DNA of 64,000 nt, taken from an uncultured Gammaproteobacteria bacterium. GTDB taxonomy: Bacteria > Pseudomonadota > Gammaproteobacteria > UBA9214. Where the stretch lies: contig CAVQJD010000023.1 of NCBI GenBank assembly GCA_963712695.1, positions 47,832 through 111,831 on the forward strand, given 5' to 3'. Numbering within the stretch: the stretch's first letter is position 1; each line of letters begins with the position of its first letter. Shown here piece by piece: positions 1-64,000 of this stretch. The notes under the pieces were generated by a model. That model was not told where the DNA came from. It saw nothing but the letters and a program-made list of their open reading frames with translations, and did not search any database. The translations under genes were made by a program, and so were the position numbers.

Positions 1-502
1 GTTAAACGCAGCTGTGAAGGCACTGGCAACCGCCTGCAATTCACTGATTTCAGGTTTCTCCATCCCGACTCCAGCTGCCTGCAAGTTTTCTTCCTCGACC
101 CCCGAGTCACTTGCAGCAAGGTGGCGGCCGTCGCCATCCTTGTCAGCACACTCGCTTATCCAGCCATCCCCGTCAGGTCCCGTATTAATCATGTCTTGTT
201 CCCTATCCACACATTCCCGATCCAGGTTCTCGCAGCCGTCAGCCCGCGGGACATCTCTACATTGGACTTGCCATACCGGTCACTGGATCGACCAGCCAGC
301 AGACAGTTGATTGTTGGAGTTATTTTGTTCGGAATCACGAACTATCCAGCCCACAACCACCCTCGTGGAAGCTATCGGCAGCACCCAATACGCCTTTACA
401 ATCAGTTGAATAGTCGAATTGTGAGATAACTGCAGGAAGTCGTGATACTGCGCCGGATATCACCCGTGCCTGGTGCCCCCGGGATCAATACCGATAAACG
501 GC

Positions 503-1108
503 TCAGGCTGTGCCATGCGCAACCAGGCTGAAGCTGCGGCTGCGATCGGTACGCAAGCGTGTGATACCGGCATTCGCGACGTGAATGCGGTACATTGCCG
601 CCGCCGGCATGTCGAGCACCGCAACAAGAACGGCGCGGATCACGCCGGCATGTGCCACCACGAGCACTCTCTGCCCGGCGTGCTCCTCGAGCAGTGCATC
701 GAAACCGGCCCGCACGCGCGCGACAAAGGCATCCAGCGGTTCGGCACCCGGCGGCCGCGCACCGAACGGATCCTGAAGGAAGCGCTCCACCTGCCCTGGA
801 TCCTGTTGCTCCAGCTCCGCCCGAGTACAGCCCTCCCACAGCCCGAATCCCACCTCGGCAAAACGCGTCTCAACCTGCAACGGGAGGGCGTGACGCACAC
901 ACAGCGCCTCGGCAAAGGCATGACAGCGCAGCAAGGGTGAGCTCACGACCCGTTGCCAGGGCGGACGCCCCGCTACCGCATCCCACATCTGTTGCCAGCC
1001 CAGCTCGCTGAGCGGGTCATCACGCTGGCCGCGAAAGCGGCTGCCGCCGACCGGCTCGCCATGGCGCAACAGCTCGATTACGGTTTCAGGTGCGTCCGGC
1101 TCAGGCAT
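503..1108 (-). CDS. histidine phosphatase family protein (phosphoglycerate mutase / alpha-ribazole phosphatase-like)
   Basis: ORF 503..1183. Catalytic RHG motif (ELLRHGEP) near the N-terminus and a later VVAHAGVIR block. Start moved to the ATG at 1108 (MPEPDAPETVIELLRHG), which overlaps the ampD stop by 8 nt. Confidence 0.7.
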   Translation of the reverse strand: MPEPDAPETVIELLRHGEPVGGSRFRGQRDDPLSELGWQQMWDAVAGRPPWQRVVSSPLLRCHAFAEALCVRHALPLQVETRFAEVGFGLWEGCTRAELEQQDPGQVERFLQDPFGARPPGAEPLDAFVARVRAGFDALLEEHAGQRVLVVAHAGVIRAVLVAVLDMPAAAMYRIHVANAGITRLRTDRSRSFSLVAHGTA

Positions 1109-1661
1109 ACCGGGTACCAAGCCGCGACCTGAACATGGCCCAGTCGAATGCCGGCCCGGGATCGGTCTTGCGCCCGGGTGCAATATCGCTGTGCCCGGCG
1201 ATCGCCCGGGAGGACAGGCCTGGATAGGTGCACACCAGCGTCTCCGTCACCGCGGCAAGCCGCTCGTACTGGACCGGCGTATAGGGTTCCTCGTCCTGGC
1301 CCTCCAGTTCGATGCCAATGGAAAAATCGTTGCAGGCAAAGCGCCCGTTGAAACAGGATTCACCGGCATGCCAGGCACGCTTGTCGAATGGCACGTACTG
1401 GATCAGCTCGCCATCACGGCGAATCAACAGGTGGCTGGACACCCTGAGTCCGGCAATTTCCAGAAAATAGGGATGCTCGGCGGGATCCAGACAGTTGGTG
1501 AACAGGCGGTCGATTGCCGAACCGCCATAACAGCCGGGCGGCAGGCTGATGCCGTGGATGACAATCAATTCGGGGACACAGCCTGCCGGTCGCTCATCGA
1601 AGTTCGGCGATTCCAGCTGACGTATGCCACGCAGGCGGTGTGTTACAGGATCGATTTCCAC
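1101..1661 (-). CDS. ampD: 1,6-anhydro-N-acetylmuramyl-L-alanine amidase AmpD
   Basis: 186-aa ORF with the AmpD-type amidase_2 layout (SPNFDERP, LIVIHGISLPPG, AWHAGES, HSDIAPGRKTDPG). Confidence 0.85.
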   Translation of the reverse strand: MEIDPVTHRLRGIRQLESPNFDERPAGCVPELIVIHGISLPPGCYGGSAIDRLFTNCLDPAEHPYFLEIAGLRVSSHLLIRRDGELIQYVPFDKRAWHAGESCFNGRFACNDFSIGIELEGQDEEPYTPVQYERLAAVTETLVCTYPGLSSRAIAGHSDIAPGRKTDPGPAFDWAMFRSRLGTRYA

Positions 1662-1844
1662 GAGTCGGCCAGTACCTCATCATTCAGACACAGGATAATA
1701 TACCGTGATCTCCGCCGGGTTGAGCGCCCTGGAGCGGCAAACCTGCAGCTGGGATAAACCGGCCGGCAGGTGGCCAAGTTTGACCCGCAGGCGGTCTGAT
1801 CGGCTAGAATAGCCGCCTCGCATGCCTGCAGCCGCGGAGCCGCA

Positions 1845-2513
1845 ATGAAGAAACTACCTGTCATCCTGGTCCTGTTCCTGATACTGGCCGGCAGCGCCCG
1901 CGCCGAGACACGTTATGTCAGCGACAGCCTGGAAATCACCATGCGCAGCGGCAAGGGTAACAGCTTCAGCATCACCCGGATGCTGTCCAGCGGCACACCT
2001 CTGGAGGTACTGGAGGTCGACAAGGACGCGGGCTATACACGGGTACGTACCAAGAGCGGCAAGGAAGGCTGGGTACTGACACGCTATCTGATGAAGACCG
2101 AGGCTGCACGCGACCGTCTGGCCAGTGCAGAAAAGAATCTCGCGGAAATGGAACTGGAAAAACGCAAGCTGGAAACTGCCATGACGGCGCTGAGCACGGA
2201 AAAGAATGCACTGGCGAAGGAACTCGAAGCGCTAACCGGCACGAATCGAAAGGTTAGCCAGGACCTGGCGGAGATCAAGCGCACCGCGTCCAGCGCGCTG
2301 GCGATAGACTCGGAGAACAAGGAGCTGAAATCCAGGGTGGTGTCACTTGAGCGCGACATGCAGACACTGCGCCAGGAGAACGAGGGGCTGCGTGACCGCA
2401 CTGCACGTGACTGGTTCATGGTGGGTGCAGCGGTGGTACTGCTCGGCATCGTAGTCGGCCTGATCATTCCGCGCATTCGCTGGCGCAAGAAATCGAGCTG
2501 GGATACGTTCTGA
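1845..2513 (+). CDS. SH3 domain-containing membrane-anchored protein (YgiM-like)
   Basis: Signal peptide, SH3b-like block (GYTRVRTKSGKEGWVLTRYL), long coiled coil, then a C-terminal TM helix and basic tail. Confidence 0.7.
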   Translation: MKKLPVILVLFLILAGSARAETRYVSDSLEITMRSGKGNSFSITRMLSSGTPLEVLEVDKDAGYTRVRTKSGKEGWVLTRYLMKTEAARDRLASAEKNLAEMELEKRKLETAMTALSTEKNALAKELEALTGTNRKVSQDLAEIKRTASSALAIDSENKELKSRVVSLERDMQTLRQENEGLRDRTARDWFMVGAAVVLLGIVVGLIIPRIRWRKKSSWDTF

Positions 2514-2544
2514 TGCAGCCCCCCGGCTATTGACTACCAGCCGG

Positions 2545-4224
2545 CTATTCGTCCGTCACGCAGCCTTCCGATGCATCCTTTACCAGACTGATATATTTAC
2601 GCAGCGTGCCACGCTCCGCCTTGTAGGGCGGCATCTGCCAGGCCGCACGACGCCGATCCATATCGGCCGCGCTGACTGCAACCGACAGTGTCTTGTTCTC
2701 GGCGTCGATGGTGATGACATCGCCATCACGCACCAGCGCAATCGGCCCACCTTCCTGCGCCTCGGGGACGATATGCCCGATGATGAAGCCGTGCGAGCCA
2801 CCGGAAAAACGCCCGTCGGTCAGTAGCGCCACGTCCTGGCCAAGTCCGGCACCCATGATGGCCGAGGTCGGTGTCAGCATTTCCGGCATGCCGGGACCGC
2901 CCTTCGGCCCCTCGTAGCGGATCACCACCACGTCACCCTTGCCGATTCGACCCTGTTCGAGCGCCTTGAGCATATCCTCCTCGGCATCGAATACCTTTGC
3001 CGGACCACTGAAATGCAACCCTTCCTTGCCGGTGATCTTGGCGACCGACCCGCCCGGTGCCAGGTTGCCCTTGAGTATCTGGATATGGCCGCTGGACTTG
3101 ATCGGGTCGGACAGCGCATGAAACACGTCCTGTCCCGCCTTCAGCCCGGGCAGGTCGTGCAGGTTTTCCGCAACTGTCCTGCCAGTGACGGTCAGGCAGT
3201 CGCCGTTCAGGAGTCCCTCCCCGAGCAGGTATTTCATAACCGCCGGCGTACCACCAACGTTGTGCAGGTCCTCCATCACATATTTGCCACTGGGCTTGAG
3301 ATCGGCCAGGAACGGGATGCGGTCACTGACGGCCTGAAAATCGTCAATGGTGAGCGGCACGTTCACGGACCGCGCCATGGCAATCAGGTGCAGCACGGCA
3401 TTGGTTGATCCCCCCGTAGCCATGATGATGACCATGGCATTTTCGAAGGCCTCGCGCGTCATGATGTCGCGCGGCTTTATGTCTTTTTCCAGCAGGTTGA
3501 GGATGGCCTTGCCGGCACTGTAGCACTCGGCCAGTTTGCCCGGATCGACTGCCGGCGTGGAGGAACTGTACGGCAGTGACATGCCCATTGCCTCGATGGC
3601 AGATGCCATGGTATTGGCCGTGTACATGCCTCCACAGGCTCCAGGCCCCGGACAGGCGTGATCGACGATGTTACGTCGTGTCTGCTCGTCGATCTTGCCG
3701 GCGATAAATTCGCCGTAACTCTGGAATGCGGACACGATATCGAGTGTCTGATTGTGGTAGTGGCCAGGCTTGATGGTTCCGCCGTAAATCATCAGTGCAG
3801 GCCGGTTGAGTCGGCCCATGGCAATCAGGCAGCCGGGCATGTTTTTATCGCAACCCGGCAACGAAATATTCGCGTCATACCATTGCGCACTCATCACGGT
3901 CTCGATGGAATCCGCGATCAGGTCGCGCGACTGCAGCGAGTAGCTCATGCCCTCGGTACCCATGGAAATCCCGTCGCTGACCCCAATGGTATTGAAGCGC
4001 ATGCCAACCAGTCCCGCAGCGACCACCCCTTCATGCACCTTTGCGGCAAGGTCGTTGAGATGCATGTTGCAGGTATTGCCCTCGTACCAGACGCTGGCAA
4101 TGCCGACCTGCGCCTTGTTCATGTCGGCATCCGTAAGCCCCGTGCCATGCAACATGGCTTGCGATGCGCCCTGTGACTTGGGCTGGGTGATGCGTGAACT
4201 GTAGCGGTTCAGCGGCTTGGTCAT
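2545..4224 (-). CDS. ilvD: dihydroxy-acid dehydratase
   Basis: 559-aa ORF with ILVD/EDD family signatures ([27 protein letters not shown]). Confidence 0.95.
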
Positions 4225-4491
4225 GCTCTGCTCCGGTTGTTTCAGACAATAAGGGTTGTGGCGGACAGCTAACTATACAGAGGGACCTGCCGGCCCTGAA
4301 ACAGGCAGTCGCTTGACAGCCGGCAGCACTCGGCAACATCGAGCGAAGAGATTCCGCACGGTGTGACAGACTGCCTGCCCAGGCACCCCTACCCGGCTGG
4401 ACATGATGCAGCGTCAGAATTTTGTCATATGAAAACCCTAATTCATTAGAGTTAACAGGTACTTATAAAAAGCCCAGACATTAAAAAAATC

Positions 4492-4520
4492 TTGCAGATC
4501 AGAACTGCCAGTCGTAGTAT
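4492..4520 (+). promoter_or_regulatory. sigma70-like promoter candidate
   Basis: TTGCAG (4492-4497), a 17-nt spacer, then TAGTAT (4515-4520), in an AT-rich tract about 50 nt upstream of the small ORF at 4569. Confidence 0.3.
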
Positions 4521-4568
4521 ATAAGCAGTTGCTTATTTTACGATGTTCTAAACATCAGGAGGTGCAAC

Positions 4569-4721
4569 ATGTACTTTGACAACCTGACCCTGATATCGCT
4601 GCTGGTGTTCCTAGTCGCGTTTGGTGCATTTGTGTATTCATGCCTGTTCCGTAACTGCGTCACGAATAGCTCCAGAGATGCCAGACGCAAGGACGAGAAG
4701 GACGATACCGACCGGCACTAG
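4569..4721 (+). CDS. small membrane protein (50 aa), hypothetical
   Basis: Below the ORF-track size cutoff. ATG at 4569 is preceded by AGGAGGTG (4557-4564). One hydrophobic helix (LTLISLLVFLVAFGAFVYSCLF) and a charged tail (RDARRKDEKDDTDRH). Stop TAG at 4719-4721. Confidence 0.45.
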   Translation: MYFDNLTLISLLVFLVAFGAFVYSCLFRNCVTNSSRDARRKDEKDDTDRH

Positions 4722-4804
4722 TAGACATAGCTTGTGCTATACATCCAGGTGAAGTTCAACCGTTCACCGTCAGCCGCGCGCAATCCAATCGCGCGCGGGA
4801 GAGG

Positions 4805-5150
4805 GGGGGGTTGAGGTTGACGCCTGTGGAGCAGTGAAGCGTTGGCAGCTTCCATGCGTTGTGGTCGCACCGATTACCAGTCTGGCGACGCCGGGACGTT
4901 GTACGATTCGATAGTACAACACGTGTACACCCTGCCCGATGAAACGGTCGTTTACCCCGGCCATGGATCAGGGGAGCGGATGTCATCAACCAACGGGGGC
5001 AGAAAATAATTCCAACGCCCGCATCATCCGCAAGGGTGTGGACCGGGATGCATTCATTATGCTCATGAACAGCCTCAAGCTGGACCCGCCCGAGCGAATG
5101 CATGAGGTATTGCCATCCAATCTGCGTTGCGGAATCCATGCCTGGGGCAA
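4805..5150 (+). pseudogene. 5'-truncated, frameshifted remnant of an MBL-fold hydrolase (ETHE1/persulfide-dioxygenase-like C-terminal third)
   Basis: One frame reads CGRTDYQSGDAGTLYDSIVQHVYTLPDETVVYPGHG...SST and stops at 5007. A second frame continues AENNSNARIIRKGVDRDAFIMLMNSLKLDPPERMHEVLPSNLRCG. The switch lies at the G5 run 4995-4999. There is no room upstream for the N-terminal two thirds. Confidence 0.6.
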
Positions 5151-5564
5151 CAATGGCTGGCCGGCTGCTAGCGCTCCACGCACACCCGCACCTGTCATCC
5201 TGAACGAACCCTGCAGACAATCCGCCGAGCCCGGTATATTCAGGAATCAGAAACCGTGCATGACTGCTGCGCATGACGGGATAATTTCACGACCTTAAAA
5301 CATCACGCCAGCGGCCTGGCCCGGGATTTCTCTCCCGGATGTCGCGGCGAGCATCAAGGCCTCGCTGTGCGGATTGATCTGCCAAAGCCCGCTTTTCATC
5401 TCTCTCGTCAGATCTGTAGTGACCGGCCGTTGCAGCTGCAGCTGCATACCGGTTGCGCCCTTCAAGTCCCTACCCCCCCGGCCGATTATTTCGAGGTTAC
5501 TACCCATACAGGGAATATCCCCATACCCCCTATTTCCGTACCAATCAGGGAGCCAGGCCAGCAC

Positions 5565-7538
5565 ATGAAGGACAATACCCGGATAGTGATAATGCTGGGT
5601 GTGACGGCCGTGCTGGGACTGATGTTTGCACTTGCCTCTGTTGCGCTTATGCAAATGCATGCCATCAATAACCGTATGGGGACACTCGTTGAGGTGACCA
5701 ACGCAAAAACGGCAGCTGCAAACGAGATGCGCGACGCAATCAGGATCCGTGCCCACAGCCTCAAGAAGATGCAGCTCGCACAGGACATCTTCGATCGCGA
5801 TGAGGAGTACCAGCGCTTCGTCAGCCACGCAGGAAAGTACCGCACCGCCAGAGAACGCCTGTCCGGTCTGGGTATGACCCCGCAGGAGTCTGACATCCAT
5901 GCCAAATTGCAACAACTGACCCGGTTGTCACAGCCGCTCAGCGAGAGCGCATCCATACTGCTGATGGAAGATGCCGCAAACGATGAAGTCTTATCAGCAG
6001 TGCAGAATGTAGCATCACTGCAGGAACTGATGCTCAAGGAACTCGATGCACTGGTCAATCTCGAACAGCAGACCACGGAACAGACACTTGCGGACAGCCG
6101 CTTGCACTACCAGCGCACGAGAAACCTGCTGGTCATACTGATCTGCATAACACTGCTGTTCTGCTTTTTGCTGGCCAGAATCATAAGCCGCTATGTCGCT
6201 ACCAAGAACAGACAGCTGAATTACCAGTCAACCCATGACGCCCTGACCGGTCTCATCAACCGGGGCGAGTTCGAGAAACGCATCGAGCGCGCAATCCGTA
6301 ATGCGCAGGCACAGCCGGCCGCACACACCCTGATGTACCTCGATCTTGACCAGTTCAAGGTCATCAACGACATTTGTGGTCATGCAGCCGGCGACCGACT
6401 GCTGCAGCAGCTTGCTGGCCTTTTGCTGGGCTCGGTGCGGCACCGCGATACCCTCGGGCGGCTGGGGGGCGATGAATTCGGACTGCTGCTGGAGAACTGC
6501 CCGCTGGACAAGGCGGTGGGCATCGCAAGCAAGCTGCTCAAGTCGATCGAAGAATTCCATTTCAGCTGGCAGAACGACACTTTCACTCTCGGTATCTGTA
6601 TAGGCGTCGTTCCCATCGACGAAACGACTTCCGATATCGCAAGCGCGATGAGCGCGGCAGATTCCGCCTGTTACCTTGCCAAGGAGTCCGGGCGCAACCA
6701 GATCCAGGTCGCCTACCTGGGCGATCGCCAGCTCCAGCAGCGACGCAGCGAGATGCAGTGGGTCTCGCGCCTGACGCGCGCCCTCGAACAGAACCAGTTC
6801 GAACTGTACTACATGCAGATCGTCCCCAGCGCTGACAGCAATGGCGCCGGCAAGTTCATGGAACTGCTGCTGCGCATGATCGATGACGACGGTTCCGTGA
6901 TTTCACCACGCGTGTTCATACCGCCTGCGGAAAAATACAATATGGTTACCGCCATCGACCGCTGGGTAATCGATCAGGCCCTGCAATGGCTGGCAGACCA
7001 CAGCGCCGAGCACAACTGGCCCATCACTATCGCCATCAACCTGTCCGCGCAGAGCCTCACCAGTCATGAAATGCTGAAATATATCATCGACCGCGCGGAA
7101 CAGACCGGTGCACCCCCCGAACGGATAATCTTTGAAGTCACCGAGAACGCTGCCATCTCGAACATTTCCACGGCAACCGGTTTTATGCTTACACTGCGTG
7201 GCCGCGGTTTCCGGTTCATGCTGGACGATTTTGGCAGCGGCCTGTCTTCTTTTACCTACCTCAAGAAACTGCCGGTCGATTTTCTCAAGATCGATGGCAG
7301 TTTCGTGCGCGATATACTCTCGGATCCGGTCGATTATGCGATGGTAAGGTCTATCAACGAACTCGGGCAACTGCTCGACAAGCAGACCATCGCCGAGCAT
7401 GTGGAAACGCTTGCAGTCGCCGCCGAACTGCGCGATCTGGGCGTCGACTTCCTGCAGGGCTACGCCTATGCAGGACCCGAGCCGCTGAGTAGTTTCACCC
7501 ATGCGAGCAAACCGCGCCTCGTGATTGTCTCGCGCTGA
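5565..7538 (+). CDS. membrane sensor diguanylate cyclase/phosphodiesterase (GGDEF-EAL)
   Basis: ORF 5367..7538, start moved to MKDNTRIV at 5565. Two TM segments flank a helical sensor region. GGDEF motif (RLGGDEFGLLL) and EAL-domain blocks (EVTENAAI, DDFGSGLSSF, KIDGSFV). Confidence 0.9.
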   Translation: MKDNTRIVIMLGVTAVLGLMFALASVALMQMHAINNRMGTLVEVTNAKTAAANEMRDAIRIRAHSLKKMQLAQDIFDRDEEYQRFVSHAGKYRTARERLSGLGMTPQESDIHAKLQQLTRLSQPLSESASILLMEDAANDEVLSAVQNVASLQELMLKELDALVNLEQQTTEQTLADSRLHYQRTRNLLVILICITLLFCFLLARIISRYVATKNRQLNYQSTHDALTGLINRGEFEKRIERAIRNAQAQPAAHTLMYLDLDQFKVINDICGHAAGDRLLQQLAGLLLGSVRHRDTLGRLGGDEFGLLLENCPLDKAVGIASKLLKSIEEFHFSWQNDTFTLGICIGVVPIDETTSDIASAMSAADSACYLAKESGRNQIQVAYLGDRQLQQRRSEMQWVSRLTRALEQNQFELYYMQIVPSADSNGAGKFMELLLRMIDDDGSVISPRVFIPPAEKYNMVTAIDRWVIDQALQWLADHSAEHNWPITIAINLSAQSLTSHEMLKYIIDRAEQTGAPPERIIFEVTENAAISNISTATGFMLTLRGRGFRFMLDDFGSGLSSFTYLKKLPVDFLKIDGSFVRDILSDPVDYAMVRSINELGQLLDKQTIAEHVETLAVAAELRDLGVDFLQGYAYAGPEPLSSFTHASKPRLVIVSR

Positions 7539-7617
7539 ATCGCGCCCTGCACGGCAAATGCACGTCATCCGGATCGATGCGCTATAGTCAACCCTGCGAA
7601 TACGACCGGTATCCAGA

Positions 7618-8784
7618 ATGACGCTCACCCTCTCACTGCTGGACATGATCAGGGCGCTGATCGGCACCCCGTCTGTCAGCTGTGTCGACCCGGCACTCGA
7701 TCAGGGCAACCGTGCTGTTGTCGAGTTGCTGGCAGGCTGGCTCGAGACGGCCGGTTTTAGCGTCGAGCTCATGCCGCTGCCGGGTGAACCGGCCAAGGCA
7801 AATCTGATAGCGACACTGGGCGGCGGACCGGGCGGACTGGTTCTGGCCGGCCACACCGATACTGTACCCTACGATCACGGCGCCTGGCGGTTTGATCCAT
7901 TTCGCCTGACAGAAGCCGACCAGCGCCTGTATGGCCTGGGCACTTCGGACATGAAGGCTTTCCTGGCGCTTGCCATCGAAGCCTGCCGGGGGCTGCAGGC
8001 TGGAGATCTGCGCACGCCGCTGATCATACTGGCAACGGCCGATGAGGAAACTTCCATGTCCGGCGCGCGTGCCCTGGTGGAGCGACAACGCCCGCTTGCG
8101 CGACACGCCGTGATCGGCGAACCGACCGGCCTGCGGCCGGTGCGTATGCACAAGGGTATTTTCATGGAACGTATCCGGCTGCACGGCCACGCCGGCCATT
8201 CCAGCAATCCGGCACTTGGCAACAGCGCCCTGGAAGCCATGCACCGCGTGATTGGCAACATCCTGGCGTGGCGCGCCGCATTGCAGACCCGCTATAAAAA
8301 TGCGCTGTTCACCATCCCGATGCCGACTCTCAACCTCGGTCATATCCACGGGGGCGACAACCCGAACCGCATTTGCGCTGACTGCGAACTGCAACTCGAC
8401 CTGCGCCCCCTGCCCGGCATGGACATCAACGAACTGCGCGGAGAACTGCACAGGCAAGTCACCGACACCCTGATGGACAGTGGCATCATGGTACGCTTTG
8501 ATGCTCTGTTTGAAGGTATCCCTGCGATGGAAACCGCCGCCACAGCGCCTATCGTTCAGCTGGCCGAACAGCTCACCGGACACACCGCGGAGGCCGTTGC
8601 CTTCGCCACGGAGGCGCCCTACCTGCAGCAACTCGGAATGGACACGATCATCCTGGGACCGGGCAACATCGAACAGGCGCATCAGCCGGACGAGTATCTT
8701 GCGCTGGCGCGGTTGCAACCGACCGTCGACCTGCTGCGACGGATGATTAAATCCGTTTGTATCAACACAGACCGCTTGCTATAA
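7618..8784 (+). CDS. argE: acetylornithine deacetylase
   Basis: 388-aa M20-family ORF with an ArgE-like N-terminus (LIGTPSVS..., GHTDTVPYD, GLGTSDMK). Confidence 0.9.
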   Translation: MTLTLSLLDMIRALIGTPSVSCVDPALDQGNRAVVELLAGWLETAGFSVELMPLPGEPAKANLIATLGGGPGGLVLAGHTDTVPYDHGAWRFDPFRLTEADQRLYGLGTSDMKAFLALAIEACRGLQAGDLRTPLIILATADEETSMSGARALVERQRPLARHAVIGEPTGLRPVRMHKGIFMERIRLHGHAGHSSNPALGNSALEAMHRVIGNILAWRAALQTRYKNALFTIPMPTLNLGHIHGGDNPNRICADCELQLDLRPLPGMDINELRGELHRQVTDTLMDSGIMVRFDALFEGIPAMETAATAPIVQLAEQLTGHTAEAVAFATEAPYLQQLGMDTIILGPGNIEQAHQPDEYLALARLQPTVDLLRRMIKSVCINTDRLL

Positions 8785-8792
8785 CAGGCACC

Positions 8793-10118
8793 ATGAAAAA
8801 CAACGAACGCAACAGACAGTTCATAGACGGATTCAGGCATTCCGCGCCCTACATCCACGCGCACCGCGGCCGCACTTTCGTGCTGGTATTCGGTGGCGAG
8901 GCCGTGACAGATGCGCGCTTCCCCGGTTTGATCCACGATATCGCGCTGCTGCACAGTCTCGGCATCCAGCTGGTGCTGGTGCACGGCGCACGCCCCCAGA
9001 TCGAAAGGAAACTGTCTGCCGGAGGCATCCAGATGGAATATGCCAATGGCCTGCGCATTACTGATGATGCCGCGCTGGTCTGCGTCAAGGAGGCCGCGGG
9101 CTCGGTGCGTGTCGAAATCGAGGCCCTGCTCTCGATGGGGCTCGCGAATACACCGATGTCCGGCGCGCGTATCGGCGTCAGCTCGGGTAATTTCGTCACT
9201 GCACGACCGCTCGGTGTTCGCGACGGCATAGACTATTGTCACACCGGGGAAGTGCGGCGTATCGACGGGCAGGCTATCCGGCAGCATCTCGCCGACCGGC
9301 GGATTGTACTGCTCTCGCCGCTCGGTTATTCCCCGACCGGTGAAGTCTTCAACCTGAGTGCGGAGGAGATTGCCACCGCCACGGCTACCGAGCTGCAGGC
9401 CGACAAGCTGATACTGCTGAATGAGGGCGAATTACTGCGCGACCGGCGCAGGCGCCTGATTGCACAATTGACCGTCAACGAGGCACAGACACTGCTGGCT
9501 GCACGGCGGGGCATGACTGATACGCTGCGGCGACAGCTGCTCAGCGCCATCCAGGCCTGCCGCGGTAACGTACGGCGCGTGCACCTGCTCGACCGGCAGC
9601 AGGACGGCGCACTGTTGCTGGAACTGTTCACCCGCGACGGCCTCGGCACGCTGATTACCGCCGATCCCTTCGAGGGCCTGCGCCAGGCCACTATCGAGGA
9701 CGTCGGCGGCATTCTGGAACTGATCAAGCCGCTCGAACAACAAGGTATTCTCGTCAAGCGCTCCCGCGAGCTGCTGGAAATGGAGATCGGTCACTTCCTG
9801 GTGATCGAGCGTGACGGCACCATCATCGCGTGCGCGGCAGTCTATCCCGGCGACAGGCGTAGCCAGGCCGAACTTGCCTGCCTTGCCGTGCATGACGACT
9901 ACCGTAACGAAGGGCGTGGTGACGCCCTGCTGCAGGCGGTCGAACACCGGGCGATGCAGAACGGAATTGATCAGCTGGTCGTGTTGACGACCCACACGGC
10001 ACACTGGTTCAGGGAGCGCGGCTTCCTGCCAGGCGATTTGTCACACCTGCCTGCCAAAAAAAAGGCGCTTTACAACTATCAACGCAAATCAAAGGTGTTT
10101 TACAAGCTGCTGAACTAG
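8793..10118 (+). CDS. argA: amino-acid N-acetyltransferase (N-acetylglutamate synthase)
   Basis: ORF 8757..10118, start moved to MKNNERNRQFIDGFRHSAPYI at 8793. Amino-acid-kinase fold followed by a C-terminal GNAT domain. Lies next to argE. Confidence 0.9.
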   Translation: MKNNERNRQFIDGFRHSAPYIHAHRGRTFVLVFGGEAVTDARFPGLIHDIALLHSLGIQLVLVHGARPQIERKLSAGGIQMEYANGLRITDDAALVCVKEAAGSVRVEIEALLSMGLANTPMSGARIGVSSGNFVTARPLGVRDGIDYCHTGEVRRIDGQAIRQHLADRRIVLLSPLGYSPTGEVFNLSAEEIATATATELQADKLILLNEGELLRDRRRRLIAQLTVNEAQTLLAARRGMTDTLRRQLLSAIQACRGNVRRVHLLDRQQDGALLLELFTRDGLGTLITADPFEGLRQATIEDVGGILELIKPLEQQGILVKRSRELLEMEIGHFLVIERDGTIIACAAVYPGDRRSQAELACLAVHDDYRNEGRGDALLQAVEHRAMQNGIDQLVVLTTHTAHWFRERGFLPGDLSHLPAKKKALYNYQRKSKVFYKLLN

Positions 10119-10276
10119 CGTGCGCTGCAAACATGACAAAGCGCTTGTGTTCTGTAGAATATAGCGCGCGCGGACAGTGAGACCTGTATCAACGGAGGAT
10201 GCGGCAGCCGTTCAAACAGCATGATCCTGAAATACAAACACTCGCTTAACCAGAACTATTGCGGATATCTGCAGGC

Positions 10277-11098
10277 ATGAAGATGAACAACGCACAAGCG
10301 GCAGCCGGGCGTACCGTCAGGGTGCTGCAAATTACCGACACTCATCTGTATGCGAGCAGCGACGGCTGCCTGCTCGGGCTCAATACCGAACAGTCACTGC
10401 AGGCCGTGCTGGCGACCGTCGCAGACCGGCAACCGCACGCCGACCTGGTACTGGCAACCGGCGATCTCGCCCATGACGGAACGGCCGGCGCCTATCAGCG
10501 CTTTTTCACGCATATGAATCGCATCGGCCTGCCCGTGTACTGCCTGCCGGGTAACCATGATGAAGCGCAGGCATTGCAGCAGTCGGGTAACGAGGGCCAG
10601 TGCCGCTTCGTCGAACATGCTTGCCATGCCGGCTGGCATTTCATCTTCCTGGATTCGACCATACCGGACAGCGAGGCCGCACATCTGTCGGCAAAGACGC
10701 TGGCCATGCTGGAAAGGCAGCTGCAGGCGGCACCGGACATGCATACCGTGGTCTGTCTGCATCACCAGCCGGTACCGATGGGCAGCCGCTGGCTGGATAC
10801 CATGGCCGTCGACAACCCGGAGGCTTTCTTCACCATCATCGACCGTTACCCGCAGGTGCGCGCAATCCTGTGGGGACACGTGCACCAGGAATTGTCGACC
10901 CGGCGCGGTGATGTCCTGCTGCTGTCCGCACCCTCCACCTGTATCCAGTTTCTGCCCAACAGCGTCGGCTTTGCCGTGGACATGACCGCGCCCGGCTATC
11001 GCTGGCTGGAACTGCATCCGGATGGCAGGATCGACACCGGTATCGAGCGCCTCGACACGATCCCCGGCCAGATTGACCTGGCCGCCGGCGGTTATTGA
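10277..11098 (+). CDS. cpdA: 3',5'-cyclic-nucleotide phosphodiesterase (metallophosphoesterase)
   Basis: Calcineurin-like motifs (QITDTH, TGDLAHDG, GNHD, LHH, GHVH). The start at ATG 10277 or 10283 is uncertain. Confidence 0.8.
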   Translation: MKMNNAQAAAGRTVRVLQITDTHLYASSDGCLLGLNTEQSLQAVLATVADRQPHADLVLATGDLAHDGTAGAYQRFFTHMNRIGLPVYCLPGNHDEAQALQQSGNEGQCRFVEHACHAGWHFIFLDSTIPDSEAAHLSAKTLAMLERQLQAAPDMHTVVCLHHQPVPMGSRWLDTMAVDNPEAFFTIIDRYPQVRAILWGHVHQELSTRRGDVLLLSAPSTCIQFLPNSVGFAVDMTAPGYRWLELHPDGRIDTGIERLDTIPGQIDLAAGGY

Positions 11099-11105
11099 AA
11101 GCAGC

Positions 11106-12323
11106 TTATTTTACCAGCTGGTTGAGGTCGAAAATCGGTAGCAGGATCGCCAGCACGATCACCAGCACCACGCCACCCATCACCAGGATCAGCAGTGGCT
11201 CGAACAGGCCCATGACTGCAGCAATCAGCGTCTCGATCTCTCGTTCCTGGTTGATAGCAGCACGTTCCAGCATTTCTTCCAGCTTGCCACTGGCCTCGCC
11301 GCTGGCGATCAGATGCACCGTCATGGCCGGAAAATAGCCGCTTTGTTCGAGTGATGCCGCAATGCCGGCACCCTCGCGCACGCGTGCCGCGGCTTCGTTG
11401 ACAGCATCGCGCATCGGTAAATTTGAAATCACCTGCGCGGAAATGCGCATGGCCTCCAGCACCGAAACGCCGCTGGCGGTGAGAATGCTGAAGGTGCGCG
11501 CAAAACGTCCGGTATCGAGACCACGGACCAGGCGCCCGACCAGCGGCACATGCAACAGCAGACGATGGAAGCGACGCCGGTTGTCCACGTTGCGCAACAG
11601 CCAGGACACGGCAACAGCCAGCAACACGAGTAGTCCGAGTAGGATGAGGCCGTTGTTGCGCATGAAATCGCTGACCGCGATCAACCCGCGCGTCAGCGCC
11701 GGCAGGCCCTGACCGATGTTATCGAACACCTGCACCACCTGTGGCACGACATAGGTCATCAGGCCGCCGACGACCAGGATAGCCACGAATGTCAGCATGG
11801 CCGGGTAGAACACGGCCAGCTGAATCTTCTGGCGCATTTGCTGGCGATTTTCAGCGTAATCCGCGAGCCGCTCCAGCACCGAGTCCAGGTGTCCGGATTG
11901 CTCACCGGCCTCGACCGTCATGCGGTAAAGCTCGGGGAAAACATGATTGAAGTCGGACAGACCGGCGGCCAGGGTATGCCCCTCCATGACCCGCGAGCGT
12001 ACCGACAGCAACATGCTCTTCAGGCGTGGCCGGTCGGTTTGCTGGGCCACAGCGCGCAAACACTCCTCCAGCGGCAGTGCGGCACGTACCAGCGTCGCCA
12101 GCTGGCGCGTAATCAGGGCGAGGTCGGTGGCACTGATACCGCGCCGCAGAAAAGACGGGCGTCCGTGTGTTTGCGTCTCACGCTGTGCGACCGCCTGCAC
12201 CTCAACCGGTACCAGGCCCTGGTCACGCAGCTGCTGGCGCACCTGGCGCGGGGCATCACCCTCAAGAACACCCTTCTTTTCGCGCCCCTTGGCATCCAGC
12301 GCGGTGTATTCGAAGGCACCCAC
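11106..12323 (-). CDS. gspF: type II secretion system inner-membrane platform protein GspF
   Basis: 405 aa, duplicated T2SS-F domains, three TM segments, directly downstream of gspE. Confidence 0.9.
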   Translation of the reverse strand: MGAFEYTALDAKGREKKGVLEGDAPRQVRQQLRDQGLVPVEVQAVAQRETQTHGRPSFLRRGISATDLALITRQLATLVRAALPLEECLRAVAQQTDRPRLKSMLLSVRSRVMEGHTLAAGLSDFNHVFPELYRMTVEAGEQSGHLDSVLERLADYAENRQQMRQKIQLAVFYPAMLTFVAILVVGGLMTYVVPQVVQVFDNIGQGLPALTRGLIAVSDFMRNNGLILLGLLVLLAVAVSWLLRNVDNRRRFHRLLLHVPLVGRLVRGLDTGRFARTFSILTASGVSVLEAMRISAQVISNLPMRDAVNEAAARVREGAGIAASLEQSGYFPAMTVHLIASGEASGKLEEMLERAAINQEREIETLIAAVMGLFEPLLILVMGGVVLVIVLAILLPIFDLNQLVK

Positions 12324-12401
12324 GTGTCAGCGGGCTCCGGGTTGAAGCGGGGTCATGAACATGCAGGGATCGGTAGCAGAGACCACACGGCTGGTAATCG
12401 T

Positions 12402-13928
12402 TCAATCGCCCTGCGTCACACGCAGGACCTCCTCGACCGAGGTGACCCCATCCAGTACCTTGCGCCAGCCATCCTGGCGGATGCTCGGTGATTTTTTGCG
12501 CGCCTCGCGCTCCAGTTCCAGCTCACCGGCACCATCGTGAATCATGGCGCGCATGGCATCATCAAGGGTTACCAGTTCATAGATACCGGTGCGCCCGCGG
12601 TAGCCGAGCTGATTACAGGTAGGGCAACCGCGCGATCGATACAGCGTGGGCGGGTTGTCGACAGGAATACCCATGGCGGCACAATCGGCCGGGCCTGCCG
12701 TGTAGGGATCCTTGCAGTCTTCACACAGCACGCGCACCAGACGTTGCGCAAGCACGCCGATCAGACTCGATGACAGCAGGAACGGTTCGACACCCATATC
12801 ACGCAAGCGTGTCACGGCACCAACCGCGCTGTTGGTATGCAGGGTGGAGAACACCAGGTGGCCGGTGAGACTGGCCTGCACGGCAATCTCGGCCGTTTCC
12901 AGATCACGTATCTCGCCGACCATTACCACATCCGGGTCCTGGCGCAGGATTGCGCGCAGGCCACGGGCAAAGCTCAGGGCGACCTTGGTGTTGACCTGGG
13001 TCTGGCCGATGCCATCGAGGTAATACTCGATCGGGTCCTCGACGGTCATGATATTGCGCCGCTTGTTGTTGAGCCGCCCAAGTGCGGCATACAGCGTGGT
13101 GGTTTTGCCGGAACCGGTCGGGCCGGTCACCAGCACAATGCCATGCGGCTTGTTGATCAGCGCATCGATCGCATCCCGGGACGGCGCAGACATGCCGAGT
13201 TGCTCGAGGTCGAGCCGCCCGGCCTGCTTGTCCAGCAGACGCAGCACCACGCGTTCACCGTTGCCGGACGGCAGGGTGGAGACACGCACGTCGACGGCGC
13301 GACCTGCCACCCGCAACGAAATACGTCCGTCCTGGGGCAGACGCTTCTCGGCGATGTCGAGGCGCGCCATGACCTTGATGCGCGACACCAGCAGTGGCGC
13401 CAGCACCCGCTGCGGCTCCAGCACCTCGCGCAATACACCATCACAGCGAAAACGCACCACCAGGCGGTTCTCGAACGGTTCGATATGGATATCCGAGGCA
13501 TTTTCCTTCACCGCCTCGGTGAGCAGGGCATTGATCAGGCGGATGATCGGGGCATCATCCTCGCTTTCAAGCAGGTCGGCCGGCTCGGGCAGGCCCTGCG
13601 CGACATGCATCAGGTCGAGGTCATCGCCGATGTCCCCCATCATCTGCATGGCTTCGTTGGATCCCTGTTCGTAGTTATTGGACAGCAGCGTATTGAACTG
13701 CTCCTGGTCAATCATCTGCAGCTTGAGCGGCACGCCCACCAGCCGGCGCAATTCGATCAGCGCGGACGGTGTGACAGTGGCGGTATGCACCACCAGCGCC
13801 TGGTTATCGGCATAGCCGGTGACCAGCACGCCATTGCGCTTGGCAAACAGGAATGGCGGGCGGCGCGGTGCGGCATCGGGCGTCGCGCTCTCGGGCCGTT
13901 CAGCGTCCTGTAACAGGATGTCATTCAT
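12402..13928 (-). CDS. gspE: type II secretion system ATPase GspE
   Basis: Walker [11 protein letters not shown], Walker B/His box, and the tetra-Cys motif (CEDC...CPTC). Confidence 0.95.
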
Positions 13929-15954
13929 CGGTCATGAAGAACTGATGGGTAGTGCTTTCGCGCGGCGTTTCCTCGACAACCGGCGCGGCAGTTGGCGGCG
14001 CGGCGATTGGCGGTACAGCGGCAAATTCGCCGATCTCGGGCAATACCGGATGTGCCTTGCTGGGCATCAGGTTGACGCCATCCTGGTCCGCAGCGCGCTG
14101 CAGCTCACGTACAGAGTTATACTTGCTGTTGGTGTATCTGCTCGTCACCTCGCCGTCGCGCAGGATCACGGGGTGGATAAACACCATCAGGTTGGTCTTG
14201 TCGACATCGCTGGACCTGGACTTGAACAGGTTACCCAACAACGGGATATCGCCGAGTAATGGCACCTTCTGGATGCTCTCGCGTACATTTTCCTCCATCA
14301 GGCCGCCCAGTACCACGACCTGCCCGTCATCGACCATGACGTTGGTCTTGATGGAGCGCTTGTTGGTCACAAGATCGGAGGCACCTGCGACACTGTCAGC
14401 AATGCTGGAGACCTCCTGCTGGATATCCAGCCGTAACGCATCGCCCTCGTTGATTTTCGGCTTGATCTTGAGGGTCAGGCCCACGTCCTCTCGCGAGATG
14501 GTCTGGAACGGGTTGGTGGCGCCGTCGCTGGCACCGGTACTGGTGAACGAACCAGTGAGAAACGGTACGTTGCGACCGATCACGATCTCTGCCTCTTCGT
14601 TGTCGAGCGTGACCAGGGTCGGCGTGGAGAGGATGTTGGTATCGCTATCCGATGCCAGTGCATTCAGCACGCCGACATAATTGAAACTATTGTTCGGACT
14701 GACATCACCAACGCCGAGCAGGACATTTCCGGCGAGCGTGGGCAGCGTTCCACCGTTAATCACATCGGCAATACCGTTGACAACATCGGATACCTGAGTA
14801 CCCGTATTGGTAAAATTAACAATGCCAATCGGGGTCTGTCCGTTTTCATCGCCACTGAACAGCCATTGCACACCCAGCTCACGCGCGACAGTTCCCGAGA
14901 CCTCGGCAATCACCGCCTCGACCAGCACCTGCTGCTTGCGGATGTCGAGCTGGCTGATCACACGCCGCAGCGTGAGCATGATATCGGGCGGGGCGGTAAT
15001 GACCAGCGCATTGGTGGATTCATCCGCCTGGATGTCGAAGGAACCGCGCGCCGCGGCTACGGTCTTGCCCTGGGTGGCATCCTGTTCCTCGATCTTGCCC
15101 ACCCCCATGAGCACACTGACGATGTCCTTGGCACTGGCGTAGTGCAGGTAAATAACGTCGGTGTTGCCACCGGAGGAATCCAGCGGGGTATCGAGGTGTG
15201 AAATAATCGCCCGCAGGCGCAGGCGCTCGGAACGCTCACCCCCCAGCAATACGCTGTTGGTACGCTCATCGGCAACCAGCACCTGATCGCTGCCACCGGT
15301 GCCCGGCGCCTTGCCGACGGCCGAAGCGCGGGTAAGGCTGGTTAGCACCCGCACCACCTCGTTGGCCGAGGCATGCGCCAGCGGGATAATCTCGATCTCG
15401 CTGTCACTGACCTGGTCGATCCGGCGGATGATGCTTACCAGGCGCTCGACATTGTCTGCCCGGTCCGAGATGATCAGGACGTTGGTGTCCGGATAGGCGG
15501 CAAGGTGCCCCTGCTGGGGTACCAGCGGCCGCAGGATCGGCACCAGTTGCGCGGCCGCCACGTTGTCCACCTGGATCACGCGCGTGACCATTTCATCGCC
15601 TATGCCGGGGGCCCTGTCAGTGGTCGTCGGAATACTGTCCTGCTTGGCATTCACATCGGGGATGATCTTGATGACCTCGCCGGTCGGCACCGCGGCGAAA
15701 CCGTGTACCTTGAGGATTGACAGGAATACCTGGTAGACCTCGTCGGCATTCATTGGTCGCGATGAAATGACCGTGACCTTGCCCTTGACGCGCGGATCCA
15801 CGATGAAATTCTTGTCGGCCACATCGGCAACTGTGCTGATCAGGGCGCCGATATCCGCGTCCTTGAGGTTAAGCGTGACAGTCTCGGCACGCAGCGGCAG
15901 GACATAAACCAGCCCTGCGATAGCCAGCGCCGCAATCATTCCTGGAATTCTCAT
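13921..15954 (-). CDS. gspD: type II secretion system secretin GspD
   Basis: ORF 13921..16026, start moved to [14 protein letters not shown] (ATG at 15954, GAGGAA upstream). N0-N3 repeats plus a C-terminal secretin domain ([16 protein letters not shown]). Confidence 0.9.
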
Positions 15955-16055
15955 TGCTGTTTCCTCAACACCAGTCCTGTGGGTGCAGGCTGGACGTGGA
16001 CACGTCGATAGCCGGACACGGGGCATGTTGCCTGATTTCTATAAAAAATGCCTGA

Positions 16056-16967
16056 TTATTCATAGCCATCCAGCGACAGATCCTGTTCCACGCCATCCCG
16101 CATCAGCTTCAGCGTGACCGGCTCACCACTCTGCAGGCTCTGCAACGCCGTGGCGCTGTTCTGGGGATCGGTCAGGGCGAGGCCGTTGACCTCGGTGACC
16201 ACATCACCGTTCTGCAGGCCCAGCTGCTCGAACAGCTGGGGATCATTGCCGGGTGCCAGTGTATAGCCTACCAGATTGCCTTCCGGGTCGTTCGCCGGGG
16301 AGATACGCAACAGCCGGGCCAGGTTGGCCGGTTGCTGTTGTACCTGCTGACGCACTGCCCGCAGCCGTTCGGCCGGACTCTGGGTCGAACGCATCGCCGC
16401 CGGCGTGGCGGCAGCGGAGTATACATTGCCCGACTGCACATCCGTCGGCAGGCGCAGGGTCTCGTAGCGGCCGTTGCGCTGCAGGATGACACGATCCGGA
16501 TAGATTGCACTCAGCTCGGCGTTGCCCGGCAGGGTTGCGCCGATCGCATACTGCTCATCCTGCCCGCGCTGGTCCGCGATAATAGCGCGCGCATGGACCT
16601 TGTCGTCTGATGCCAGTGAACCTTTCAGGGTCAGGTTCAGCTGGGTATCCGGGGCGTCGACCGGCGCAGCGATCTTGACCGGCTCCGCCGCGACAGTCAC
16701 CTCACCCATCAGGTGCCAGCCGGACAGTTGCCTGACCAGCATCCGGTCGGGATCCGGCTTGGCAGGTATGTTGCCAGTCGCCGCGATCACCGGTTGAGCC
16801 GGTTCTTCCTGTTGTTGCGGTAGCAGACCCCAGGTCAGGGCAGCAAGCCGGGTTGCGATCCAGATGACCAGCAGCACATTAATGGCAAGGATGACGCGCT
16901 GCGCTGTCTTGCCCTGCAGTAGCCTGCCCAGTTCTGCGGGTTGTAATGATGCTGTATTCATCAACAT
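16056..16967 (-). CDS. gspC: type II secretion system protein GspC
   Basis: N-terminal TM anchor, C-terminal PDZ-like segment (GLQNGDVVTEVNG), and position immediately upstream of gspD. Confidence 0.65.
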   Translation of the reverse strand: MLMNTASLQPAELGRLLQGKTAQRVILAINVLLVIWIATRLAALTWGLLPQQQEEPAQPVIAATGNIPAKPDPDRMLVRQLSGWHLMGEVTVAAEPVKIAAPVDAPDTQLNLTLKGSLASDDKVHARAIIADQRGQDEQYAIGATLPGNAELSAIYPDRVILQRNGRYETLRLPTDVQSGNVYSAAATPAAMRSTQSPAERLRAVRQQVQQQPANLARLLRISPANDPEGNLVGYTLAPGNDPQLFEQLGLQNGDVVTEVNGLALTDPQNSATALQSLQSGEPVTLKLMRDGVEQDLSLDGYE

Positions 16968-16997
16968 GACCTGTGTAAATCTACCTGCCTCTGCAGT

Positions 16998-18293
16998 TTA
17001 CCCCTGCCGGGTCTGCTGTCGACCACGACCACTGCTGCCACGGTGCCCGGACGGCCGGCTTGCCGACTTGCCCGGACCACCGGGCCGGGGTGGCCGGTTG
17101 ATCCTGACCGGCGGTTTAAGCTCACCAATGTAGCCTTCCGGCACGGTTTCCACCGCTATCTTGTGGCCGAGGTAGGCTTCGATCTCCGGGAGCGAATAGA
17201 CGTAGTTCTCGCAGGCGAAACTGATCGCGTCCCCGTCCTTGCCGACCCGTGCCGTACGCCCGATACGGTGTACATAATCTTCGGCATCCTGTGGCAGATC
17301 ATAATTGAAAACGTGGCTGACATCGGGTATGTGCAGGCCACGGGCCGCCACATCGGTGGCGATCAGAATCGGCAGTTTTCCCTTCTGGAAATCACTCAGC
17401 AGGTGCTGGCGCTTCTTTTGCGGGACATCCCCCGACAACACCGCACACTTGAAGCCATTTCCTTCCAGGTAGGACCAGACCCGGTCCGCGTTGCGCTTGG
17501 TGTTGACGAAAACGATGCTGCGCAGCGGATCGGTATGGTTTAGCAGGCCGATCAGCAAGGGAATCTTCTCCTCGTTCGCCGTGTGATAGAGCACCTGTCT
17601 GACACGCTCGGCCGTTATGATCTCGGGTACGACATCGACATGGAACGGGTTGTTCATGTGCTCGTAAGCGAGTTCCTGCACACGGTGCGAGAGGGTTGCC
17701 GAGAACAGCAGGCCAAGACGCTGCTCCGGTGGCGGGCAGCGCCGCAGCAGAAAGCGGATATCCTTGATAAAGCCAAGGTCGAACATCCGGTCCGCCTCGT
17801 CCAGCACGACAGCCTGTATCATTTTCAGATTGAAGACATGCTGTTTGAAATAATCGATCAGGCGACCCGGTGTCCCTATCAGGATGTCCACACCTGCGGT
17901 AATGGCATCGCGCTGCTCGTCGTAGCCGGTACCGCCATAGGCAAGACCGAGTTGCAAGCCGGTATGTCGTCCAAGCACCATGGCATCGTTGTAGATCTGG
18001 ATGGCCAGTTCGCGGGTCGGCGCCAGGATCAGGGCACGCGGCTGGTTCTGCTGGCGCCGCTCATCGGCCGGATGGGTCATCAGATAGTGGTATACCGCAA
18101 CCAGGAAGGCGGCCGTCTTGCCGGTGCCGGTCTGCGCCTGGCCGGCGATATCGCGGCCCTGGAGGGCCACTGGCAGGGTCTCGGCCTGGATCGGCGTGCA
18201 TTTTGAAAATCCTGCATCTTCAATACCTTGCATTAGCTCTTCCGGCAGGGAAAAGCTGCTCCAGGCAATCTCGGTTAAATGTGTTTCAGCCAT
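16998..18293 (-). CDS. rhlB: ATP-dependent RNA helicase RhlB
   Basis: DEAD-box motifs ([27 protein letters not shown]) and an Arg/Gly-rich tail. Start moved to MAETHLTE (18293), matching the RhlB N-terminus. Divergent from trxA-rho as in E. coli. Confidence 0.9.
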
Positions 18294-18777
18294 GATCCGG
18301 GTCGCTGCGGCGTGCACGGGCACAGAAATGTCATCGAATTTAGCATTGTATTTCAAATGCTTGTTTATATGCTAATGATTGTTGAAAATCCCGAACTGTT
18401 TAACAGCTCCAGCTACCGGCCTGTCGCCGATTGACCACCGTCCGGCCCTGCTGCGCGGCTGCGGTGATGCTCCGGGCCCGTATTATTGTACGCGCGAATC
18501 AGTGACTCTACGTCATTTGACAATCTGTGACGCACCGGGCTTGTAAATTGCGCCGAATTAGGCTGAAATAGCAGGCATCAAGGTGTCATGCCAAGCACGT
18601 GGGCTCTGACACATCATTACGACTCCTGCCAAGGTTGCACCTCCCGAAACTCACCTTGACGTGTCACATAACAGAATTCCGTTTTCACGACCATTCTTGG
18701 CCAGCCCCGGATACCTTTGCTGCGGCAAGCGGACAGTGTTTTTTTGATTGTTTTGGTTCTTAAGGAGAAATTCAACA

Positions 18778-19104
18778 GTGAGTGACCGCATCCTCCAGCT
18801 GACAGACGACACATTTGAACAGGACGTCATTAAATCGTCCGACCCTGTACTCGTGGATTACTGGGCCGAATGGTGCGGTCCCTGCAAGATGATCGCGCCC
18901 ATCCTGGAAGAGATCGCCAGTGAATACAACGGCAGAATCAAGGTTGCCAAGCTGAATATCGATGACAATCCGCAGACACCGCCCAAGTATGGCATTCGCG
19001 GCATACCGACCCTGATGCTGTTCAAGGACGGCAATGTTGAAGCCACCAAGGTTGGCGCCCTGTCGAAGTCACAACTCACGGCATTCATCGACAGCAATAT
19101 CTGA
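18778..19104 (+). CDS. trxA: thioredoxin
   Basis: WCGPC active site. GTG start at 18778 with AAGGAG at 18762-18767. Confidence 0.95.
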
Positions 19105-19286
19105 ACATAAATTACTATAACCAGACGTACCGGGGGTAACTGAAAGCACAGGCCTGTGCCTGTGCGTACACCGCATCACTGTTCATCCGCTGTGTTACCT
19201 GCAAGGCAATTCAGCACCCCCGTCGTTTCTCCGGCCCTCGGGCCATTCTTGACAAATCAATCAATGACATCCAGCAAAGGCCACCT

Positions 19287-20543
19287 ATGAACCTGTCCGA
19301 ACTCAAGCTCAAGCCTGCATCCGAACTGATCGAAATCGCCCAGGAAATGGGCATCCAGGACATTGCCCGCCAGCGCAAGCAGGAAATCATCTTTTCCATC
19401 CTCAAGTCGCACGCCAAGAAAGGCGAGGATATTTTCGGGAACGGTGTCCTCGAGATCCTCCAGGACGGGTTCGGCTTCCTGCGCTCGGCAGACAGCTCCT
19501 ACCTCGCCGGACCGGATGATATCTATGTATCCCCCAGCCAGATCCGCCGCTTCAGCCTGCGTACCGGCGATACCGTGGACGGCAAGATCCGGCCGCCGAA
19601 AGACAGCGAACGCTATTTCGCGCTGCTCAAGGTCAGCCAGATCAACTACGAAAAACCGGAAGCCGCCAAGAACAAGGTCGCCTTTGAAAACCTGACACCA
19701 CTGCATCCGAACGAGCGGCTGATACTGGAACGCGGCAATGGCAGTACCGAGGACATTACCGCACGCATCATCGACCTGGTGGCACCGCTGGGCAAGGGAC
19801 AGCGCGGCCTGATCGTGTCACCGCCCAAGGCCGGCAAGACCATGCTGCTGCAGAACGTGGCACAGTCGATCACCGCAAACCACCCGGAGTGCTTCATGAT
19901 CGTGCTGCTCATCGACGAGCGCCCGGAAGAAGTCACCGAGATGGCGCGCTCGGTGCAGGGCGAGGTGGTCTCCAGCACCTTCGACGAACCTGCCAGCCGT
20001 CATGTACAGGTCGCCGAAATGGTGATCGAGAAGGCCAAGCGCCTGGTTGAACACAAGCGCGACGTGGTGATCCTGCTGGACTCGATCACACGCCTGGGGC
20101 GTGCCTACAACACGGTAGTGCCGTCATCCGGCAAGGTGCTGACCGGCGGTGTGGACGCCAATGCCCTGCAGCGTCCCAAGCGTTTCTTCGGCGCGGCACG
20201 CAATATCGAGGAAGGTGGCAGCCTGACCATTCTCGCCACCGCCCTGATCGACACAGGTTCGCGCATGGATGACGTGATCTATGAAGAGTTCAAGGGCACC
20301 GGCAACCACGAAATCCACCTCGACCGCCGCATTGCCGAGAAGCGTGTTTACCCGGCGATCAACCTGAACCGTTCCGGCACACGTCGCGAGGAGCTGCTCA
20401 CCGATGCGAAAGAACTGCAGAAGATGTGGATCCTGCGCAAGCTGCTGCACCCGATGGACGAACTGGCCGCCATGGAATTCCTGCTCGACAAGCTCAAGGC
20501 CACCAAGAACAACGCCGAGTTTTTCGATTCCATGAAACGCTAG
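19287..20543 (+). CDS. rho: transcription termination factor Rho
   Basis: 418 aa, with an N-terminal RNA-binding domain and a RecA-type ATPase (PPKAGKT). Confidence 0.97.
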
Positions 20544-21219
20544 CGTGAAACGTGAGACGTGAAACGTGAAACGTGAAACGTGAAACGTGAAACGTGAAAC
20601 GTGAAAGGATAGGGGTAAATAGAACAATTGGCCACGGAAGCACACGGAAAAACACGGAAAATATAACAACAGATGTAGGGTGCGTTTTACGCACCGTGCG
20701 GGCCAGAAGCTCGCACGCTGCAGTACCACAGGCAAGTTAATAAGTGGCCACAGAATCCACGGAAAAACACGGAAAAATAAAAAATACAGGCTCGGGAGAT
20801 GTTTGCGCCCCATAAAGTGCGCAAAAGGAGTACAGTGCTTCCAGTGCTGCAGTAATCTGTTTTTCCGTGTTTTTCCGTGGATTCCGTGGCTATTTATCTT
20901 TTCACGTTTCACGTTTCACGTAAACATGATGCATATGCACAGCACTTCCGGTGCGTAAAACGCACCCTACATACCAGCCTGCAGTAATCTGTTTTTCCGA
21001 GTGCTTCCGTGGATTCCGTGGCTATTTATCTTCACGTTTCACGTTTCACGTTTCACGTAAACATGATGCATATGCACAGCACTTCCGGTGCGTAAAACGC
21101 ACCCTACATGCCAGCCTGCAGTAATCTGTTTTTCCGAGCGCTTCCGTGGATTCCGTGGCTATTTTTCTTTTCACGTCTCACGTCTCACGTCTCACGTTTC
21201 ACGCTTCACCTCTCACGCT
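20544..21219. repeat. composite H/B/P repeat locus 1 (rho | M48 peptidase)
   Basis: Nine tandem heptamers CGTGAAA/CGTGAGA (20544-20606). B boxes at 20629 and 20745. GTAG-palindrome at 20675-20695. Then a P'-B'-H' unit in tandem starting at 20847, 20979 and 21116 (periods 132 and 137 bp), ending in the inverted heptamer array 21168-21219. Confidence 0.95.
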
Positions 21220-22320
21220 TCACCCGTCATTGCCCAGATTGCGCAGGCGGTTGATGCGCAACTCGAGTGGCGGATGGGTGGCATACAGCCGGCTGGTCTT
21301 TTCCTGGAAGTTCCTGAACGGATTCACGATGAACATATGCTGCGTCGCGCGGTTCGCACCCCGGAACGGCTGCGCGCTGGTTGCCAGCTTCTCGAGCGCG
21401 GCAATCAGCCCCTCGGGGTGACGGGTCAGGCGCACGCTGGTTGCATCGGCCAGAAACTCACGCTGCCGTGACACCGCCAGCTGCACCAGCAGGGCAAACA
21501 CCGGCGCCAGGGCGGCAAAGGCCACGAGCGCCAGCATCACGAACACGGCATTCGCACCACCTTTTCCGGAACTGCGCGAGCGGTTCGAGAAATACAGCGC
21601 ACGCAGCGCCGCGTCGCTGACCAGTGCGATCAGGCCGACAATAACGCCCACGGCCGTGGCATAGCGAATATCCCAGTTCACGATATGACCCATCTCGTGA
21701 CCGATCACGCCCTGCAATTCCGCACGGTTGAGTGTATCCAGCAACCCGCGCGTGACACCGATGGCGGAACGGGCCGGGTTCATACCGGTGGCAAAGGCAT
21801 TCAGCGCCGGAGTATCGATAACGAACACACGTGGCTTGACGATGCCGGCCGCGATCGCCATTTCCTCGACCACATTGTGCAGCACGGGCTCCTCGTCGGC
21901 CGTGACCTCCTCGGCACCCGTCAGGCGCAGAATGATCCGGTCACCGCTGCGGAATGCAACCCATGACCACACCGCACCGATGCCGAACAGCACCAGTGAA
22001 CACCAGACGCCCCAGCGACTGATGAACCAGACAGTCTCCACTTCGGCGGGCAGACCGTACATGCCGAGCTGCAGCCCCCAGCCCAGCAGGTAACCCAGCA
22101 CGCCGAGGATCAGCAAAAGTGCACCCAGCAAGCGCAGCGTCGCACGCTGGTTGGCACGTGCAGCGGCCAGGAAGTCGGTACGCCGTAGCACCTTGTTGCG
22201 CAGCAACCGGTGCGACTGCCAGTTCGCCTGCAGCGGAATGCCACACTGGCGGCAGGTCCTGGCATGCGGGGAGTTGGCAGCACCACATTCCGGACACTGT
22301 TTGCTATCTGAGGGTGTCAT
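21220..22320 (-). CDS. M48 family metallopeptidase with N-terminal zinc ribbon
   Basis: CPECG...CRQCG ribbon, TM segments, and an HEMGH zinc site. Downstream of lemA, a commonly seen pairing. Confidence 0.8.
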   Translation of the reverse strand: MTPSDSKQCPECGAANSPHARTCRQCGIPLQANWQSHRLLRNKVLRRTDFLAAARANQRATLRLLGALLLILGVLGYLLGWGLQLGMYGLPAEVETVWFISRWGVWCSLVLFGIGAVWSWVAFRSGDRIILRLTGAEEVTADEEPVLHNVVEEMAIAAGIVKPRVFVIDTPALNAFATGMNPARSAIGVTRGLLDTLNRAELQGVIGHEMGHIVNWDIRYATAVGVIVGLIALVSDAALRALYFSNRSRSSGKGGANAVFVMLALVAFAALAPVFALLVQLAVSRQREFLADATSVRLTRHPEGLIAALEKLATSAQPFRGANRATQHMFIVNPFRNFQEKTSRLYATHPPLELRINRLRNLGNDG

Positions 22321-22352
22321 CCGGGTCAGTCAATCATTTGAAATGCATAAAC

Positions 22353-22396
22353 GCCACGGAAAAACGTTTCACGTTTTTCCGTGTGCATCCGTGGCC
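22353..22396. repeat. B-box-derived perfect hairpin (locus 2)
   Basis: CACGGAAAAACG (22355-22366), loop TTTCA, then CGTTTTTCCGTG (22372-22383), followed by CATCCGTGGCC. Lies between lemA and the M48 gene. Confidence 0.9.
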
Positions 22397-22419
22397 GGTT
22401 CTCACCTGGTCAGCATTAC

Positions 22420-22977
22420 TCAGCGCAAATCCACCTTGGGTGTGGCTGTTTCGGTTTCCGGCACTTCGAAGTAGGTCGCCTGTTTGAAGCCGAACAGGCC
22501 GGCGACGATATTCGACGGGAAGGATTCGACGCCGTTGTTGAGCGCCATTACGCTGTCATTGTAGAACTGGCGCGAGAAGGAAATCTTGTTCTCGGTGGTG
22601 CTCAGCTCTTCCATCAGACGCGAGACATTCTCGTTGGCCTTGAGATCGGGATAATTTTCCATCAATGCGAACAGCTTTCCCATCGCCCCGGTCAGGATAC
22701 CCTCGGCGGCAATCGCTTCTTCCGGCCCACTGGCGCTGACCGCCTGGTTACGGGCCTGAATGACCATAGTCAGAGTTTCCTGCTCATAGGACATGTAATC
22801 CTTGACCACCTCGACCAGGTTCGGGATCAGGTCATGACGGCGCTTGAGCTGGACGTCAATCTGGCGCCAGGCGTTTGCAACCTGGTTCTTCAGTCCCACC
22901 AGTTTGTTGTAGAGCAGGACGCCCCAGAGCGGGACGGCAACGATGAGGGCAAGTATTACCCAGCCGATATTTTCCAT
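22420..22977 (-). CDS. lemA: LemA family protein
   Basis: 185 aa, N-terminal TM, LemA-like sequence throughout (NAWRQIDVQLKRRHDLIPNLVE...). Confidence 0.9.
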   Translation of the reverse strand: MENIGWVILALIVAVPLWGVLLYNKLVGLKNQVANAWRQIDVQLKRRHDLIPNLVEVVKDYMSYEQETLTMVIQARNQAVSASGPEEAIAAEGILTGAMGKLFALMENYPDLKANENVSRLMEELSTTENKISFSRQFYNDSVMALNNGVESFPSNIVAGLFGFKQATYFEVPETETATPKVDLR

Positions 22978-23025
22978 GGTTATCTCCTTGTGCGAACCAG
23001 CAGGCTGTAATTGTACCGGGCGGAG

Positions 23026-23238
23026 CGTGAAACGTGAGACGTGAGACGTGAACGGTTAAGGAAACTCATGATATTTTGTTAAGCAATCTTTATGTAACTT
23101 ATTAAATAGTACGAGATTGCCACGCTTAGCTCGCAATGACGGAAACGTTTCAATAAAACAGAGCTTCCTTAATATCTTTCCGTGCTCTTCCGTGGATTCC
23201 GTGGCAATTCTTTATATCGCGTCTCACATCTCACGCTC
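23026..23238. repeat. composite repeat locus 3 (lemA | purD)
   Basis: Four forward heptamers (23026-23053), an AT-rich core, a B' box (23176-23208), and inverted degenerate heptamers (23218-23238) that overlap the last purD codons. Confidence 0.9.
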
Positions 23239-24507
23239 GACCGCACGATAGCCGATGTCGGTACGATAATAAACATCCGGCCAGTGGATGTGTCCGATAC
23301 AGGCATAGGCCTGTTGCTGTGCCGCGGCAATGGTGTCTCCCAGCGCACAGACACACAGCACACGTCCGCCGCTGGTCTTCGCGGCCGTGCCGTCCGCCAC
23401 GGTCCCGGCATGAAACACCTTGCATGGCATATCGTCTGCCTCCGCCAAACCCTTGATGATATCGCCCTTGCGATAGCTGTTCGGGTAGCCGCCTGCGGCC
23501 ATCACCACGCCGAGCGCCGCGCGCGTGTCCCACTCGGCCTTGACTGTGTCGAGTCGCCCATCCAGCGCGGCCAGGCACAGCTCCACCAGGTCGGAGCGCA
23601 GGCGGCACATGACAGGCTGTGTTTCCGGGTCACCGAAACGCACATTGAATTCCAGCACCCTGGGCACACCGTCTGTACCGATCATGAGTCCGGCGTAGAG
23701 AAAGCCGGTGAAGGTATTGCCTTCCGCCGCCATGCCGCGAATGGTCGGCAACATCACCTGCTGCATGACCTGTTCGTGAATGGCCGGTGTGACGACCGGG
23801 GCCGGCGAATAGGCGCCCATGCCTCCGGTATTGGGGCCGGTGTCGCCATTGTCACGCGCCTTGTGGTCCTGCGACGTGGCCAGCGGCAGGCAGTGCTCGC
23901 CGTCCACCATGGCAATAAAACTGGCCTCCTCGCCCTGCAGGAATTCCTCGATGACCACGCGGTGTCCGGCCTCGCCGAATACATTGCCGGCCAGCATATC
24001 CTGCACGGCGGCAGCGGCTTCCGCCTCGGTCTGCGCCAGGATCACGCCCTTGCCGGCAGCCAGCCCGTCGGCCTTGATCACAATCGGGGCGCCCTGTTCG
24101 TGAATGTAGGCAAGTGCGGCATCCAGCTCATGAAAACTGGCGTAGGCCGCCGTCGGAATCCGGTGGCGCCGGAGAAAGTCCTTGCTGAATGACTTGGAAC
24201 CTTCCAGCTGTGCGGCCCCGCGCGTAGGTCCGAAACACGGCAGGCCAACAGCGCGGAAGCGGTCGACAATCCCGGCCACCAGCGGCACTTCCGGCCCGAC
24301 AATGGTAAGGCCCACCGCGCTTGACTGCGCGAAGGCGATCAGCGCATCGATCTCGAGCACGTCGATAGCGACATTCTCGACACCCGGTTCACGCGCTGTC
24401 CCGGCGTTGCCCGGCGCGACAAACACGGTATCCGCCAGCGGCGACTGCGCGGCCTTCCAGGCCAGCGCATGCTCGCGTCCGCCATTGCCGATGATCAGGA
24501 TATTCAT
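23224..24507 (-). CDS. purD: phosphoribosylamine--glycine ligase
   Basis: 427-aa ATP-grasp PurD sequence (MNILIIGNGGREHALAWK...). Confidence 0.95.
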   Translation of the reverse strand: MNILIIGNGGREHALAWKAAQSPLADTVFVAPGNAGTAREPGVENVAIDVLEIDALIAFAQSSAVGLTIVGPEVPLVAGIVDRFRAVGLPCFGPTRGAAQLEGSKSFSKDFLRRHRIPTAAYASFHELDAALAYIHEQGAPIVIKADGLAAGKGVILAQTEAEAAAAVQDMLAGNVFGEAGHRVVIEEFLQGEEASFIAMVDGEHCLPLATSQDHKARDNGDTGPNTGGMGAYSPAPVVTPAIHEQVMQQVMLPTIRGMAAEGNTFTGFLYAGLMIGTDGVPRVLEFNVRFGDPETQPVMCRLRSDLVELCLAALDGRLDTVKAEWDTRAALGVVMAAGGYPNSYRKGDIIKGLAEADDMPCKVFHAGTVADGTAAKTSGGRVLCVCALGDTIAAAQQQAYACIGHIHWPDVYYRTDIGYRAVEREM

Positions 24508-24528
24508 GGTTGTACCTTATAACTGATA

Positions 24529-24976
24529 AATGGCCACGGAATCCACGGAAGAACACGGAAAGATAAAACACTCCAGAGCAGGAGGATGTAACAGGTACTC
24601 ACGTTTCCCTGAAATTTAATGGCCACGGAAACACACGGAAAGATGCAGCTCGTAGGGTGCACTCCGTGCACCATTACCGGCGCGTAAAACGCACCCTACA
24701 TTCCGTCATATCTTGTAATTTTTCCGTGTTCTTCCGTGGATTCCGTGGCCATTATTCGTTTCTGATTTTTCGTGTGCTTCCGTGACCACTCTTCTCGATC
24801 GCAGGGTGCACTCCGTGCACCATTACCGGTGCGTAAAACGCACCCTACATCTCATCCTGCATTAATCAATTTTTCCGTGTTTTTCCGTGGCTATTATTCG
24901 TATCTGATTTTTCCGTGTGATTCCATGTGCTTCCGTGGCCATTCTTCTTTTCACGTCTCACGTTTCACGCTTCACC
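24529..24976. repeat. composite repeat locus 4 (purD | purH)
   Basis: B boxes at 24529 and 24619. Compound GTAG-palindromes at 24652-24699 and 24802-24848. Several B' boxes. Inverted heptamers at 24948-24976. Confidence 0.95.
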
Positions 24977-24978
24977 CC

Positions 24979-26543
24979 TCAGTGCCGGAAGTGGCGCATC
25001 CCGGTGAACACCATCGCGATGCCGTGCTCGTTGGCAGCCGCGATGACCTCGTCGTCGCGCAGCGAGCCGCCGGGCTGGATCACCGCCACGATGCCCGCTT
25101 CCGCGGCCTGGTCGATGCCGTCGCGGAACGGGAAGAAGGCATCCGAGGCCATCACCGAACCCTTCACCTCGAGGCCCTCGTCCGCCGCCTTCAGGGCGGC
25201 CACCCGGGCGCTGTAGACGCGGCTCATCTGGCCCGCGCCGACACCGATGGTCATGCCGTCCTTGCAGTATACGATGGCGTTGGACTTGACGAACTTGCGC
25301 CACGCGCCAGGCGAACAGCAGGTCCTGCACCTGCTGTGCCGTTGGCGTGCGCTGCGTGACGACCTTCAGATCGTCCGCGTCAATCCGGCCCAGATCGCGG
25401 TCCTGCACCAGCAACCCGCCATTGACACGCTTGAAGTCCAGCACGGGCAGCGGCTCGTCTGCCCAGGTACCGCATTCCAGCACACGCACATTCTTCTTTG
25501 TCCGCCAGCACCGGCAGGGCGTGCGGATCGACGGCCGGTGCAATGATCACCTCGACGAACTGGCGCTCGATAATGGCCGCGGCAGTGGCCGCGTCCAGCG
25601 TACGGTTGAAGGCGATGATGCCGCCAAACGCCGAAGTCGGATCGGTTTTGAAAGCACGCTCGTAGGCCTCGAGCGGACTGGTACCCAGTGCCACACCACA
25701 GGGATTGGCATGCTTGACAATGACGCAGGCCGGCCCCTCGGTGAAGGATTTCACGCATTCCAGCGCGGCATCGGTATCCGCCACGTTGTTGTACGACAGT
25801 TCCTTGCCCTGCAGCTGGTGCGCGGTCGCGACGGAGGCCTCGCGCGGTTCGTGCTCGACGTAGAAGGCCGCATGCTGATGCGGATTCTCGCCGTAGCGCA
25901 TGGCCTGTACCTGGCGAAACTGCAGGTTCAGGGTGCGCGGAAAACCGACGTGTGCGCCGTCGGCATCGATTGCACCCAGGTAGTTGGCGATGGCGCCGTC
26001 GTAACGTGCGGTGTGTTCAAATGTCTTCACCGCCAGGCTGTAGCGCATGGCCGCCGGCACGGTTTTGCCGTTGGCGTGCATCGCCTCGAGCACAACCGGG
26101 TAATCGGCGTTATCGACCACTACGGTAACTGCAGCATGGTTCTTGGCCGCCGCGCGTAACAGGGTTGGCCCACCGATATCGATGTTCTCGATGGCCGTGG
26201 GCAGGTCGCAATCCGGACGTGCTACGGTCTGCTCGAACGGATACAGGTTCACGACCACCAGGTCGATGGGCAGGATGCCATTGGCCGTCATGACGGCCTC
26301 GTCGGTACCGCGGCGTCCGAGGATGCCGCCGTGAATACGTGGATGCAGGGTCTTGACGCGTCCATCCATCATCTCCGGGAAACCGGTGAAGTCGGACACC
26401 TCGGTGACGGTGACGCCGGCATCGGTCAACAGCCTGGCGGTGCCACCCGTAGACAGGATTTCCACACCGATCGCGTGCAGCGCACGTGCGAAGTCGACAA
26501 CCCCGCTCTTGTCGGACACGCTGATGAGCGCACGTGCGATCAT
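24979..26543 (-). pseudogene. purH: bifunctional AICAR transformylase/IMP cyclohydrolase PurH, interrupted by two frameshifts as assembled
   Basis: Three frames together give a full PurH: 25380..26543 ([14 protein letters not shown]...PVLADK), then [10 protein letters not shown]...LLFAWRVA, then [27 protein letters not shown]...GMRHFRH. Breaks lie near 25498 (an A/T run) and near 25298. Confidence 0.85.
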
Positions 26544-26809
26544 GGCAGCAAATGTTCCAGGTCATATTGCTTGAGTTTCTTGCGCAATGTGCCGCGACTG
26601 ATACCGAGCATCTCGGCGGCCAGGCTCTGGTTGCCGTCGACGTGATGCATGACGACATTGAACAGGGCGGGCTCAACCTCGTTGAGCACCACATGATACA
26701 GATCATTCACCTTGTGGCCATTCAGGTCACCCAGGTAAAGCTCGAGGGCCGAGGTAACGCTGCGGCGGATCGGCTGCTTGCGGCGTTCACGCCGCGGCTG
26801 CGCATTCAT
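26540..26809 (-). CDS. fis: DNA-binding protein Fis
   Basis: 89 aa with the C-terminal HTH ([23 protein letters not shown]). Overlaps the dusB stop as in other dusB-fis operons. Confidence 0.95.
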
Positions 26810-27792
26810 GCTGCCAGTTCCTGCCGGTCGGCCAGCCGGGCAAAAAAGTCGTGTACGAACTGCAACTGCGCCGTGGCGCTTTCCAGCCGGTTGATCTGCT
26901 CACGGAAGGCGTTGCCCTCACGCTGGCCCTTGCTGTACCAGGCGATATGCTTGCGTGCCACGCGCACGCCGGTGTACTCGCCGTAGAAGGCGTACAGGCG
27001 CTCGAGATGTCCGGTGAGAATCCGGCTGATTTCCGCCGGCCCGGGTTCCGGCAGGCGCCGGCCGGTCTGCATGAAATGGCTGATTTCGCGAAAGATCCAG
27101 GGACGTCCCTGCGCCGCGCGCCCGATCATGACGGCATCTGCGCCGGTATAGCGCAGCACCTCGACGGCCTGTTCCGGGGTAGCGATATCGCCATTGGCGA
27201 TTACGGGAATGCCAGCAGCGGCCCTGATGGCGCGCACCGTGTCATGTTCGGCCACACCGCGATAGCCACAGGCGCGGGTACGGCCATGCACCGCCAATGC
27301 CTGGATACCGGCCTGTTCGGCGATATGTGCGACACGCAGGCCGTTTTTGTGTTCGGGATCCCAGCCGGTGCGGATTTTCAGCGTGACCGGCACGGTTACG
27401 GCCTGCACCACGGCATCAAGTATACGTCCCACCAGTGGCTCGTCCTGCAACAGCGCTGAACCGGCCATGACGTTACACACTTTCTTGGCGGGACAGCCCA
27501 TGTTGATATCGATAATCTGAGCACCGTGATCGACATTGAAGCGCGCCGCATTTGCCATGCTGTCAGGATCGGCACCGGCAATCTGTACCGACACCGGCGC
27601 ATGCTCACCGCTATGATCGATGCGGCGCCGCGTCTTGACGCTGCCCCACAGCAGTGCATTCGACGAAACCATTTCCGACACGGCCATACCCGCGCCCAGT
27701 TCACGACACAGCTGACGGAACGGACGATCGGTCACACCGGCCATCGGAGCCAGCACGAGATTGTTGGGTAATGTGAAAGGTCCTATGTTCAC
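26806..27792 (-). CDS. dusB: tRNA-dihydrouridine synthase B
   Basis: 328-aa Dus-family TIM barrel (LAPMAGVTDRPFR..., INMGCPAKK). Confidence 0.95.
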   Translation of the reverse strand: MNIGPFTLPNNLVLAPMAGVTDRPFRQLCRELGAGMAVSEMVSSNALLWGSVKTRRRIDHSGEHAPVSVQIAGADPDSMANAARFNVDHGAQIIDINMGCPAKKVCNVMAGSALLQDEPLVGRILDAVVQAVTVPVTLKIRTGWDPEHKNGLRVAHIAEQAGIQALAVHGRTRACGYRGVAEHDTVRAIRAAAGIPVIANGDIATPEQAVEVLRYTGADAVMIGRAAQGRPWIFREISHFMQTGRRLPEPGPAEISRILTGHLERLYAFYGEYTGVRVARKHIAWYSKGQREGNAFREQINRLESATAQLQFVHDFFARLADRQELAA

Positions 27793-27878
27793 CGGTGTTA
27801 TGACGTATGACGAGTCTGTTTTAATCCCGGGTTGAAGGACGGCAGATAATACCCGCTTGCGGGAGGATGTAAAAGCGT

Positions 27879-27905
27879 AAAAAAAAAGCCTGCAAAAATG
27901 CAGAC
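27879..27905 (-). terminator. intrinsic terminator candidate after the DUF3426 gene
   Basis: On the minus strand, a short imperfect stem (GTCTGC/GCAGGC) is followed by a 9-nt U-run (A-run 27879-27887 on the plus strand), directly after the stop at 27907. Confidence 0.5.
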
Positions 27906-27906
27906 T

Positions 27907-28704
27907 TCAGAGAAACCCGAACTGGAAAGACACTGCCTTGTCACCCGGATCCTGCACTTCCAGCACGACCTGCACCGCGCTGTGTGGCGGCAACCCGGCA
28001 CTGCGGTCGAAATTCGCGGCCAGGTATTCCGACGGCAAAAAACGCCGCATGGCCAGGGGTTGGCCGTCCATATCGGTAAAACTCACTTCGAATACCGGAA
28101 AGGGCTGGGTAAAATCGGCGCGATTCTCGAACGCGGCATTGATCAGCAGGGCGCCAGACGCAACCGGATGCTGACGCACATCGCGTTCGATGATGGCAAG
28201 TTGCGACAGGTCAACACGCAGCGGCAGATCACAGCGCAACACCGTGCAGAATTGCTCGAGTGCCGGGCGCCAGCCGGGATCGGCAGCCAGCCCGGCGCGG
28301 TTGAAGTAGGTCCATTGCATGCCGAACAGCACCAGCAGCACACCAATCGCCGATATGCTGAACAGGTCACGACCCGCCAGGGACTGTCGCTCCCAGCTGG
28401 AACTCGCCAGCAGCGGCGGAAGCGCACTGATCGGTTCTGGCGCCGCCTTTCTATCATCCACGCGCTCCTCGACATCCACGCGTTGCTCGACATCGACGCC
28501 GCCCATGCGTGCAGCCTGGCTGTGCATGGCCAGACTGCCAGCAGCATCCACCGCCTCGCGTACCGCAGGCAGGTCCTCGTACAGGTAATCCATGACGTTG
28601 TACAACTGCCGGCATTCCCCGCAGCGCACGCGGCCCGTCGCCTTGCCCAGCTGCGCCGCGGACACCTGGAACACCACCGAGCAATTCGGGCAGTAGGTAT
28701 ACAT
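27907..28704 (-). CDS. zinc-ribbon / DUF3426-type protein
   Basis: Start moved to MYTYCPNCSVVF (28704). CPNC...CGEC ribbon, a central TM, and a C-terminal beta-rich domain. Sits between prmA and dusB, as I recall for Pseudomonas genomes. Confidence 0.75.
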   Translation of the reverse strand: MYTYCPNCSVVFQVSAAQLGKATGRVRCGECRQLYNVMDYLYEDLPAVREAVDAAGSLAMHSQAARMGGVDVEQRVDVEERVDDRKAAPEPISALPPLLASSSWERQSLAGRDLFSISAIGVLLVLFGMQWTYFNRAGLAADPGWRPALEQFCTVLRCDLPLRVDLSQLAIIERDVRQHPVASGALLINAAFENRADFTQPFPVFEVSFTDMDGQPLAMRRFLPSEYLAANFDRSAGLPPHSAVQVVLEVQDPGDKAVSFQFGFL

Positions 28705-28807
28705 GGAGCGAGTGTACCTCAATAATCGTACAAAAATGAATGACCTGCTGCGCACTCATGCCGGCTGTTCATGGACATGAAGCATTCGAAAAATGCTTAA
28801 AACAAAA

Positions 28808-29326
28808 AATGGCCACGGAATCCACAGAAGAACACGGAAAAAAAATTCGATCAGGAAAAGCTGATAAAGTTTTTGATTTTTACGCTCTCTGAGGGTAACA
28901 CCTGGTTAATGTAGGGTGCGCTGTGCGCACCATTGCCGGTGCGTAAAACGCACCCTACACCTGCTTGATTACGGCCTATTGTTGATTTATTTTTCCGTGT
29001 TCTTCTGTGGATTCCGTGGCCATTATTCTTTTCACGTCTCACCTCAATCCCCGGCGCGTAAAACGCACCCTACACCTGCTTGATGACGGGCCTGGTGTAT
29101 TTATTTTTCCGTGTTCTTCTGTGGATTCCGTGGCCATTATTCTTTTCACGTCTCACCTCAATTCCCGGTGCGTAAAACGCACCCTACACCTGATTCGATT
29201 ACGGGCCAGGTGTATTTATTTTTCCGTGTTCTTCCGTGGATTCCGTGGCCATTATTCTTTTCACGTGCCCCGTCTCACGTCTCACGTCTCACGTCTCACG
29301 TTAGTTTCACGTTTCACGTTTCACGT
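28808..29326. repeat. composite repeat locus 5 (DUF3426 gene | prmA)
   Basis: B box 28808-28843. Compound GTAG-palindrome 28911-28958. P'-B'-H' unit in tandem starting at 28936, 29051 and 29165 (periods 115 and 114 bp). Terminal inverted heptamer array 29257-29326 contains the prmA stop. Confidence 0.95.
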
Positions 29327-30223
29327 CCCACGCCTGATACCCGTCAGCAGCACCCACTCGTCACGCCGTTGCGGCGGCTCAAAATCGACCCATGCCGCGT
29401 AGGCCGAGCTGACCGCATCGGCCTGCTCCGCCAGGATACCGGTCAGCAGGATTTTGCCACCAGGACGCAGGTAACCGGCCAGTTCCGCGGCCAGTTCCTG
29501 CAGGGGATTGGCGAGGATATTGGCAATCACCAGGTCCACCGGCACCGAGTCGAGATCCTGCGGGAAGCACACGACGAAATTCGCGACAATCCCGTTGACC
29601 CGGGCATTTTCGCGGGTCGCCTCGAGCGCATTGGGATCGATGTCGGTGGCCACCACAAACCCTGCACCCAGCCGGCTGGCGGCGATGGCCAGGATGCCCG
29701 AACCACAGCCATAGTCGATGACGCGCTGCCCGGCCGGGGGATGTTTATCCAGCCACTCCAGACACATGGCCGTAGTGGCATGGGTGCCGGTACCAAAGGC
29801 AAAACCCGGGTCGAGGGTCACCACGACAGCATCCGGCGCCAGACAGGACTCACCGGAGGGACACACCCACAGACGCTCACCGAAACGCATCGGCCTGAAA
29901 GTCTCCCGCCAGGTGGTGGACCAGTCGCGATCTTCCAGCACGGTTACCGAAAGCCCGGGCACTGGATCCGCCAGCATGGCGCGCAACGCGGCCTCGACCG
30001 CCTGTGCATCGGCATCCGCGGAGAACAGCGCCACCACACGCGGATTGCGCCACACCGGCCGCGTGCCCGGTACGGGTTCGATAAGCAGCTCATCGGCCGC
30101 GTCCTGCAGCGTCACGGACTGCGCCCCCGCAGCCTCGAGCGCCGCCGTCACCGCCTCGACCTGCTCGCGCAGCACATCAATGGAAAATTGCAGCCAGGCT
30201 CTGGACAGTCTTTGAGACATCAT
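29321..30223 (-). CDS. prmA: ribosomal protein L11 methyltransferase
   Basis: ORF 29321..30343, start moved to MMSQRLSRAWLQF (30223). SAM-binding DYGCGSGILA motif. Confidence 0.9.
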   Translation of the reverse strand: MMSQRLSRAWLQFSIDVLREQVEAVTAALEAAGAQSVTLQDAADELLIEPVPGTRPVWRNPRVVALFSADADAQAVEAALRAMLADPVPGLSVTVLEDRDWSTTWRETFRPMRFGERLWVCPSGESCLAPDAVVVTLDPGFAFGTGTHATTAMCLEWLDKHPPAGQRVIDYGCGSGILAIAASRLGAGFVVATDIDPNALEATRENARVNGIVANFVVCFPQDLDSVPVDLVIANILANPLQELAAELAGYLRPGGKILLTGILAEQADAVSSAYAAWVDFEPPQRRDEWVLLTGIRRGT

Positions 30224-30242
30224 AAGCGTCACAGGCGAAACT

Positions 30243-30759
30243 TTACTTCCCGTGGTTATTGTCTGATTTTCGACAGGGAAATCGCGCAAAGGTATCCCTG
30301 ACACGACGCGAGCTGTACACGTAACCAATGATGACAATTGCAAAGCCTATCTGCACCCATCCGAGCATATGAACACGGGCCATGGTACCAATCAAGCAAG
30401 GGCACAAAAACAATGATGATATTCAGCGTCGCTGCCGCAAGCCAGCAAGTTCACTCCGTTTTTCCAGAGTTTTCGGATCAACGCATTTGCGCCGGGCTTT
30501 CTTTTCGACCATGCGAGAACATGAACAGCAATACAGGAATTGTAGCCAGAATTGCCAGCACCATCGAGAAATCGTCCGGGTACAGGATATTCCTTACACC
30601 CTCTATGCCGGCAGCGCTGCCACTGCCACGTCCAAGTTTTTGCGTGCCGATAAGTATAATATACGGACGCAGGAGATACAGGATCACGAACCACAGCTCG
30701 GCATTAACCTTGAGGCTGAGGTACTTGTCGTATTCACTGAAATTGTAGAGCCTTGACAT
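30243..30759 (-). pseudogene. small multi-TM membrane protein (tentatively DUF2919-like), broken by 3 or more frameshifts
   Basis: Starts MSRLYNFSEYDKYLSLKVNAELWFVILYLLRPYIIL (30478..30759). Plausible TM continuations (WLAAATLNIIIVFVPLL; MLGWVQIGFAIVIIGYVYSSRRV) appear only in other frames. Confidence 0.45.
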
Positions 30760-30780
30760 GCGATTTCGCCGTGCTGTGTT

Positions 30781-30828
30781 GTAGGGTGTAATACATGCAA
30801 GCTTCCCGGTGCGTAAAACGCACCCTCC
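30781..30828. repeat. GTAG-palindrome (P module) copy, locus 6
   Basis: GTAGGGTG ... CCGGTGCGTAAAACGCACCCTCC. Confidence 0.85.
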
Positions 30829-30959
30829 ATCTCATGGCGCAGAAGTGCAGACATGCGCGAATCGCGTGGGCAGATTTGTTTGCGGATAACATCCGCTCCT
30901 ACCGTGATTTACTGGGTTTGGTGTGTACAACCGACTTCCTGCCCTGCACCAGCGTCCCG

Positions 30960-32312
30960 CTAAAGTCCGAGCTTCTTTTCCAGATAATGAATATCCGTCA
31001 CCGCCGGCCATGAAAGCGGCATCGGTGCATGATATCGTGGTGCAGCGGCATGTTGGTCTTGATGCCGTCGATGACGATTTCGGTCAGCGCGACGCGCATG
31101 CGCGCCAGCGCCGAGGCACGGTTGTCGCCGTGCGCGATCAGCTTGCCGATCATGGAATCATAGTACGGCGGCACCCTGTAACCGTTGTAGATATGCGTAT
31201 CCATGCGGATGCCCGGGGCCGCCCGGGGCGTGGTAACTGGGTGATAGTGCCGGGTGACGGCATGAAGTTTTTCGGGTCTTCCGCGTTGATGCGGCATTCG
31301 ATGGCATGGCCGCGGATCTGTGATGTCCTCCTGCTTGTACGTCAGGCCCATCGCCGGCCGCGATATGCAGCTGTTCCTTGACGATATCGACGCCGGTGAC
31401 CATTTCGGTGACCGGGTGCTCCACCTGCACGCGGGTATTCATTTCGATGAAATAGAACTCGCCGTTCTCGGTACAGGAATTCGAAAGTACCGGCACCGCG
31501 GTACTTGAGTCTGGCGACAGGCCTCCGCACAGCGCTCGCCCATGTCCTGGCGCTGCTCCTCGGTAATGCCCGGCGCCGGCGCTTCCTCCACCACTTTCTG
31601 GTGGCGGCGCTGCATGGAACAGTCGCGCTCGCCGAGGTGGATGGCGTTACCCTCGCCGTCGCCCAGCACCTGGAATTCGATATGGCGCGGCTTCTCCAGG
31701 AATTTCTCCATGTACACCGACGTCGTTACCGAACGCGTTCTTGCGCCTCGGTGCGGGTCAGCGAGATCGCCTCGAGCAGATGCGCCTCGGCGTGCACCAC
31801 GCGCATGCCGCGCCCGCCACCGCCGCCGGCGGCCTTGATGATGATCGGGTAGCCGATCTCGCGGGCCAGTTTGAGATTGGTGGCGTCATCTTCCCCCAGC
31901 GGACCGTCGCGAACCCGGCACACAGGGCACACCGGCCTCCTTCATGGCGCGGATGGCGGCGACCTTGTCGCCCATGGTGCGAATGGTTTCCGGCGCGTGG
32001 CCCGATGAAGATAAAGCCGCTGCTGCTCCACCTGCTCGGCGAAGTCGGCGTTCTCGGACAGAAACCCGTAGCCCGGATGAATCGCACCGCATCGGTCACC
32101 TCGGCGGCGCTGATGATGGCCGGGATATTCAGATAGCTGTCCGCGGACGGCGCCGGACCGATGCAGACGCTCTCGTCCGCCAGCAGCACGTGCTTGAGAT
32201 CCCGGTCGGCCTCGGAATGCACGGCCACCGTGCTGATGCCCAGCTCGTGGCAGGCACGCAGGATACGCAGGGCGATTTCGCCCCGATTGGCGATGACAAC
32301 TTTCTCCAGCAT
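30960..32312 (-). pseudogene. accC: biotin carboxylase AccC, about a dozen or more frameshifts as assembled
   Basis: Conserved AccC segments are spread over all three minus-strand frames: [167 protein letters not shown]. Confidence 0.85.
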
Positions 32313-32764
32313 CAGCTGATCACGAACAGGGACTGCCCGTATTCGACCGGCTGACCGTTCTCGACCAGCTTCGCGGAAATCGGTGCCGGCCTTGTCGGCC
32401 TCGATCTGGTTGAGCATCTTCATCGCTTCGATGATGCACAGCGTGTCGCCGACATTCACCTGCCTGGCCGATCTCGACAAACGGCTTCGCGCCCGGGGAC
32501 GAGCGACTCGTAGAAGGTGCCGACCATGGGCGAGGTGACGGTGTGCCCGGCCGGTATAGCCGGCTCAGCGGGCGCTCAGCGCGGCAACCACAGGCGCGGC
32601 TGCCGACGCCGTCACATGCCGGCGGCGGGTGTACAGCCGGTGGCGCCAGGCGGCCATCCGGCCGGCTGATGCGCACCGATTCCTCACCCTCGTGAATCTC
32701 GATTTCGGCGACGCTGCGATTCTTCCAGCAGTTCAATGAGTTTCTTGACTTTGCGTATGTCCAT
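32312..32764 (-). pseudogene. accB: biotin carboxyl carrier protein AccB, about 5 frameshifts as assembled
   Basis: [83 protein letters not shown] and [21 protein letters not shown] lie in alternating frames. The TGATG stop/start overlap with accC is preserved. Confidence 0.8.
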
Positions 32765-32781
32765 GACAAACCCCGTCTGGT

Positions 32782-32997
32782 GTAGGGTGCGCTCTGCGCA
32801 CCGTGTGCTGTGTATGCTCTGTAACCTTTATCCCCCTCTCTCTCCGGGGCGCCGACAGGGAGGTCGGTTGTAGCGCAACCCAGGGAGCAGTTGCCGAGAG
32901 GGCCGGGGAGAGGGAACAATAACCTATTTAATAATCTGAAATTTTTTGATACCCGCTTGCCTGTTTTTCCACGTTCTTGCGCGGTTTCCGTGGCCAC
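32782..32997. repeat. repeat locus 7 (accB | aroQ)
   Basis: P-type palindrome GTAGGGTGCGCTCTGCGCACC (32782-32802). Long imperfect hairpin CCCTCTCTCTCCGGGGC...GCCGGGGAGAGGG (32832-32914). Degenerate B' box (32961-32997) that reaches the aroQ stop. Confidence 0.85.
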
Positions 32998-33441
32998 TAT
33001 TGCTTTTCCAGATACCGCACCGCCGCCTGCAACGCCAGCTCATACCCGATCGGCCCCAGCCCCGAAATCACCCCGACCGCAATGTCCGAGAAAAATGACT
33101 GCTTGCGAAAGGCCTCACGGGCATGAATATTCGAGAGGTGGACCTCGATGAACGGGATACCAACCGCCTGCAGGGCATCGCGCAGGCCGACACTGGTATG
33201 GGTCAGCGCGGCCGGATTAATAATAATGAAGTTAATGCCTTGTGATGGCGCCGCCTGGACGCGTGCCGATCAGTTCGTGCTCGGCGTTGCTCTGGAAACT
33301 GGTCAGTTCGACACCAGCCGTTTTCACCTGCGCCTGCAGACCGTCGAGGATCTCGTCCAGGGTGGTGGTACCATAGTGCTCCGGCTCGCGTGTGCCCAGG
33401 AGGTTCAGGTTGGGGCCGTTGAGAATAAGGATGCTGGACAT
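32997..33441 (-). pseudogene. aroQ: type II 3-dehydroquinate dehydratase AroQ, one frameshift as assembled
   Basis: [24 protein letters not shown]...SNAEHELI in one frame. The rest, [23 protein letters not shown]...[12 protein letters not shown]...YLEKQ, is in another. The break lies near 33255. Confidence 0.8.
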
Positions 33442-34179
33442 CGTCTAATTCATGCAGTTTTCGTAGCTCAGGTGTATTTCGATGCATTTAAGGCAATATA
33501 CATATCATTTAACGAAACACGAGCAGTATTATCCATCTTCTGCATTAATTGTCCAGTTCCCCGTATTTAGCATCAATTTCATTCACGTTTAATGCAATAG
33601 TCCTAACGGTTTCATTCATATAAGCTCCAGTCAAGATGCAGGATAGATTTCAGCAATCTCTAACAAATTGTGGTTACTACAAGTAGTGGTTATGCCGCCT
33701 CTACCACACTCTGCCACGGGGCATTACCTCTCGACGCCTTATGGGGCCGCCCGGCATTCTCTTACACGAAATCCATTTTCTATTGCCGTTTGCTGAATGG
33801 ACTCAATGGACACGCGACAGGCACAGATACCGATCGAGCCACTCTCACCATAAAGTTTGGATGAACGGCTCCAGGTATGTGTTCTCTTACAACTTGCCAG
33901 GTTAATGTGACGCAACTGGATGTCCAGTTTGTCGTCCATCTTGATAGGACTGCTACTGTTTTATGTTTTATGGGTCGTAGCTACAGAGATAGATTAGACT
34001 TCCCGCATCATTCCATGATGCGTTCTGCAGTCAGGATGTCACGAGCTGTGGATGTCGAAAATCCACATCAATATCCAAATTTTCCCGATCGCAGAAATAA
34101 ATTTTGTTCAGGTTTCAACAGTGTTTAACCGATGGGAGAATTACCGCAATAGCCAGGTTGCGGAAGGGGAATCGCCACT

Positions 34180-35977
34180 ATGGCAGTGAATTCATCTGCG
34201 CGTAGCAAGAAAAAGATAACGGCGTTTGTGCGCGCCGGTAAATGGCGGGAGGCAAGAGACGAATGCCGCAAGATGACGAAGGCGAACCCGCTCGACCCTG
34301 AAGCCTGGTTCATGCTGGGAGCTGGTCAGCGAGCAATTGGGTCGGCTCGAAGAAGTCATTTCAAGCTATCAAACAGTACTGAAACTGAGCGCAGGACGCC
34401 ACGCCGAAACACACTACAACCTTGGAGTGACTTATCAGAAGCTGGGTCGACTGGAAGAGGCTATAGCCAGTTATAAAGAGGCGCTTCGGATTAATCCGTC
34501 ATTTAGGAGCGGCATACAACAACGCCGGCATGGCATTGGAGGCACTGGGCAGACCAGTTGAGGCCCTTGCCTATTATATCGAATGAGGCTCGCCGTTTGC
34601 GCCCGGAACTCTCAGAGCCAAAGTCGGTATATCACGGATCATCAACAAAGCTGAAAACAGGTACTGGCGCCGAAGAAGTTTTGATGGAGACATTGCGAAG
34701 TAACCGCGGCGATACGAACAGTCATTGCCATCTTGGCGAGCTATATTGGTCGCAAAGCCGCTGGAAGGAAGCCGAAGACCACTATCGTCAGGCGCTGGAG
34801 CAAGATCAAACCCTTGTGGATGCGTGGATCGGCCTGGGAAATGTACTCCAGGATCAAGGACAGTACGACGAATCCGGGTCCTGTTATGAACACGCACTGG
34901 AACTGGCACCAGACAATAGCGGCGCACACTACAATCAGGGTGCACTGGATCTACGACAGATGAGACTCAGTGGAGCACTGTCACGGTTTGATCGCGCCAT
35001 CAGCTATCAGCCGGAATTTGTCGAGGCCCATTGGCACAAGTCCTTCGTCTGCTTGCTAACTGGAGACTATACGCAGGGCTGGCAGGAATATGAATGGCGA
35101 CATCGACGGAAAGACTGTATCAGGCGGTCTTTTACTCAACCTACCTGGGATGGTTCAGCCCTTGATGGCCGCACCATCCTTGTACACGATGAACAAGGGT
35201 TCGGCGATACGTTCCAGTTTGTGAGGTATCTTCGACGCGTCAAAGCACAAGCAGGGCACGTGATCTTCGAATGCCACCGCGGACTCCGTGAGGTGTTGAG
35301 TGGTTGTGACGGGTTATGACCAGATAATAGAACGCGTTTCATATCGGGATATACCCCAAGTCGCGTTCGATGTTCAGGTACACCTGATGAGCCTTCCGGG
35401 CATTCTGGGCACTGATCTGAACAATATTCCCTGCGAGGTACCCTATATCAGACCCGACCCAGTGCGAGTAGAGAAATGGCGGGATCGCCTGGCCGCTGAT
35501 GCGGGATTCAAGGTGGGTATTGCGTGGGCCGGAAGCCCGAAACACACCAATGAGGTAAGCCGCTCCTGCAAGCTGGAGCAGTTCGCACAATTGGGGCGGA
35601 TTCCAGGAGTGCATCTATACAGCCTGCAGAAAGGAGATGGCGCCAGGCAGGCCGAGTCATTACCCTCCGGGATGAATCTGGTTCGACTGGACAAGGAGCT
35701 GGACAACGAAGCGCCTTTCGTGGACACGGCAGCCGTGATGGCAAATCTGGATCTGATTCTGACAATTGACACCTCTATTGCACACCTGGCGGGCGCCCTC
35801 GGACAGCCAGTCTGGACCTTATTATGTACCATGCCTGACTGGCGCTGGTTGCTGGATCGGCCAGATTCCCCCTGGTATCCGGGGATGCGCCTGTTCCGCC
35901 AACGCGAGGCCGGTGATTGGCAGCCGGTCTTCGAATCGGTCGCGAAAACTCTTAACGGTGTGGTTAGAGATTTATAA
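34180..35977 (+). pseudogene. TPR-repeat / GT9-like glycosyltransferase, degraded paralog of 44230..46221 (4 or more frameshifts)
   Basis: Track ORFs 34180, 34337, 34558 and 35300 join into one protein collinear with the 663-aa paralog. Shared blocks include HWHKSFVCLLTGDYTQGWQEYEWR, ILVHDEQGFGDTFQFVRY, WAGSPKHTNE, DTSIAHLAGALGQPVWTLL and PWYPGMRLFRQ. Confidence 0.75.
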
Positions 35978-36069
35978 TAAGTACAGGTCTACGAAAGCAA
36001 TAATTGCGATAGGAATGTCGGTTGCACGGCACCCCTTGATCAGGTTCCAGCATCCGACACTAAATTGAT

Positions 36070-37038
36070 TCAGCCGAGCGCCAGCTCAATGTCTCGCAGA
36101 TTCTCCTTTGCGATGCTGCTATTCTTCAACTTCGATTTGTCTATGTTCAGTGATTTGGCTTTCTTTTTGATTATATCAAGCACTTCCGGCAACACCTTTG
36201 CTATCGGCATTCGGCTTCTGCGCATCGTACGGAAATCCTCCAGGTCGAGGGATATGCCGACAAGATCTCGCAAGTGATCAGCTATATGTTTCCGGTATTT
36301 TCTATCTTCTATGTGCTCGTGGTTGATAATCAGATCGGCATATTTCAAGTTGTATAGTAGGGATAGCGCCCAGAAAAAAAACAGCACGCTTCTGTACAGC
36401 TCAAATTGTCGCCTGGATGCGAATCGGGGAATGCCTCTGGCATCTCTCGCCAGTGCGGCTGGCTGCTCCCTGTTCAGAAAGTCATAGAGTTCGGTAAAGA
36501 ACCTGTTCGTTCTGTTGTATTTTATTATCTGAAATAGTGGGCTCAATCCATTCAGCAATACGGTTGATTCGAACTGTTCGTCGAAGCGCCGCAGGATATA
36601 CAGATTGACCGCATCGAATTGAGTAGCGAATGCTGCGGTTCTGAAAGAGGCTCGAACCATTTTGAATACCGGGATCCTCTTTTTGACCTGTGCATGAGCG
36701 ATCAGTCTGGCAAGATAATCCTGTAGGCTCTGCCCATTGCTGTCATTTTCCAGAAAATATTCGTTGTAGACGGAGAAGTTCCGGTGAAAAGTGCGGAACC
36801 AGTCCTCGTCAAACGGGTACTCAGCGAAATAGGATTTATCGATGTTGGTATGCCGCAGCGCCTTGGTGATGCCCGTATCGAATTCCCGCAGGAAATCCGA
36901 TGCGCTCTTGATAGCCAGATCCTCGTGGAAAGGCTCGTAGTAACAATAACACTCCTCTTTATGTCGGTACTTACCCCACCAGTAGGTGCCGCCGGACCTC
37001 CACATGGAGTTGATGAAAATAGCGCTCGTTGACGACAT
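36070..37038 (-). CDS. hypothetical protein; weak sulfotransferase-like N-terminal motif
   Basis: 322-aa ORF in the AT-rich island. The segment IFINSMWRSGGTYWW resembles a PAPS 5'-phosphosulfate-binding loop (strand followed by xRSGxT). Nothing else was recognised. Confidence 0.55.
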   Translation of the reverse strand: MSSTSAIFINSMWRSGGTYWWGKYRHKEECYCYYEPFHEDLAIKSASDFLREFDTGITKALRHTNIDKSYFAEYPFDEDWFRTFHRNFSVYNEYFLENDSNGQSLQDYLARLIAHAQVKKRIPVFKMVRASFRTAAFATQFDAVNLYILRRFDEQFESTVLLNGLSPLFQIIKYNRTNRFFTELYDFLNREQPAALARDARGIPRFASRRQFELYRSVLFFFWALSLLYNLKYADLIINHEHIEDRKYRKHIADHLRDLVGISLDLEDFRTMRRSRMPIAKVLPEVLDIIKKKAKSLNIDKSKLKNSSIAKENLRDIELALG

Positions 37039-37530
37039 CTAGTTAGGCCTCTCAAGAAAACAAACCATCACCGCTGTGCTTGGGTTGTTGTGTGTGGCGC
37101 GCCCCCATCACGGCAGCGCGCCACACGTATTATGAGTCATTGCCCTACATCATACTTCAACCAGTCCACTGCGCCACATCGATGCCCGGATCTGACAGGT
37201 CGAACCAGTGCCGCGTGAAGTAGATCTGTAACATCCACTCAAGCCCTGGGGCGGTAACCCGGACCGGTCGGATTGGGATAATTGGGCTCCAGCGTCTGCG
37301 TCAGTTATTTCTGGGAAGCGATTTGCGCCATCTCCTCCAGAAACTGCTCCTTATGGGTCTTCTTGGTAAATTTCTCGAATCCGGTCAAGCTGCTTTGGCA
37401 CATGCTTTTTACACTAATTAACAAACAATGAAAGCGGGCACAAGGAATTAGCAGGCGACAGACAGGGCATCCGAAAGAGCACGATTGATATAACTCCCAC
37501 ATTACACAAAAAAACTTTATTTTGAGGCAT

Positions 37531-37565
37531 AAAAAAACCGGGTAGGAAACCCCACCCGGCTTTTT
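37531..37565 (-). terminator. rho-independent (bidirectional) terminator after the 198-aa sorted protein
   Basis: A7, then CCGGGTAGG, AAA, CCCACCCGG, then T5. On the minus strand this is a stem followed by a U7 run, about 50 nt past the stop at 37613. Confidence 0.7.
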
Positions 37566-37612
37566 CTGTGCATTAGCTGACTTTAACTTAATGCAAGCTC
37601 GGCATAATTAGA

Positions 37613-38209
37613 TTATGCCTGCGCTTTCCTACGACGGCGAGCCACTCCTACTAGGCCCACCAGTCCGGAGCCCATCAACCAGGCAGCTGCCGGAACCGGT
37701 ACTACGGAATAGGTACCCGACACATTATAGGTACCAATCTGATTGTTAAAGGGGCCACCTACAATCAGGGAGGTCCAGTTGATGCTGAAGGTGGAGCCGT
37801 TACCGGTACCCGTAAACGCACCGCCCTGAGCAAAGTCAGTGCCGTTCCAGTTGTCAGTGATGTTAATCGTACCACTCATGACACCACCGGTTTCATCGCC
37901 TGAAGAAGCTGCGGTGGTGAAACTGTTAACAAACGTGCCGCCGCCATTGAAATCCCAAGCTATCGGCGAGCTGGCGGCTGCTGTAAATTGTGCAACGGTG
38001 GTATCGAAACCAGCCGGGATTGCACCAGCGATCAGGTTGGCACCGCTAAAACTGGTTATAGTATTAGCTACTGGCGTAAACACGCCCATCTGGAACGTGC
38101 CACTGGTGATAACCAGTGAGGTCAGTGATGCCGCCTGTATAGAGGTAGCGGCAACACTAAGGCCCATTGCAGTGCCTACAATTGCTGCTATTGCTTTTTT
38201 ATTCATCAT
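37613..38209 (-). CDS. secreted protein with PEP-CTERM-class (VPxPA variant) C-terminal sorting tail
   Basis: Signal peptide (MMNKKAIAAIVGTAMGLSVAATSIQA). The tail is VPVPAAAWLMGSGLVGLVGVARRRRK, i.e. motif + TM + Arg cluster. The N-domain is homologous to 50085..51356. Confidence 0.85.
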   Translation of the reverse strand: MMNKKAIAAIVGTAMGLSVAATSIQAASLTSLVITSGTFQMGVFTPVANTITSFSGANLIAGAIPAGFDTTVAQFTAAASSPIAWDFNGGGTFVNSFTTAASSGDETGGVMSGTINITDNWNGTDFAQGGAFTGTGNGSTFSINWTSLIVGGPFNNQIGTYNVSGTYSVVPVPAAAWLMGSGLVGLVGVARRRRKAQA

Positions 38210-38675
38210 GTTTTACTCCTCAAGATCCGGATTAAAAGTAATCATTAACTACTATGCATGCACCTGCTTCCTTGCACAGACCCTAAACAAACAGTTGGCC
38301 TACAAGAATGCAGTGCCCAACAAACGTGCAAATAGCAAGCCAATTCTGATATTTCCATATATTACAGACTGATATACTACTCACAACATGCTCAGCGTCT
38401 GTTACCACGATCACATTGTAAGCAATTTCGACGAGTTTCTTGATATTGTTCCTGAGTCTAGGCCTGATTCATAAGTAAAAACAGATAGTTATGAATAATA
38501 TTTTGCGATGTTAAGCAAACCGACAAAGGGAATGCGTCAGGATCAAGACAAACTCCTTGTAATATAAGAAGAAAATAATCAGTAAGCAGGTCTTACGGCA
38601 TTGTTTATCCTTTGGATGGAACCCAGCCTGTTCAAGTTCGTACCCACTTGTGTGCATACCACAGGCGCATTTTCC

Positions 38676-39004
38676 TCATTCAAGGGGCTCAACAGGGTTG
38701 TCAGCATTTCCCAAGACATCACCCAGCTCCGCCAGTAATGGTTCTAGAAAGGTTTGATAATTTTTCCAGCGATACATGGAAGTCTTATAGATCGCCCTGC
38801 GCACCTGATCATGGCTGGCGGTCATCACCATGCGCGGGTTGTCCTGAAATTTCAGGCATTGTTCATCCCATGGCAGGCCACAAAATTCCACCAACCTGCG
38901 GCTCACGATCTCATGACTTTTAACCAAGTCTTCGTAGTGACCGTCCAGAACAGGGTAATGTAGAACTCTCTGCCAGTACTCCATCAATTGCCAATAAATA
39001 TTAT
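38676..39004 (-). pseudogene. C-terminal fragment of a sulfotransferase, cut by ISL3
   Basis: IYWQLMEYWQRVLHYPVLDGHYEDLV...CGLPWDEQCLKF...RWKNYQTFLEPL aligns with the last ~100 aa of the 41045..42715 protein. The reading frame stays open right up to the IS end at 39005. Confidence 0.7.
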
Positions 39005-40391
39005 GGGTCTACGCGGATTCGTGTGGGTCATTTTTGGTGAATTTCGGCAGTGGTGGCAAGAAGGCGGCGATGATTTTCAGCTTCAGGTACTCCTCATCGC
39101 GGTAGCCGTAGGCCCGCCGCTGCAGGACACGGATCTTGTTGTTGAGGCCTTCGACCAAACCGAGGCTGACCTTGTTGTCGGGATCACAGTAGGAAGCGAT
39201 ACCATCCCAATGGCGTTCGATCATGCGAGCAAACTTGCGGTAGGGTTCCAGCCGCTGCCACTTCAGGGCGTCCTGCCAACGCTCGAAGAAGGCCCGCGCG
39301 CCGCGTTCGGTGCGGTAGTCCCAGAGTTGCCCGAAGGACTCCTTGAGCAGGTAGGCGGTGTTGAGCCGCTGGTTGGCGGCGAGCAGTTTCTTGAGGGCGT
39401 GGCGGCCATCCAGGGAGAGGTTCTCGCGGCTGGAGAGCAACATATAGCGCTTGCCCTTGATGTAGCTGCGGTCCTTGCCAGCGAGGCGCCGGTACTCGCT
39501 TCTGCGCACCTCGTCGAGGGCATCGGCGAGGTGGCGCATGACGTGGAACTTGTCGAAGACGATACGGGCATCGGGGATGTTGCGGGTGACGGAGTTGCGG
39601 AACGGCTTCCACATGTCCATCACGGCCAGTTCGATGCGGGCGGTCTTTTTCGGCCCCAAATCAGCGAAAAAGCGATCGAGGTCGGCCTCCTTGCGGCCCT
39701 CGCCGCCGACCCAGATGGGACGGCCCCGCTCCAGGTCGCTGACGATGACCCGGTAGTTGTGGCCCTTGCGGATGGAGATCTCGTCGATGCCGATGGCCCG
39801 CGGGGCGGGCAGGCCGGCGCGCTCCACCTGCTGTTGCATGTAGAGCTTGTCGAGATCCTTCACCGTGCTGTGGTGCAGGCGCTCCATCTCGGCGACCGCC
39901 TTGTTCGGCATGTCGCGGCACAGCTTGCCCACATGCAGGGCAAAGCGCTGGGTGTAGCGCGGGTTCTTTGCCAGCCAGTCGAGGTGCTCTACATGCACGC
40001 CACCGCACCTCGGACAGTTGACGCGCCAGCGCTCGAACTCCAGGTAGATCCGCCAGTCGGCCACCGAGAGGTCGCGCACCGCGGCAGATGCGCTTGTCGT
40101 AACGGCCTCGGCAGCGGTGACCGCAGCATGGAACATACGGCCGTTTTTTTCGCCGCTTGAGGGTGACGACGCGGGCGTAGCGGTCACCGAATACGCCCCT
40201 GAGCGCCGGAGCTGGCCGTAAAGCCAGGCAGCGAAAACAGCGCGCGCAATGTGCGGGGATCGTTCATTCATGTACCCTGCGAGTAAATGAAACCACTTTT
40301 ACACCTGCCCAGAGGGCCGGAAAGCACTGGAATTATAGTGGGTTCTGCATGCAAACCACGGTTTTTGACCCACAGGATTCCGTGTTGACCC
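39005..40391 (-). mobile_element. ISL3-family insertion sequence
   Basis: Imperfect terminal inverted repeats, GGGTCTACGCGGATTCGTGTGGGTCA (39005-39030) against the reverse complement of 40366-40391 (GGGTCAACACGGAATCCTGTGGGTCA). A single transposase ORF. G+C is much higher than the flanking island. Confidence 0.85.
39009..40271 (-). CDS. ISL3 family transposase
   Basis: 420 aa with a zinc-finger-like CPRCGG and a DDE domain. Typical ISL3 blocks (IGIDEISIRKGHNYRVIVSDL, VMDMWKPF, FDKFHVMRHL, EGLNNKIRVLQRRAYGYRD). Confidence 0.9.
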   Translation of the reverse strand: MNERSPHIARAVFAAWLYGQLRRSGAYSVTATPASSPSSGEKNGRMFHAAVTAAEAVTTSASAAVRDLSVADWRIYLEFERWRVNCPRCGGVHVEHLDWLAKNPRYTQRFALHVGKLCRDMPNKAVAEMERLHHSTVKDLDKLYMQQQVERAGLPAPRAIGIDEISIRKGHNYRVIVSDLERGRPIWVGGEGRKEADLDRFFADLGPKKTARIELAVMDMWKPFRNSVTRNIPDARIVFDKFHVMRHLADALDEVRRSEYRRLAGKDRSYIKGKRYMLLSSRENLSLDGRHALKKLLAANQRLNTAYLLKESFGQLWDYRTERGARAFFERWQDALKWQRLEPYRKFARMIERHWDGIASYCDPDNKVSLGLVEGLNNKIRVLQRRAYGYRDEEYLKLKIIAAFLPPLPKFTKNDPHESA

Positions 40392-41032
40392 AGATATTTT
40401 ATCTGGTTCATCTTGAACATAAGGTTCAAGCACTTCAAAGGCTTCCGTATATTGTTTGTTTTATATATATCCGCCATTCTCGAAACCGCACTGACTAACC
40501 CGGGATTTAGGCGCAGCGCATGCTGGTAGTGTTTCAAAGCGCTGTCCAGGTTACCCGTTTCCTGATATGCCTCTGCCAGACTATGATGGATATCTGAATC
40601 ATGCGGTGCCAATCGGACCGCCTGCTGATAGTTTGCGATCGCATCATCGATATTTCCCAGATCCTGTAACACGCCACCTCGATTAAAATGTGCCACAGCA
40701 TAATCCGGATTTATCCGGACCGCCTTGTCAGATTCGGACAATGCCTCCCTGAACTTGCCCTGCGCCCTCAACGCAGAACCCAGGTTATTCCGGGCCTGAT
40801 GATTTCCGGGTGAAAGCTTGATTACACGGCGCATACATTGCTCTGCCTCAGGATAGAGGCAAAGCATGCTATTGGCAGCACCCAGCATAGACCAGGCTTC
40901 TGCATCCTTCTTAACCCTTGAACACACCCCAGTTAAGACCTTCCTTGCGTTATCAGCGCGATTACCCTGTAATAATCTGGCAGCATGTTGCTTCTGTTCA
41001 TGAATAGAATGTTTACCTGCATTCATATACAA
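40392..41032 (-). pseudogene. N-terminal TPR fragment of a TPR-sulfotransferase paralog, truncated by ISL3
   Basis: ORF 40268..41032. TPR repeats run up to ...MNQIKYL, then read into the IS terminal repeat. The PAPS-binding core seen in the intact paralog is absent. Confidence 0.65.
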
Positions 41033-41044
41033 ACCATCCAGCAG

Positions 41045-42715
41045 CTAGATATTGGATTCAAGCCCCTTGTACAGCGGCCCCAGAAACTCCTCGTAATTCT
41101 GCCAGCGAGCCAGGGACTCTTTATAAATGGGTTTTGTTACCTGATCAAAGCTTGATGTTACAACGGCACGTTTTGAGTCGTAGTATCGCAATACCGACGC
41201 ACTCCATTCCAGACCACAATACTCTATGAGTTGCCGGCTGGCCTGCTCGGGGTTGGCAACCAATCGTTCGTAGGGCACATCCAAGATTTGAAGGTTGAGC
41301 ACATTGCGCCAGTGTCGCATCAGTTTTTCATACTGCCGGTAATACATTCCCAGATTATGCAGATCACTGGAATAGGGATGCTGACCTGCGAAATTCTGAA
41401 AATAACACGAAAGGCAGGTATCCCGAGGGTCGCGTATACAGTGAATTATTTTAGCGCCTGGAAACATCAACTGAATCAGGCCAAGATGCAAGTAGTTACC
41501 CGGCATCTTGTCTGTGATCACCTGGTACTTGTCACTGCCTGCACGCTTGTTTACTGCCTTGAAATAATTTTTAGCTGCCGTATCAAGCACTGGCCGCGAT
41601 ACATCCTCCAAGCAGAAGGGGTATGTCATTGCGCTTTTTGTTAGAGTCGGCAAGTGTACAGCAAGATCGTTGATTTCCTGTAATTCACCAGCCGCATAAA
41701 CTGCAGGATGACTACCGATAATCTGCTCCACCAGGCTCGTCCCGGAGCGCGGCATACCGACGATAAATACGAGTAGCTGCCCCTTGTTTCGTTTGCGCGC
41801 AACTTGTGCGCCTGCCAGATAATCAGCGCTCCAGAAGGCGATATGCCTGTTTAGTTGTTCATTTGCAGCCCATGGGTCAAATGAGTCAGCACCAAGCTCG
41901 TTAGCTTGCTTATAATATTCAAACGCAGATTGGTAATTTTTCAATGCGTCATGCAACTTGCCTAGTGCAAACAGGAGTCGACGTTTTTCATCTAGAGGTG
42001 GCGAAGTCGCATCAAGTAGCTTCTGCAGACAAACTATCGCCTCCTCGCGCTGGCCAATAGCACCACTGATATCTGCGTACAAGGTGGCAATACTGATATT
42101 CTTACTTCCCTGTTCCAGGAAAGGCTGTATAAGCGTGTAAGCCAAGTGCGGATCATTGCTACGTGCGGCTATTGCCGCAAGCCCTGCTGTTGCATTAGGG
42201 TCCATCGGCTTTAACCTGACCGCTTTTCGATAGGAAGCTCTGGCCTGCTCGATTTTACCCAGGGCGAGGTGAATGTCCCCCAGGCGAATGTTTACTTCTA
42301 CATTATCTGGCTGGATTTTCGCGGCAAGTTTGTAGTGCCGCACTGCTTCCAGATGCTGCCCCAGTGCAAAACATACAGCACCCAGCCTCACCCGTGATTC
42401 TATATGATCAGGGTCGATTCGCAGCGCAGCTTCCAGACTGTACTTCGCACTGTCTACCCGTCCGAGCGAGCCGAGCGCCATGGCGTGACAGAAGTAAATG
42501 GCTGGAACATCCTTTCTCAGGGCAAGTGCTCGCTCACAACAGGCCGCTGCCTCGGCAAATTCCCCGAGATAGAGCAATGCATTAGCCAATAAAAAAAAGG
42601 CTTCGCTATCTTCACAAGCGACTGTACATATCTGTTGCAACAATTCCCTCGATTCTAGAATCCTTCCTTGCTGTAAAAGCATCCTGGCGTTGTTTTTCTG
42701 GGCAAGATTATCCAC
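41045..42715 (-). CDS. TPR-repeat sulfotransferase
   Basis: About 300 aa of TPR repeats, then a sulfotransferase domain with a 5'-PSB loop (FIVGMPRSGTSLVEQ) and a 3'-PB-like block (IHCIRDPRDTCLSCY). Confidence 0.85.
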   Translation of the reverse strand: MDNLAQKNNARMLLQQGRILESRELLQQICTVACEDSEAFFLLANALLYLGEFAEAAACCERALALRKDVPAIYFCHAMALGSLGRVDSAKYSLEAALRIDPDHIESRVRLGAVCFALGQHLEAVRHYKLAAKIQPDNVEVNIRLGDIHLALGKIEQARASYRKAVRLKPMDPNATAGLAAIAARSNDPHLAYTLIQPFLEQGSKNISIATLYADISGAIGQREEAIVCLQKLLDATSPPLDEKRRLLFALGKLHDALKNYQSAFEYYKQANELGADSFDPWAANEQLNRHIAFWSADYLAGAQVARKRNKGQLLVFIVGMPRSGTSLVEQIIGSHPAVYAAGELQEINDLAVHLPTLTKSAMTYPFCLEDVSRPVLDTAAKNYFKAVNKRAGSDKYQVITDKMPGNYLHLGLIQLMFPGAKIIHCIRDPRDTCLSCYFQNFAGQHPYSSDLHNLGMYYRQYEKLMRHWRNVLNLQILDVPYERLVANPEQASRQLIEYCGLEWSASVLRYYDSKRAVVTSSFDQVTKPIYKESLARWQNYEEFLGPLYKGLESNI

Positions 42716-42872
42716 AGGTGGCTACCAGATCGCACTCGCATGACGCATTGCCCTCGTTTTTTGCCGCGCCTATTATCGCAAATACGAGGAATTAATCAGA
42801 GTGTCCTTAATTATTTACAAATACAAAACACAGATGAGTGCGTGTTAGCGCTGATGCAGGGAAATTCTGCAA

Positions 42873-43748
42873 CTAAGTACCAGGAGTGGCGGTGGCGTTT
42901 ACCCCCGCTACCGGATTACCGTTTATATCAAAGGCTTCAACAGATTGAGGGATCAGCCCGGTAATACCACCCGCCACATAAAACCTGAAATGCTGCATTT
43001 TACTCAAGCCGGTTCGAGTCGGTGTGACGATGACGCGCAGGGAATTCCCGTCATCTGTCCATGCAACACTTGTGACATCCCCTCTTGGATTGACAACATA
43101 GGGCCTGCCTGTGCCGCCCAGAGTCGCATCATCATTATGGATAAAATCTGCCTGCAGCGCATAGGGGACAGTGGTTCCGGTGAAATCAATGGTGTAGTGT
43201 TCAGCTCTTTCCATTGAATAAAGCATCTCAGGCAGCAACACACCCCCTTCATGGGTATCAAAGGTATTGGGTGAACCACCAACATCGACAACATCAACGG
43301 TAGCCGTATTCAAAACGTTTCCATTGGAAACCATTTCAACGGCATAGGTTCCTATGGGGAGCGTAGGCGGAACATCGTACACAACCATTGTTGTCCACCA
43401 GTCCTTGGACTGGAAAGCTAGGGTATTTTCCAATGCGGAATTATAAATATTAGCGAATGTGCCCAGACTCTGTCCGGTCCCACCACCTACAATGATCTTG
43501 GACACAGGATCAGGATAGAGATTAACCACTGCCCGTATTGCACTATCGCCGGGCAAATACGTTGTGCTCGCTCCACCCCCCAAAGGGGTAAACGTAATCG
43601 TGAGACTATCCCGGGAAACACCGGTCTTCATACCCACGGTATGTGATACCGTGTCTCCAGCTCGAACAGCGTTACTGTAAGTCTGCTTTCCGGAACATCC
43701 TGATAAAACAAAAAGTCCAGCCATAATTACAAGAGTTAAGTATTTCAT
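42873..43748 (-). CDS. lipoprotein, hypothetical
   Basis: Lipobox (FVLSGC) after the signal peptide. Beta-rich 291-aa protein with no recognised motif. Confidence 0.7.
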   Translation of the reverse strand: MKYLTLVIMAGLFVLSGCSGKQTYSNAVRAGDTVSHTVGMKTGVSRDSLTITFTPLGGGASTTYLPGDSAIRAVVNLYPDPVSKIIVGGGTGQSLGTFANIYNSALENTLAFQSKDWWTTMVVYDVPPTLPIGTYAVEMVSNGNVLNTATVDVVDVGGSPNTFDTHEGGVLLPEMLYSMERAEHYTIDFTGTTVPYALQADFIHNDDATLGGTGRPYVVNPRGDVTSVAWTDDGNSLRVIVTPTRTGLSKMQHFRFYVAGGITGLIPQSVEAFDINGNPVAGVNATATPGT

Positions 43749-43824
43749 TGTTTAGGATCTCCTGATATTGACCACCATAATCGCGTCACTAGTCGCAATT
43801 AGTTACAAATACAAGCGCATCGAG

Positions 43825-44178
43825 CTAATACTGCTGGTAGGATTTCTCCTCTTTGATCCTGGAGCCGGCTAATGCATTGATTTTCTGCTTGATTTTCGCG
43901 CGAAGATCGTTAGTTTTGTATACGCTGCGTGCCAATTGTATAAATTCTGCATCAAAATCACCGTCTCGCTCCTTGCCCCGAATCTGATCCTCTATTTCCC
44001 AAAGCTGTTCATTAACAGACCGCAGCTCTGCTGCAAGACTTGCGATCTCGGAAACCTTGCCAAGGCTGTCGATTCTAACCTGAGACAACAATTCCAGCTC
44101 AGCCTGCACATTCGACAATTTAACTGAATCACGAATACGCTCCGTCTTGATTTCGAGTATTGTTATCTTATCAATCAA
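43825..44178 (-). CDS. small coiled-coil protein, hypothetical
   Basis: 117 codons from the TTG at 44178. The frame is open back to 44229, and a strong AGGGAGG lies at 44221-44227 right after the upstream stop, so the true start may be non-canonical and further upstream. Confidence 0.55.
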   Translation of the reverse strand: MIDKITILEIKTERIRDSVKLSNVQAELELLSQVRIDSLGKVSEIASLAAELRSVNEQLWEIEDQIRGKERDGDFDAEFIQLARSVYKTNDLRAKIKQKINALAGSRIKEEKSYQQY

Positions 44179-44229
44179 CTCGCCAACTGAAATTTCAATT
44201 AAAATCGAAATGAGCAGGTACCTCCCTTG

Positions 44230-46221
44230 CTAGCTTAGTTTTTTAGTTAGGTCTTTTACGACGTCCTTGAACACACCAGCCCAATTTCCGGGCTCTGCCT
44301 GCCTGAACAGGCGCATTGTTGGATACCAGGGATTAGTCACCCCCGCTACCAGCCACCGCCAATCAGGTGAAGTAGAGAGCAGCGTCCATACCGGCCTGCC
44401 AAGCGCCCCGGCAAGATGGACAATGGAAGTATCGATGGATATGACCAAATCAAGATTTTCAATAACTGCAGCTGTATCTACAAATCGGGCACCGTGATCC
44501 AGGTCCATGTCAATACGATGAAGCTCAAATGGCTCCGTCAGCCCGTTTACCTGCTCAATGGCAGGGCCTTTTTGAAGAGAATAGAGGCTGACGCCTTCAA
44601 CCGCACACAAGGCCGAAAACGCCTGCAAAGGGCAGGAACGTACCGCCTCATTCGTATGCCTGGGACTACCCGCCCAACAAATTCCAATCTTGAACCGGGT
44701 ATCATTTTCCAGGCGGCTTTTCCATTTTTCAACCAGGCCCTGATCTGCCTTAAGGTATGGAATCTGCGCTGGTATGGTTTCGAGACGCGTATTGAAGATA
44801 TACGGCAGGCTCATCAAGTGGATCTGACAATCGAAGGATACATCGGGCACAGATTCCACCGTACTCCGCTCAATGAGCTGGTCATAACCTTCGCACCCCT
44901 GAAGTATCGGGCCCAGCTTGTTATGGCACTCAAAAATCACCCTTCCTCCACGCGCCTTTACCAAGGGTAAATAGCGCACAAACTGGAAAGTATCACCATA
45001 GCCTTGCTCGTCATGGACAAGGATCGTTCGACCATTGAGATCTTCACCCTTCCATACAGGCTGAATAAACGGGCGCTCGATATACTGTTCACCGCGCAAC
45101 CGCCATTCATATTCCCGCCACCCTGCTTCGAAGTCGCCTGTCAGCAGAGACACGAAGGATTTATTCCAGTGTGGATGAAAAAATTCCGGTCTGAATGCTA
45201 TCGCCTGGTCAAAGCTGGCGACTGCTGACCTGAATTCCCCGAGACGCTTTTCCAGTAATCCCCTGTTGTAATATGCCTCGGCATTTTCAGGTGCGAGCCT
45301 CAATGCACTGGCATAACTGGACATGGCTGCATCAAATTGCCCTTTATTCTGCAGTACATTGCCCAGATTAATCCATACCTCAACAACATCCGGCATAATG
45401 TCAATTGCCTTGCGGTAACAGGACTCTGCTTCATCATGCCTCGCAGTAAGCTCGTACACCTGCCCGAGCAACTGATGCGCGTGATAATATTGCTGGTTAC
45501 TCTGCAACACCTCCAGCAGCAGATCTTCCGCAGCCGACAAGTCTCCTTTTCCCATGAAGAGCCTTGCCACCCCAAGTTTTGCATCCACATGGTGACTGGA
45601 CTGGCGGAGCACATCGCGATAGGCTTTTTCAGCATTGCCGACATCTCCGGCTCGCTCATAAGCCAGCGCCAGAGTCATACGAATATCAATATTGCGGGAG
45701 TCTAGCTGGACAGCCTTGGAACTTACCTCGATTGCTTCAGAAAATCGTTCCATGGCTATAAGTGCATTTGCCAGATTCGAATACCCCTCTACCGCGTCTG
45801 GAGCAAGTCGTATCGCATTGCGGCCGGATTTCTCGGCTTCTTTATAGTAACCCAGCTTACCTTCGACACTCGCGAGTGTCGCCCAGATTTCACCATATTC
45901 AGGATCATGCTCAAGTGCTGTCTTCAGACAGCCCGCTGCCTCAGCCAGCTCGTCCCTGGCAATCAGGAGACGACCAAGTATCACGTTGGCCTCGACATTA
46001 TCATGCTCCAGCTGAACAGCCTGACGGCAGCAGGCAATAGCCTCGCCAACATTCCCAAGTTCACCATTAACTGCACCGAGCATTAACCATGCATCAGTGT
46101 TCGCAGCATCAATTCTGGTAATTTCTCTATACAGATTGATGGCTTCATTTACCTGTCCGCATTCAAGACAGTTCATCGCCTGATCAACCATTTCGGGAAT
46201 ATTTTTCTCCACTCTCTCCAT
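44230..46221 (-). CDS. TPR-repeat / GT9-like (heptosyltransferase-fold) glycosyltransferase
   Basis: About 340 aa of TPR repeats, then a GT9-like domain (ILVHDEQGYGDTFQFVRY, WAGSPRHTNE, IDTSIVHLAGALGRPVWTLL, PWYPTMRLFRQ). Confidence 0.8.
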   Translation of the reverse strand: MERVEKNIPEMVDQAMNCLECGQVNEAINLYREITRIDAANTDAWLMLGAVNGELGNVGEAIACCRQAVQLEHDNVEANVILGRLLIARDELAEAAGCLKTALEHDPEYGEIWATLASVEGKLGYYKEAEKSGRNAIRLAPDAVEGYSNLANALIAMERFSEAIEVSSKAVQLDSRNIDIRMTLALAYERAGDVGNAEKAYRDVLRQSSHHVDAKLGVARLFMGKGDLSAAEDLLLEVLQSNQQYYHAHQLLGQVYELTARHDEAESCYRKAIDIMPDVVEVWINLGNVLQNKGQFDAAMSSYASALRLAPENAEAYYNRGLLEKRLGEFRSAVASFDQAIAFRPEFFHPHWNKSFVSLLTGDFEAGWREYEWRLRGEQYIERPFIQPVWKGEDLNGRTILVHDEQGYGDTFQFVRYLPLVKARGGRVIFECHNKLGPILQGCEGYDQLIERSTVESVPDVSFDCQIHLMSLPYIFNTRLETIPAQIPYLKADQGLVEKWKSRLENDTRFKIGICWAGSPRHTNEAVRSCPLQAFSALCAVEGVSLYSLQKGPAIEQVNGLTEPFELHRIDMDLDHGARFVDTAAVIENLDLVISIDTSIVHLAGALGRPVWTLLSTSPDWRWLVAGVTNPWYPTMRLFRQAEPGNWAGVFKDVVKDLTKKLS

Positions 46222-46896
46222 CCTTATATATCTGCGTTTTTCTTATTGAGGCACTTTGATTCCGGCACAACAGGGCGATTGCCGGGCTTTATATTTGTAA
46301 CTTGACAGTATAACGCTACCCCGTAAGGTTACCCAATGGGAAGCAGGCGGCCTGTTGAATTAATGCCTGCAGTCCGAGACTGCCCTATATATTTACACTA
46401 TAGAATACAAGGGAAAGTAACCCTATTGAATTCTAAAACGCCAGCAGAGCGCGCAAATTAACTTCAAAATGAACCACCGTGAGTTGTCCCGGCTACTGCC
46501 TGATGCCAAAACGTTTTGACATCGAGCCCAGCACCAGTGACTGGCATTCTGCACCCAGCGGCCGCAATTCAATCGCAACGCCAGCGGCAACAGAATAGTT
46601 GCCTCCATACCGAAATATCTACTCGAGACTACTGATGGTGTGACCACCCAATGACTCCGGGTTTGCCAGCTACCGTAATAATTTCTGCCCTTCCAACATG
46701 ACCTGGCAAGTCGCATCGTAACGGCACCAGAGTATACTGTTGATTCGCAACTTCAAATCTGCTCTGATTATCTTCACCGGTTTTGCCCCTTTTTTGTCGT
46801 TTTTTATTGCTATAGCAACCGTACAAAACCAGAACTTCGCCCATCTCTCGATAAACATATTGCCTGCCTATCAAGCTTTAGTGACACCAGAGTTAG

Positions 46897-47949
46897 ATGA
46901 ATAAACTAGCAGATCTTGCAGTCAATCTGGCCGTAAGCGCTATCGCACTGCTGGCGATATTGGGCGTACTAGAAATGGGGATACTTGTATTTTTCTGGTT
47001 TCCCGGACTGAACAGTCTGCTTCCTGAAAATCTGCGTTACTACCCGATAAAGATCTATACATATCTTGATCGTCAACTTACAAGAGAGCTTGCTGTTTGG
47101 GACGAGGAACTGACCTATATTCTTAAACCGAATACTGTCATGGAGCATAGCAACCGTGAATTCAATGTGACTATATCAATAAATAATATCGGCGTCCGAG
47201 ATGACAATGACTCGCTTAAAAATCCAGATGTGGTCGTAGCCGGCGACTCCTTTGCAATGGGTTTTGGTGTTAGTCAGAATGAAACGTTTGCGCAGGTCAT
47301 TGAGCATGAAACAGGCCTGAAAGTACTGAACATGGGTATCGAATCTTACGGGACTGCCCGTGAAGTCATGCTGCTCAACAGAGTGGATACAGAAAACCTT
47401 AAATATCTTGTCATTCAGTATTGCCCCAACGACCTGGAGGAAAACTACAACTTCAACACAAATAACGGGAAGCTGACTAACATGAGCAAGGCGGACTTCG
47501 ATTCTACACTTAAGGGTTACATGGATGAACGGAATTATTATTTCGGCAAGTATCTACTATACTTGGCAAGAAATATAAAAAAGGAATCACTCCCTTTTAC
47601 AAGCAAGGAGGAAAAGAAATTATACAACCGTACGCATGCAAAAATGTTTCTGGATGCTCTCGCAAGAATCAAGGTTGACCTGAACCAGGCTCAATTGATT
47701 GCGTTTGATCTGGTGGATGAACACGCATCCTATATCCTGCAGCAACATCCTGATTACGACAGCGAACTATTTACTGAATTTGTGCGGGAGATGTCAGCCA
47801 ATCCGGACTACCCGGATTATATAAAGCAGATGAAGATATTCAATGCATCTGACCTGATTGGTGATACCGAGCGATACCATCTGGATGGTCATATAAATAA
47901 GGAAGGGCATGCAAAACTTGCACACACGATCATGCAGCTCATGCAATAA
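46897..47949 (+). CDS. membrane-anchored SGNH/GDSL-type hydrolase
   Basis: N-terminal TM. Block I is VVAGDSFAMGFG and block V is DGHINKEGH. Confidence 0.7.
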   Translation: MNKLADLAVNLAVSAIALLAILGVLEMGILVFFWFPGLNSLLPENLRYYPIKIYTYLDRQLTRELAVWDEELTYILKPNTVMEHSNREFNVTISINNIGVRDDNDSLKNPDVVVAGDSFAMGFGVSQNETFAQVIEHETGLKVLNMGIESYGTAREVMLLNRVDTENLKYLVIQYCPNDLEENYNFNTNNGKLTNMSKADFDSTLKGYMDERNYYFGKYLLYLARNIKKESLPFTSKEEKKLYNRTHAKMFLDALARIKVDLNQAQLIAFDLVDEHASYILQQHPDYDSELFTEFVREMSANPDYPDYIKQMKIFNASDLIGDTERYHLDGHINKEGHAKLAHTIMQLMQ

Positions 47950-48673
47950 GTGGCACACGATAACTTTTGACAGGCTCCTATTGGCCAGCAAAAATCACGC
48001 ATGCAGCAACCGGGCCTATACAAACGAAAACCGGTTCAGATTGACTCAATGCTTCCCTTCCGGCGAGCCGGCTAAACAAATAAGGTTACCCGCGCGTCTC
48101 AAGCCGGGACGGAAAGCGTAAATACTGGATAACACCCATACAAATTGAGTGTCGCCCGGCTTGCCTGACTGGCACACAAGAATCTGCAACAGGAGACACT
48201 CATCCGGTTTGATCCGAACAGCCTTTGGATGGTGATCAAGTTCCAATCATTCAGCTGCTGAAAGCCTCCGCAACAGCAAGCAGCACCCGCCTTCCGCCCT
48301 ACCCCGGCGCGGCACTCGGCACCACAACACAAAGCACCTTGCACGACACATGCCGTACCAATCGACCGAAAGAAAATACATGGACATGAATATTTTATTT
48401 AATTTTTCAAATGCTTACTATTATTCTTATGCAAAATAACCAGGCCCTCCACCGTAACCGGGGCATGCCCCGCGGTCACAAAGACAGAATCGAGTAATTG
48501 CGAACCATTAGCCGCCGTATTTTTACAAAACATTCCTTTGAGGGCATCAAACTGATTTGTTATCATCCGGCGATTGTTCAACTTAAAAAGATCAAGAATC
48601 TATACATGTTGCATACGTTTACCGTCTGGTAATTTACAGAATATTACAAATATCCAGTGTCTGGAGGATCCAC

Positions 48674-50011
48674 ATGGGCATGTTTAGCAAGAAGGTAGTC
48701 TCATTTGCATCATCACTTGTATTTTTGGGGGCATTTACTCAAACCGCCTTCGCCACCAACGGCTCATTTCTAATAGGTTACGGCGCAAAAAGCCGTGGTA
48801 TGGGTGGCGCTGGAGTCGCATATGCGCAGGATTCTCTCGTAAGCGCTACAAATCCGGCAGGTATGTCTGATGTCGGCATCCGCTTCGACGGCGGCCTGAT
48901 GATATTCAATCCAGAACGCAGTGCATGGGTGCCTGGCTTTTCCGGTAAATCCGAGATTGACAGCGGCGCCACCATCTATGCAATACCTAATATTGGCTTC
49001 AATTATCCCTTTAACAGGAAACTCACCGTGGGCTTTGCTTTTGTTGGCGCCGGTGGCGGCGGCACCCGCTACAATGAAAATTTCTTCGATTTCGGCAACC
49101 CGGCCAATCTGGGGCCGACACTCGGCGTGAATCTGGCACAGGCCATCATGTCCCCATCCTTTGCATACAATGTCACCAAGAAGCAAAGCATCGGGGCGAG
49201 CCTACTACTCGGGATACAGACCTTCAGGGCCTTCGGACTGGATGCATTCGGGGATGCTGGCTTTTCTATCGACCCAGACAATCTGACATCGCGTGGCAAT
49301 GACTGGTCGTATGGTGCAGGTGTAAGATTTGGATGGCGAGGCAAATTCTACGATGACAAACTCACTCTGGGCGCCGTTTATTCCTCGCGAATGTACATGA
49401 CAAAATTCGACAAGTATAAGGGGCTATTTGCCGAGCAAGGCGATGCTGACATTCCCGAGCAATATGCCATAGGGTTGGCTTTCAAAGCCACTGACAAGGC
49501 GACTGTGGCTTTTGATATCCAGCGGATCAATTACGGTGATATCGCCTCCTTCAGCAATCCCGGTCCGATCAGGTTTCTTCCACTGCCTACAGCAGCAGAT
49601 GAACGACTCATGGGTATGAATAACGGCCTGGGATTTGGGTGGCAGGATATGACCATTTACAAGCTCGGCTTGAACTATGACTACAATGATAAATACAGTT
49701 TCCGTGCCGGCTGGAACTATGGCAAGAAGCCAATGTGTGATGGAGGCACATATAACAACATTGACGGCATTACATCACCGGTAGACAAATGCAGCGTGGA
49801 TATACTTGCCAATACGTTGGCACCTGCTGTCGTGGAGCACCATCTGACACTCGGCATGTCCTACCGGCCCAGCAAGAAAGTGGAATGGACCGTTGGTCTC
49901 ATGCATGCATTCAGAGAGGATGTTGTTAAATTCAACGACTTTTCCGGTGATAACATCAAGATCAGCATGAACCAGTGGGCTGGTGATCTATCATTTGGAT
50001 ATAACTTCTAA
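48674..50011 (+). CDS. outer-membrane transport protein, OmpP1/FadL/TodX family
   Basis: Signal peptide, an N-terminal hatch-like GYGAKSRGMGGAGVA motif, beta-barrel periodicity, and a terminal aromatic (...SFGYNF). Confidence 0.85.
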   Translation: MGMFSKKVVSFASSLVFLGAFTQTAFATNGSFLIGYGAKSRGMGGAGVAYAQDSLVSATNPAGMSDVGIRFDGGLMIFNPERSAWVPGFSGKSEIDSGATIYAIPNIGFNYPFNRKLTVGFAFVGAGGGGTRYNENFFDFGNPANLGPTLGVNLAQAIMSPSFAYNVTKKQSIGASLLLGIQTFRAFGLDAFGDAGFSIDPDNLTSRGNDWSYGAGVRFGWRGKFYDDKLTLGAVYSSRMYMTKFDKYKGLFAEQGDADIPEQYAIGLAFKATDKATVAFDIQRINYGDIASFSNPGPIRFLPLPTAADERLMGMNNGLGFGWQDMTIYKLGLNYDYNDKYSFRAGWNYGKKPMCDGGTYNNIDGITSPVDKCSVDILANTLAPAVVEHHLTLGMSYRPSKKVEWTVGLMHAFREDVVKFNDFSGDNIKISMNQWAGDLSFGYNF

Positions 50012-50084
50012 TAGCGCTTGCAGACAAACCATCAGTTAACTCACGACTTGCCTTGCCAACCCAGTGAGTGTGGAGGATATTTTT

Positions 50085-51356
50085 GTGAAACAGAATAAAA
50101 CGCTAACAAGTACACTCTTTGCGCTCGGTATTGCTGCGACACAGCTGCCTCTACTACAAGCAGCCCCGATTATCGAACTCAGGGTAACCGGCGGTCAATT
50201 TCATATGGGTGTTTTTACCCCAACTGGCCCGGTACCGTATAGTTTTACCGACAGTAGCTACAATCTTATCACGGACTTTCCCACAACGATCGGCTGGGAC
50301 ACCACAGCGGGTAACACATCGGCCCAACCCGGCACTATCGTGGCATTCGACTTTGGTAGCCCATTTGTCAACACATTCAACACTACCTGTGACCCACAAG
50401 TAGTTGATGACTGTATCAACAATCCCCACACCCCGGTTACAGGTACGGTCAATGGTACATCCCTGATTATCGCCGACGGCGATCCGATCACGGTCGACAT
50501 CAATGCCATGTATGCAAACTGGAACGGCGTAAACTTTAACCAGGGCGGCACAACCGGAGCAGGAATTGCCTATCCGGGGGCAGCATTCGAGTTCCCCTTT
50601 ACCAGCACGGTCAGTAATGTCGACCCCGTAGCAGGCACGTTTAACTATGACATGACCTGGCAATCCCTGATTGTTGGTGGTCCGTTCAATGGCCAAACTG
50701 GTACCTGGCGGTTTACCGGGACCGGCGTCGTTGACCTGACAGGACCTACAAATGACCCGAAAACAGACCCCGGCTTGACATTATTAAATAATAATTTCGC
50801 CACGATCATGCTGACCTCCACCCAGGTTGCGGCATCCTACCCGCTGCCAACCACACACAGTCCCTGCACGGATTGCTGGGACTGGACGGTTACCGGTCTT
50901 GCCGCAAACGGTGACAGTGCACGGGTTGTGCTGCCGCTCTCTTCAGGATTCCCGGCAGGTGGTGAAGTCCTGAAGTATGACAGTGTGGCGTTAGCATGGG
51001 TGCCTTTTGACACCAGTACCGGTGATTCGGTCAGCTCTGCTCCGATTGCCGGCGGTATCTGCCCGGAGACGGGGGATCCCTCGTACGTCACCCCCCCCCA
51101 AACCGGTCATGTCTGCATCCAGATCGATGCCACCGATGGTGCCGCGAACGACGATAGCGGCCTGGATAGTGCGATCGTTGACCCGGGCGGCATATTTGTA
51201 CCGCTAGCAGTCAAGCCAGTGACGCAGATCAAAGACGGAAGTGCATGCAGTCTTGGCAATCGAAATGCTGGCCCGGCACAGGCTGCGGAATGGCTGCTAC
51301 TTGCTGGCTTCCTCGGCTGGCTGGGGATGCGCCGCAAGGAAACATACCGGCGCTAG
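50085..51356 (+). CDS. secreted protein, paralog of 37613..38209 with an extra domain and a different C-terminal anchor-like tail
   Basis: ORF 50064..51356. Preferred start is the GTG at 50085, 7 nt after GGAGGA. Shares VTGGQFHMGVFTP, NWNGVNFNQGG and WQSLIVGGPFNGQTGTW with the 198-aa protein. The C-terminus reads ...DATDGAANDDSGLDSAIVDPGG...CSLGNRNAGPAQAAEWLLLAGFLGWLGMRRKE. Confidence 0.75.
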   Translation: MKQNKTLTSTLFALGIAATQLPLLQAAPIIELRVTGGQFHMGVFTPTGPVPYSFTDSSYNLITDFPTTIGWDTTAGNTSAQPGTIVAFDFGSPFVNTFNTTCDPQVVDDCINNPHTPVTGTVNGTSLIIADGDPITVDINAMYANWNGVNFNQGGTTGAGIAYPGAAFEFPFTSTVSNVDPVAGTFNYDMTWQSLIVGGPFNGQTGTWRFTGTGVVDLTGPTNDPKTDPGLTLLNNNFATIMLTSTQVAASYPLPTTHSPCTDCWDWTVTGLAANGDSARVVLPLSSGFPAGGEVLKYDSVALAWVPFDTSTGDSVSSAPIAGGICPETGDPSYVTPPQTGHVCIQIDATDGAANDDSGLDSAIVDPGGIFVPLAVKPVTQIKDGSACSLGNRNAGPAQAAEWLLLAGFLGWLGMRRKETYRR

Positions 51357-51381
51357 AACTGCTGCAAGGTTTTGCACGAAA

Positions 51382-51412
51382 AGGCGCAGTCAGCAATGAC
51401 TGCGCCTTTTTT
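51382..51412 (+). terminator. rho-independent terminator
   Basis: GGCGCAGTCA, loop GCAA, TGACTGCGCC, then T7. Lies 26 nt after the stop at 51356. Confidence 0.85.
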
Positions 51413-51541
51413 TAGGGATACTTAGCTGTTTGGAACAAGCACCATGATATTGACGCGCCGACAGCTATCTGTTCCAATGATGCAAATTGTTTACAATTCA
51501 GACTCTTGGTTGTTTCATCATCACCCTGGGAAATAATTGCC

Positions 51542-52102
51542 ATGACAAGATCCTATATTGCTTTGCTGGTAACGATACTGTCCTTTGTCAGCCAATCCTA
51601 GACTGCGAGTGCAGACGAGACTGTCTATCGGATTCAGCCCGGAGACATCCTGGACATCTCGGTCTGGAAGGAAGAAGACCTGATTCGACAGGTTCTGGTG
51701 CGTCCGGATGGAGGAATTTCATTTCCGCTGGCCGGTGATCTGCAGGCGGCCGGCAGATCGATTGCTGAACTGCAGAGTCTGATCATCGAACGTCTCGAAA
51801 AATACATCCCTGATCCGCTGGCTACGGTTGCGGTACTCAAGCTGGACGGGAACAAGGTGTATGTCATCGGCAAGGTGGCGCGGCCGGGTGAGTTTATTGC
51901 CAACCGGTACCTGGATGTCGTCCAGGCGTTGAGTATGGCCGGCGGCATGACCCCTTATGCCGCGGCCAACAAGATATCGATCCTGCGCCGGACCAATGGC
52001 AAGCTGACATCCATACCGTTTAAATATGGCGACATAGAGAAGGGAGATAACCTGCAGCAGAATATTATTCTGCAGAGCGGGGATGTGGTGCTGGTTCCGT
52101 GA
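51542..52102 (+). pseudogene. polysaccharide export protein (Wza-like periplasmic type) with an in-frame TAG in the signal peptide
   Basis: ATG at 51542 gives MTRSYIALLVTILSFVSQS, then TAG (51599-51601), then TASADETVYRIQPGDILDISVWKEEDL...SLBB-like C-terminus, all in one frame. The track ORF starts only at 51698. Confidence 0.8.
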
Positions 52103-52175
52103 GGTGAAACGTGAAACGTGAAACGTGAAACGTGAAACGTGAAAAATCATAATGGCCACGGAAGCACACGGAATA
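52098..52175. repeat. repeat locus 8 (H array + B box)
   Basis: CCGTGAG contains the export-gene stop. Six heptamers GTGAAAC follow (52104-52145), then a two-copy CACGGAA box (52152-52175). Confidence 0.95.
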
Positions 52176-52365
52176 ATATTTAAGAAAAGACCTTTTTGAT
52201 ATTTTGGCAGCGAAGTCAAAATAATTGCTTAACAATAGCTACTGCGTATTTCTCCGGGCTGGATTCCCGCTTTCGCGGGAATGACATCTTGAGTATGGGA
52301 TTCCAGGACTGTTTTGACAGTGTGGAAATATTAAATTTACGCAGCGTCCAAAGAGCCATTGCCAT

Positions 52366-53649
52366 ATGTACTTTATGAAGCGTCTGCAGCATGCTCTCTT
52401 TGTCATTCTGCTAGTACACATGCCAGCCGAGGCGGCCGAATGGTCAGCCGAACCCAGGATTTCCCTGCGCACGGGCTATAACGACAATATCCGGCTCACA
52501 GCTGCACCTCATGATTCGGTCTGGGAGAGCGCCCTCTCGCCTGCGGTGAAATTCGGCGTTGCGAAGGAACATCAGGGGCTGTCTGGCGATGCCGGCTTTT
52601 CGATTCGCCGTTTTACCGGGGGCAGTGGCCGTGAAAGCAGCGATGTACTGGACCGGGAAGACTACCACCTGAACACCGACGCCTTTCACAACACCCTGCG
52701 GGATGAGTTCAAGGCGAACCTGGATTTCACCCGCGACAGCACCCTGGATTCCGAACTGGATCAGACGGGTAATGTGATCGAAGACCGCGCCACACGCGAG
52801 CGACTGTCGCTGGGACCGTCCTGGTCAAGAACACTGACCGAACTTACCAGACTCGAGCTGACCTACCAGTACAGCAATGTCGATTACACCAATGATCCCG
52901 GTATCGACAATCTGGTGGGCTATGACTATCACGTGGCGTCCGCCTCGCTGCTGCGCCAGCTGACCCCACGCGTGCAGGCAACGCTGGCGGGTGGCTACAG
53001 CAGCTACCGGCCGGATACCAATTTTGATTCCGACACCTTGTCACTACAGGCGGGGCTCTCGATAAATTTCAGTGAAACCCTGCTGGCGTCATTCCTGGCC
53101 GGGCAGGGCAAAACGACTTCTGACTCCTTTGTCGGAAACGGTTTTTGTATCGGCGCCCTCCCCGGCGCCACCTTTCCGACCTGTACCGGCGGCATTGCTG
53201 TCCCGACCGGCACCTCAAATACCGAAGTCGATAGTACCTCCCCGGTATACGCCGCCAGCATTACCAAAACACTGGAAACCGGTTCGCTCAGCGCCAGCCT
53301 GTCGCGCTCATCATCCCCGGGCAGTGACGGCGAGCTGCTGGATACCACTCGCCTGGTGCTGTCCGGCGATTATAAATTCAGCGAGACATTGAGCACGTCG
53401 CTGAGGATCGAATATACCGAGAACGAAACCATCGTCAGCCGGATTGGCATCACTCTGCCTAATCAGGAGAAAGAGACCTTCTTCCGGGTGACGCCCCGGG
53501 TGGCATGGCGCTGGCGACAGGAATGGGAGCTGGCAGGCGAATATCGATACGCTGAAAATGATGACCAGCGCGCCACCGGAACGGCTACCAGCAATGCGGT
53601 CTATGCCACCCTGACCTATCGCCCGACCAAGATTTACGTATCGCGGTAA
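52366..53649 (+). CDS. putative outer-membrane beta-barrel protein of the PEP-CTERM-type EPS locus
   Basis: Signal peptide (…HMPAEA). 427 aa, rich in alternating S/T/Y/D/N strands. Sits between the export protein and the chain-length determinant. Confidence 0.6.
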   Translation: MYFMKRLQHALFVILLVHMPAEAAEWSAEPRISLRTGYNDNIRLTAAPHDSVWESALSPAVKFGVAKEHQGLSGDAGFSIRRFTGGSGRESSDVLDREDYHLNTDAFHNTLRDEFKANLDFTRDSTLDSELDQTGNVIEDRATRERLSLGPSWSRTLTELTRLELTYQYSNVDYTNDPGIDNLVGYDYHVASASLLRQLTPRVQATLAGGYSSYRPDTNFDSDTLSLQAGLSINFSETLLASFLAGQGKTTSDSFVGNGFCIGALPGATFPTCTGGIAVPTGTSNTEVDSTSPVYAASITKTLETGSLSASLSRSSSPGSDGELLDTTRLVLSGDYKFSETLSTSLRIEYTENETIVSRIGITLPNQEKETFFRVTPRVAWRWRQEWELAGEYRYAENDDQRATGTATSNAVYATLTYRPTKIYVSR

Positions 53650-53682
53650 TGGTACAAGCAGGGGGGGTAAAATCGTTTTAAA

Positions 53683-53716
53683 TAGCCACGGCAGCACACG
53701 GAATAACACGGCAAGA
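53683..53716. repeat. degenerate B box (locus 9)
   Basis: ATAGCCACGGCAGCACACGGAATAACACGGCAAG. Confidence 0.8.
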
Positions 53717-54186
53717 CCAGCTGGATAGGCATTTACAGGTTTCAGATTGCACCGATGCCCCTCACCCGCTATTACATTCGTCATTGCTGGATTAACGTTT
53801 GCAAGTCATTGGTAAAAGCGCGATTGATTCTGGCTTCTCGTATTTTATAACGTCATACACTTAACTGGCAGTTGCGAACCTCGATGGCTGGTTTGTTCGC
53901 GGACAGCGTCTGCTGCTGCATCCCTTTCAGCTGCGTTGGTATATGCGAGTCCGTCACGTCCTCGAAAAAATCCGATGAGCAAGCGGTGTGAAGCTGGAAC
54001 GCCGGGCAGTGCTCACGTAACATCTGCAAGACGCATCGATTTGGGCTGACACGCCGGCCTAGTACCAAGATACTATGTCGCGCGGTTATATTTTCAAATA
54101 TATTAACAAGTAAGCTGTTATATTCTTGGGTCGACTGATATATCCCGATATTCCAGCGCATTGCCGAAAACCAGTAAAGCACTGTT

Positions 54187-54208
54187 CGGTACGTAAAACG
54201 CACCCTAC
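54187..54208. repeat. P' palindrome copy (locus 10)
   Basis: CGGTACGTAAAACGCACCCTAC, followed by the same GATTACGGCCT flank seen in locus 5. Confidence 0.85.
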
Positions 54209-54280
54209 ATGGGGATTACGGCCTGCTGGGTAATGATAAAACCGGTATAATTCGGGGATTCAATAAGTTAAAGGTATTTT

Positions 54281-56035
54281 ATGGCTGAACTCGCACTGGA
54301 ACAAACTCTGGATTTTGGCGATTACCTGGCGGCCTTCCGGCGCCGGCGCGGGATGATTATGCTGGTCGCCGGCATCGTCTTCCTGCTGGGTCTGATCACG
54401 GCCCTGGTCTGGCCGCCGACCTACCAGGCCTCGGCGACCATCCTGATTGAGGAGCAGGAGATCCCCACCGAGCTGATCCAGTCGACGGTAACCAGCTACG
54501 CTTCCCAGCGCATCCAGGTCATCAACCAGCGGGTCATGTCGCGTAGCAACCTGCTCGAGATCATCGAGAAATACGACCTCTACGAGCGGGAGCGCCGGCT
54601 GAACACCATCGAGGAAGTCCTGCAGAACATGCGCGATGACATCAGCATCGACATGATCAACGCCGAGGTCATGGACCCGCGTACCGGGCGCCCGACTGCA
54701 GCCACCATCGCCTTCACCCTGGGCTTTGCCAGTGAAAATCCGCAGCAGGCGCTCAAGGTCGCCAACGAGCTGACCACGCTCTACCTGGACGAAAACCTGA
54801 AATCCCGCACCGAGAAGGCCGCGGAAACCTATGACTTCCTGTCCGTTGAATCGAGCCGGCTGAGTACCGAAATCAGCCGTCTGGAAAAGGAACTGGCGGA
54901 ATTCAAGGAACGCAATATCAACACCCTGCCGGAGTTGCGCGATCTCAATACCCAGATCCTGGAACGCACAGAACGGGAAATTTCCGATCTCGATACCCAG
55001 ATCCGGACGCTGGATGAGAGAAAGATCTACCTGCAGGGTCAGCTTGGCGTGCTGGATCCGTATGGCAGTACTGGCAATGTGCTGAGTTCTTCAGCACGCC
55101 TGGAGGCACTGCGCACAGAATATGTCGGACTGGCCAGCCGCTACTCGCCGGATCATCCGGACGTCGCGCGGGTCAAGCGCGAGATCCGGGCGCTGGAACT
55201 GGAAACCGGGCAGTCCGCCTCGACCGATGACCTGCAGGCCCAGTTGCGGACCCTGCGCGATGACCTGGCAACGGCCAAACAGACCTACACCGCCGAACAC
55301 CCGGACGTGAAAAGCCTGACCCGGCAAGTCGCCAGGCTGGAAGCCGAGATCAAAGAGGTCTCATCCTCGCCCGGCTCAAACCTGCCAACCGCCACGCCTG
55401 ACAATCCGGCTTATGTCACCCTGAGCTCCCAACTCGCGGCGGCCGACACGGAAATACACTCCCTGCGCACCAAGCGCGCCCAGCTGGCGGACAAGGTGGC
55501 GCAGTATGAAACCAGGCTGGTACAGACACCCAAGTCCGAACAGGAATACCGGGGCATTGTCCGCGATCTGGAAAACTCGACCCAGCGCTACCAGGAAATC
55601 CGGGCCAAGCAGATGACGGCGGAAGTGGCCCAGCAGATGGAGAAAGAACGCAAGGGCGAGAAATTCACCCTCATCGACCCGGCCATCCTGCCGGAAGAGC
55701 CGGTCAGCCCGAACCGGGGCGCCATCATCTTCCTCAGCCTGGTACTGGCCCTGGGTGCAGGTGTGGGCTCGGCCGCTATCAGCGAGAGCCTGGACAACGC
55801 CGTACGCGGCGTAAAGGGGCTGACCAGTCTGCTGCATACCACCCCGCTGGCCGTCATCCCCTACCTGTCCACGGCAGCAGAAAGCGACGCGCAAAAACGG
55901 CGGCGTTACCTGATAGTCGGCTCGATCGTGGCCGGCATCATCATCCTGTTGCTGCTGATCCACTTCCTGGTCTCGCCTCTGGATGTAATGTGGTTCAGGG
56001 GATTACGGAAAGTCGATCAGCTGGTTGGCGAATAA
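54281..56035 (+). CDS. polysaccharide chain-length determinant (Wzz/GumC-like, PEP-CTERM-locus type)
   Basis: N-terminal Wzz block with TM (…LVAGIVFLLGLITALVWPPTYQASATILIE), a long coiled coil, and a C-terminal TM pair. Confidence 0.85.
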   Translation: MAELALEQTLDFGDYLAAFRRRRGMIMLVAGIVFLLGLITALVWPPTYQASATILIEEQEIPTELIQSTVTSYASQRIQVINQRVMSRSNLLEIIEKYDLYERERRLNTIEEVLQNMRDDISIDMINAEVMDPRTGRPTAATIAFTLGFASENPQQALKVANELTTLYLDENLKSRTEKAAETYDFLSVESSRLSTEISRLEKELAEFKERNINTLPELRDLNTQILERTEREISDLDTQIRTLDERKIYLQGQLGVLDPYGSTGNVLSSSARLEALRTEYVGLASRYSPDHPDVARVKREIRALELETGQSASTDDLQAQLRTLRDDLATAKQTYTAEHPDVKSLTRQVARLEAEIKEVSSSPGSNLPTATPDNPAYVTLSSQLAAADTEIHSLRTKRAQLADKVAQYETRLVQTPKSEQEYRGIVRDLENSTQRYQEIRAKQMTAEVAQQMEKERKGEKFTLIDPAILPEEPVSPNRGAIIFLSLVLALGAGVGSAAISESLDNAVRGVKGLTSLLHTTPLAVIPYLSTAAESDAQKRRRYLIVGSIVAGIIILLLLIHFLVSPLDVMWFRGLRKVDQLVGE

Positions 56036-56294
56036 GTGTCGCTGTTCCGGACTCGGCGTGGAAAGAGGTGCACAGTGGCCATCAACTGTACCGGCGCACC
56101 CATCCGGCCAGCCGGTGCGGCCTGCAGCTCATCTAACGCCATGTTAGTTAAGTTAATTATTGCGCAACCGATACAGCCAGCCGGGGCAGGTGCTGATCGG
56201 GCATGGCAACCGGCAGCAAAGAACAGTTCCCAGGATCCTGTCTGGTGGAATATAAAGGCTTTATACACGAACAGTTAGCATTCAAGAGACCCCA

Positions 56295-57092
56295 ATGGAA
56301 CGTATTAAACAGGCACTGGAAAAGGCCCGGCAGGAACGCCAGATCAGGCAGGGTGATGACGTCATTCAACCCTTGTCGACACGACCGGCCTCCGGAGCAG
56401 AACAAGGCCCGGCAATTACCGTCCCGGTCAGTCTGGATGAGGGCGTGCTGCGCAGACACCGCATTATCGCCGGCATGCCGCCCGGGGAATTCACCGAGGC
56501 GTACAACCTGCTGCGCACCCGTATCCTGCAGATTTTCAGGGAACACAAGTGGAACACCCTGGCCGTCACCAGCCCGGGTGACAGCGCCGGCAAGACCCTG
56601 ACCGCAATCAACCTGGCGATCAGCATCGCCCGGGAAGTCGGCTACACCGTGCTGCTGGTCGATGCCAACCTGCAGCAGCCGGACCTGCTGGAACACCTTG
56701 GCCTGCCGCCACGCAAGGGACTGAGTGATTACCTGACCGAGGATACGCCCATCACGGATCTGCTGTTCAAGCCCGGGATTGTCGATAGCCTGGTGGTGCT
56801 TCCCGGCGGACAGCCGCTGGTCAATTCCTCCGAAATGCTCAGTTCCCCGAAAATGGGCCAGCTGGTCGAGGATATGAAATCGCGCTACCCCAGCCGCATT
56901 GTCATCTTTGACCTGCCGCCGGTACTGACCACATCGGACACGCTGGCATTTGCGCCCCACGTCGACGCCGCGCTGCTGGTGGTCGAGGAAGGCGTGACCC
57001 AGAAAGACGAAGTGCAGCAGGCCGTCGAGCTGCTGAGCGTCACCAATATCGTCGGCACCGTGCTCAACAAGGCTGAAGCGAAGAGCGCCTGA
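56295..57092 (+). CDS. exopolysaccharide tyrosine-autokinase-like P-loop ATPase (CpsD/CapB/MinD fold)
   Basis: Walker A (SPGDSAGKT), A' (VLLVDANL) and B (IVIFDLPP). Follows the chain-length determinant. Confidence 0.8.
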   Translation: MERIKQALEKARQERQIRQGDDVIQPLSTRPASGAEQGPAITVPVSLDEGVLRRHRIIAGMPPGEFTEAYNLLRTRILQIFREHKWNTLAVTSPGDSAGKTLTAINLAISIAREVGYTVLLVDANLQQPDLLEHLGLPPRKGLSDYLTEDTPITDLLFKPGIVDSLVVLPGGQPLVNSSEMLSSPKMGQLVEDMKSRYPSRIVIFDLPPVLTTSDTLAFAPHVDAALLVVEEGVTQKDEVQQAVELLSVTNIVGTVLNKAEAKSA

Positions 57093-57105
57093 ACCCGCAA
57101 CTACC

Positions 57106-58551
57106 ATGTACGAAACCTTCTACCAGCTGAAAGAAAAGCCCTTCACCCTGCTGCCGGACCCGAGTTTTCTCTATCCGAGCAAACAGCACCGTATGGGCCT
57201 GACGTTGCTGGAGTATGGCCTGATGAACCAGGCCGGCTTCACCGTCATCAGCGGCGAGATCGGCGCCGGCAAGACCACGCTGATCCGCCAGCTGCTCAAC
57301 AGCATGGGGCACGAATTCACCATCGGCCTGATCACCAATACCCACCGCTCCTTCGGCGAGCTGCTGCAGTGGATCCTGCTGGCCTTCAACCTCGACCACA
57401 AGGACATGAACAAGGTCGAGATGTACCAGCGTTTCGTGGACTTCGTCATCGACGAGTATGCCCAGAACCGGCGCACTGTGCTGATCGTCGACGAGGCGCA
57501 GAACATGGACGCCGAGACCCTCGAAGAACTGCGTATGCTGTCCAACATCAACGCGGACAAGGACCTGTCGCTGCAGGTGGTGCTGTCCGGGCAGCGCGAA
57601 CTGCGCGAGACCCTGCGCCGTCCGGACCTGGTGCAGTTTGCCCAGCGTATCACCGTGGACTACCACCTGGAGCCGCTGTCGGAGAGCGAGACGGCCGGTT
57701 ACATCCGGCACCGCCTGCAGGTCGCCGGTGGCGACCCGGACATCTTCACGCCCAGGGCCTGCGCGGCTATCCACCGCTACAGCAACGGCGTGCCGCGACT
57801 GATCAACCTGCTCTGTGATACCGCGCTGGTCTATGGTTATGCCGACCAGAAGGCGCGCATCGATGCAAAACTGGTCACCGACGTCGCACGCGAAAAGCAG
57901 CAGGGCGGCATTTTCCCGGTGATTGTCCCGGCCGAGGTGAGTGAAGAAGACCTGGCGGATGAGCAGGAACTCGCGGCTGGCACTGCGCAGCAATACCAGC
58001 CGGACGCGAGCCAAGTGGCACCGGAGTCAAACACCGCGCAACTGAGCGAGGATAACCCGGCATCCCTGCAGCCGCCACCGGACGACACCGGGCAGCCGCT
58101 GCATGACAAGCGTGGTGCAGACACTGAGTCGGGCGCTGACTCCGTGCAGAACGCCGAGGCAGAAGAACCGTCCTTGCCGCAAGCTAAAAAAAAACTTCGG
58201 CTAGCGGTATGCGCGAGGGGGAAAGCACGTCAATACTTGTCAGAATTGCTAGAAGGATATGGCTTTGAGATTGTCGACAGCTTCTCGCCCGACGCGGAAC
58301 TGATTGCAGAACTCGACCCGCGCCAGGTCGACATGCTGCTGATCGACGGGCTCGAGGACGAGCCGGACCGTTCACCTCTACTGGCTGCATTGCTCGCCTC
58401 CTGGACCGGACCGGTCCTGTATAACGACGCCATCAGCACCCGCGCCAGCCAGCTGCGCGACAAGAGCGAAGCGTTCGGACGCACACTCACCCAGCGTATC
58501 CATTTACTTGCCGGCCAGCACAGGCATGACTCAACAGTAGTAAACCAGTAA
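57106..58551 (+). CDS. ExeA-like AAA ATPase of the PEP-CTERM-type EPS locus, with a long C-terminal extension
   Basis: Walker A GEIGAGKTTL and Walker B LIVDEAQN within the first ~270 aa. Then an acidic low-complexity linker and a ~110-aa alpha/beta-looking domain. Confidence 0.8.
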   Translation: MYETFYQLKEKPFTLLPDPSFLYPSKQHRMGLTLLEYGLMNQAGFTVISGEIGAGKTTLIRQLLNSMGHEFTIGLITNTHRSFGELLQWILLAFNLDHKDMNKVEMYQRFVDFVIDEYAQNRRTVLIVDEAQNMDAETLEELRMLSNINADKDLSLQVVLSGQRELRETLRRPDLVQFAQRITVDYHLEPLSESETAGYIRHRLQVAGGDPDIFTPRACAAIHRYSNGVPRLINLLCDTALVYGYADQKARIDAKLVTDVAREKQQGGIFPVIVPAEVSEEDLADEQELAAGTAQQYQPDASQVAPESNTAQLSEDNPASLQPPPDDTGQPLHDKRGADTESGADSVQNAEAEEPSLPQAKKKLRLAVCARGKARQYLSELLEGYGFEIVDSFSPDAELIAELDPRQVDMLLIDGLEDEPDRSPLLAALLASWTGPVLYNDAISTRASQLRDKSEAFGRTLTQRIHLLAGQHRHDSTVVNQ

Positions 58552-58561
58552 CCCGGTCCTG

Positions 58562-58969
58562 ATGGTGGACAAACCTGTCATTCTCGTCGTCGGCGGCGCC
58601 GGTTATATCGGTTCGCACATGGTGCTCGACCTGCTGCGTGCCGACTATCCTGTTGTTAACCTCGACAATCTGTCGCGAGGTCACCGGGACCTGCTGGCGC
58701 TCGAGGCCCTGCTGGAAGGCGGCGGAAACTCGACCTACAACCTGGGCAACAGCACCGGCTACTCGGTGCGGCAGGTCATCGAGGTTGCGCGCACTATCAC
58801 CGGACATCCGATCCCGGCCGACATCGCACCGCGGCGCGCCGGCGACCCCGCTATACTGGTCGCCGACTCGAGCCGCATTCGCGCCCGGCTGGGCTGGCAG
58901 CCGGCCTATGAAAACATCGATGCCATCATTCGCACGGCATGGGCGTGGCACCAGCGCGAGGCCGGCTGA
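58562..58969 (+). pseudogene. galE: UDP-glucose 4-epimerase remnant with in-frame internal deletion
   Basis: 135 aa. The N-terminus has the GalE Rossmann start (ILVVGGAGYIGSHMVLDLL...NLDNLSRG). It joins directly to the GalE C-terminal ~85 aa (YNLGNSTGYSVRQVIEVA...PRRAGDPAILVADSS...). The central ~190 aa with the catalytic S/YxxxK is missing. Confidence 0.75.
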
Positions 58970-59108
58970 CACCCCTGCCAGGCGCCGGTCCCGTGATTGC
59001 AGACCGGGCGTCCGGGCCCGGCACGTGCGCTGCGAGAACGGATATACACAGCCAGCTTGTTGCAGCACGGCCCGGCACCGGGGCGGTAACAGCGCAGGAG
59101 TGACCAGG

Positions 59109-59522
59109 ATGCAGTTTGCAACAGGTTGGAGTCACCCGCTACGCCGGCTCTTCCAGGTGCTGACCCTTGGCTGGGCCGCACTGATCTACTACCTCTCACA
59201 TCAGCCGGGCATCACTTACCCCCTGCTGTTCGCGCAACAGGACAAGCTCATGCACTTTATCGCCTACGGCGTGCTGGGCTTTCTGGCTATGGGTTCCTGC
59301 AATGCAGGCCGTTCCCGGCACCGGGCCGTGCACTACTGGCTGGTGGTGTCACTGGTTGGCGTCTACGGCGTGCTGGATGAGGTCCACCAGTACTTCGTCC
59401 CCGGCCGCCACAGCGATGTGCTCGATGTGCTGGCCGATATCAGCGGTGGCCTGCTCGGCGCCGGGCTGATGTTCCTGCTGCTGCGCAGGTTCACTCCACC
59501 GTCAACACCGACAGCCAGGTAG
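59109..59522 (+). CDS. VanZ family membrane protein
   Basis: Within track ORF 58638..59522, starting at MQFATGW. About four TM helices and VanZ-like blocks (KLMHFIAYGVLGFL, DEVHQYFVPGR, DVLADISGGLLG). Confidence 0.7.
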   Translation: MQFATGWSHPLRRLFQVLTLGWAALIYYLSHQPGITYPLLFAQQDKLMHFIAYGVLGFLAMGSCNAGRSRHRAVHYWLVVSLVGVYGVLDEVHQYFVPGRHSDVLDVLADISGGLLGAGLMFLLLRRFTPPSTPTAR

Positions 59523-59867
59523 GGTGCGTTTTACGCCCCGGGCGCGGTTTATGAAGTACGCCTTTACAGGATTCAGACAGGTCAATTAATGGCCACGGAA
59601 TCCACGGAAAAAATAATGCGGGTGTATAGGCAGGGTGCGTTCTACGCCCCGGGCAAGGTGCACAAAGTGCACCCTACAAAAGCTCTTCAATGCACCCTGC
59701 ATGCAATTTTTCCGTGGATTCCGTGGCCATTACCCATCGCGCATGGAATGCGCTCCTGCAGCAACGATTACGACGTGATTCACCTTTCACGTCTCACGTC
59801 TCACGTCTCACGCCCCATGCATCCTGCAGGAATTATTTCCATGTTCTTCCGTGGATTCCGTGGCCAT
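59519..59867. repeat. composite repeat locus 11 (vanZ | cysQ)
   Basis: P copy overlapping the vanZ TAG (59519-59537). B box 59588-59614. Compound palindrome 59631-59677. B' 59706-59730. Inverted heptamers 59783-59813. B' 59836-59867. Confidence 0.95.
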
Positions 59868-59894
59868 TTGTTTCATCGCGCGGTCATCGTGCGC

Positions 59895-60710
59895 CTACAG
59901 GTACTGGGACCAGTCGCGGCTGTCGTCGCCGAATACCAGGAAGAACGGGTTGAGCATCGAATCCTTGGTGTTGTAACGCAGCGGCTGCATGCCGGTATCG
60001 GTCACCCTGCCACCGGCCTGCTCGACAACGCACTGGGCCGCAGCCGTATCCCACTCCGAGGTAGGACCCAGTCGCGGGTAGATATCGGCAATGCCCTCGG
60101 CCACCAGGCACAGCTTCAGCGAGCTGCCCATGCCGACCATTTCGTGCCTGCCAAGCTTGTCCAGAAACCTGGTCAGCGAACTGCCGCGGTGTGAACGGCT
60201 GCCGACCACCATGACCGGCCCACCGTCCAGCTTGCGCACCTGGATTGCCTCCGGCATTCCCTCGCCGACCTGCTTGAAGGCCCCGCGCCCGCGGCAGGCA
60301 CTGTAACTGACGCCGGTCACCGGCACATGCACCACACCCAGCACCGGCACACCGTCCTCGATGAGTGCAATATTGACCGTGAACTCACCGTTGCGATTGA
60401 TGAACTCGCGCGTACCGTCCAGCGGATCGACCAGCCAGTAACGCCGCCACCCGGAACGCTCGGTATAGGGCAGGCTGGCCGATTCCTCCGACAGAACAGG
60501 GATATCCGGGGTTAACCGGCCGAGTCCATCGACGATGGTGTTATGCGCAGCCAGGTCTGCAGCCGTCAACGGGGTACGGTCGTCCTTTTCCTCAACCGCA
60601 TAATCTTCGCTGTTGTACACCTCCAGGATGCGCACGCCGGCCTGGCGCGCCAGCGCCGTCACCGGCTCCAGCAGACTGCCGATATCTGGGTTCAGCTGAT
60701 CGTTATTCAC
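59895..60710 (-). CDS. cysQ: 3'(2'),5'-bisphosphate nucleotidase
   Basis: Inositol-monophosphatase fold motifs (SEESA, WLVDPLDGTREF, WDTAAAQ), 271 aa. Confidence 0.85.
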   Translation of the reverse strand: MNNDQLNPDIGSLLEPVTALARQAGVRILEVYNSEDYAVEEKDDRTPLTAADLAAHNTIVDGLGRLTPDIPVLSEESASLPYTERSGWRRYWLVDPLDGTREFINRNGEFTVNIALIEDGVPVLGVVHVPVTGVSYSACRGRGAFKQVGEGMPEAIQVRKLDGGPVMVVGSRSHRGSSLTRFLDKLGRHEMVGMGSSLKLCLVAEGIADIYPRLGPTSEWDTAAAQCVVEQAGGRVTDTGMQPLRYNTKDSMLNPFFLVFGDDSRDWSQYL

Positions 60711-60860
60711 GGGTATTTCCTTGTATTGATGATTGTAAAAAGCTGCCCTGCCTGCTCCAGGCGCACCGATGTTTCATTACACAACTGGCAGGACATGGAA
60801 ACATGGCAGGCAAGTATACCCTGCCAATGTGGTCCCGTGCGCCTGCCCCCCTTATCAATG

Positions 60861-61117
60861 CAGGGTGCGTTATACGCACCAGCCAGAGCACAGGCACTCC
60901 CGGTGCGTAAAACGCACCCTACGCCTGCGGGATTATTTTTTCCGTGTTCTTCCGTGGGTTCCGTGGCTAATAATCCTTTTTTCACGTCTCACGTCTCACG
61001 CTCGTCACCATTGCATCCAGCAGGCACTATTTCCGAATTCTTCGCTGGTTTCCGTGGCCATTATTTCCCTGCAGGGTGCACCTTGTGTACCTTTACCGTT
61101 GCGTGGAACGCACCCTG
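60861..61117. repeat. composite repeat locus 12 (cysQ | HAD gene)
   Basis: P 60861-60880, P' 60899-60922, B' 60934-60970, inverted heptamers 60976-61003, degenerate B' 61028-61061, compound palindrome 61072-61117. Confidence 0.95.
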
Positions 61118-61190
61118 CGCCGGCGCCTGCACCAACCGACATTGCGTTCTGCTACCATTGACAACGGCTCTCAAGCAGACGGGTTTGCAA

Positions 61191-61865
61191 ATGATCCACT
61201 GGCAGGAAATCGACTGTGTATTCCTCGATATGGACGGGACGCTGCTGGATCTGCATTTCGACAATCATTTCTGGCGCGAACATGTCCCGCTGCGCTATGC
61301 CGAGCAACACCGGCTCGACATCGAGTCTGCGAAATCCGAACTGGTCCCGCGATTCCGGCTCAAGGAAGGCACGCTGGACTGGTATTGCGTGGAATACTGG
61401 AGCCGCGAACTCGGGCTCGACATTGTTGCACTCAAGCGCGAGGTGCATCACCTGATCGCAGTACACGAACATGTACCCGAATTTCTCCGGTGCGTGCGCG
61501 CATCCGGCCGGCGTGTCGTCATGCTGACCAATGCCCATGCCAGAAGCCTGGAACTCAAAATGGAGGTGACCGGACTGGCCGGCGCTTTCGACGCCCTGGT
61601 GTGTTCGCACGACCTCGGCTATCCGAAGGAAGACCTGCGCTTCTGGTCCGAACTGGAACGCCGGGAACACTTCAGCAGGGACAGCACTCTGTTCATCGAC
61701 GACAGTCTTGCCGTGCTGCGCACGGCGCGTGAGTACGGCATCGGCCACCTGCTGGCAGTGAGCAAACCCGACACCCGCTCACCGCTACGCGAGATAGACG
61801 AATTCATCTCCATTGAGGGATTCGACGAGATCATGCCGACGGAGAAGGTGAAACGTGAGACGTGA
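61191..61865 (+). CDS. HAD-superfamily hydrolase (YrfG-type nucleotidase-like)
   Basis: Within track ORF 60543..61865, whose N-terminal part is repeat-derived. Start at MIHWQEIDCVFLDMDGTLL (DxDGT motif I), then MLTNA and IDDS motifs. The last codons (KVKRET, stop) lie inside the heptamer array. Confidence 0.8.
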   Translation: MIHWQEIDCVFLDMDGTLLDLHFDNHFWREHVPLRYAEQHRLDIESAKSELVPRFRLKEGTLDWYCVEYWSRELGLDIVALKREVHHLIAVHEHVPEFLRCVRASGRRVVMLTNAHARSLELKMEVTGLAGAFDALVCSHDLGYPKEDLRFWSELERREHFSRDSTLFIDDSLAVLRTAREYGIGHLLAVSKPDTRSPLREIDEFISIEGFDEIMPTEKVKRET

Positions 61866-62219
61866 GACGTGAGACGTGAAAGGTGAAAGGTGAAAGGTGA
61901 AAGGTGAAAGGTGAAAGGTGAAAGGTGAAAGGTGAAAAAATATTAGCCACGGAATCCACGGAAGAACACGGAAAAATAAAAAATTCTGAGAGAAGCTCAG
62001 CTTACACAGCCGTCGGTAATCAGGGCGACACACTCACACTGGTCATTCCCGCGCAGGCGGGAATGACATGGCTGGAGAGTCGCGACATAGTGTGTGTAAA
62101 GGCGTAGGGTACGTTTTTAATTTTTTCGTGGATTCCGTGGCTATTCTTGTTTCACGTTTCACGCCTCACCTTTCACGTTCACCTTTCACGTCTCACGCCT
62201 CACACCTCACGTTTCACGC
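61848..62219. repeat. composite repeat locus 13 (HAD gene | ykgJ-like gene)
   Basis: Thirteen forward heptamers (61848-61938: 1 GTGAAAC, 3 GTGAGAC, 8 GTGAAAG, 1 GTGAAAA). B box 61942-61976. ATTCCCGC-N4-GCGGGAAT hairpin 62042-62067. P-like 62104-62118. B' 62119-62144. Inverted heptamer array 62147-62219. Confidence 0.95.
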
Positions 62220-62651
62220 ATGCCCCACCTGGCTGTCGCGGCTTGCCGCGTACTTGTGCCATGTCTTGAAGCGTTTCCTGACATATTTCAGCAGCGCTGC
62301 GTAATCCTCGAAAAACAGTTCGAAGCCACTCTCGGCCGGTTCGTCGAACTCGCAGTAGTCGTTGGTGTATTCGCGGCAGATCACCGGACGGTCATCGTAA
62401 ATGCCGCAGCGACCGTCTTTCTGCAGGTGGGTGCAGCTGTTGTTGATCAACAGGTACCAGCCGTCTTCGTCCTTGTAGGCCTGAATGTCCCGGTGTGAGA
62501 GCTGCCAGAGCAGGTGGTCGAAATCATGCATGGAGCGCGGCGTCGCCAGCTCCTCGGTGATATAGGTGCAGCACTTGGAGTTGGTGCAGAAACCGCACTT
62601 GTTTTCTGTGGTGATCTTCACGCCAACCGGAATGTTCTTCATCGTTTTCAT
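62214..62651 (-). CDS. YkgJ-family cysteine-cluster protein
   Basis: CGFCTNSKCC, then CTHL...GRCGIYDDRPVICREY, a Cys pattern typical of the YkgJ/UPF0153 family. The stop TGA lies in the first heptamer unit. Confidence 0.8.
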   Translation of the reverse strand: MKTMKNIPVGVKITTENKCGFCTNSKCCTYITEELATPRSMHDFDHLLWQLSHRDIQAYKDEDGWYLLINNSCTHLQKDGRCGIYDDRPVICREYTNDYCEFDEPAESGFELFFEDYAALLKYVRKRFKTWHKYAASRDSQVGHA

Positions 62652-62800
62652 GGATTACAGTACAGTCAAAATTGATGGATTAACGCAAGTTCGTGTAATA
62701 AACAGGAATGCCAGGCATCGCGACAGGCAGAATACTGGATGCATGTGTCTTTGTATCCCGGTTCCGGCGCGTAACACCCACCCGTCACAGTCACTGCATT

Positions 62801-62997
62801 AATTTTTCCGTGTTCTTCCATGGATTCCGTAGCCATTTTGTTCAAGCCGCACTTCGTACCCACTCACGGTGCGTAAAACGCACCCGACATCTGCGTTTTT
62901 AATTTTTCCGTGTTCTTCCGTGGATTCCGTGGCCATTTCATTTCACGTTCTCACGTCTCACGTCTCACGTCTCACGTCTCACGTCTCACGTCTCACA
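62801..62997. repeat. composite repeat locus 14 (ykgJ-like gene | PilZ gene)
   Basis: B' 62801-62836, P' 62865-62888, B' 62901-62936, inverted heptamer array 62937-62997 (about 8 units of TCTCACG). Confidence 0.95.
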
Positions 62998-63074
62998 CAA
63001 GATACGGCCCGCGAACCCTTCGCACGCAAGCCTACCACGGTTGACAATCGTTGTCTTAGCGGCACCGGGCACCG

Positions 63075-64000
63075 TTATTGCGCGGCAAATTCGAAACGGT
63101 CGAACACCGGGCTGTCGTAGACACGTCGTCCGGCGCGCACGCTGATCACGCGTTTGCCGACATCGATTTTCAGATCCCGGCCGAATTCGTACAGGCCCTT
63201 GGCCACCAGTAGCGTGGCATTCACACGCTCGTCCTCGACGGCGGGCATGAACAGCGCCTGCAGCGCTCCGGCATCGGGCTGGTCCGGCAGCGAGCAGAAT
63301 ACGGCGCCGATCCCGCTTGCCAGCAGCTGCACACCGGTCTCCATACCACCCTGCGGATGTACGCGGATCGAGCGCACGATGGCCAGGCGCAGCAACGGCG
63401 CATCACCCTGCAACTCGAGCACGCCGAGCAGATCGCCGACGCGCGCATCACCGGCGCCCCCCTCCTCCCAGGACAGTTTCATGCCGCTCGCACTGCTGTC
63501 GAGCACACGGCATTGCACCGGCTCGGGAGGTGTGGTCTTGCGACCGGTCGCGACCTTGCCTGCCGCGCGCGACAGGTAATCGTGAATCTGGCCAAGACCG
63601 TTGAGCAGGCTGATGTAACGCTCGTCACTGGTGCGCAAATCCCGCCGGCGATCGGACGAGAGATCTTCCGGCAGCAGCCGGCGCAGCACCATGGCCTCCG
63701 GACTCTGCATGCGTACCCCCGCGGGTATCCTGACCAGCTGCGCGCGTATTGCCTGCAGCGCCGGGTTCGCATCGAGCAGATAGGCATCCCGCAGGGCGAC
63801 GGGGGAATCGAGCCGGGTGCAGGGAACCGGCAGGGTGTCGCTGTTCAGGTCGATCAGGAACAGGCCCTCACCCGTTCCCTCCCAGCGGTTACCCGGCACG
63901 ACCCGGCATTTATCGGCATGACGCATCATCACATCGAACAGCAAACTCGCCTCGCCTTCCACCAGGCGTGCCGGATCTGCCAGTGCCAGCAGCATGGCGG
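63075..64000 (-). CDS. PilZ-like c-di-GMP-binding protein (partial; N-terminus beyond window)
   Basis: Frame open to the window edge. The C-terminal region carries a DxSxxG-type motif (VLDSSASGMKL) in a beta-rich context. The function assignment is tentative. Confidence 0.5.
   Translation of the reverse strand, partial: AMLLALADPARLVEGEASLLFDVMMRHADKCRVVPGNRWEGTGEGLFLIDLNSDTLPVPCTRLDSPVALRDAYLLDANPALQAIRAQLVRIPAGVRMQSPEAMVLRRLLPEDLSSDRRRDLRTSDERYISLLNGLGQIHDYLSRAAGKVATGRKTTPPEPVQCRVLDSSASGMKLSWEEGGAGDARVGDLLGVLELQGDAPLLRLAIVRSIRVHPQGGMETGVQLLASGIGAVFCSLPDQPDAGALQALFMPAVEDERVNATLLVAKGLYEFGRDLKIDVGKRVISVRAGRRVYDSPVFDRFEFAAQ

Follow-up and report, generated by a model that had tools for sequence, protein, structure and literature searches.

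Heptamer arrays at gene 3′ ends are the variable outer edge of a mobile, palindromic family of intergenic mosaics

The tandem (CGTGARA)n repeats that abut or supply stop codons in the window, the whole 64-kb stretch of DNA analyzed here, are the variable outer edge of a mobile family of palindromic intergenic mosaics. A sequence-only reading of this DNA had taken the heptamer arrays themselves to be the element; they turn out to be only a single module within a mosaic that is polar and inverted. In the reading that we prefer, with a probability of roughly 0.55, this polymorphic module comes to lie at stop codons because it is self-terminating.

Three modules recur (Table 1). Module A is the heptamer array, polymorphic and usually outermost; module B, ATGGCCACGGAATCCACGGAAGAACACGGAAA, contains three CACGGAA motifs ≈10 bp apart; and module C, which often follows B, is a GTAG-hairpin resembling a REP element. 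Each half element is polar, running from A to B and then often to C, and two halves are arranged in inverted orientation (A-B-C…B-A). The window holds 21 copies of B and 17 of C versus ≈0 expected. B pairs form non-coding inverted repeats of 60 to 250 bp with AT-rich flanks and strong hairpin potential, and the entire HAD/ykgJ spacer forms one giant hairpin (RNA fold, −194.5 kcal/mol; z = −15). Modules A and B are co-oriented 31:1, and the purine-rich, stop-rich strand reads inward from both sides of the element, so the sense orientation of arrays at flanking 3′ ends follows from geometry and is for the most part inherent in the element.

Both Tandem Repeats Finder and a scan of the window for motif chains located arrays everywhere that the sequence-only reading had placed them, whereas 20 mononucleotide shuffles of the window yielded none of at least four units. 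Its arithmetic also holds: TGA recurs once per 7 nt, so that three consecutive units stop all three frames, and neither of the complementary arrays, (TTTCACG)n and (TCTCACG)n, has a stop in any frame, so that both yield spurious long ORFs. The unit consensus of these microsatellites is N-G-T-G/A-A-R-R. Besides the T-G/A-A, G1 and the purines at positions 5 and 6 are conserved, to a degree equal to that of the stop itself; G1, T2, A4, and purines 5 and 6 are nearly invariant, and position 7 and the choices between A and G are lineage-dependent. The variants GTAAG and GTTAG retain a stop, and only ≈7 of ≈190 units are without one. Unit type is uniform inside a genome and different between genomes.

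The stop coordinates previously assigned to eight genes (rho, M48, purD, purH, prmA, the export gene, HAD, and ykgJ) are all correct, and at 8/8 of these ends the stop-rich strand is the sense strand of the gene and the stop lies in or directly beside an array. One detail requires amendment: the export-gene stop sits where it had been placed, but its unit is not a full repeat, being truncated to GTGAG with the next GTGA following after 5 nt rather than 7 nt. Five arrays are not beside any gene 3′ end. Four of them (starting at 20900, 21030, 59785, and 60980) are internal to mosaics, and the fifth (23026) precedes the LemA start by ≈48 nt and is antisense to that gene. Two further gene ends that adjoin elements are separated from them, the inositol monophosphatase stop by ≈28 nt from the nearest B block and the stop at 63075 by 78 nt from its array.

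Table 1. Mosaic loci and modules in the window; for arrays, the strand is the stop-rich one.
Locus	Feature	Position	Strand	Remark
rho/M48 convergent spacer	Mosaic	20544-21223		Fills whole spacer
rho/M48	A	20544-20606	+	9 units; immediately past rho TAG
rho/M48	B-like block	20630-20662
rho/M48	C (REP hairpin)	20675-20695
rho/M48	B	20747-20764	+
rho/M48	B of three tandem 137-bp B/A/C units	20873, 21005, 21142	-
rho/M48	A of tandem units	20900-20920, 21030-21057, 21169-21223	-	Last array supplies M48 stop 21220-21222
rho/M48	C of tandem units	20950, 21087
purD-LemA spacer	Mosaic	23026-23240
purD-LemA	A	23026-23053	+	4 units; inverted partner array
purD-LemA	B	23188-23205	-
purD-LemA	Units CGTGAGA TGTGAGA	~23220-23236	-	Encode purD tail REM and stop 23224-23226
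purH-purD spacer	Mosaic	24510-24981
purH-purD	B	24533-24550	+	Inverted; adjoins purD start
purH-purD	REP hairpins	24655-24700, 24828-24848
purH-purD	B or B-like blocks	24732-24749, 24870-24940		Several
purH-purD	A	24949-24975	-	In register with purH TGA 24979-24981
Post-prmA	Mosaic	28790-29332
Post-prmA	B	28812-28829	+	Inverted; adjoins DUF3426 gene start
Post-prmA	Three tandem 115-bp A-B-C units	28936-29266
Post-prmA	A	29261-29332	-	Gives prmA stop 29321-29323 and tail GT
Export-gene end	Element	52100-52175	+	Stop 52100-52102 in truncated unit
Export-gene end	A	52103-52144	+	6 units
Export-gene end	Half B block	52153-52175		ATGGCCACGGAAGCACACGGAAT
Downstream of inositol monophosphatase (stop 59895, - strand)	Mosaic	59519-59894		No array flush with stop
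Inositol monophosphatase	REP hairpins	59519, 59630
Inositol monophosphatase	B pair	59592, 59710	+, -
Inositol monophosphatase	A	59785-59812	-	Internal
Inositol monophosphatase	B	59847-59864	-
Upstream of HAD gene	Mosaic	60860-61100
HAD upstream	REP pair	60860-60922
HAD upstream	B	60950-60967	-
HAD upstream	A	60980-61000	-	Internal
HAD upstream	B, degenerate	61041-61058	-
HAD/ykgJ convergent spacer	Mosaic	61847-62219		Single giant palindrome
HAD/ykgJ	A	61847-61937	+	13 units; encodes HAD tail KVKRET and stop 61863-61865
HAD/ykgJ	B	from 61946	+
HAD/ykgJ	Interior hairpin			ATTCCC...GGGAAT
HAD/ykgJ	B	62124-62141	-
HAD/ykgJ	A	62149-62219	-	10 units; outermost gives ykgJ stop 62214-62216
Half mosaic	Mosaic	62780-62997	-
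Half mosaic	B	62816, 62916	-
Half mosaic	REP	62868
Half mosaic	A	62943-62997	-	7-8 CGTGAGA units
ORF	Coding	63075-63995	-	Stop 78 nt from array 62943-62997

Orthologous sites in relatives show that the elements are mobile, in keeping with the insertion proposed earlier. Four syntenic relatives (L214, L215, L216, and L217) lack the 570-nt mosaic behind prmA and have plain spacers of 58 to 160 nt instead, and the LemA-M48 spacer carries a mosaic in L218 and none in the window. Inverted arrays occupy the purD-LemA spacer in L214, L217, and L218 as well, with none in L216. At the purH end, the orthologous arrays comprise five AGTGAGA units in L112, two units in L217, four in L221, and three in L222. 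Two anecdotal observations concern these genes: the purD protein of L216, whose gene lacks an array, is 8 aa longer, and L218 has a stop-free 8-mer array 20 nt from the purH stop.

The contigs L221 and L222 are near-identical, with identical purD and a compared spacer that differs only in its four versus three units after purH. Among relatives, unit counts at the purD end also differ, 2 versus 7. These changes in copy number indicate that the arrays slip. As anticipated, slippage alters only protein tails: HAD ends in ...PTEKVKRET with 13 units here and in ...PTDRVKGEG with 3 in L128, and ykgJ keeps ...GHA with 10 units here versus 4 in L128. The junctions do lie at extreme 3′ ends, all of them at most 2 codons from the native stop. 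M48 ends in ...LGND in relatives and ...LGNDG here, and prmA in ...VRR in L217 and ...IRRGT here. A shortening of native C-termini is not borne out, since rho (...FFDSMKR) and purH (...MRHFRH) end exactly as in repeat-free relatives and most close relatives share the 427-aa length of purD. Elsewhere than in rho and purH, the arrays encode only one to three residues.

The pattern extends beyond the window. B is widespread in sediment metagenomes, where more than 120 contigs carry it, and the accompanying arrays consist of lineage-specific units (AGTGAGA, GGAGTGA, and others) that again start at stop codons; among arrays preceding B on these contigs, 10 of 14 start where an ORF of 100 aa or more stops. 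The flush junction of array and gene end recurs in independent JGI and NCBI contigs. With window and metagenome contigs combined, the offset between stop and first unit ranges from −15 to +15 nt, and array-less copies of B lie ≈9 to 130 nt from the nearest stop. Sides classified by crude ORF heuristics have arrays flanking B on 17 of 81 3′ sides versus 0 of 59 5′ sides (Fisher p = 4e-5). In neither the window nor the metagenome contigs did we find an array that abuts a 3′ end with its pyrimidine strand as the sense strand.

We propose that insertion, expansion, or spacer deletion would bring an array flush with a gene end or a few codons into it. Each unit carries UGA or UAA, and any entering frame would be closed within three units, at the cost of only the stop and one to three replaced terminal residues; junctions reaching further into the gene would be purged by selection, and a stop-free sequence laid over a stop codon would give long read-through. 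The flush junctions and near-native C-termini are seen directly in the sequences, whereas stop content as the reason for tolerance, as claimed earlier, is what we infer. Several observations count against self-termination as the explanation. Arrays reach 13 units though three suffice for stops, and stops are irrelevant for the internal arrays and the one upstream of LemA. Stop function alone predicts neither the conservation of G1 nor that of the purines, and neutral tolerance alone gives no obvious account of why arrays are absent beside B on 5′ sides. Units that are uniform within genomes and different between them imply a homogenizing process or a trans-acting factor, which this explanation does not name. 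Nor was a transposase, a RAYT gene, or a target duplication identified for the elements.

A somewhat improbable alternative is that inverted arrays and B are selected 3′-end RNA modules, either (bi)directional terminators or mRNA-stabilizing hairpins like REP/BIME, with polarity fixed by an A/purine-rich 5′ arm and a U-rich 3′ arm and with stops a by-product of the GUGA-rich arm. Such a role would fit the folding of spacers into giant, compact hairpins, the restriction of arrays to 3′ sides, the array-only hairpins that separate convergent genes in L164 and L168, and the location of 17 of 29 classified B pairs between convergent genes; moreover, in the outward direction B reads CCGUGGAUUCCGUGG, with a U-rich tail behind it, and is flagged as terminator-like by a scan. 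The stems, however, are long, interrupted, and not GC-rich, a canonical U-tract is absent, and terminator-like totals exceed those of shuffles only modestly (19 vs 12.2 and 14 vs 10.5). In B stems, G-U mismatches on the transcribed strand are not in excess of A-C mismatches (15 versus 14), a comparison of low power. Orthologous spacers of close relatives lack the elements, which are therefore dispensable there, and a full mosaic sits inside the purH-purD spacer, between genes that in E. coli belong to one operon.

It is unlikely that the heptads serve as recognition sites for a sequence-specific factor on DNA or RNA, or that their C-rich, G-poor antisense strand loads Rho and blocks antisense transcription into the gene. 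Heptad recognition itself has parallels: contiguous WATCACW heptads, whose core TCAC is the complement of GTGA, are the DNA target of the ribbon-helix-helix omega repressor of pSM19035, and HutP binds RNA UAG triplets spaced 7 nt apart. Co-evolution with a factor would be expected to give the uniformity of units within genomes and their differences between genomes, and the nearly invariant unit positions beside lineage-variable ones would also suit recognition. Nevertheless, no protein emerged as a candidate, arrays range from 2 to 13 units and are dispensable at orthologous sites, and DNA binding gives no reason for starting exactly at stop codons.

We consider it very unlikely that insertion is directed to the stop codon or to a GTGA-like gene end, with microhomology to the terminal heptamer making junctions flush without later trimming. 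The native rho tail ATGAAACGC does contain TGAAACG, the purD tail ...GAG CGT GAG... matches a unit, the native TGA of purH shares the 7-nt register of its array, and the closeness of every junction to the native stop is as targeting would have it. Against this, arrays are found at TAG and TAA stops as well, array-less copies of B are inserted 9 to 130 nt from stops, and no recombinase or target duplication was identified; selection together with microhomology-mediated deletion would yield the same pattern. An artifact of indel-prone assembly and mechanical ORF calling is largely refuted, for although purH in the window has two 1-nt insertions versus a relative, so that the assembly may contain indel errors, accC is fragmented, and any ORF entering an array must end there, protein alignments extend to the last residues of orthologs and the same junctions occur in the independent contigs.

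Enterobacterial REP/BIME elements and REPINs are high-copy intergenic palindrome mosaics of alternating orientation, situated mostly past 3′ ends or between convergent genes, and REPs are defined by a GTAG tetranucleotide followed by a hairpin. The elements described here share all of these traits, copy number and location included, and module C has the same GTAG and hairpin; we know of no heptamer microsatellite or triple-CACGGAA block in BIMEs. MITE-like palindromes include Correia/NEMIS, ERIC, and RUP, and in the modular BOX, tandem boxB units vary in number. The B pairs resemble the former in being short, hairpin-prone inverted repeats present or absent at orthologous sites, and the element shares a tandemly variable module with BOX, but here that module is a 7-nt stop-bearing unit at the outer edge, fused to ORF ends. 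Cyanobacterial STRR heptamers also have a period of 7 nt. With these and with heptanucleotide long simple sequence repeats (Mrazek et al. 2007, summarized in PMC4679880), the arrays have in common their period, slippage of copy number, and sporadic phylogenetic distribution; neither kind of repeat is reported as a polar palindrome module or as stop-anchored.

The idea that stops just past the primary stop limit read-through is shared with fail-safe additional stops, for which Ho and Hurst (2019, PMC6764699) report no evidence of favoring selection among bacteria; were the arrays selected as back-up stops, they would be an exception. The TAACTGA heptamers of Beggiatoaceae are a close conceptual precedent. 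These direct repeats of two to six copies occur in marine Beggiatoaceae, cyanobacteria, and Bacteroidetes, mostly a few nucleotides upstream of start codons; in 13 cases the array overlaps the upstream gene's stop codon, and the study already made the case that only the ORF periphery can accommodate arrays of this type (MacGregor 2015, PMC4679880). Both systems comprise tandem 7-nt intergenic units in sulfur-oxidizing Gammaproteobacteria that stop all three frames in forward orientation. The TAACTGA unit has another sequence and is not described as forming inverted pairs or as having a B/REP partner (PMC4679880), whereas the arrays here lie at gene 3′ ends and form the arms of hairpins.

A scan for chains of GTGA spaced 7 nt apart, like Tandem Repeats Finder, located heptamer arrays at the 3' ends of all eight genes singled out in the sequence-only reading (rho, M48 peptidase, purD, purH, prmA, export protein, HAD hydrolase, and ykgJ-like), as well as several arrays that it had not listed; in shuffled window sequence, the same chain scan returned no array of at least four units. 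The stop codons of these genes lie where that reading had placed them, and Pfam matches identify the M48 peptidase, purD, prmA, a Poly_export/SLBB protein, the HAD hydrolase, and a CxxCxxCC (YkgJ-like) protein. The proposed three-frame closure also holds: every unit carries a TGA on the purine strand and three units suffice, whereas the complementary strand has no stop in any frame. Because that open strand yields long spurious ORFs, the arrays are a trap for gene callers.

The arrays belong to mosaics in which three short repeat families co-occur with fixed order and polarity, usually A-B-C on the stop-rich strand. Module A is the array, (CGTGARA)n. Module B, ATGGCCACGGAATCCACGGAAGAACACGGAAA, comprises three CACGGAA motifs about 10 bp apart and occurs 21 times in the window, compared with an expected 0.09. 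Module C consists of GTAG followed by the perfect hairpin GGTGCGTTTTACGCACC, with 17 window copies within three mismatches where none are expected; all are intergenic and intermingle with A and B in both orientations. GTAG plus a hairpin is the signature of REP elements. A and B are co-oriented in 31 cases and opposed in one, entire A-B-C units are tandemly duplicated in the window (periods 137 bp and 115 bp), and half elements face each other two by two. This arrangement accounts for the spacer between the HAD and ykgJ-like genes, A(13)-B...B-A(10), which forms one hairpin (-194.5 kcal/mol, z = -15) whose outer stem includes the two stop codons. The purine strand points inward from both sides, and therefore the stop-rich strand is the sense strand for any flanking gene 3' end, while the start of a downstream gene in tandem is preceded by the open strand, as is the case for LemA (see table). 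A fourth hairpin repeat, ATTCCC-N8-GGGAAT, which we take to resemble Neisseria dRS3, also lies inside window mosaics, and a variant of it, CATTCCGGCGCAGGCCGGAATC, is found in spacers of two relatives (L216 and L217). The elements are strongly clustered, since a lower-GC island with polysaccharide export and chain-length genes is nearly empty of A, B, and C and the first 20 kb of the window lack them as well.

Features with coordinates in the window and in compared contigs (L numbers)
Feature	Contig	Position	Remark
rho tail ATGAAACGC	window	20532-20543	contains TGAAACG, heptamer-like
LemA, open array strand upstream of start	window	23026-23053	
purD tail GAGCGTGAGATGTGA	window	23224-23240	two heptamer units when read as such
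purH	window	24979-26543	split over three frames; compared with L214, 1-nt insertions at two places, near 25500 and 25299
accC	window	about 30800-32500	fragmented; one ORF joins accB C terminus to accC N terminus
Lower-GC island	window	about 34000-52000	GC 0.45-0.54 versus about 0.60
Poly_export/SLBB gene	window	51698-52102	island gene
Wzz/GNVR gene	window	54281-56035	just beyond the island
Fourth hairpin repeat ATTCCCGCGCAGGCGGGAAT	window	52263-52282; 62042-62067	
Longer purD	L216	11248-11411	no array after the gene
Stop-free 8-mer arrays GCAAAGAC / GTCTTTGC	L218	1115-1586; 5108-5268	inverted, bracketing the spacer after purH, which lacks A and B
Heptamer arrays of unrelated units	L118	4174-4330	contig carries B
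Heptamer arrays of unrelated units	L154	1-82	contig carries B

Syntenic loci recovered by homology searches, at 76-90% identity, include filled and empty versions of the same spacers. The prmA spacer holds a 570-nt mosaic in the window and only 58-160 repeat-free nucleotides in four relatives (L214-L217); conversely, the LemA-M48 spacer carries a mosaic in L218 and none in the window, and A and B are absent from all four spacers compared in L216. In addition to this presence or absence at orthologous sites, B pairs resemble MITEs in being small and non-coding with terminal inverted repeats. B(+)/B(-) pairs lie 60-250 nt apart (n = 52), and conservation at their edges stops about 4-6 nt beyond GCCACGG (AATG|...|CATT) in AT-rich flanks, where a TA target-site duplication is possible, though not demonstrable. 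The arrays themselves are not target-site duplications, as flanking arrays are inverted rather than direct, and B is not a small ORF (ATGGCC...), as its ATG is not conserved. The idea that B inserted into the loops of pre-existing array hairpins fits three contigs (L164, L168, and L214) but conflicts with four others (L096, L103, L128, and L173), in which arrays are located within B pairs.

Array length changes between relatives, as a slippage-prone repeat predicted by the sequence-only reading should, at the HAD, ykgJ, purH, and purD ends. The HAD array counts 13 units in the window (tail ...PTEKVKRET*) and 3 in L128 (tail ...PTDRVKGEG*); the ykgJ-like gene has 10 and 4 units in the same two contigs, with a common end, ...GHA*, and a first-unit stop that is TGA or TAA. 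After purH, we counted 4 units in the window, 5 in L112, 2 in L217, 4 in L221, and 3 in L222. The last two contigs encode an identical purD product, and their spacers are otherwise identical where compared. After purD, there are 2 units in the window and 7 in L221.

The consequences for the encoded proteins are small. The sequence-only reading asked whether native C termini were replaced or shortened and held that identical C termini in genomes lacking the repeats would refute it. Among the matches listed, in rho-matched genomes of at most 85% identity without arrays, such identity was found for two genes, rho and purH, whereas the ends of the other genes differ. The M48 peptidase gains one residue and prmA two relative to relatives; purD has 427 residues, as in most close relatives, with variation confined to the last residue(s) (...AREK, ...ERET, ...EREM). 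Three purD homologues (P0005, P0007, and P0008) are longer by 8-9 residues, ending in ...ERETRAGAVRLD*. One of these, P0008, is encoded on L216, where no array follows purD and the product is 8 residues longer; this looks like the loss of a stop with no back-up nearby. Heptamer-like stretches in the native ends of rho and purD could reflect junction microhomology or conversion by the array. The frame breaks in purH and accC are either assembly indel errors or pseudogenes, with indel errors in the window being the probable cause; similar splits affect accC, dus, and M48 in L217.

The association with stop codons extends beyond the window. Among the matches listed, more than 120 metagenome contigs contain the 18-mer B core, mostly as compact inverted pairs of 60-250 bp; the fold of one of them (L149) has -53 kcal/mol (z = -10). 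Some of these contigs also have heptamer arrays, whose units are specific to the lineage (such as AGTGAGA, GGAGTGA, GGCGTGA, and GGGTGAA). Among metagenome arrays that precede B, in loci chosen for carrying B, 10 of 14 start where an ORF of 100 aa or more has its stop. Across the window and the metagenome contigs, several of whose compared loci are orthologous and thus not independent, the distance from stop to first strict unit ranges from -15 to +15 nt, mostly in 7-nt register, while array-less B copies have their nearest stop about 9-130 nt away. With ORF contexts assigned by heuristics, arrays beside B were found on 17 of 81 gene 3' sides and on 0 of 59 5' sides (Fisher p = 4e-5), a crude classification in which the 5' count leaves out five internal copies from the window that spurious ORFs had caused to be misclassified. 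No array in the window or metagenome contigs abuts a 3' end with its open strand as sense. Owing to this 3'-side specificity, the stop starts, the stop distances, and the lack of a reverse case, the stop-codon association exceeds what geometry gives. Long arrays of other heptamers occur in L118 and L154, with main units (CCTGCCT, CTGTCTT, and CTGGATT) that are stop-free on both strands and edge variants (TCCTGAC and CTGAATT) that contain a stop. IMG/VR viral contigs (L081-L093) contain 13 stretches of 3-4 CGTGARA units without B, two of these contigs having two or three arrays each.

The best-supported explanation is that the arrays are slippage-prone microsatellites edging mobile palindromic mosaics. 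Since their purine strand shuts every frame, arrays could sit on a stop codon or cover it at the price of a few terminal residues, with selection weeding out those that extend deeper into a gene. Flush junctions may have been left by loss of spacer, possibly through microhomology with TGA-containing gene ends. Consistent with tolerance, variant units of the NGTGARN consensus (GTAAG and GTTAG) mostly retain a stop, although, with GT.A as the detection key and G1 just as invariant, retention does not isolate selection on stops. Also consistent is the stop-free 8-mer array after purH in L218, which begins 20 nt past the stop rather than flush with it. MacGregor gave the same argument for TAACTGA repeats (PMC4679880).

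Stops alone, however, do not account for everything. G1 and the position 5-6 purines vary as little as the stop itself, arrays are far longer than required, some are internal or upstream of starts, and unit type is homogeneous within a genome but differs between genomes. These four points keep two alternatives in play. A hairpin or terminator function is suggested by array-only hairpins between convergent genes and by a terminator scan, which flagged B read outward as terminator-like; the flagged structure is a B(-) hairpin with a T-rich tail, its stem has only 6 pairs, 2 of them G-U, and the total count is modestly above that in shuffles. B stems show no strand asymmetry of wobble pairs, although the underlying test of RNA-level selection, with 15 G-U and 14 A-C mismatches on the transcribed strand, was uninformative. 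The second alternative is a putative factor that would read the heptads. Omega-type operators, contiguous 7-bp heptads bound by a cognate ribbon-helix-helix protein, are linked to the arrays solely by resemblance of the core TCAC. Unlikely, in our judgment, is a selected, stop-codon-anchored 3'-end module in which GUGARR heptads would be read by a factor particular to the genome, or Rho would load on the C-rich antisense strand, thereby coupling translation termination to transcript 3'-end formation or antisense protection; if it were true, housekeeping genes would have ceded their stop codons and last residues to a fast-evolving microsatellite.

A slippage-prone microsatellite can supply the stops and last residues of housekeeping genes (prmA, purD, M48 peptidase, and HAD hydrolase), and this repeat varies even where contigs of separate samples are nearly identical. 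C-terminal variation of such origin is unusual. Selection on stop content, if it acts, would make the arrays an exception to the reported absence of fail-safe stops from bacteria. The mosaic is widespread in sediment Gammaproteobacteria and may influence 3'-end formation.

Intergenic mosaics of palindromes are classic, as in REP/BIME, MITE, and BOX elements. Module C conforms to REP elements, which are short imperfect palindromes with a conserved GTAG ahead of them, and the mosaic is, like BIMEs, high-copy, extragenic, and alternating in orientation with other motifs. With their head-to-tail 7-nt units and copy-number change between close relatives, the arrays behave as heptanucleotide microsatellites (LSSRs). 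An Rfam scan of the window gave no family at gathering score, and a string search gave no match to B or array sequences in the set of papers covered. For TAACTGA repeats, heptamers closing all three frames and overlapping the end of the upstream gene have already been published (PMC4679880), but those lie mostly just upstream of start codons, whereas the units here are NGTGARN and sit at gene 3' ends. The combination of heptads, triple-CACGGAA block, and REP hairpins is apparently an undescribed element family, one in which stop codons and the microsatellite edge are systematically fused.

Follow-up and report, generated by a model that had tools for sequence, protein, structure and literature searches.

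Across a 64,000-nucleotide stretch of gammaproteobacterial DNA (the window), the same short sequences recur in 14 intervals between genes, which raises the question of whether they form a genuine repeat family and, if so, of what kind. They are a mosaic family that is real, non-coding and hairpin-forming, built from three short modules: a heptamer array (H), a longer arm (B) and a small palindrome (P). The family is apparently a relative of REP/BIME-type repeats without earlier description. Modules are present at all 14 loci (Table 1). The core of B (27 nt, up to three mismatches) matches 16 times in the window, with none expected from 100 dinucleotide-preserving shuffles; P (21 nt, up to three mismatches) matches 17 times and a pattern of three heptamer units 45 times, counting overlaps, the chance expectation again being zero for each. 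TRF identified period-7 arrays together with tandem multimers of half-elements at periods of 137 and 115. Together the 14 intervals cover 3,473 nt, close to the 3.5 kb given in a preliminary description of this DNA, and 17 module-painted bases lie outside them.

Table 1. Positions and composition of the repeat loci in the window.
Positions	Strand	Location	Composition	Flanking genes and remarks	Basis
20544..21223	.	entire rho/M48 convergent gap	largest composite; left: H(9 units), B variant 20630-20661, P 20675-20695, B 20746-20777; right: three tandem mirrored half-elements, B'(20860)/H'/P'(20950)/B'(20992)/H'/P'(21087)/B'(21129)/H'(21169-21223)	H begins directly after rho stop codon (20541-20543); M48 stop codon (21220-21222) inside terminal heptamers	pattern maps, TRF
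22353..22396	.	M48/lemA gap	short hairpin of B-type units (GCCACGGATGCACACGGAAAAACG / CGTTTTTCCGTGGCG); single heptamer-like unit, P absent	weakest of the 14 loci; under B pattern thresholds	read by eye
23026..23238	.	lemA/purD gap	H(4 units), 128-nt core, B'(23175-23206), H'(2 units)	heptamers encode final purD codons and stop (REM*)	
24529..24976	.	purD/purH gap	composite: B(24532), B variant, REP doublet, P'(24679), B'(24719), second REP doublet, P'(24828), more B' variants, H'(24949-24976)	purH stop within H' array	pattern maps, sequence reading
28808..29332	.	DUF3426/prmA gap	composite: B(28811), head-to-head P doublet (28911/28938), three tandem [B' P'] (period 115), H' in two blocks (29273-29332)	heptamers encode last prmA codons and stop (RGT*)	pattern maps, TRF
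30781..30828	.	prmA/accC gap	degenerate P doublet (GTAGGGTGT remnant, P' 30808-30828)		
32782..32997	.	upstream of accB	P variant (32782-32802), 161-nt core, degenerate B' (32964-32995)		
52098..52175	+		lone half-element: H (6 units, 52103-52144), two-unit B variant (52153-52173)	H array abuts stop codon of polysaccharide-export gene, gap 0	
53683..53716	+	downstream of outer-membrane protein gene	three-unit B variant (CACGGCA/CACGGAA/CACGGCA)		
54187..54208	-		solitary P, 1 mismatch		pattern match
59519..59867	.	vanZ-like/inositol-monophosphatase convergent gap	composite: P(59519), B variant, P doublet (59630/59657), B' variant, H'(59785-59812), B'(59834-59865)	TAG stop of vanZ-like gene comes from GTAG tag of P	pattern maps
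60860..61118	.	divergent gap	composite: P doublet (60860/60902), B'(60937), H'(60980-61000), degenerate B'(61028), degenerate P doublet		pattern maps
61845..62219	.		full inverted repeat, cleanest of all: H(13 units), B(61945-61976), core, shortened B'(~62127-62143), H'(~10 units)	core contains unrelated palindrome (62045-62064); flanking ORFs on both sides terminate within H arrays	pattern maps, TRF
62801..62997	-		tandem right-hand half-elements: B'(62803), P'(62868), B'(62903), H'(7 units, 62949-62997)		

All 14 loci are intergenic and lie among housekeeping genes, with neighbours that include rho, an M48 peptidase gene, lemA, purD, purH, DUF3426, prmA and accC/accB, as well as vanZ-like, inositol monophosphatase and HAD hydrolase genes. 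Their density is as unusual as had been claimed: between 20.5 and 33 kb, modules occupy six of the eight gaps of at least 50 nt by pattern, or seven of eight when 22353-22396, which falls below the pattern thresholds and was added by eye from the sequence, is counted, and between 52 and 64 kb they occupy seven of nine such gaps. The nine gaps scanned in the first 20.5 kb hold no modules, and a low-GC island at about 34-52 kb (45-53% GC) is nearly free of them, with 14 painted bases. Two genes of the window, purH and accC, are frameshifted relative to intact orthologues, and its assembly seems to be error-prone. Such errors lend some colour to the idea that the repeats are an assembly artefact or chance low-complexity sequence, to which we give next to no probability. 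It was rejected on the zero chance expectation for every module and on the recurrence of the same modules, in the same grammar, in independent isolate and MAG assemblies.

The architecture of the elements is one of nested layers, in which P is innermost, an inverted pair of B arms surrounds it, and outward-facing H arrays are outermost. Different modules within 80 nt of each other are co-oriented in 26 of 26 cases in the window; outside it, the same applies to 65 of 66 cases in loci selected for B and to five of five in loci selected for M48. The preliminary description had proposed three modules of fixed polarity, assembled into a large imperfect inverted repeat with heptamer arrays at its outer ends, and both proposals stand. 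Full elements are predicted giant hairpins; the predicted fold of 61845-62222 has a free energy of -192 kcal/mol (z = -17), and that of 23020-23240 a z of -5.2. Other parts of the description need adjustment. The fixed order H-B-P holds up to cyclic permutation and not as a strict linear order, because half-elements have been tandemly multiplied; the loci at 22353, 30781, 53683 and 54187 hold a single type of module; and two arrays extend a few bases beyond the ends originally assigned, into stop codons (21223 and 29332).

The three modules differ in how far they can be linked to known sequences. P is an ordinary GTAG-tagged REP, frequently arranged in head-to-head doublets (REPIN-like), with an unpaired GTAG tag, a 7-bp stem and a 3-nt loop, and with 6 nt between the members of a dimer. 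Membership of an already described family, which had been named as a finding that would count against a new element, applies to P alone, which matches the published definition of GTAG-tagged REPs (PMC3733652), and not to B or H. The repeats match no family in Rfam, and among the publications searched none has the module sequences. The view that the architecture resembles BOX/BIME composites and is not a named element is borne out.

B is a discrete 31-nt arm of three CACGGAA units spaced 9-10 bp apart, and in aligned copies its conservation ends at about 31 nt. Neighbouring copies within 400 bp form 92 convergent pairs, each corresponding to a hairpin, versus one divergent pair. Conservation peaks at the outer 24 nt, together with an invariant T at -2 and A at +2. 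Among 16 predicted pairs between the arms, 12 have no compensatory (two-sided) change and seven are fully invariant; substantial compensatory change occurs at two pairs, which separate CACGGAA and CACGAAA subtypes, and the covariation term is -0.71. Judged by these alignments, the arms are conserved in sequence and not in structure alone. Partner arms share 92 changes, compared with 43 ± 8 when partners are shuffled, and the inner arms change in concert over all three units (CACGAAA, CACGGAC, CGCGGAA). The minimal form, an 85-bp B-loop-B' hairpin, is found in many genomes. The exact 27-mer occurs at more than 117 loci, from Marinobacter, Oceanisphaera, Tamilnaduibacter, Ectothiorhodospiraceae and many Gammaproteobacteria MAGs, and B recurs with hardly any change in numerous other bacteria of marine and sediment origin. 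Arms are conserved over several gammaproteobacterial lineages; loops, cores and spacers are genome-specific. B is an independent and widespread hairpin element.

Comparison of genomes indicates how the elements turn over. The absence of a conserved module order elsewhere had been put forward as a reason to doubt the family; the same grammar was found in several other genomes. In one related MAG, a 93-nt core, different from the cores of the window, is common to three of four aligned copies, and its purD/purH gap holds an additional copy, whose core points the opposite way with respect to the genes on either side. Whole B-core-B' units are copied inside a single genome, and both orientations occur. 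Occupancy was surveyed at 80 orthologous loci selected by protein and not by repeat. Among relatives with at least 70% M48 identity, elements occupy 18 of 41 M48/rho gaps, 17 of 42 lemA/M48 gaps and 12 of 31 purD/lemA gaps; at 67% identity or less no gap is occupied, save for one 14-nt pattern match. Polymorphism between strains was found in a near-identical pair (L118 and L119) whose flanking genes are 97-100% identical. One has an empty M48/rho gap of 95 nt; in the other this gap measures 393 nt and contains H-B-core-B'-(TCACGCT)22. The entire spacer is replaced up to both stop codons, with no clean insertion junction, and recombination between old alleles may be an alternative source of this difference. 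Their orthologous lemA/M48 elements differ by exactly one heptamer, and heptamer number changes by slippage. The same gaps are also occupied in distant genomes (carB/greA and around nrdA), and elements in Marinobacter lie within transcription units: in the nrdA leader, in the nrdA-nrdB interval, and between carB and a canonical terminator. Overall, 37 elements lie in convergent, 66 in tandem and 14 in divergent contexts, versus a background of 104, 376 and 99, which is a bias towards 3' ends.

The relationship to gene ends is closest for H. This outward-facing microsatellite, (CGTGARA)n, is an instance of the intergenic heptamer microsatellites already known from other bacteria (PMC4692102, PMC4679880), for which positions near or overlapping stop codons have a precedent (PMC4692102). 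Of the 16 gene 3' ends examined in the window, nine have their stop codon within an H array or the GTAG of a P module, or immediately next to one, and 22 of 45 strict H arrays adjoin the end of a coding-like ORF. Each forward heptamer contains TGA and seven is not divisible by three, so, whatever its reading frame, a gene running into the array meets a stop in seven codons or fewer; an element that inserts or expands at the end of a gene would therefore do no harm.

The explanation we lean towards is a palindromic mosaic repeat family of the REP/REPIN/BIME type, non-coding and non-autonomous, whose members depend for their movement on an enzyme from another locus and have grown by slippage. 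The hairpin-forming units would be moved or homogenized in trans by an enzyme acting on single-stranded hairpin DNA, which for P would be a RAYT-type HUH tyrosine transposase and for B a RAYT-like 'TIRYT' or some other enzyme. The palindrome would then grow outward by template switching and replication slippage, mirroring the heptamer array to both sides and pressing it against coding sequence. Transcription of the upstream gene probably runs on through the element, whose RNA would fold into a long stem-loop that, by analogy with REP/BIME, may affect mRNA 3'-end stability or termination. Precedents exist for REP dimers within longer palindromes and for RAYT-like genes with long TIR families on either side (PMC3733652). 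We infer the mobilizing enzyme, since neither the window nor related loci totalling 1.43 Mb yielded a RAYT or any other transposase. REP sequences usually drift along with their RAYT, so the near-identity of B over different orders is unusual for this model, and would require either that B spread horizontally in recent times or that the partner recognizing it is very conserved. The occupation of the same gaps in distant genomes could reflect selection for a host function instead of selfish spread.

Such a function would be central if the B arms, and perhaps the H arrays, were sites for host DNA-binding or nucleoid-associated proteins under purifying selection, architectural or regulatory and not mobile, with three units on one helix face acting as an insulator, a gyrase-type site or a regulator site. 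The spacing of CACGGAA is about one helical turn, the arms are far more conserved than loops, cores and even adjacent coding DNA, above all at the outer 24 nt and the fixed T and A, and the concerted variation of inner arms is as expected for a recognition code co-evolving with its protein; the shared gaps in distant genomes point the same way. This reading is nevertheless unlikely, given that elements are patchy in close relatives and missing both at 67% M48 identity or less and in 5,426 E. coli genomes, that near-identical strains differ in their presence, and that copying involves entire elements, genome-specific cores included, and both orientations. No known consensus was matched, neither an IHF core nor a parS palindrome was found, and 3' UTR, 5' UTR and intercistronic positions are used alike, with no consistent relation to promoters. 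It is similarly doubtful that the elements are mainly RNA structures, that is, domesticated 3'-UTR or intercistronic stem-loops that serve termination, exonuclease blocking or RNase III recruitment and whose spread is secondary. An action of this type has been proposed for REPs (PMC3733652), and would suit the 3'-end bias and proximity to stop codons, the very stable predicted hairpins, the Marinobacter elements inside transcription units, and the outer B' end CCGTGGATTCCGTGG, which is followed by a T-rich tail and was called terminator-like 10 times. However, arms that are conserved in sequence with nearly no covariation are unlike a purely structural RNA, minimal elements of other genomes have no consistent U-tract after the stem, the carB/greA gap has its own canonical terminator after the element, divergent promoter gaps are occupied too, and a match in Rfam is absent.

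Inverted 31-nt termini with the best conservation at their outer ends, small size, lack of coding capacity and variable cores are also features of classical MITEs. B would then be the terminal inverted repeat of deletion derivatives of a DDE-type IS, with a full-length copy elsewhere. Multiple internal direct repeats are known from the ends of Tn7, Mu and IS21-type transposons, and both the presence/absence polymorphism and a host range that is wide yet patchy, suggesting horizontal spread, fit such an origin. It is quite improbable in view of the searches for signs of this mobility: no target-site duplication of 2 to 7 nt was found at 57 elements, and no autonomous copy or B-ORF-B' arrangement among about 330 arms in 1.43 Mb, where the largest convergent spacing is 826 nt. 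No protein family, transposase-like ones included, recurs beside the elements, and neither a set of 72,556 plasmids nor the viral contigs gave a match.

Among known systems, E. coli BIMEs are similar in being intergenic mosaics of REPs in alternating orientation and other short conserved motifs, often tandemly multiplied and sited after genes or between cistrons. They have no sequence relationship to this family (the minimal B element gave no match in the E. coli genomes). Here the motifs other than REPs are a 31-nt arm of three units and an array of heptamers, with no IHF-type motif found, and the REPs are innermost in an element that is entirely one large palindrome. BOX elements of S. pneumoniae are modular (boxA-boxBn-boxC), with one module variable in number and outer modules that form a stem-loop. 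These properties are shared, but the variable module of BOX is internal and 45 nt long, in contrast to a 7-nt array at both outer ends, and sequences and host phylum are unrelated.

In the REP/REPIN-RAYT system (PMC3733652, PMC3116915), the GTAG tag, short stem-loop, head-to-head doublets, high copy number and extragenic, 3'-biased location are like those of P, and concerted evolution of copies within a genome and lack of target-site duplication are shared too. The differences are that no RAYT accompanies the repeats in the loci searched, that single B arms are neither palindromic nor GTAG-tagged, and that B keeps its sequence over orders, while for REPs divergence from genus to genus is usual. 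TIRtrons and TIRYT-associated TIR families (PMC3733652) resemble B as long inverted repeats that have no relation to REPs and whose dimers or clusters make up families of moderate abundance, although their sequences differ, no flanked tyrosine-transposase gene was found here, and outer heptamer arrays are not described there. REP doublets inside a longer conserved palindrome, as in A. variabilis GTAG-15 and H. neapolitanus CGTC-1 (PMC3733652), are a direct precedent for P between B arms. MITEs such as Correia/NEMIS and ERIC, and the P. gingivalis MITE with a minisatellite (PMC4596501), are also small, non-coding, bounded by inverted repeats and polymorphic in presence, may be co-transcribed with neighbouring genes, and in one case join a MITE with tandem repeats; this family differs in having no target-site duplication or parent IS, and its tandem repeats lie outside the inverted arms and not inside. 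Finally, H is like the heptamer microsatellites of cyanobacteria (STRR), Xanthomonas and Nostoc (GGGAATC-type, PMC4692102) and Beggiatoaceae (TAACTGA, PMC4679880) in its tandem 7-nt units, variable number and intergenic excess, and those of Xanthomonas often lie within 50 bp of stop codons or overlap them, sometimes as inverted pairs (PMC4692102). It differs from them in its unit, CGTGARA, which has no G-quadruplex potential, and in being physically coupled to a specific hairpin element with a fixed outward polarity.

Three modules recur within the window, which has a G + C content of 56.5%, far more often than in shuffled sequence. The 27-nt core of the arm B has 16 matches and the palindrome P has 17 (each at up to three mismatches, with GTAG kept in most copies of P), and a three-unit pattern of the heptamer H gives 45 overlapping matches; the number expected from 100 dinucleotide-preserving shuffles is 0.00 for each. 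Chance low-complexity sequence, which the preliminary description had named as the alternative to its three-module family, is excluded, as is artefact. The modules are present at the 14 intergenic loci where they had been reported, and the earlier figure of about 3.5 kb corresponds to a summed length of 3,473 nt, with only 17 module-painted bases outside these intervals. A scan of the window for tRNA and tmRNA genes found none, and an Rfam search of it at gathering and permissive thresholds gave only one spurious match to a miRNA hairpin.

P consists of GTAG followed by GGTGCGT, TTT, and ACGCACC. All of its copies in the window are intergenic, and they are often paired head to head, 6 nt apart with GTAG facing outward, as are copies in related MAGs. 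It therefore has the tag and short palindrome, the high copy number, the extragenic location, and the inverted dimers of GTAG-tagged REPs, which are defined by an unpaired terminal GTAG beside a short palindrome with a stem of 6–13 bp and a short loop (PMC3733652). A second GTAG-tagged REP family, with the stem GTAGGAGCGG...CCGCTCCTAC, coexists with P and takes its place in some relatives. B is a discrete module of ∼31 nt, with conservation that stops at its edges, and is made up of three CACGGAA units at a spacing of 9–10 bp; variants with two or three units are also present, for example CCACGGAAGCACACGGAAAAACACGGAA. H, or (CGTGARA)n, is an array of head-to-tail 7-nt units whose number differs between strains, as in intergenic heptamer microsatellites. 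Arrays in the window have 2–13 units, counts that may be slightly off because frameshifts in purH and accC make an error-prone assembly probable. The window copy of purH reads in three frames, and orthologues of both genes in relatives (L125 and L046) are intact, which suggests assembly indel errors, probably from long reads, rather than true pseudogenes. Such errors would also account for the lack of any exact database record for the proteins of the window.

Different modules that lie within 80 nt of each other are co-oriented in 26 of 26 cases in the window, in agreement with the fixed polarity originally proposed. The fixed order proposed with it holds in part: modules read H-B-P toward the centre of an element and P'-B'-H' away from it (a prime denotes an inverted copy), and cyclic permutations arise because half-elements, each one side of the full inverted repeat, have been tandemly multiplied. 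Tandem Repeats Finder detected period-7 arrays together with period-137 and period-115 repeats, the latter two being tandem multimers of whole half-elements. Complete elements are predicted to fold into very long hairpins, in keeping with the description of large inverted repeats with heptamers at their ends. A fourth palindromic repeat, ATTCCCGC-N4-GCGGGAAT, for which ∼0.02 copies are expected by chance, occurs twice in the window, and one of these copies is inside the core of a complete element; the repeat resembles the Neisseria dRS3 pattern ATTCCC-N8-GGGAAT.

Positions of features in the window and in loci fetched from related genomes and metagenomes (the latter marked by L-numbers)
Feature	Position	Remarks
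Intergenic loci with H/B/P modules	20544-62997	14 loci
Array beside rho	20532-20560	unit GTGAAAC; rho ending ATGAAACGC
Array beside rho, related strain	L119:5560-5575	unit GTGAAGC; rho ending ATGAAGCGG
B-like hairpin	22353-22396	
Predicted fold	23020-23240	z = -5.2
Predicted fold of complete element	61845-62222	-192 kcal/mol; z = -17
Element with fourth palindrome in its core	61845-62219	
Fourth palindrome	52263-52282; 62045-62064; L021:5085-5104	
Second GTAG-tagged REP family	30884-30904; L048 (rho/M48 gap); L054	
purH, frameshifted	24965-26543	
accC, frameshifted	30963-32312	
Low-GC island	34000-52000	45-53% G+C vs 58-62% elsewhere
Leader in nrdA 5' region, Marinobacter	L024:1620-1700; L116; L093	CCTGAGTCCGAAGACCTGCCAGGGA...CTGCACCTTCGCG...AGGTGAGCAG
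Inverted repeat around minimal B hairpin	L070:2750-2910; L070:7600-7745; L072:1580-1740	GATAATGACGGATG ... CATTCGCCATTATC
200-bp repeat with central minimal B hairpin	L018; L027; L056	
Tandem repeat (CTTTGCGN)n, example sites	L135:2907; L171:3947; L118:1777	

The ORFs that flank the elements are ordinary housekeeping genes (rho, M48 peptidase, lemA, purD, purH, DUF3426, prmA, accC/accB, a vanZ-like gene, inositol monophosphatase, and a HAD hydrolase). The Rho protein of the window resembles that of E. coli, the gene order aroQ-accBC-prmA-DUF3426-dusB-fis-purHD agrees with that in Pseudomonas, and the closest relatives found are labelled Gammaproteobacteria; on these three grounds the organism is assigned to the Gammaproteobacteria. 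The elements occupy entire intergenic gaps, and at 9 of the 16 gene 3' ends examined in the window a stop codon lies inside or directly beside H, or beside the GTAG of P. For example, the TAG stop of rho is followed without a gap by CGTGAAA, and the vanZ-like gene takes its TAG stop codon from a P tag. Heptamers encode the final codons of purD (REM*), purH (GEA*), prmA (RGT*), the HAD gene (VKRET*), and a 145-aa ORF (HA*). Across all sequences examined, a coding-like ORF ends at −19 to +39 nt from the array start in 22 of 45 strict arrays. Since the forward heptamer contains TGA and seven is not divisible by three, an outward-facing array stops any incoming frame within seven codons. The complementary strand of H is free of stop codons, and for this reason spurious long ORFs run through the elements and ORF calls are lengthened by them.

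The density of the elements, described earlier as unusual, is borne out by their presence in seven of the nine gaps between 52 and 64 kb and in seven of the eight between 20.5 and 33 kb, counting one B-like hairpin that is short, was read by eye, and falls below the pattern thresholds. Modules are found in 0 of 9 gaps between 1 and 20.5 kb, and the low-GC island at ∼34–52 kb is almost free of them (14 painted bases). This island, whose codon-position signal is weak and whose edge contains polysaccharide-related genes, was probably acquired horizontally. Elements lie in runs of consecutive gaps while neighbouring regions of similar composition are empty, in the window and also in three related loci (L077, L088, and L090); such clustering is compatible with short-range spread or local conversion.

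Several of the fetched loci are syntenic with the window, at 70–85% nucleotide identity. The MAG MFD02923.bin.2.38 has B-pair elements with outer heptamers in its rho/M48, M48/lemA, lemA/purD, and purD/purH gaps, as the window does. Its heptamer unit is AGTGARA or GGTGARA, and a 93-nt inter-arm core, common to three of four aligned copies and unrelated to the cores in the window, is inverted relative to the flanking genes in the purD/purH copy. The rho/M48 gap of a third relative contains no H, B, or P. In an unbiased sample of 80 orthologous metagenome loci, chosen by M48 protein similarity, all 80 keep the purH-purD-lemA-M48 order with convergent rho. In relatives that share 70% or more M48 identity, modules are present in 18 of 41 M48/rho gaps, 17 of 42 lemA/M48 gaps, and 12 of 31 purD/lemA gaps, and gaps with modules are much longer than empty ones. 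Relatives with at most 67% M48 identity have no modules in the orthologous gaps, except for one 14-nt pattern match.

Two near-identical strains, L118 and L119, differ by a whole element. They share 97% identity across lemA-M48 and 100% across 268 nt of rho. The M48/rho gap of L118 is 95 nt long and free of modules; that of L119 is 393 nt long and is filled by H-B-core-B'-(TCACGCT)22, flush with both stop codons, and the rho stop codon is TGA in L118 and TAG in L119. Their lemA/M48 elements are orthologous (97% identity) and differ by exactly one heptamer, with four units vs three. The presence/absence polymorphism between strains that the preliminary description had raised as a check is thus found at an orthologous site in this pair, and presence is patchy among the 80 loci, as for a mobile repeat. 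The L119 core was considered as a remnant of the ancestral spacer and rejected: its score of 24, vs 15 ± 2 for shuffled sequence, is confounded by the (CTTTGCGN)n-CGAGA repeat family. This tandem family, in which the repeat is followed by CGAGA or GGTGA, has 53 sites in related loci and none in the window, and sometimes lies just upstream of a start codon, as at purD in L135 and L136.

The exact B 27-mer was scanned against 185,579 species genomes, giving at least 117 loci, and 8-kb pieces around each match were read. Among the matches listed are at least seven named Marinobacter species, Oceanisphaera, Tamilnaduibacter, three Ectothiorhodospiraceae MAGs, one Lysobacteraceae MAG, many unclassified Gammaproteobacteria or Pseudomonadota MAGs, and one Anaerolineaceae MAG that is possibly a binning error. 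Marinobacter nauticus ABH-585 (CP085245) is one of the B-rich isolates. Searches of 5,426 E. coli genomes and 72,556 plasmids with the minimal B element, and of a viral contig collection with the exact B core, found nothing, although the BLAST low-complexity filter could mask weak matches. The conserved module order, on which the preliminary description had made the family depend, recurs with the full H-B-P grammar in SMAG_U14246, MFD10246, MFD02832, and two Ectothiorhodospiraceae bins.

Neighbouring B arms at most 400 bp apart are convergent in 92 cases and divergent in 1, and the convergent pairs form the inverted termini of 80–500-bp elements without an ORF, as in MITEs. The minimal form, found in many MAGs, is a hairpin of ∼85 bp in which B and B' are joined by a 17–18-nt A/T-rich loop. 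In an alignment of 50 of these, loops from several unrelated MAGs carry AAAAGCCTTA..AGAAA as a partly conserved motif, in one orientation or the other, an indication that the 85-bp element forms a discrete unit and has a master sequence. The usual form in Marinobacter is nested, B1-B2...B2'-B1', with inner arms that use the variant units CACGAAA and CACGGAC (CGCGGAA in Tamilnaduibacter) and change in concert in all three units and the partner arm. Marinobacter elements also lie within transcription units: in the nrdA leader, in the nrdA/nrdB interval, and between carB and a separate canonical terminator. Upstream of the nested element in the nrdA 5' region, three Marinobacter species have a strongly conserved leader that may be a regulatory RNA or an operator. 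B hairpins are repeatedly nested within lineage-specific palindromes; in one MAG the minimal hairpin is wrapped in an inverted repeat that looks like a Fur box, and in another it is central in a 200-bp repeat.

Different explanations can be considered for these elements. A primary role at the RNA level, as a terminator or stabilizer, draws on the predicted stability of the hairpins and on their 3'-end bias: by crude ORF and GC3 gene calls in the fetched loci, B clusters lie in 37 convergent, 66 tandem, and 14 divergent contexts, with an all-gap background of 104, 376, and 99. REPs show a 3'-end bias of the same kind (PMC3733652). In the window, the outer B' end with its T-rich tail was called terminator-like ten times. 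However, elements also occur in divergent gaps, the T-run after minimal B elements elsewhere is not consistent, one element being followed by a separate canonical terminator, and the arms are conserved in sequence without covariation. Of the 16 outer base pairs predicted within the 50 aligned minimal hairpins, 12 lack two-sided (compensatory) change and 7 do not vary at all; such change is substantial at two pairs, where 12–13 sequences have A-U in place of G-C and which distinguish CACGGAA from CACGAAA subtypes, and the covariation energy term is only −0.71. Deviations from the consensus are common to partner arms 92 times, vs 43 ± 8 for shuffled partners, and most are nonetheless one-sided. 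Conservation of B peaks in the outer 24 nt, with a fixed T at −2 and A at +2. Such a pattern is suggestive of recognition by sequence or of recent common descent, and not of a purely structural RNA; the RNA-level explanation is weakened. An array for binding of a host protein is consistent with units spaced about one helical turn apart, with strongly conserved sequence, and with elements that recur in the same gaps, but it too is weakened, by the patchy presence among close relatives and by the copying of units.

A classical DDE-type MITE would account for the inverted termini and the polymorphism. Against this, 57 elements have no 3–7-nt direct repeat above chance at any offset, their flanks prolonging the palindrome (through the T at −2 and A at +2) in place of target-site duplications, and the fetched loci contain no parent IS with B termini; this explanation is likewise weakened. 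No B...ORF...B' arrangement was found among ∼330 arms, and all-against-all clustering of 679 neighbouring ORFs for a co-travelling gene returned only syntenic housekeeping families (greA, nrdA/nrdB, typA, and others). Tblastn and HUH..Y motif scans of the 64-kb window and of 1.43 Mb of related loci found no RAYT-like ORF, although such a sample is expected to miss a single-copy RAYT gene. The tblastn search, with one RAYT sequence as the query, gave only spurious matches in rsmI and nuoL-type ORFs, the six-frame HUH...Y scan of the 1.43 Mb gave one spurious match, and no RAYT-sized ORF lies in the 464 nt that separate two P doublets of L135.

From the lack of target-site duplications, the hairpin ends, and the REP association, we infer an enzyme that acts on single-stranded hairpins. 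Encoded elsewhere, it would move or homogenize the hairpin units; template switching at the quasi-palindrome, together with slippage, would then mirror the arrays and expand them outward until coding constraint was met, and the all-frame TGA would make this growth harmless to the neighbouring gene. The units and rho endings of the rho-adjacent arrays, compared in two cases only, hint that such an array may have originated at the final codons of the gene, by seeding from them or by conversion against them. Independent half-elements, one per gene end, are insufficient as an explanation, as complete inverted pairs also lie between tandem genes. A bolder proposal, which we consider improbable, is that the H-B half-element seeks gene ends. 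It would dock on or grow from the last codons, rewrite the stop with an all-frame TGA array templated on the terminal codons, and then be mirrored into a palindrome, and its 31-nt arm would be recognized by an enzyme or protein that has kept the same specificity in several gammaproteobacterial orders.

Marinobacter, Oceanisphaera, Ectothiorhodospiraceae, and many MAGs have near-identical copies of B, which is nevertheless missing from close relatives, a distribution that points to a mobilizing enzyme of unusually stable specificity or to recent spread across orders. Cultivable Marinobacter makes both the arrays that hug stop codons and the partner that would recognize the B arm accessible to experiment. 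The coupling of heptamers to hairpins and the overwriting of stop codons connect three repeat classes that have mostly been treated separately (microsatellites, REPs, and MITE-like hairpins), and such coupling is a possible explanation for the excess of heptamer repeats between bacterial genes. Furthermore, the elements break up short-read assemblies and could act as strain-typing markers.

Several named systems were rejected as identities. Integron attC sites (RYYYAAC ... GTTRRRY) do not match the element ends, GCCACGG/CCGTGGC, and the neighbours here are syntenic housekeeping genes. The heptamer of the window resembles a half-site of the 16-bp parS palindrome TGTTTCACGTGAAACA bound by ParB, though none occurs in the window at up to three mismatches, and heptamer units in related genomes include AGTGAGA. 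A CsrA sponge was considered, as CACGGAA conforms to the motif CANGGAN, but a perfect duplex would hide these motifs, they occur on both strands, and inner arms carry CACGAAA or CACGGAC instead. The sequences do not fit CRISPR, IHF sites, DnaA boxes, or metJ boxes.

An open-access full-text search for the module sequences gave nothing relevant, only unrelated primer matches. REPs and intergenic heptamer microsatellites are known kinds of repeat; no description was found in open-access full text of H, B, and P coupled in a fixed way as a single palindrome with three layers, nor of a B arm conserved across orders. The family joins a short list of bacterial mosaic intergenic repeats, is recognized with ease, and has hosts that include poorly studied sediment and marine Gammaproteobacteria. 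Intergenic heptamer microsatellites include cyanobacterial STRR, GGGAATC in Xanthomonas, and TAACTGA in Beggiatoaceae, and the Xanthomonas repeats are often within 50 bp of, or overlap, stop codons and are sometimes found in inverted pairs (PMC4692102, PMC4679880). As a direct precedent, RAYT-like 'TIRYT' genes are bounded by long inverted repeats that make their own repeat families (PMC3733652). With MITEs the family shares inverted termini and short, non-coding elements, whereas it differs from them in the absence of a target-site duplication; searches for B in plasmids and viral contigs, like those of the fetched loci, yielded no candidate for an autonomous IS. It has no homology to the E. 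coli BIME/PU/REP family in the minimal B element, but shares the architecture of BIMEs, with P doublets, B, and H in a fixed grammar and tandem multiplication. The composite, BIME-like interpretation first offered is supported by this comparison, and the data are consistent with mosaic repeats of the REP/REPIN/BIME kind that are not autonomous.

Follow-up and report, generated by a model that had tools for sequence, protein, structure and literature searches.

A low-GC island in the window (the entire stretch of DNA analyzed, 64 kb) encodes two TPR-fused GT9-like glycosyltransferases, a TPR-fused sulfotransferase and a second one damaged by an insertion sequence, a DUF6165 protein, a lipoprotein, a weakly called SGNH hydrolase, a FadL-type porin, and two proteins with a common N-terminal domain (Table 1). 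With a probability of roughly 0.45, the island is read here as a variable protein-decoration module around a single exosortase cargo, the 198-aa protein, which would be expressed from a sigma54 promoter and modified in the cytoplasm in an FlmG-like manner; the basis for this reading is adjacency and homology. The TPR-glycosyltransferase, with DUF6165 as its helper, and the sulfotransferases probably decorate this cargo before export. Extensive glycosylation of PEP-CTERM proteins has been suspected (Haft), without enzymes being named, and none dedicated to their modification is described in the literature searched.

Table 1. Features of the island and of the adjoining EPS locus (positions refer to the window).
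Feature	Position	Strand	Properties
Second TPR + GT9-like gene, split	34180..35977	+	about 600 aa if repaired
322-aa orphan ORF	36070..37038	−	no family or PDB match; outside the conserved module
Cargo, 198 aa	37613..38209	−	signal peptide, all-beta N-domain, VPLPA-/PEP-CTERM exosortase tail
Sigma54-type −24/−12 element	38327..38342	−	TGGCTTGCTATTTGCA; about 120 nt 5′ of cargo start codon
C-terminal remnant, second sulfotransferase	38676..38993	−	about aa 458–556, compared with intact copy
ISL3-family IS	38994..40402	−	37-nt terminal inverted repeats; GC 0.625
ISL3 transposase	39009..40271	−	
N-terminal TPR remnant, second TPR-sulfotransferase	40403..41032	−	tblastn, intact-copy aa 6–187; TPR hits
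TPR + TPST-like PAPS sulfotransferase, intact, 556 aa	41045..42715	−	PF13469 Sulfotransfer_3, E=2e-45
Lipoprotein, 291 aa, accessory	42873..43748	−	lipobox LSGC
DUF6165 small helical protein	43825..44178	−	PF19662, E=1.6e-14
TPR + GT9-like glycosyltransferase, intact, 663 aa	44230..46221	−	TPR + PF01075
Membrane-anchored putative SGNH/GDSL hydrolase, 350 aa, accessory	46897..47949	+	GDS block at GDSFAMG
FadL/Toluene_X outer-membrane beta-barrel	48674..50011	+	PF03349, E=1e-16
430-aa paralog	50064..51356	+	cargo-type N-domain, extra C-domain, Cys-type tail
Start of XrtA/PEP-CTERM EPS locus (context, outside island)	51542..58551	+	export protein, TIGR03016 OMP, chain-length determinant, tyrosine autokinase, TIGR03015 ATPase

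The drop in composition, which a preliminary description had judged by eye, was reproduced by computation: GC content is 0.43–0.55 across 33–51 kb, compared with about 0.60 at 1–33 kb and 55–64 kb. The right edge is gradual (0.52–0.55 as far as about 55 kb, inside the first EPS genes), and the ISL3 element stands out inside the island by its GC content. A tRNA scan of the 64-kb window was empty, and the ORFs scanned included no integrase, in agreement with the earlier statement that neither marks the borders. The exosortase-type EPS genes reported next to the island belong to a true XrtA/PEP-CTERM locus, as typed by TIGR03027, TIGR03016, TIGR03007, TIGR03018, and TIGR03015; its export protein has an in-frame stop at codon 20. 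The exosortase gene itself, which had been suggested as a target to locate, is absent from the window, as are PrsK/R/T. Because the flanking essential genes accC (at least six frame changes) and aroQ are also frameshifted, the assembly contains indel errors.

The tail of the 198-aa cargo scores above the cut-offs of both TIGR03370 (VPLPA-CTERM; 32 bits, cut-off 25.35) and TIGR02595 (NCBIfam PEP-CTERM; 18.8 bits, cut-off 16). Its Gly/Thr/Ser/Asn-rich N-domain (aa 27–169) is modeled by AF2 as a compact fold (pLDDT about 97) to which no PDB structure corresponds. That this domain is compact and confidently folded, rather than a low-complexity Ser/Thr linker, counts against decoration. Conserved Ser/Thr positions and a conserved N-x-T sequon characterize the family (305 homologs). 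Of 11 other distinct loci, 8 have the same TGGC-N7-TTGC element upstream of their small cargo gene (against a background of 0.09 per 550 nt), and the gene in the window has its own sigma54 promoter as predicted from this element; PEP-CTERM genes studied experimentally likewise have an upstream sigma54 promoter (PMC9850573). In its signal peptide, PEP-CTERM-class tail, uncharged Gly/Thr/Ser-rich body, and −24/−12 element, the protein resembles XrtA/PEP-CTERM cargo such as PepA (PMC1569441, PMC9850573), and its gene stands where an XrtA-type EPS locus begins.

The two secreted proteins described earlier as paralogs with sorting-signal-like tails do have the N-domain in common (33% identity, E=3e-19), but only the shorter one carries a tail recognized by the sorting models. 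None of these models was passed by the 430-aa protein (best, MYXO-CTERM with 15.7, cut-off 20), the tail of which contains an invariant Cys motif, and its extra C-domain matches choice-of-anchor U weakly. Assignment of this tail to the PEP-CTERM class was rejected, as it fails every sorting model and shows a Cys-type signal instead.

The intact glycosyltransferase consists of a TPR region (aa 1 to about 359) followed by a GT-B domain (aa about 360–663). It passes PF01075 (Glyco_transf_9) with 25.9 bits (cut-off 22), a match covering profile positions 176–216 only, and its AlphaFold model (pLDDT 88) is structurally closest to GT9 structures: Foldseek returned 3tov, WaaF, and WaaC as best matches (TM 0.5–0.6), and also the protein heptosyltransferase TibC (TM about 0.53). 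The nucleotide-sugar motif D-T-x-x-x-H-L-A-x-A-L is common to the enzyme and WaaC. However, sequence identity is only 12–16%, WaaC, WaaF, and TibC are not fused to TPRs, and an iron-binding dodecamer signature is missing. The protein heptosyltransferases TibC and Aah (BAHT family) attach sugar to a secreted adhesin that is still in the cytoplasm, prior to its export through Sec. No signal peptide is present on either the 663-aa glycosyltransferase or the 556-aa sulfotransferase; the former is therefore predicted to be cytoplasmic.

In layout and size, the glycosyltransferase corresponds to FlmG, the flagellin O-glycosyltransferase of Caulobacter crescentus (about 310–360 aa of TPR plus a GT-B domain of about 300 aa). 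FlmG is likewise cytoplasmic and encoded near its secreted structural-protein substrate (here presumed); its TPR half binds the substrate, and its GT half sets donor specificity (PMC7591256). In contrast to flagellin, the presumed substrate here is Sec-exported and exosortase-sorted; nonulosonic-acid biosynthesis genes are missing, and a DUF6165 partner has not been described for FlmG. The DUF6165 gene lies directly downstream of the glycosyltransferase gene, an order repeated in loci L001–L004, L008, and L009 and retained in four representative fusion proteins, which makes DUF6165 a probable partner of the enzyme. The second glycosyltransferase gene, considered degraded in the preliminary description, is 53–57% identical to the intact copy (over intact-copy aa 229–659) and has at least four frame changes. 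Because the assembly has indel errors, these may be artefacts, and the organism itself may carry an intact gene.

Among PDB entries, the nearest relatives of the intact sulfotransferase are TPST2/TPST1 (E=2.4e-16, compared with about 0.2 for carbohydrate sulfotransferases); judged by sequence, its catalytic domain is thus nearest to protein-tyrosine, not carbohydrate, sulfotransferases. GMPRSGTSL, RDPRD, and SSFDQVTKP align with TPST2 motifs, and the alignment with human TPST1/2, also Sulfotransfer_3 members, includes the PAPS 5′-PSB and 3′-PB motifs and the C-terminal S-x-D-Q-V-x-K-P block. Unlike TPSTs, the enzyme carries a TPR fusion of about 300 aa, and its candidate substrate lacks an acidic Tyr context: as the 198-aa protein is almost uncharged, nearly devoid of acidic residues, and has Ala in place of the family's single semi-conserved Tyr, it misfits canonical TPST sites. 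The acceptor could be Ser/Thr or a glycan. RaxST of Xanthomonas, a bacterial protein-tyrosine sulfotransferase, has as its substrate RaxX, a secreted peptide of small size. Of the two TPR-sulfotransferases reported, the second has suffered more than the described disruption: about 250 aa (about aa 205–458, intact-copy numbering) of the catalytic central part, PAPS loop included, are gone, the result of an IS-associated deletion. Simple insertion was rejected given this loss and the lack of a target-site duplication around the ISL3 element.

The anticipated association of cargo N-domain homologs with TPR-glycosyltransferases was found when 13 loci with the N-domain were compared with 73 controls having only a VPLPA-CTERM tail (each with 9 kb or more of available DNA; near, within 8 kb of the cargo N-domain gene). 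A GT663-type enzyme was near in 10/13 N-domain loci versus 1/73 controls, DUF6165 in 7/13 versus 0/73, and an adjoining FadL barrel in 7/13 versus 4/73. Fisher's p=7e-8, from an earlier count, overstates independence because the N-domain loci are related lineages representing roughly four independent genomic contexts. Four N-domain loci had no glycosyltransferase nearby: L013, L044, L011, whose contig is short, and L012, which lies at a contig edge. The association was weaker for TPR-sulfotransferases (5/13 versus 7/73), being confined among N-domain loci to the window's own clade. TPR-fused transferases flank the cargo gene in syntenic relatives (L001–L004, L008) and also adjoin cargo homologs in distant, differently placed loci (L006/L007, L009, L010), including homologs only 39–44% identical in the N-domain. 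The proposal that the enzymes glycosylate or sulfate the sorted protein is partly supported, with a stronger neighborhood link for the glycosyltransferase than for the sulfotransferase.

A rather unlikely alternative is that the TPR-transferases tailor what the adjacent XrtA locus makes, whether EPS, a glycolipid, or a lipid-linked repeat unit, so that, for instance, the EPS would contain heptose and be sulfated. The TPR arrays would then dock the enzymes on the assembly machinery, and the cargo gene would be a co-regulated neighbor only. The adjoining EPS genes and the position of the L009 module amid GT1/GT2 and methyltransferase genes are compatible with polysaccharide substrates and count against decoration. 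Several control sulfotransferases sit at EPS starts with FadL/TIGR03016 (L031, L084), most characterized GT9 enzymes are LPS heptosyltransferases, and an SGNH-type esterase, if the weak call holds, is typical of polysaccharide O-acetyl handling. However, the sulfotransferase is far nearer to the protein-tyrosine enzymes, GT663 and DUF6165 follow the cargo N-domain rather than VPLPA-CTERM/EPS loci generally, and the L006/L007 module, next to cargo and PrsK/R-like genes, has no polysaccharide glycosyltransferases within 10 kb. In addition, TPR-GT41 enzymes occur in relatives' modules (L004, L006, L009; no GT41 domain in the window), and to our knowledge all characterized GT41 members (OGT, HMW1C) act on proteins. 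HMW1C-type enzymes glycosylate N-x-S/T sequons on a secreted adhesin in the cytoplasm, which recalls the N-x-T of the cargo family.

It is improbable that the TPR enzymes modify other proteins, be it in a general surface-protein or flagellin-type system or the 430-aa paralog only, with adjacency explained by a shared flexible island. With more than 7,800 hits, the TPR-GT9-like family is very large, and its arrays in Scalindua, Tepidisphaeraceae, and Azospirillum have no sorting-signal protein nearby. Occurrence of the family in other phyla away from sorting-signal proteins counts against decoration of the cargo. Some members lie near motAB and an HldE-like gene (L093) or near fliHIJK (Ralstonia). 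Yet the window contains no flagellar genes, and the GT-DUF6165-cargo order is kept across different genomic contexts in the lineage.

Very improbable is a recombination and IS hotspot collecting foreign, partly decaying genes without a common function. Low GC, the ISL3 element with its deletion, the presence of IS66, IS4, and ISL3 in the islands of relatives, and gene content that varies among close relatives would fit, as would the 322-aa ORF. The latter, formerly suspected of a sulfotransferase fold, gave no such signal in Pfam, NCBIfam, or PDB and occurs, among 90 sources, in the window only, without a counterpart in related loci. The core genes, however, are intact and conserved across lineages (40–80% identity), the module has normal GC (0.60–0.65) in L006 and L010, GT663/DUF6165 enrichment tracks the cargo N-domain, and the apparent frameshifts are probably assembly errors. 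As enzyme content differs between close relatives, the island is not the one fixed cassette initially envisaged; relatives also hold TPR-GT2 enzymes and FkbM methyltransferases. Accessory genes vary as well: the lipoprotein, recognized earlier and confirmed by its lipobox, occurs in some relatives only (46% identical homolog in L002/L003), and the putative SGNH hydrolase has a 72% identical homolog in the same loci, its assignment resting on NCBIfam E=1.5e-10, far under the cut-off, and Pfam E=0.024. The FadL-type assignment of the porin holds, with a weak PorV-like match at its N-terminus.

In the decoration module favored here, the TPR arrays would bind the still-unfolded cargo precursor in the cytoplasm, as the FlmG TPRs bind flagellin, and the catalytic domains would add sulfate and a sugar, the latter from a nucleotide-sugar donor of the ADP-heptose type or another kind, either on side chains of Ser/Thr/Tyr/Asn or on the glycan already attached. 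The decorated cargo would exit via Sec and lose its tail to an exosortase encoded elsewhere. Its final location would be the surface or the EPS matrix, a step in which the adjacent FadL-type barrel may assist. Enzyme sets differing among close relatives would diversify the surface. If this is true, the island provides the first concrete candidate enzymes for the modification of exosortase-sorted surface proteins.

The cargo gene, encoding a 198-aa secreted protein, lies in an island whose counterparts in close relatives (loci L001-L004 and L008, cargo 52-80% identical) occupy the same site, from aroQ/accB to the FadL gene and the EPS locus. The enzyme sets of these islands differ, comprising one to three TPR-sulfotransferases, one or two TPR-glycosyltransferases related to the 663-aa TPR + GT9-like protein of the window (GT663-type), TPR-GT41 and FkbM methyltransferases; IS66, IS4 and ISL3 elements are also present. 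More distant homologs (39-44% identity) were found in other genomic contexts, yet beside TPR enzymes. Loci L006 and L007 (Acidiferrobacteraceae) carry genes for TPR-GT9-like, TPR-GT41 and TPR-GT2 enzymes, then cargo, FadL and a PrsR/PrsK-like pair; L009 contains DUF6165, TPR-GT9-like, cargo, TPR-GT41 and a second TPR-GT9-like gene, and in L010 the cargo gene is followed by a TPR-GT9-like gene. In L006 (1-2280; 18113-18778) and L007 (16997-17656), both Acidiferrobacteraceae MAGs, the module adjoins a giant adhesin of the two-partner-secretion type (TPS/ESPR), and a SurA-like chaperone gene precedes a second cargo paralog, which is more divergent.

The neighbourhood was quantified with locally built HMMs in loci offering no less than 9 kb of DNA with the anchor gene, scoring features within 8 kb. 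Loci with a homolog of the cargo N-domain served as cases; controls, not counted as cases, were VPLPA-CTERM tails on unrelated proteins, taken from tail-keyed genome and metagenome scans. A GT663-type glycosyltransferase was present at 10 of 13 N-domain loci (8 of 11 without the near-duplicates L003 and L007), compared with only 1 of 73 tail-only controls. DUF6165 was found at 7/13 and 0/73, a FadL-type barrel at 7/13 and 4/73, and a TPR-sulfotransferase at 5/13 and 7/73, respectively. An earlier glycosyltransferase count (8/12 versus 1/75) corresponds to a Fisher p of 7e-8, which is generous, the kindred lineages representing about four independent genomic contexts. Enrichment relative to the tail-only controls thus ties the pair of glycosyltransferase and DUF6165 specifically to the cargo family. 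The preliminary description had proposed that TPR-glycosyltransferases and TPR-sulfotransferases alike act on the sorted proteins; the association is specific for the former and looser for the latter, which also stand directly beside other VPLPA-CTERM genes (L043, L053 and L084) and at the start of another EPS locus (L031). That the enzymes modify other proteins is, next to the specific tie of the glycosyltransferase to the cargo, improbable. The coupling of glycosyltransferase and cargo is lineage-specific: the TPR-GT9-like genes of Scalindua, Tepidisphaeraceae, a deltaproteobacterium and Azospirillum occur in arrays or beside HldE-like and motAB genes, with no sorting-signal protein nearby.

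Features of the island and its flanks (positions in the window)
Feature	Coordinates	Strand	Basis or remark
purH	25000-26543		truncated
accC, accB and aroQ	30300-33441		frame changes in accC and aroQ
Second TPR-glycosyltransferase	34180-35977		frame changes
322-aa ORF	36070-37038	-	
Cargo (198 aa)	37613-38209	-	N-domain plus VPLPA-/PEP-CTERM tail
Cargo N-domain	37706-38128		AlphaFold model
TGGC-N7-TTGC element	38342-38327		sigma54-type
IS	38994-40402		
IS inverted repeats	38994-39030; 40366-40402		37 nt, imperfect
ISL3 transposase	39009-40271	-	HMM scan
TPR-sulfotransferase (556 aa)	41045-42715	-	PF13469
Lipoprotein	42873-43748	-	lipobox
DUF6165	43825-44178	-	HMM scan
TPR + GT9-like glycosyltransferase	44230-46221	-	PF01075
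SGNH hydrolase	46897-47949	+	weak match
FadL/Toluene_X barrel	48674-50011	+	HMM scan
430-aa paralog of the cargo	50064-51356	+	N-domain
Tail of the 430-aa paralog	51230-51356		Cys motif
XrtA-type EPS locus and the genes after it	51542-61865		TIGR markers
Poly_export gene	51542-52102		in-frame stop
ATPase of the EPS locus	57106-58551		TIGR03015

An HMM domain check confirmed most of the gene calls made for the island. The TPR + GT9-like gene is intact, as had been stated, and encodes 663 aa with many TPRs and a PF01075 match (25.9 bits; cut-off 22) which is marginal and partial, covering only profile positions 176-216. Against PDB sequences, the GT domain retrieved nothing in a single-sequence search and only a marginal match to WaaC in a profile search (E = 0.19); its D-T-x-x-x-H-L-A-x-A-L motif aligns with WaaC. 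Its predicted structure is a GT-B fold (pLDDT 88), for which the best PDB matches in Foldseek were GT9 enzymes (3tov, E = 1.7e-9; WaaF 1psw, E = 1e-8; WaaC, E = 3e-7; TM 0.50-0.59). The protein heptosyltransferase TibC was matched as well (TM ∼0.53). No sugar-nucleotide genes were found in the island. The combination of N-terminal TPRs and a C-terminal GT-B domain in one predicted cytoplasmic protein is the layout of FlmG, in which the TPR half binds flagellin and the GT-B half transfers the sugar (PMC7591256); since the window has no flagellin gene, the substrate would be another than that of FlmG. GT9-like domains fused directly to a C-terminal DUF6165 were found in several unrelated proteins, the four representatives P0174, P0184, P0215 and P0237 of the GT663 search and a plasmid match (H48, Mesorhizobium), mirroring the order of the gene pair, glycosyltransferase then DUF6165. 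These fusions, a first functional lead for DUF6165, support the notion that it would be an accessory or adaptor of the glycosyltransferase.

The TPR-GT9-like family is very large (>7,800 matches) and carries generic names only. In L092 (Tepidisphaeraceae), L090/L091 (Scalindua), L175 and Azospirillum megaplasmids, consecutive TPR-fused enzymes form arrays; one 14-kb stretch contains six GT9-like copies along with GT41 genes, and Azospirillum replicons carry up to 12 GT9-like copies each. FkbM or other methyltransferases are often included, and no obvious substrate gene lies nearby; such arrays are a widespread, uncharacterised theme. In a deltaproteobacterium (L093, 7312-11204), a TPR-GT9-like gene directly follows HldE-like (PfkB + cytidylyltransferase) and nucleotidyltransferase genes and precedes motB/motA, and on a megaplasmid of Ralstonia solanacearum (L176) a homolog lies 3.5 kb from fliHIJK. 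Gene content of this kind hints at heptose-type donors and a flagellar context for some members. No flagellar genes were found at a Burkholderia plasmid locus of a TPR-GT homolog, and the Azospirillum plasmid loci showed only TPR-enzyme arrays.

The TPR-sulfotransferase described as intact is so and matches Sulfotransfer_3 (PF13469) at E = 2e-45. Its nearest solved relatives are TPST2 and TPST1 (E = 2.4e-16), carbohydrate sulfotransferases reaching only ∼E = 0.2, and its GMPRSGTSL and RDPRD motifs align with the PAPS motifs of TPST2 (5′-PSB and 3′-PB). Neither this protein nor the TPR-glycosyltransferase has a signal peptide, so both are expected to be active in the cytoplasm, the compartment that contains PAPS and nucleotide sugars. 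The second sulfotransferase gene was indeed hit by the IS, as had been reported, but not by plain disruption: ∼250 residues including the PAPS loop are lost (∼750 bp of the interrupted gene), and what is left on either side aligns with aa 6-187 and ∼aa 458-548 of the intact paralog. The damage is an IS-associated deletion, consistent with recombination of two copies of the IS or with a deletion beside it. No target-site duplication was found at the IS, and its GC content (0.625 in the block at 39-40 kb) is host-chromosome-like, unlike that of the AT-rich island. The suggestion that the 322-aa ORF has a sulfotransferase fold was abandoned: neither Pfam, NCBIfam nor PDB sequences gave a signal at E up to 10, and no homolog was present in the fetched loci.

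The last 50 aa of the cargo scored above the cut-offs of TIGR03370 (32.0 bits; 25.35) and TIGR02595 (18.8; 16) and below that of Pfam PF07589 (16.3 vs 20.7); the models stand for the tripartite VPLPA-CTERM/PEP-CTERM sorting domain of motif, TM helix and Arg cluster. A putative N-terminal signal peptide (MMNKKAIAAIVGTAMGLSVAATSIQA-AS), read from the sequence, lies in a region conserved in the cargo-family alignment (A1). The sigma54-type element, ∼120 nt upstream of the start codon, is shared by 8 of 11 further distinct loci (background rate, 0.09 per 550 nt), and experimentally studied PEP-CTERM genes are likewise sigma54-expressed (PMC9850573). The family yielded 305 matches, mostly 200-230 aa long, in Gammaproteobacteria, Acidiferrobacteraceae MAGs and metagenomes, and the N-domain alone retrieved only 32 representatives (50% clustering of 1.84 billion proteins); as judged from sequence matches, it is small and lineage-restricted. 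Its members are composed of 16% Gly, 13% Thr, 11% Ala, 10% Ser and 7% Asn, with K+R+E at only ∼1.4%; Ser/Thr positions and an N122-x-T124 sequon are conserved among them. A TPST-type acceptor Tyr in an acidic, accessible context was rejected on composition (Tyr 2.1%, Glu 0.9%) and because the single semi-conserved Tyr, present in 63% of members, is Ala63 in the protein of the window. AlphaFold predicted the N-domain as a compact all-beta structure (pLDDT ∼97), for which Foldseek retrieved no significant PDB match (E = 0.24 at best, TM <0.3); the model may represent a fold without a solved representative.

The reading we favour, at a probability of roughly 0.45, is a FlmG-like decoration of the cargo in the cytoplasm before Sec export. 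It builds on the observed domains, predicted folds, gene adjacency, enrichment and promoter element, and on the cytoplasmic location that the lack of signal peptides implies for the enzymes; what is modified, from which donors, at which residues and in what order, we infer. The TPR arrays would capture the unfolded precursor, and the catalytic domains would glycosylate and sulfate it, either on the polypeptide itself or on its glycan. Sec would then export the decorated cargo, an exosortase encoded elsewhere would process it (neither exosortase nor PrsK/R/T was matched by model search among the scanned ORFs of the window), and it would become part of the surface or of the EPS matrix. The FadL-type barrel might aid outer-membrane passage, to which only its adjacency and a weakly PorV-like N-terminus point, and the differences in enzyme content among close relatives would diversify the surface. 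Cytoplasmic glycosylation ahead of Sec export has precedents in TibC/Aah and HMW1C. Against cargo decoration speak the modelled shape of the cargo, a compact folded domain rather than a Ser/Thr-rich linker, the lack of acidic Tyr sites, and the several N-domain loci without a nearby glycosyltransferase. So does the fact that the island adjoins EPS genes: the main rival, that the enzymes tailor EPS or a glycolipid, has this adjacency on its side, and the specific link of the glycosyltransferase and DUF6165 to the cargo family on the other; we consider it unlikely.

The EPS genes themselves, previously called exosortase-type, contain true XrtA/PEP-CTERM markers (TIGR03027, TIGR03016, TIGR03007, TIGR03018 and TIGR03015). 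The locus seems to end after the TIGR03015 ATPase, where genes for a VanZ-family protein and a GMP/IMP nucleotidase follow. Absent from the window are the usual EPS glycosyltransferases, exosortase XrtA and an EpsI-type asparagine synthase, as well as GT41 and FkbM genes. Among the remaining island genes, the lipoprotein and the FadL-type porin stood up to scrutiny, whereas the SGNH hydrolase was left with a weak match only. The FadL-type barrel adjoins cargo genes in the window and in L001, L006, L007, L008, L010, L011 and L012, and its N-terminus bears a weak resemblance to the type IX system proteins PorV/PorQ; by analogy, it could provide outer-membrane passage or a shuttle for exosortase cargo, a step presently unexplained.

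The cargo and the 430-aa protein had been taken for paralogs with similar sorting signals. The N-domain is common to both (33% identity, E = 3e-19), but the signals differ. As a PEP-CTERM sequence the 430-aa tail was rejected, scoring 13.4 with VPLPA-CTERM (cut-off 25.35) and, as its top match, 15.7 with MYXO-CTERM (cut-off 20). In place of the Pro-rich motif it has an invariant Cys motif, the pattern being [S/T]-[G/A/S]-C-[S/T/A], 10-13 residues, (A/S)(D/E)WW(L/I)(L/V)(A/G)(G/A)F, a TM helix and a basic cluster, which is conserved in the orthologs of L001, L008, L010, L012 and L031. It resembles the Cys-type MYXO-/JDVT-CTERM signals described by Haft and may be an undescribed Cys-containing sorting signal of the kind thought to be processed by CPBP/Rce1-like proteases; a search of the window for one was negative.

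The drop in composition noticed by eye was borne out, with GC ∼0.60 at 1-33 kb and 55-64 kb vs 0.43-0.55 at 33-51 kb; the right edge is gradual, GC remaining at 0.52-0.55 up to ∼55 kb, within the first EPS genes, and the upstream 33 kb consist of housekeeping genes. Low GC is not intrinsic to the module, which has GC 0.60-0.65 in L006 and L010. The borders indeed lack integrase and tRNA (no tRNA in the window, no integrase among the scanned ORFs), and a classical integrative genomic island was dismissed, the sole recombinase being the ISL3 transposase. IS elements and shifting enzyme content would suit a functionless flexible hotspot, the recurrence of glycosyltransferase and DUF6165 beside the cargo would not, and we regard this explanation as very improbable.

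The proteins of the window, which lies on a contig of 134 kb, are near-singletons at 90% identity, and several genes are broken. In the GC-rich flank, accC requires at least six frame changes and aroQ one (∼33265). The purH gene ends early, at profile position 345/511, codon 20 of the Poly_export gene is an in-frame stop, and the related contig L001 is fragmented likewise. This suggests that the broken essential genes are indel or base errors of an unpolished long-read assembly and not real pseudogenes. The second TPR-glycosyltransferase, which matches aa 229-659 of the intact one at 53-57% identity, does need at least four frame changes, but its reported degradation may therefore be an artefact and the gene intact in the real genome.

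The pieces are of known kinds: TPR-tethered glycosyltransferases (FlmG, OGT), GT9/BAHT heptosyltransferases, TPST/RaxST and XrtA/PEP-CTERM. Their combination appears undescribed, in agreement with the initial claim; full-text literature searches returned no paper meaningfully linking PEP-CTERM with sulfotransferases, none for DUF6165 and one incidental mention of VPLPA-CTERM. Haft noted that PEP-CTERM proteins look extensively glycosylated and named no enzymes, and for glycine-rich proteins secreted by bacteria an earlier comparative-genomics paper predicted sulfation in another enzyme setting (PMC2938197). By analogy, the finding appears to be a FlmG-like substrate-tethered module applied to exosortase cargo, with sulfation as possible extra chemistry. 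A bolder version, which we think rather unlikely, is a dedicated, hypervariable system of TPR-tethered cytoplasmic enzymes: a GT9-like glycosyltransferase, TPST-like sulfotransferases and, in relatives, GT41, GT2 and FkbM methyltransferases. Ahead of Sec export, these would add sugar, sulfate and methyl groups to a single abundant matrix protein of the PEP-CTERM class, induced through sigma54, with DUF6165 as adaptor and the FadL-type barrel as a PorV-like outer-membrane passage or shuttle. If true, no enzyme set for PEP-CTERM modification would have been defined before it, and it would be the first system known to sulfate bacterial surface proteins.

Many environmental, floc- and biofilm-forming bacteria have PEP-CTERM/exosortase systems, and their cargo has long been suspected of heavy glycosylation, for which no enzymes have been named. 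The locus offers a concrete, testable pairing of a small, well-folded cargo family with a TPR-GT9-like enzyme and DUF6165, plus candidate protein sulfotransferases, and reduces the question of the PEP-CTERM modifier to a defined gene set and one small substrate, accessible to mass spectrometry and reconstitution. It also yields functional clues to DUF6165 and to the TPR-GT9-like enzymes and the TPR-sulfotransferases, both of them very large and uncharacterised families. If cargo decoration is true, the FlmG principle would extend from flagellins to Sec-exported, exosortase-sorted matrix proteins, and protein sulfation would join bacterial surface chemistry.
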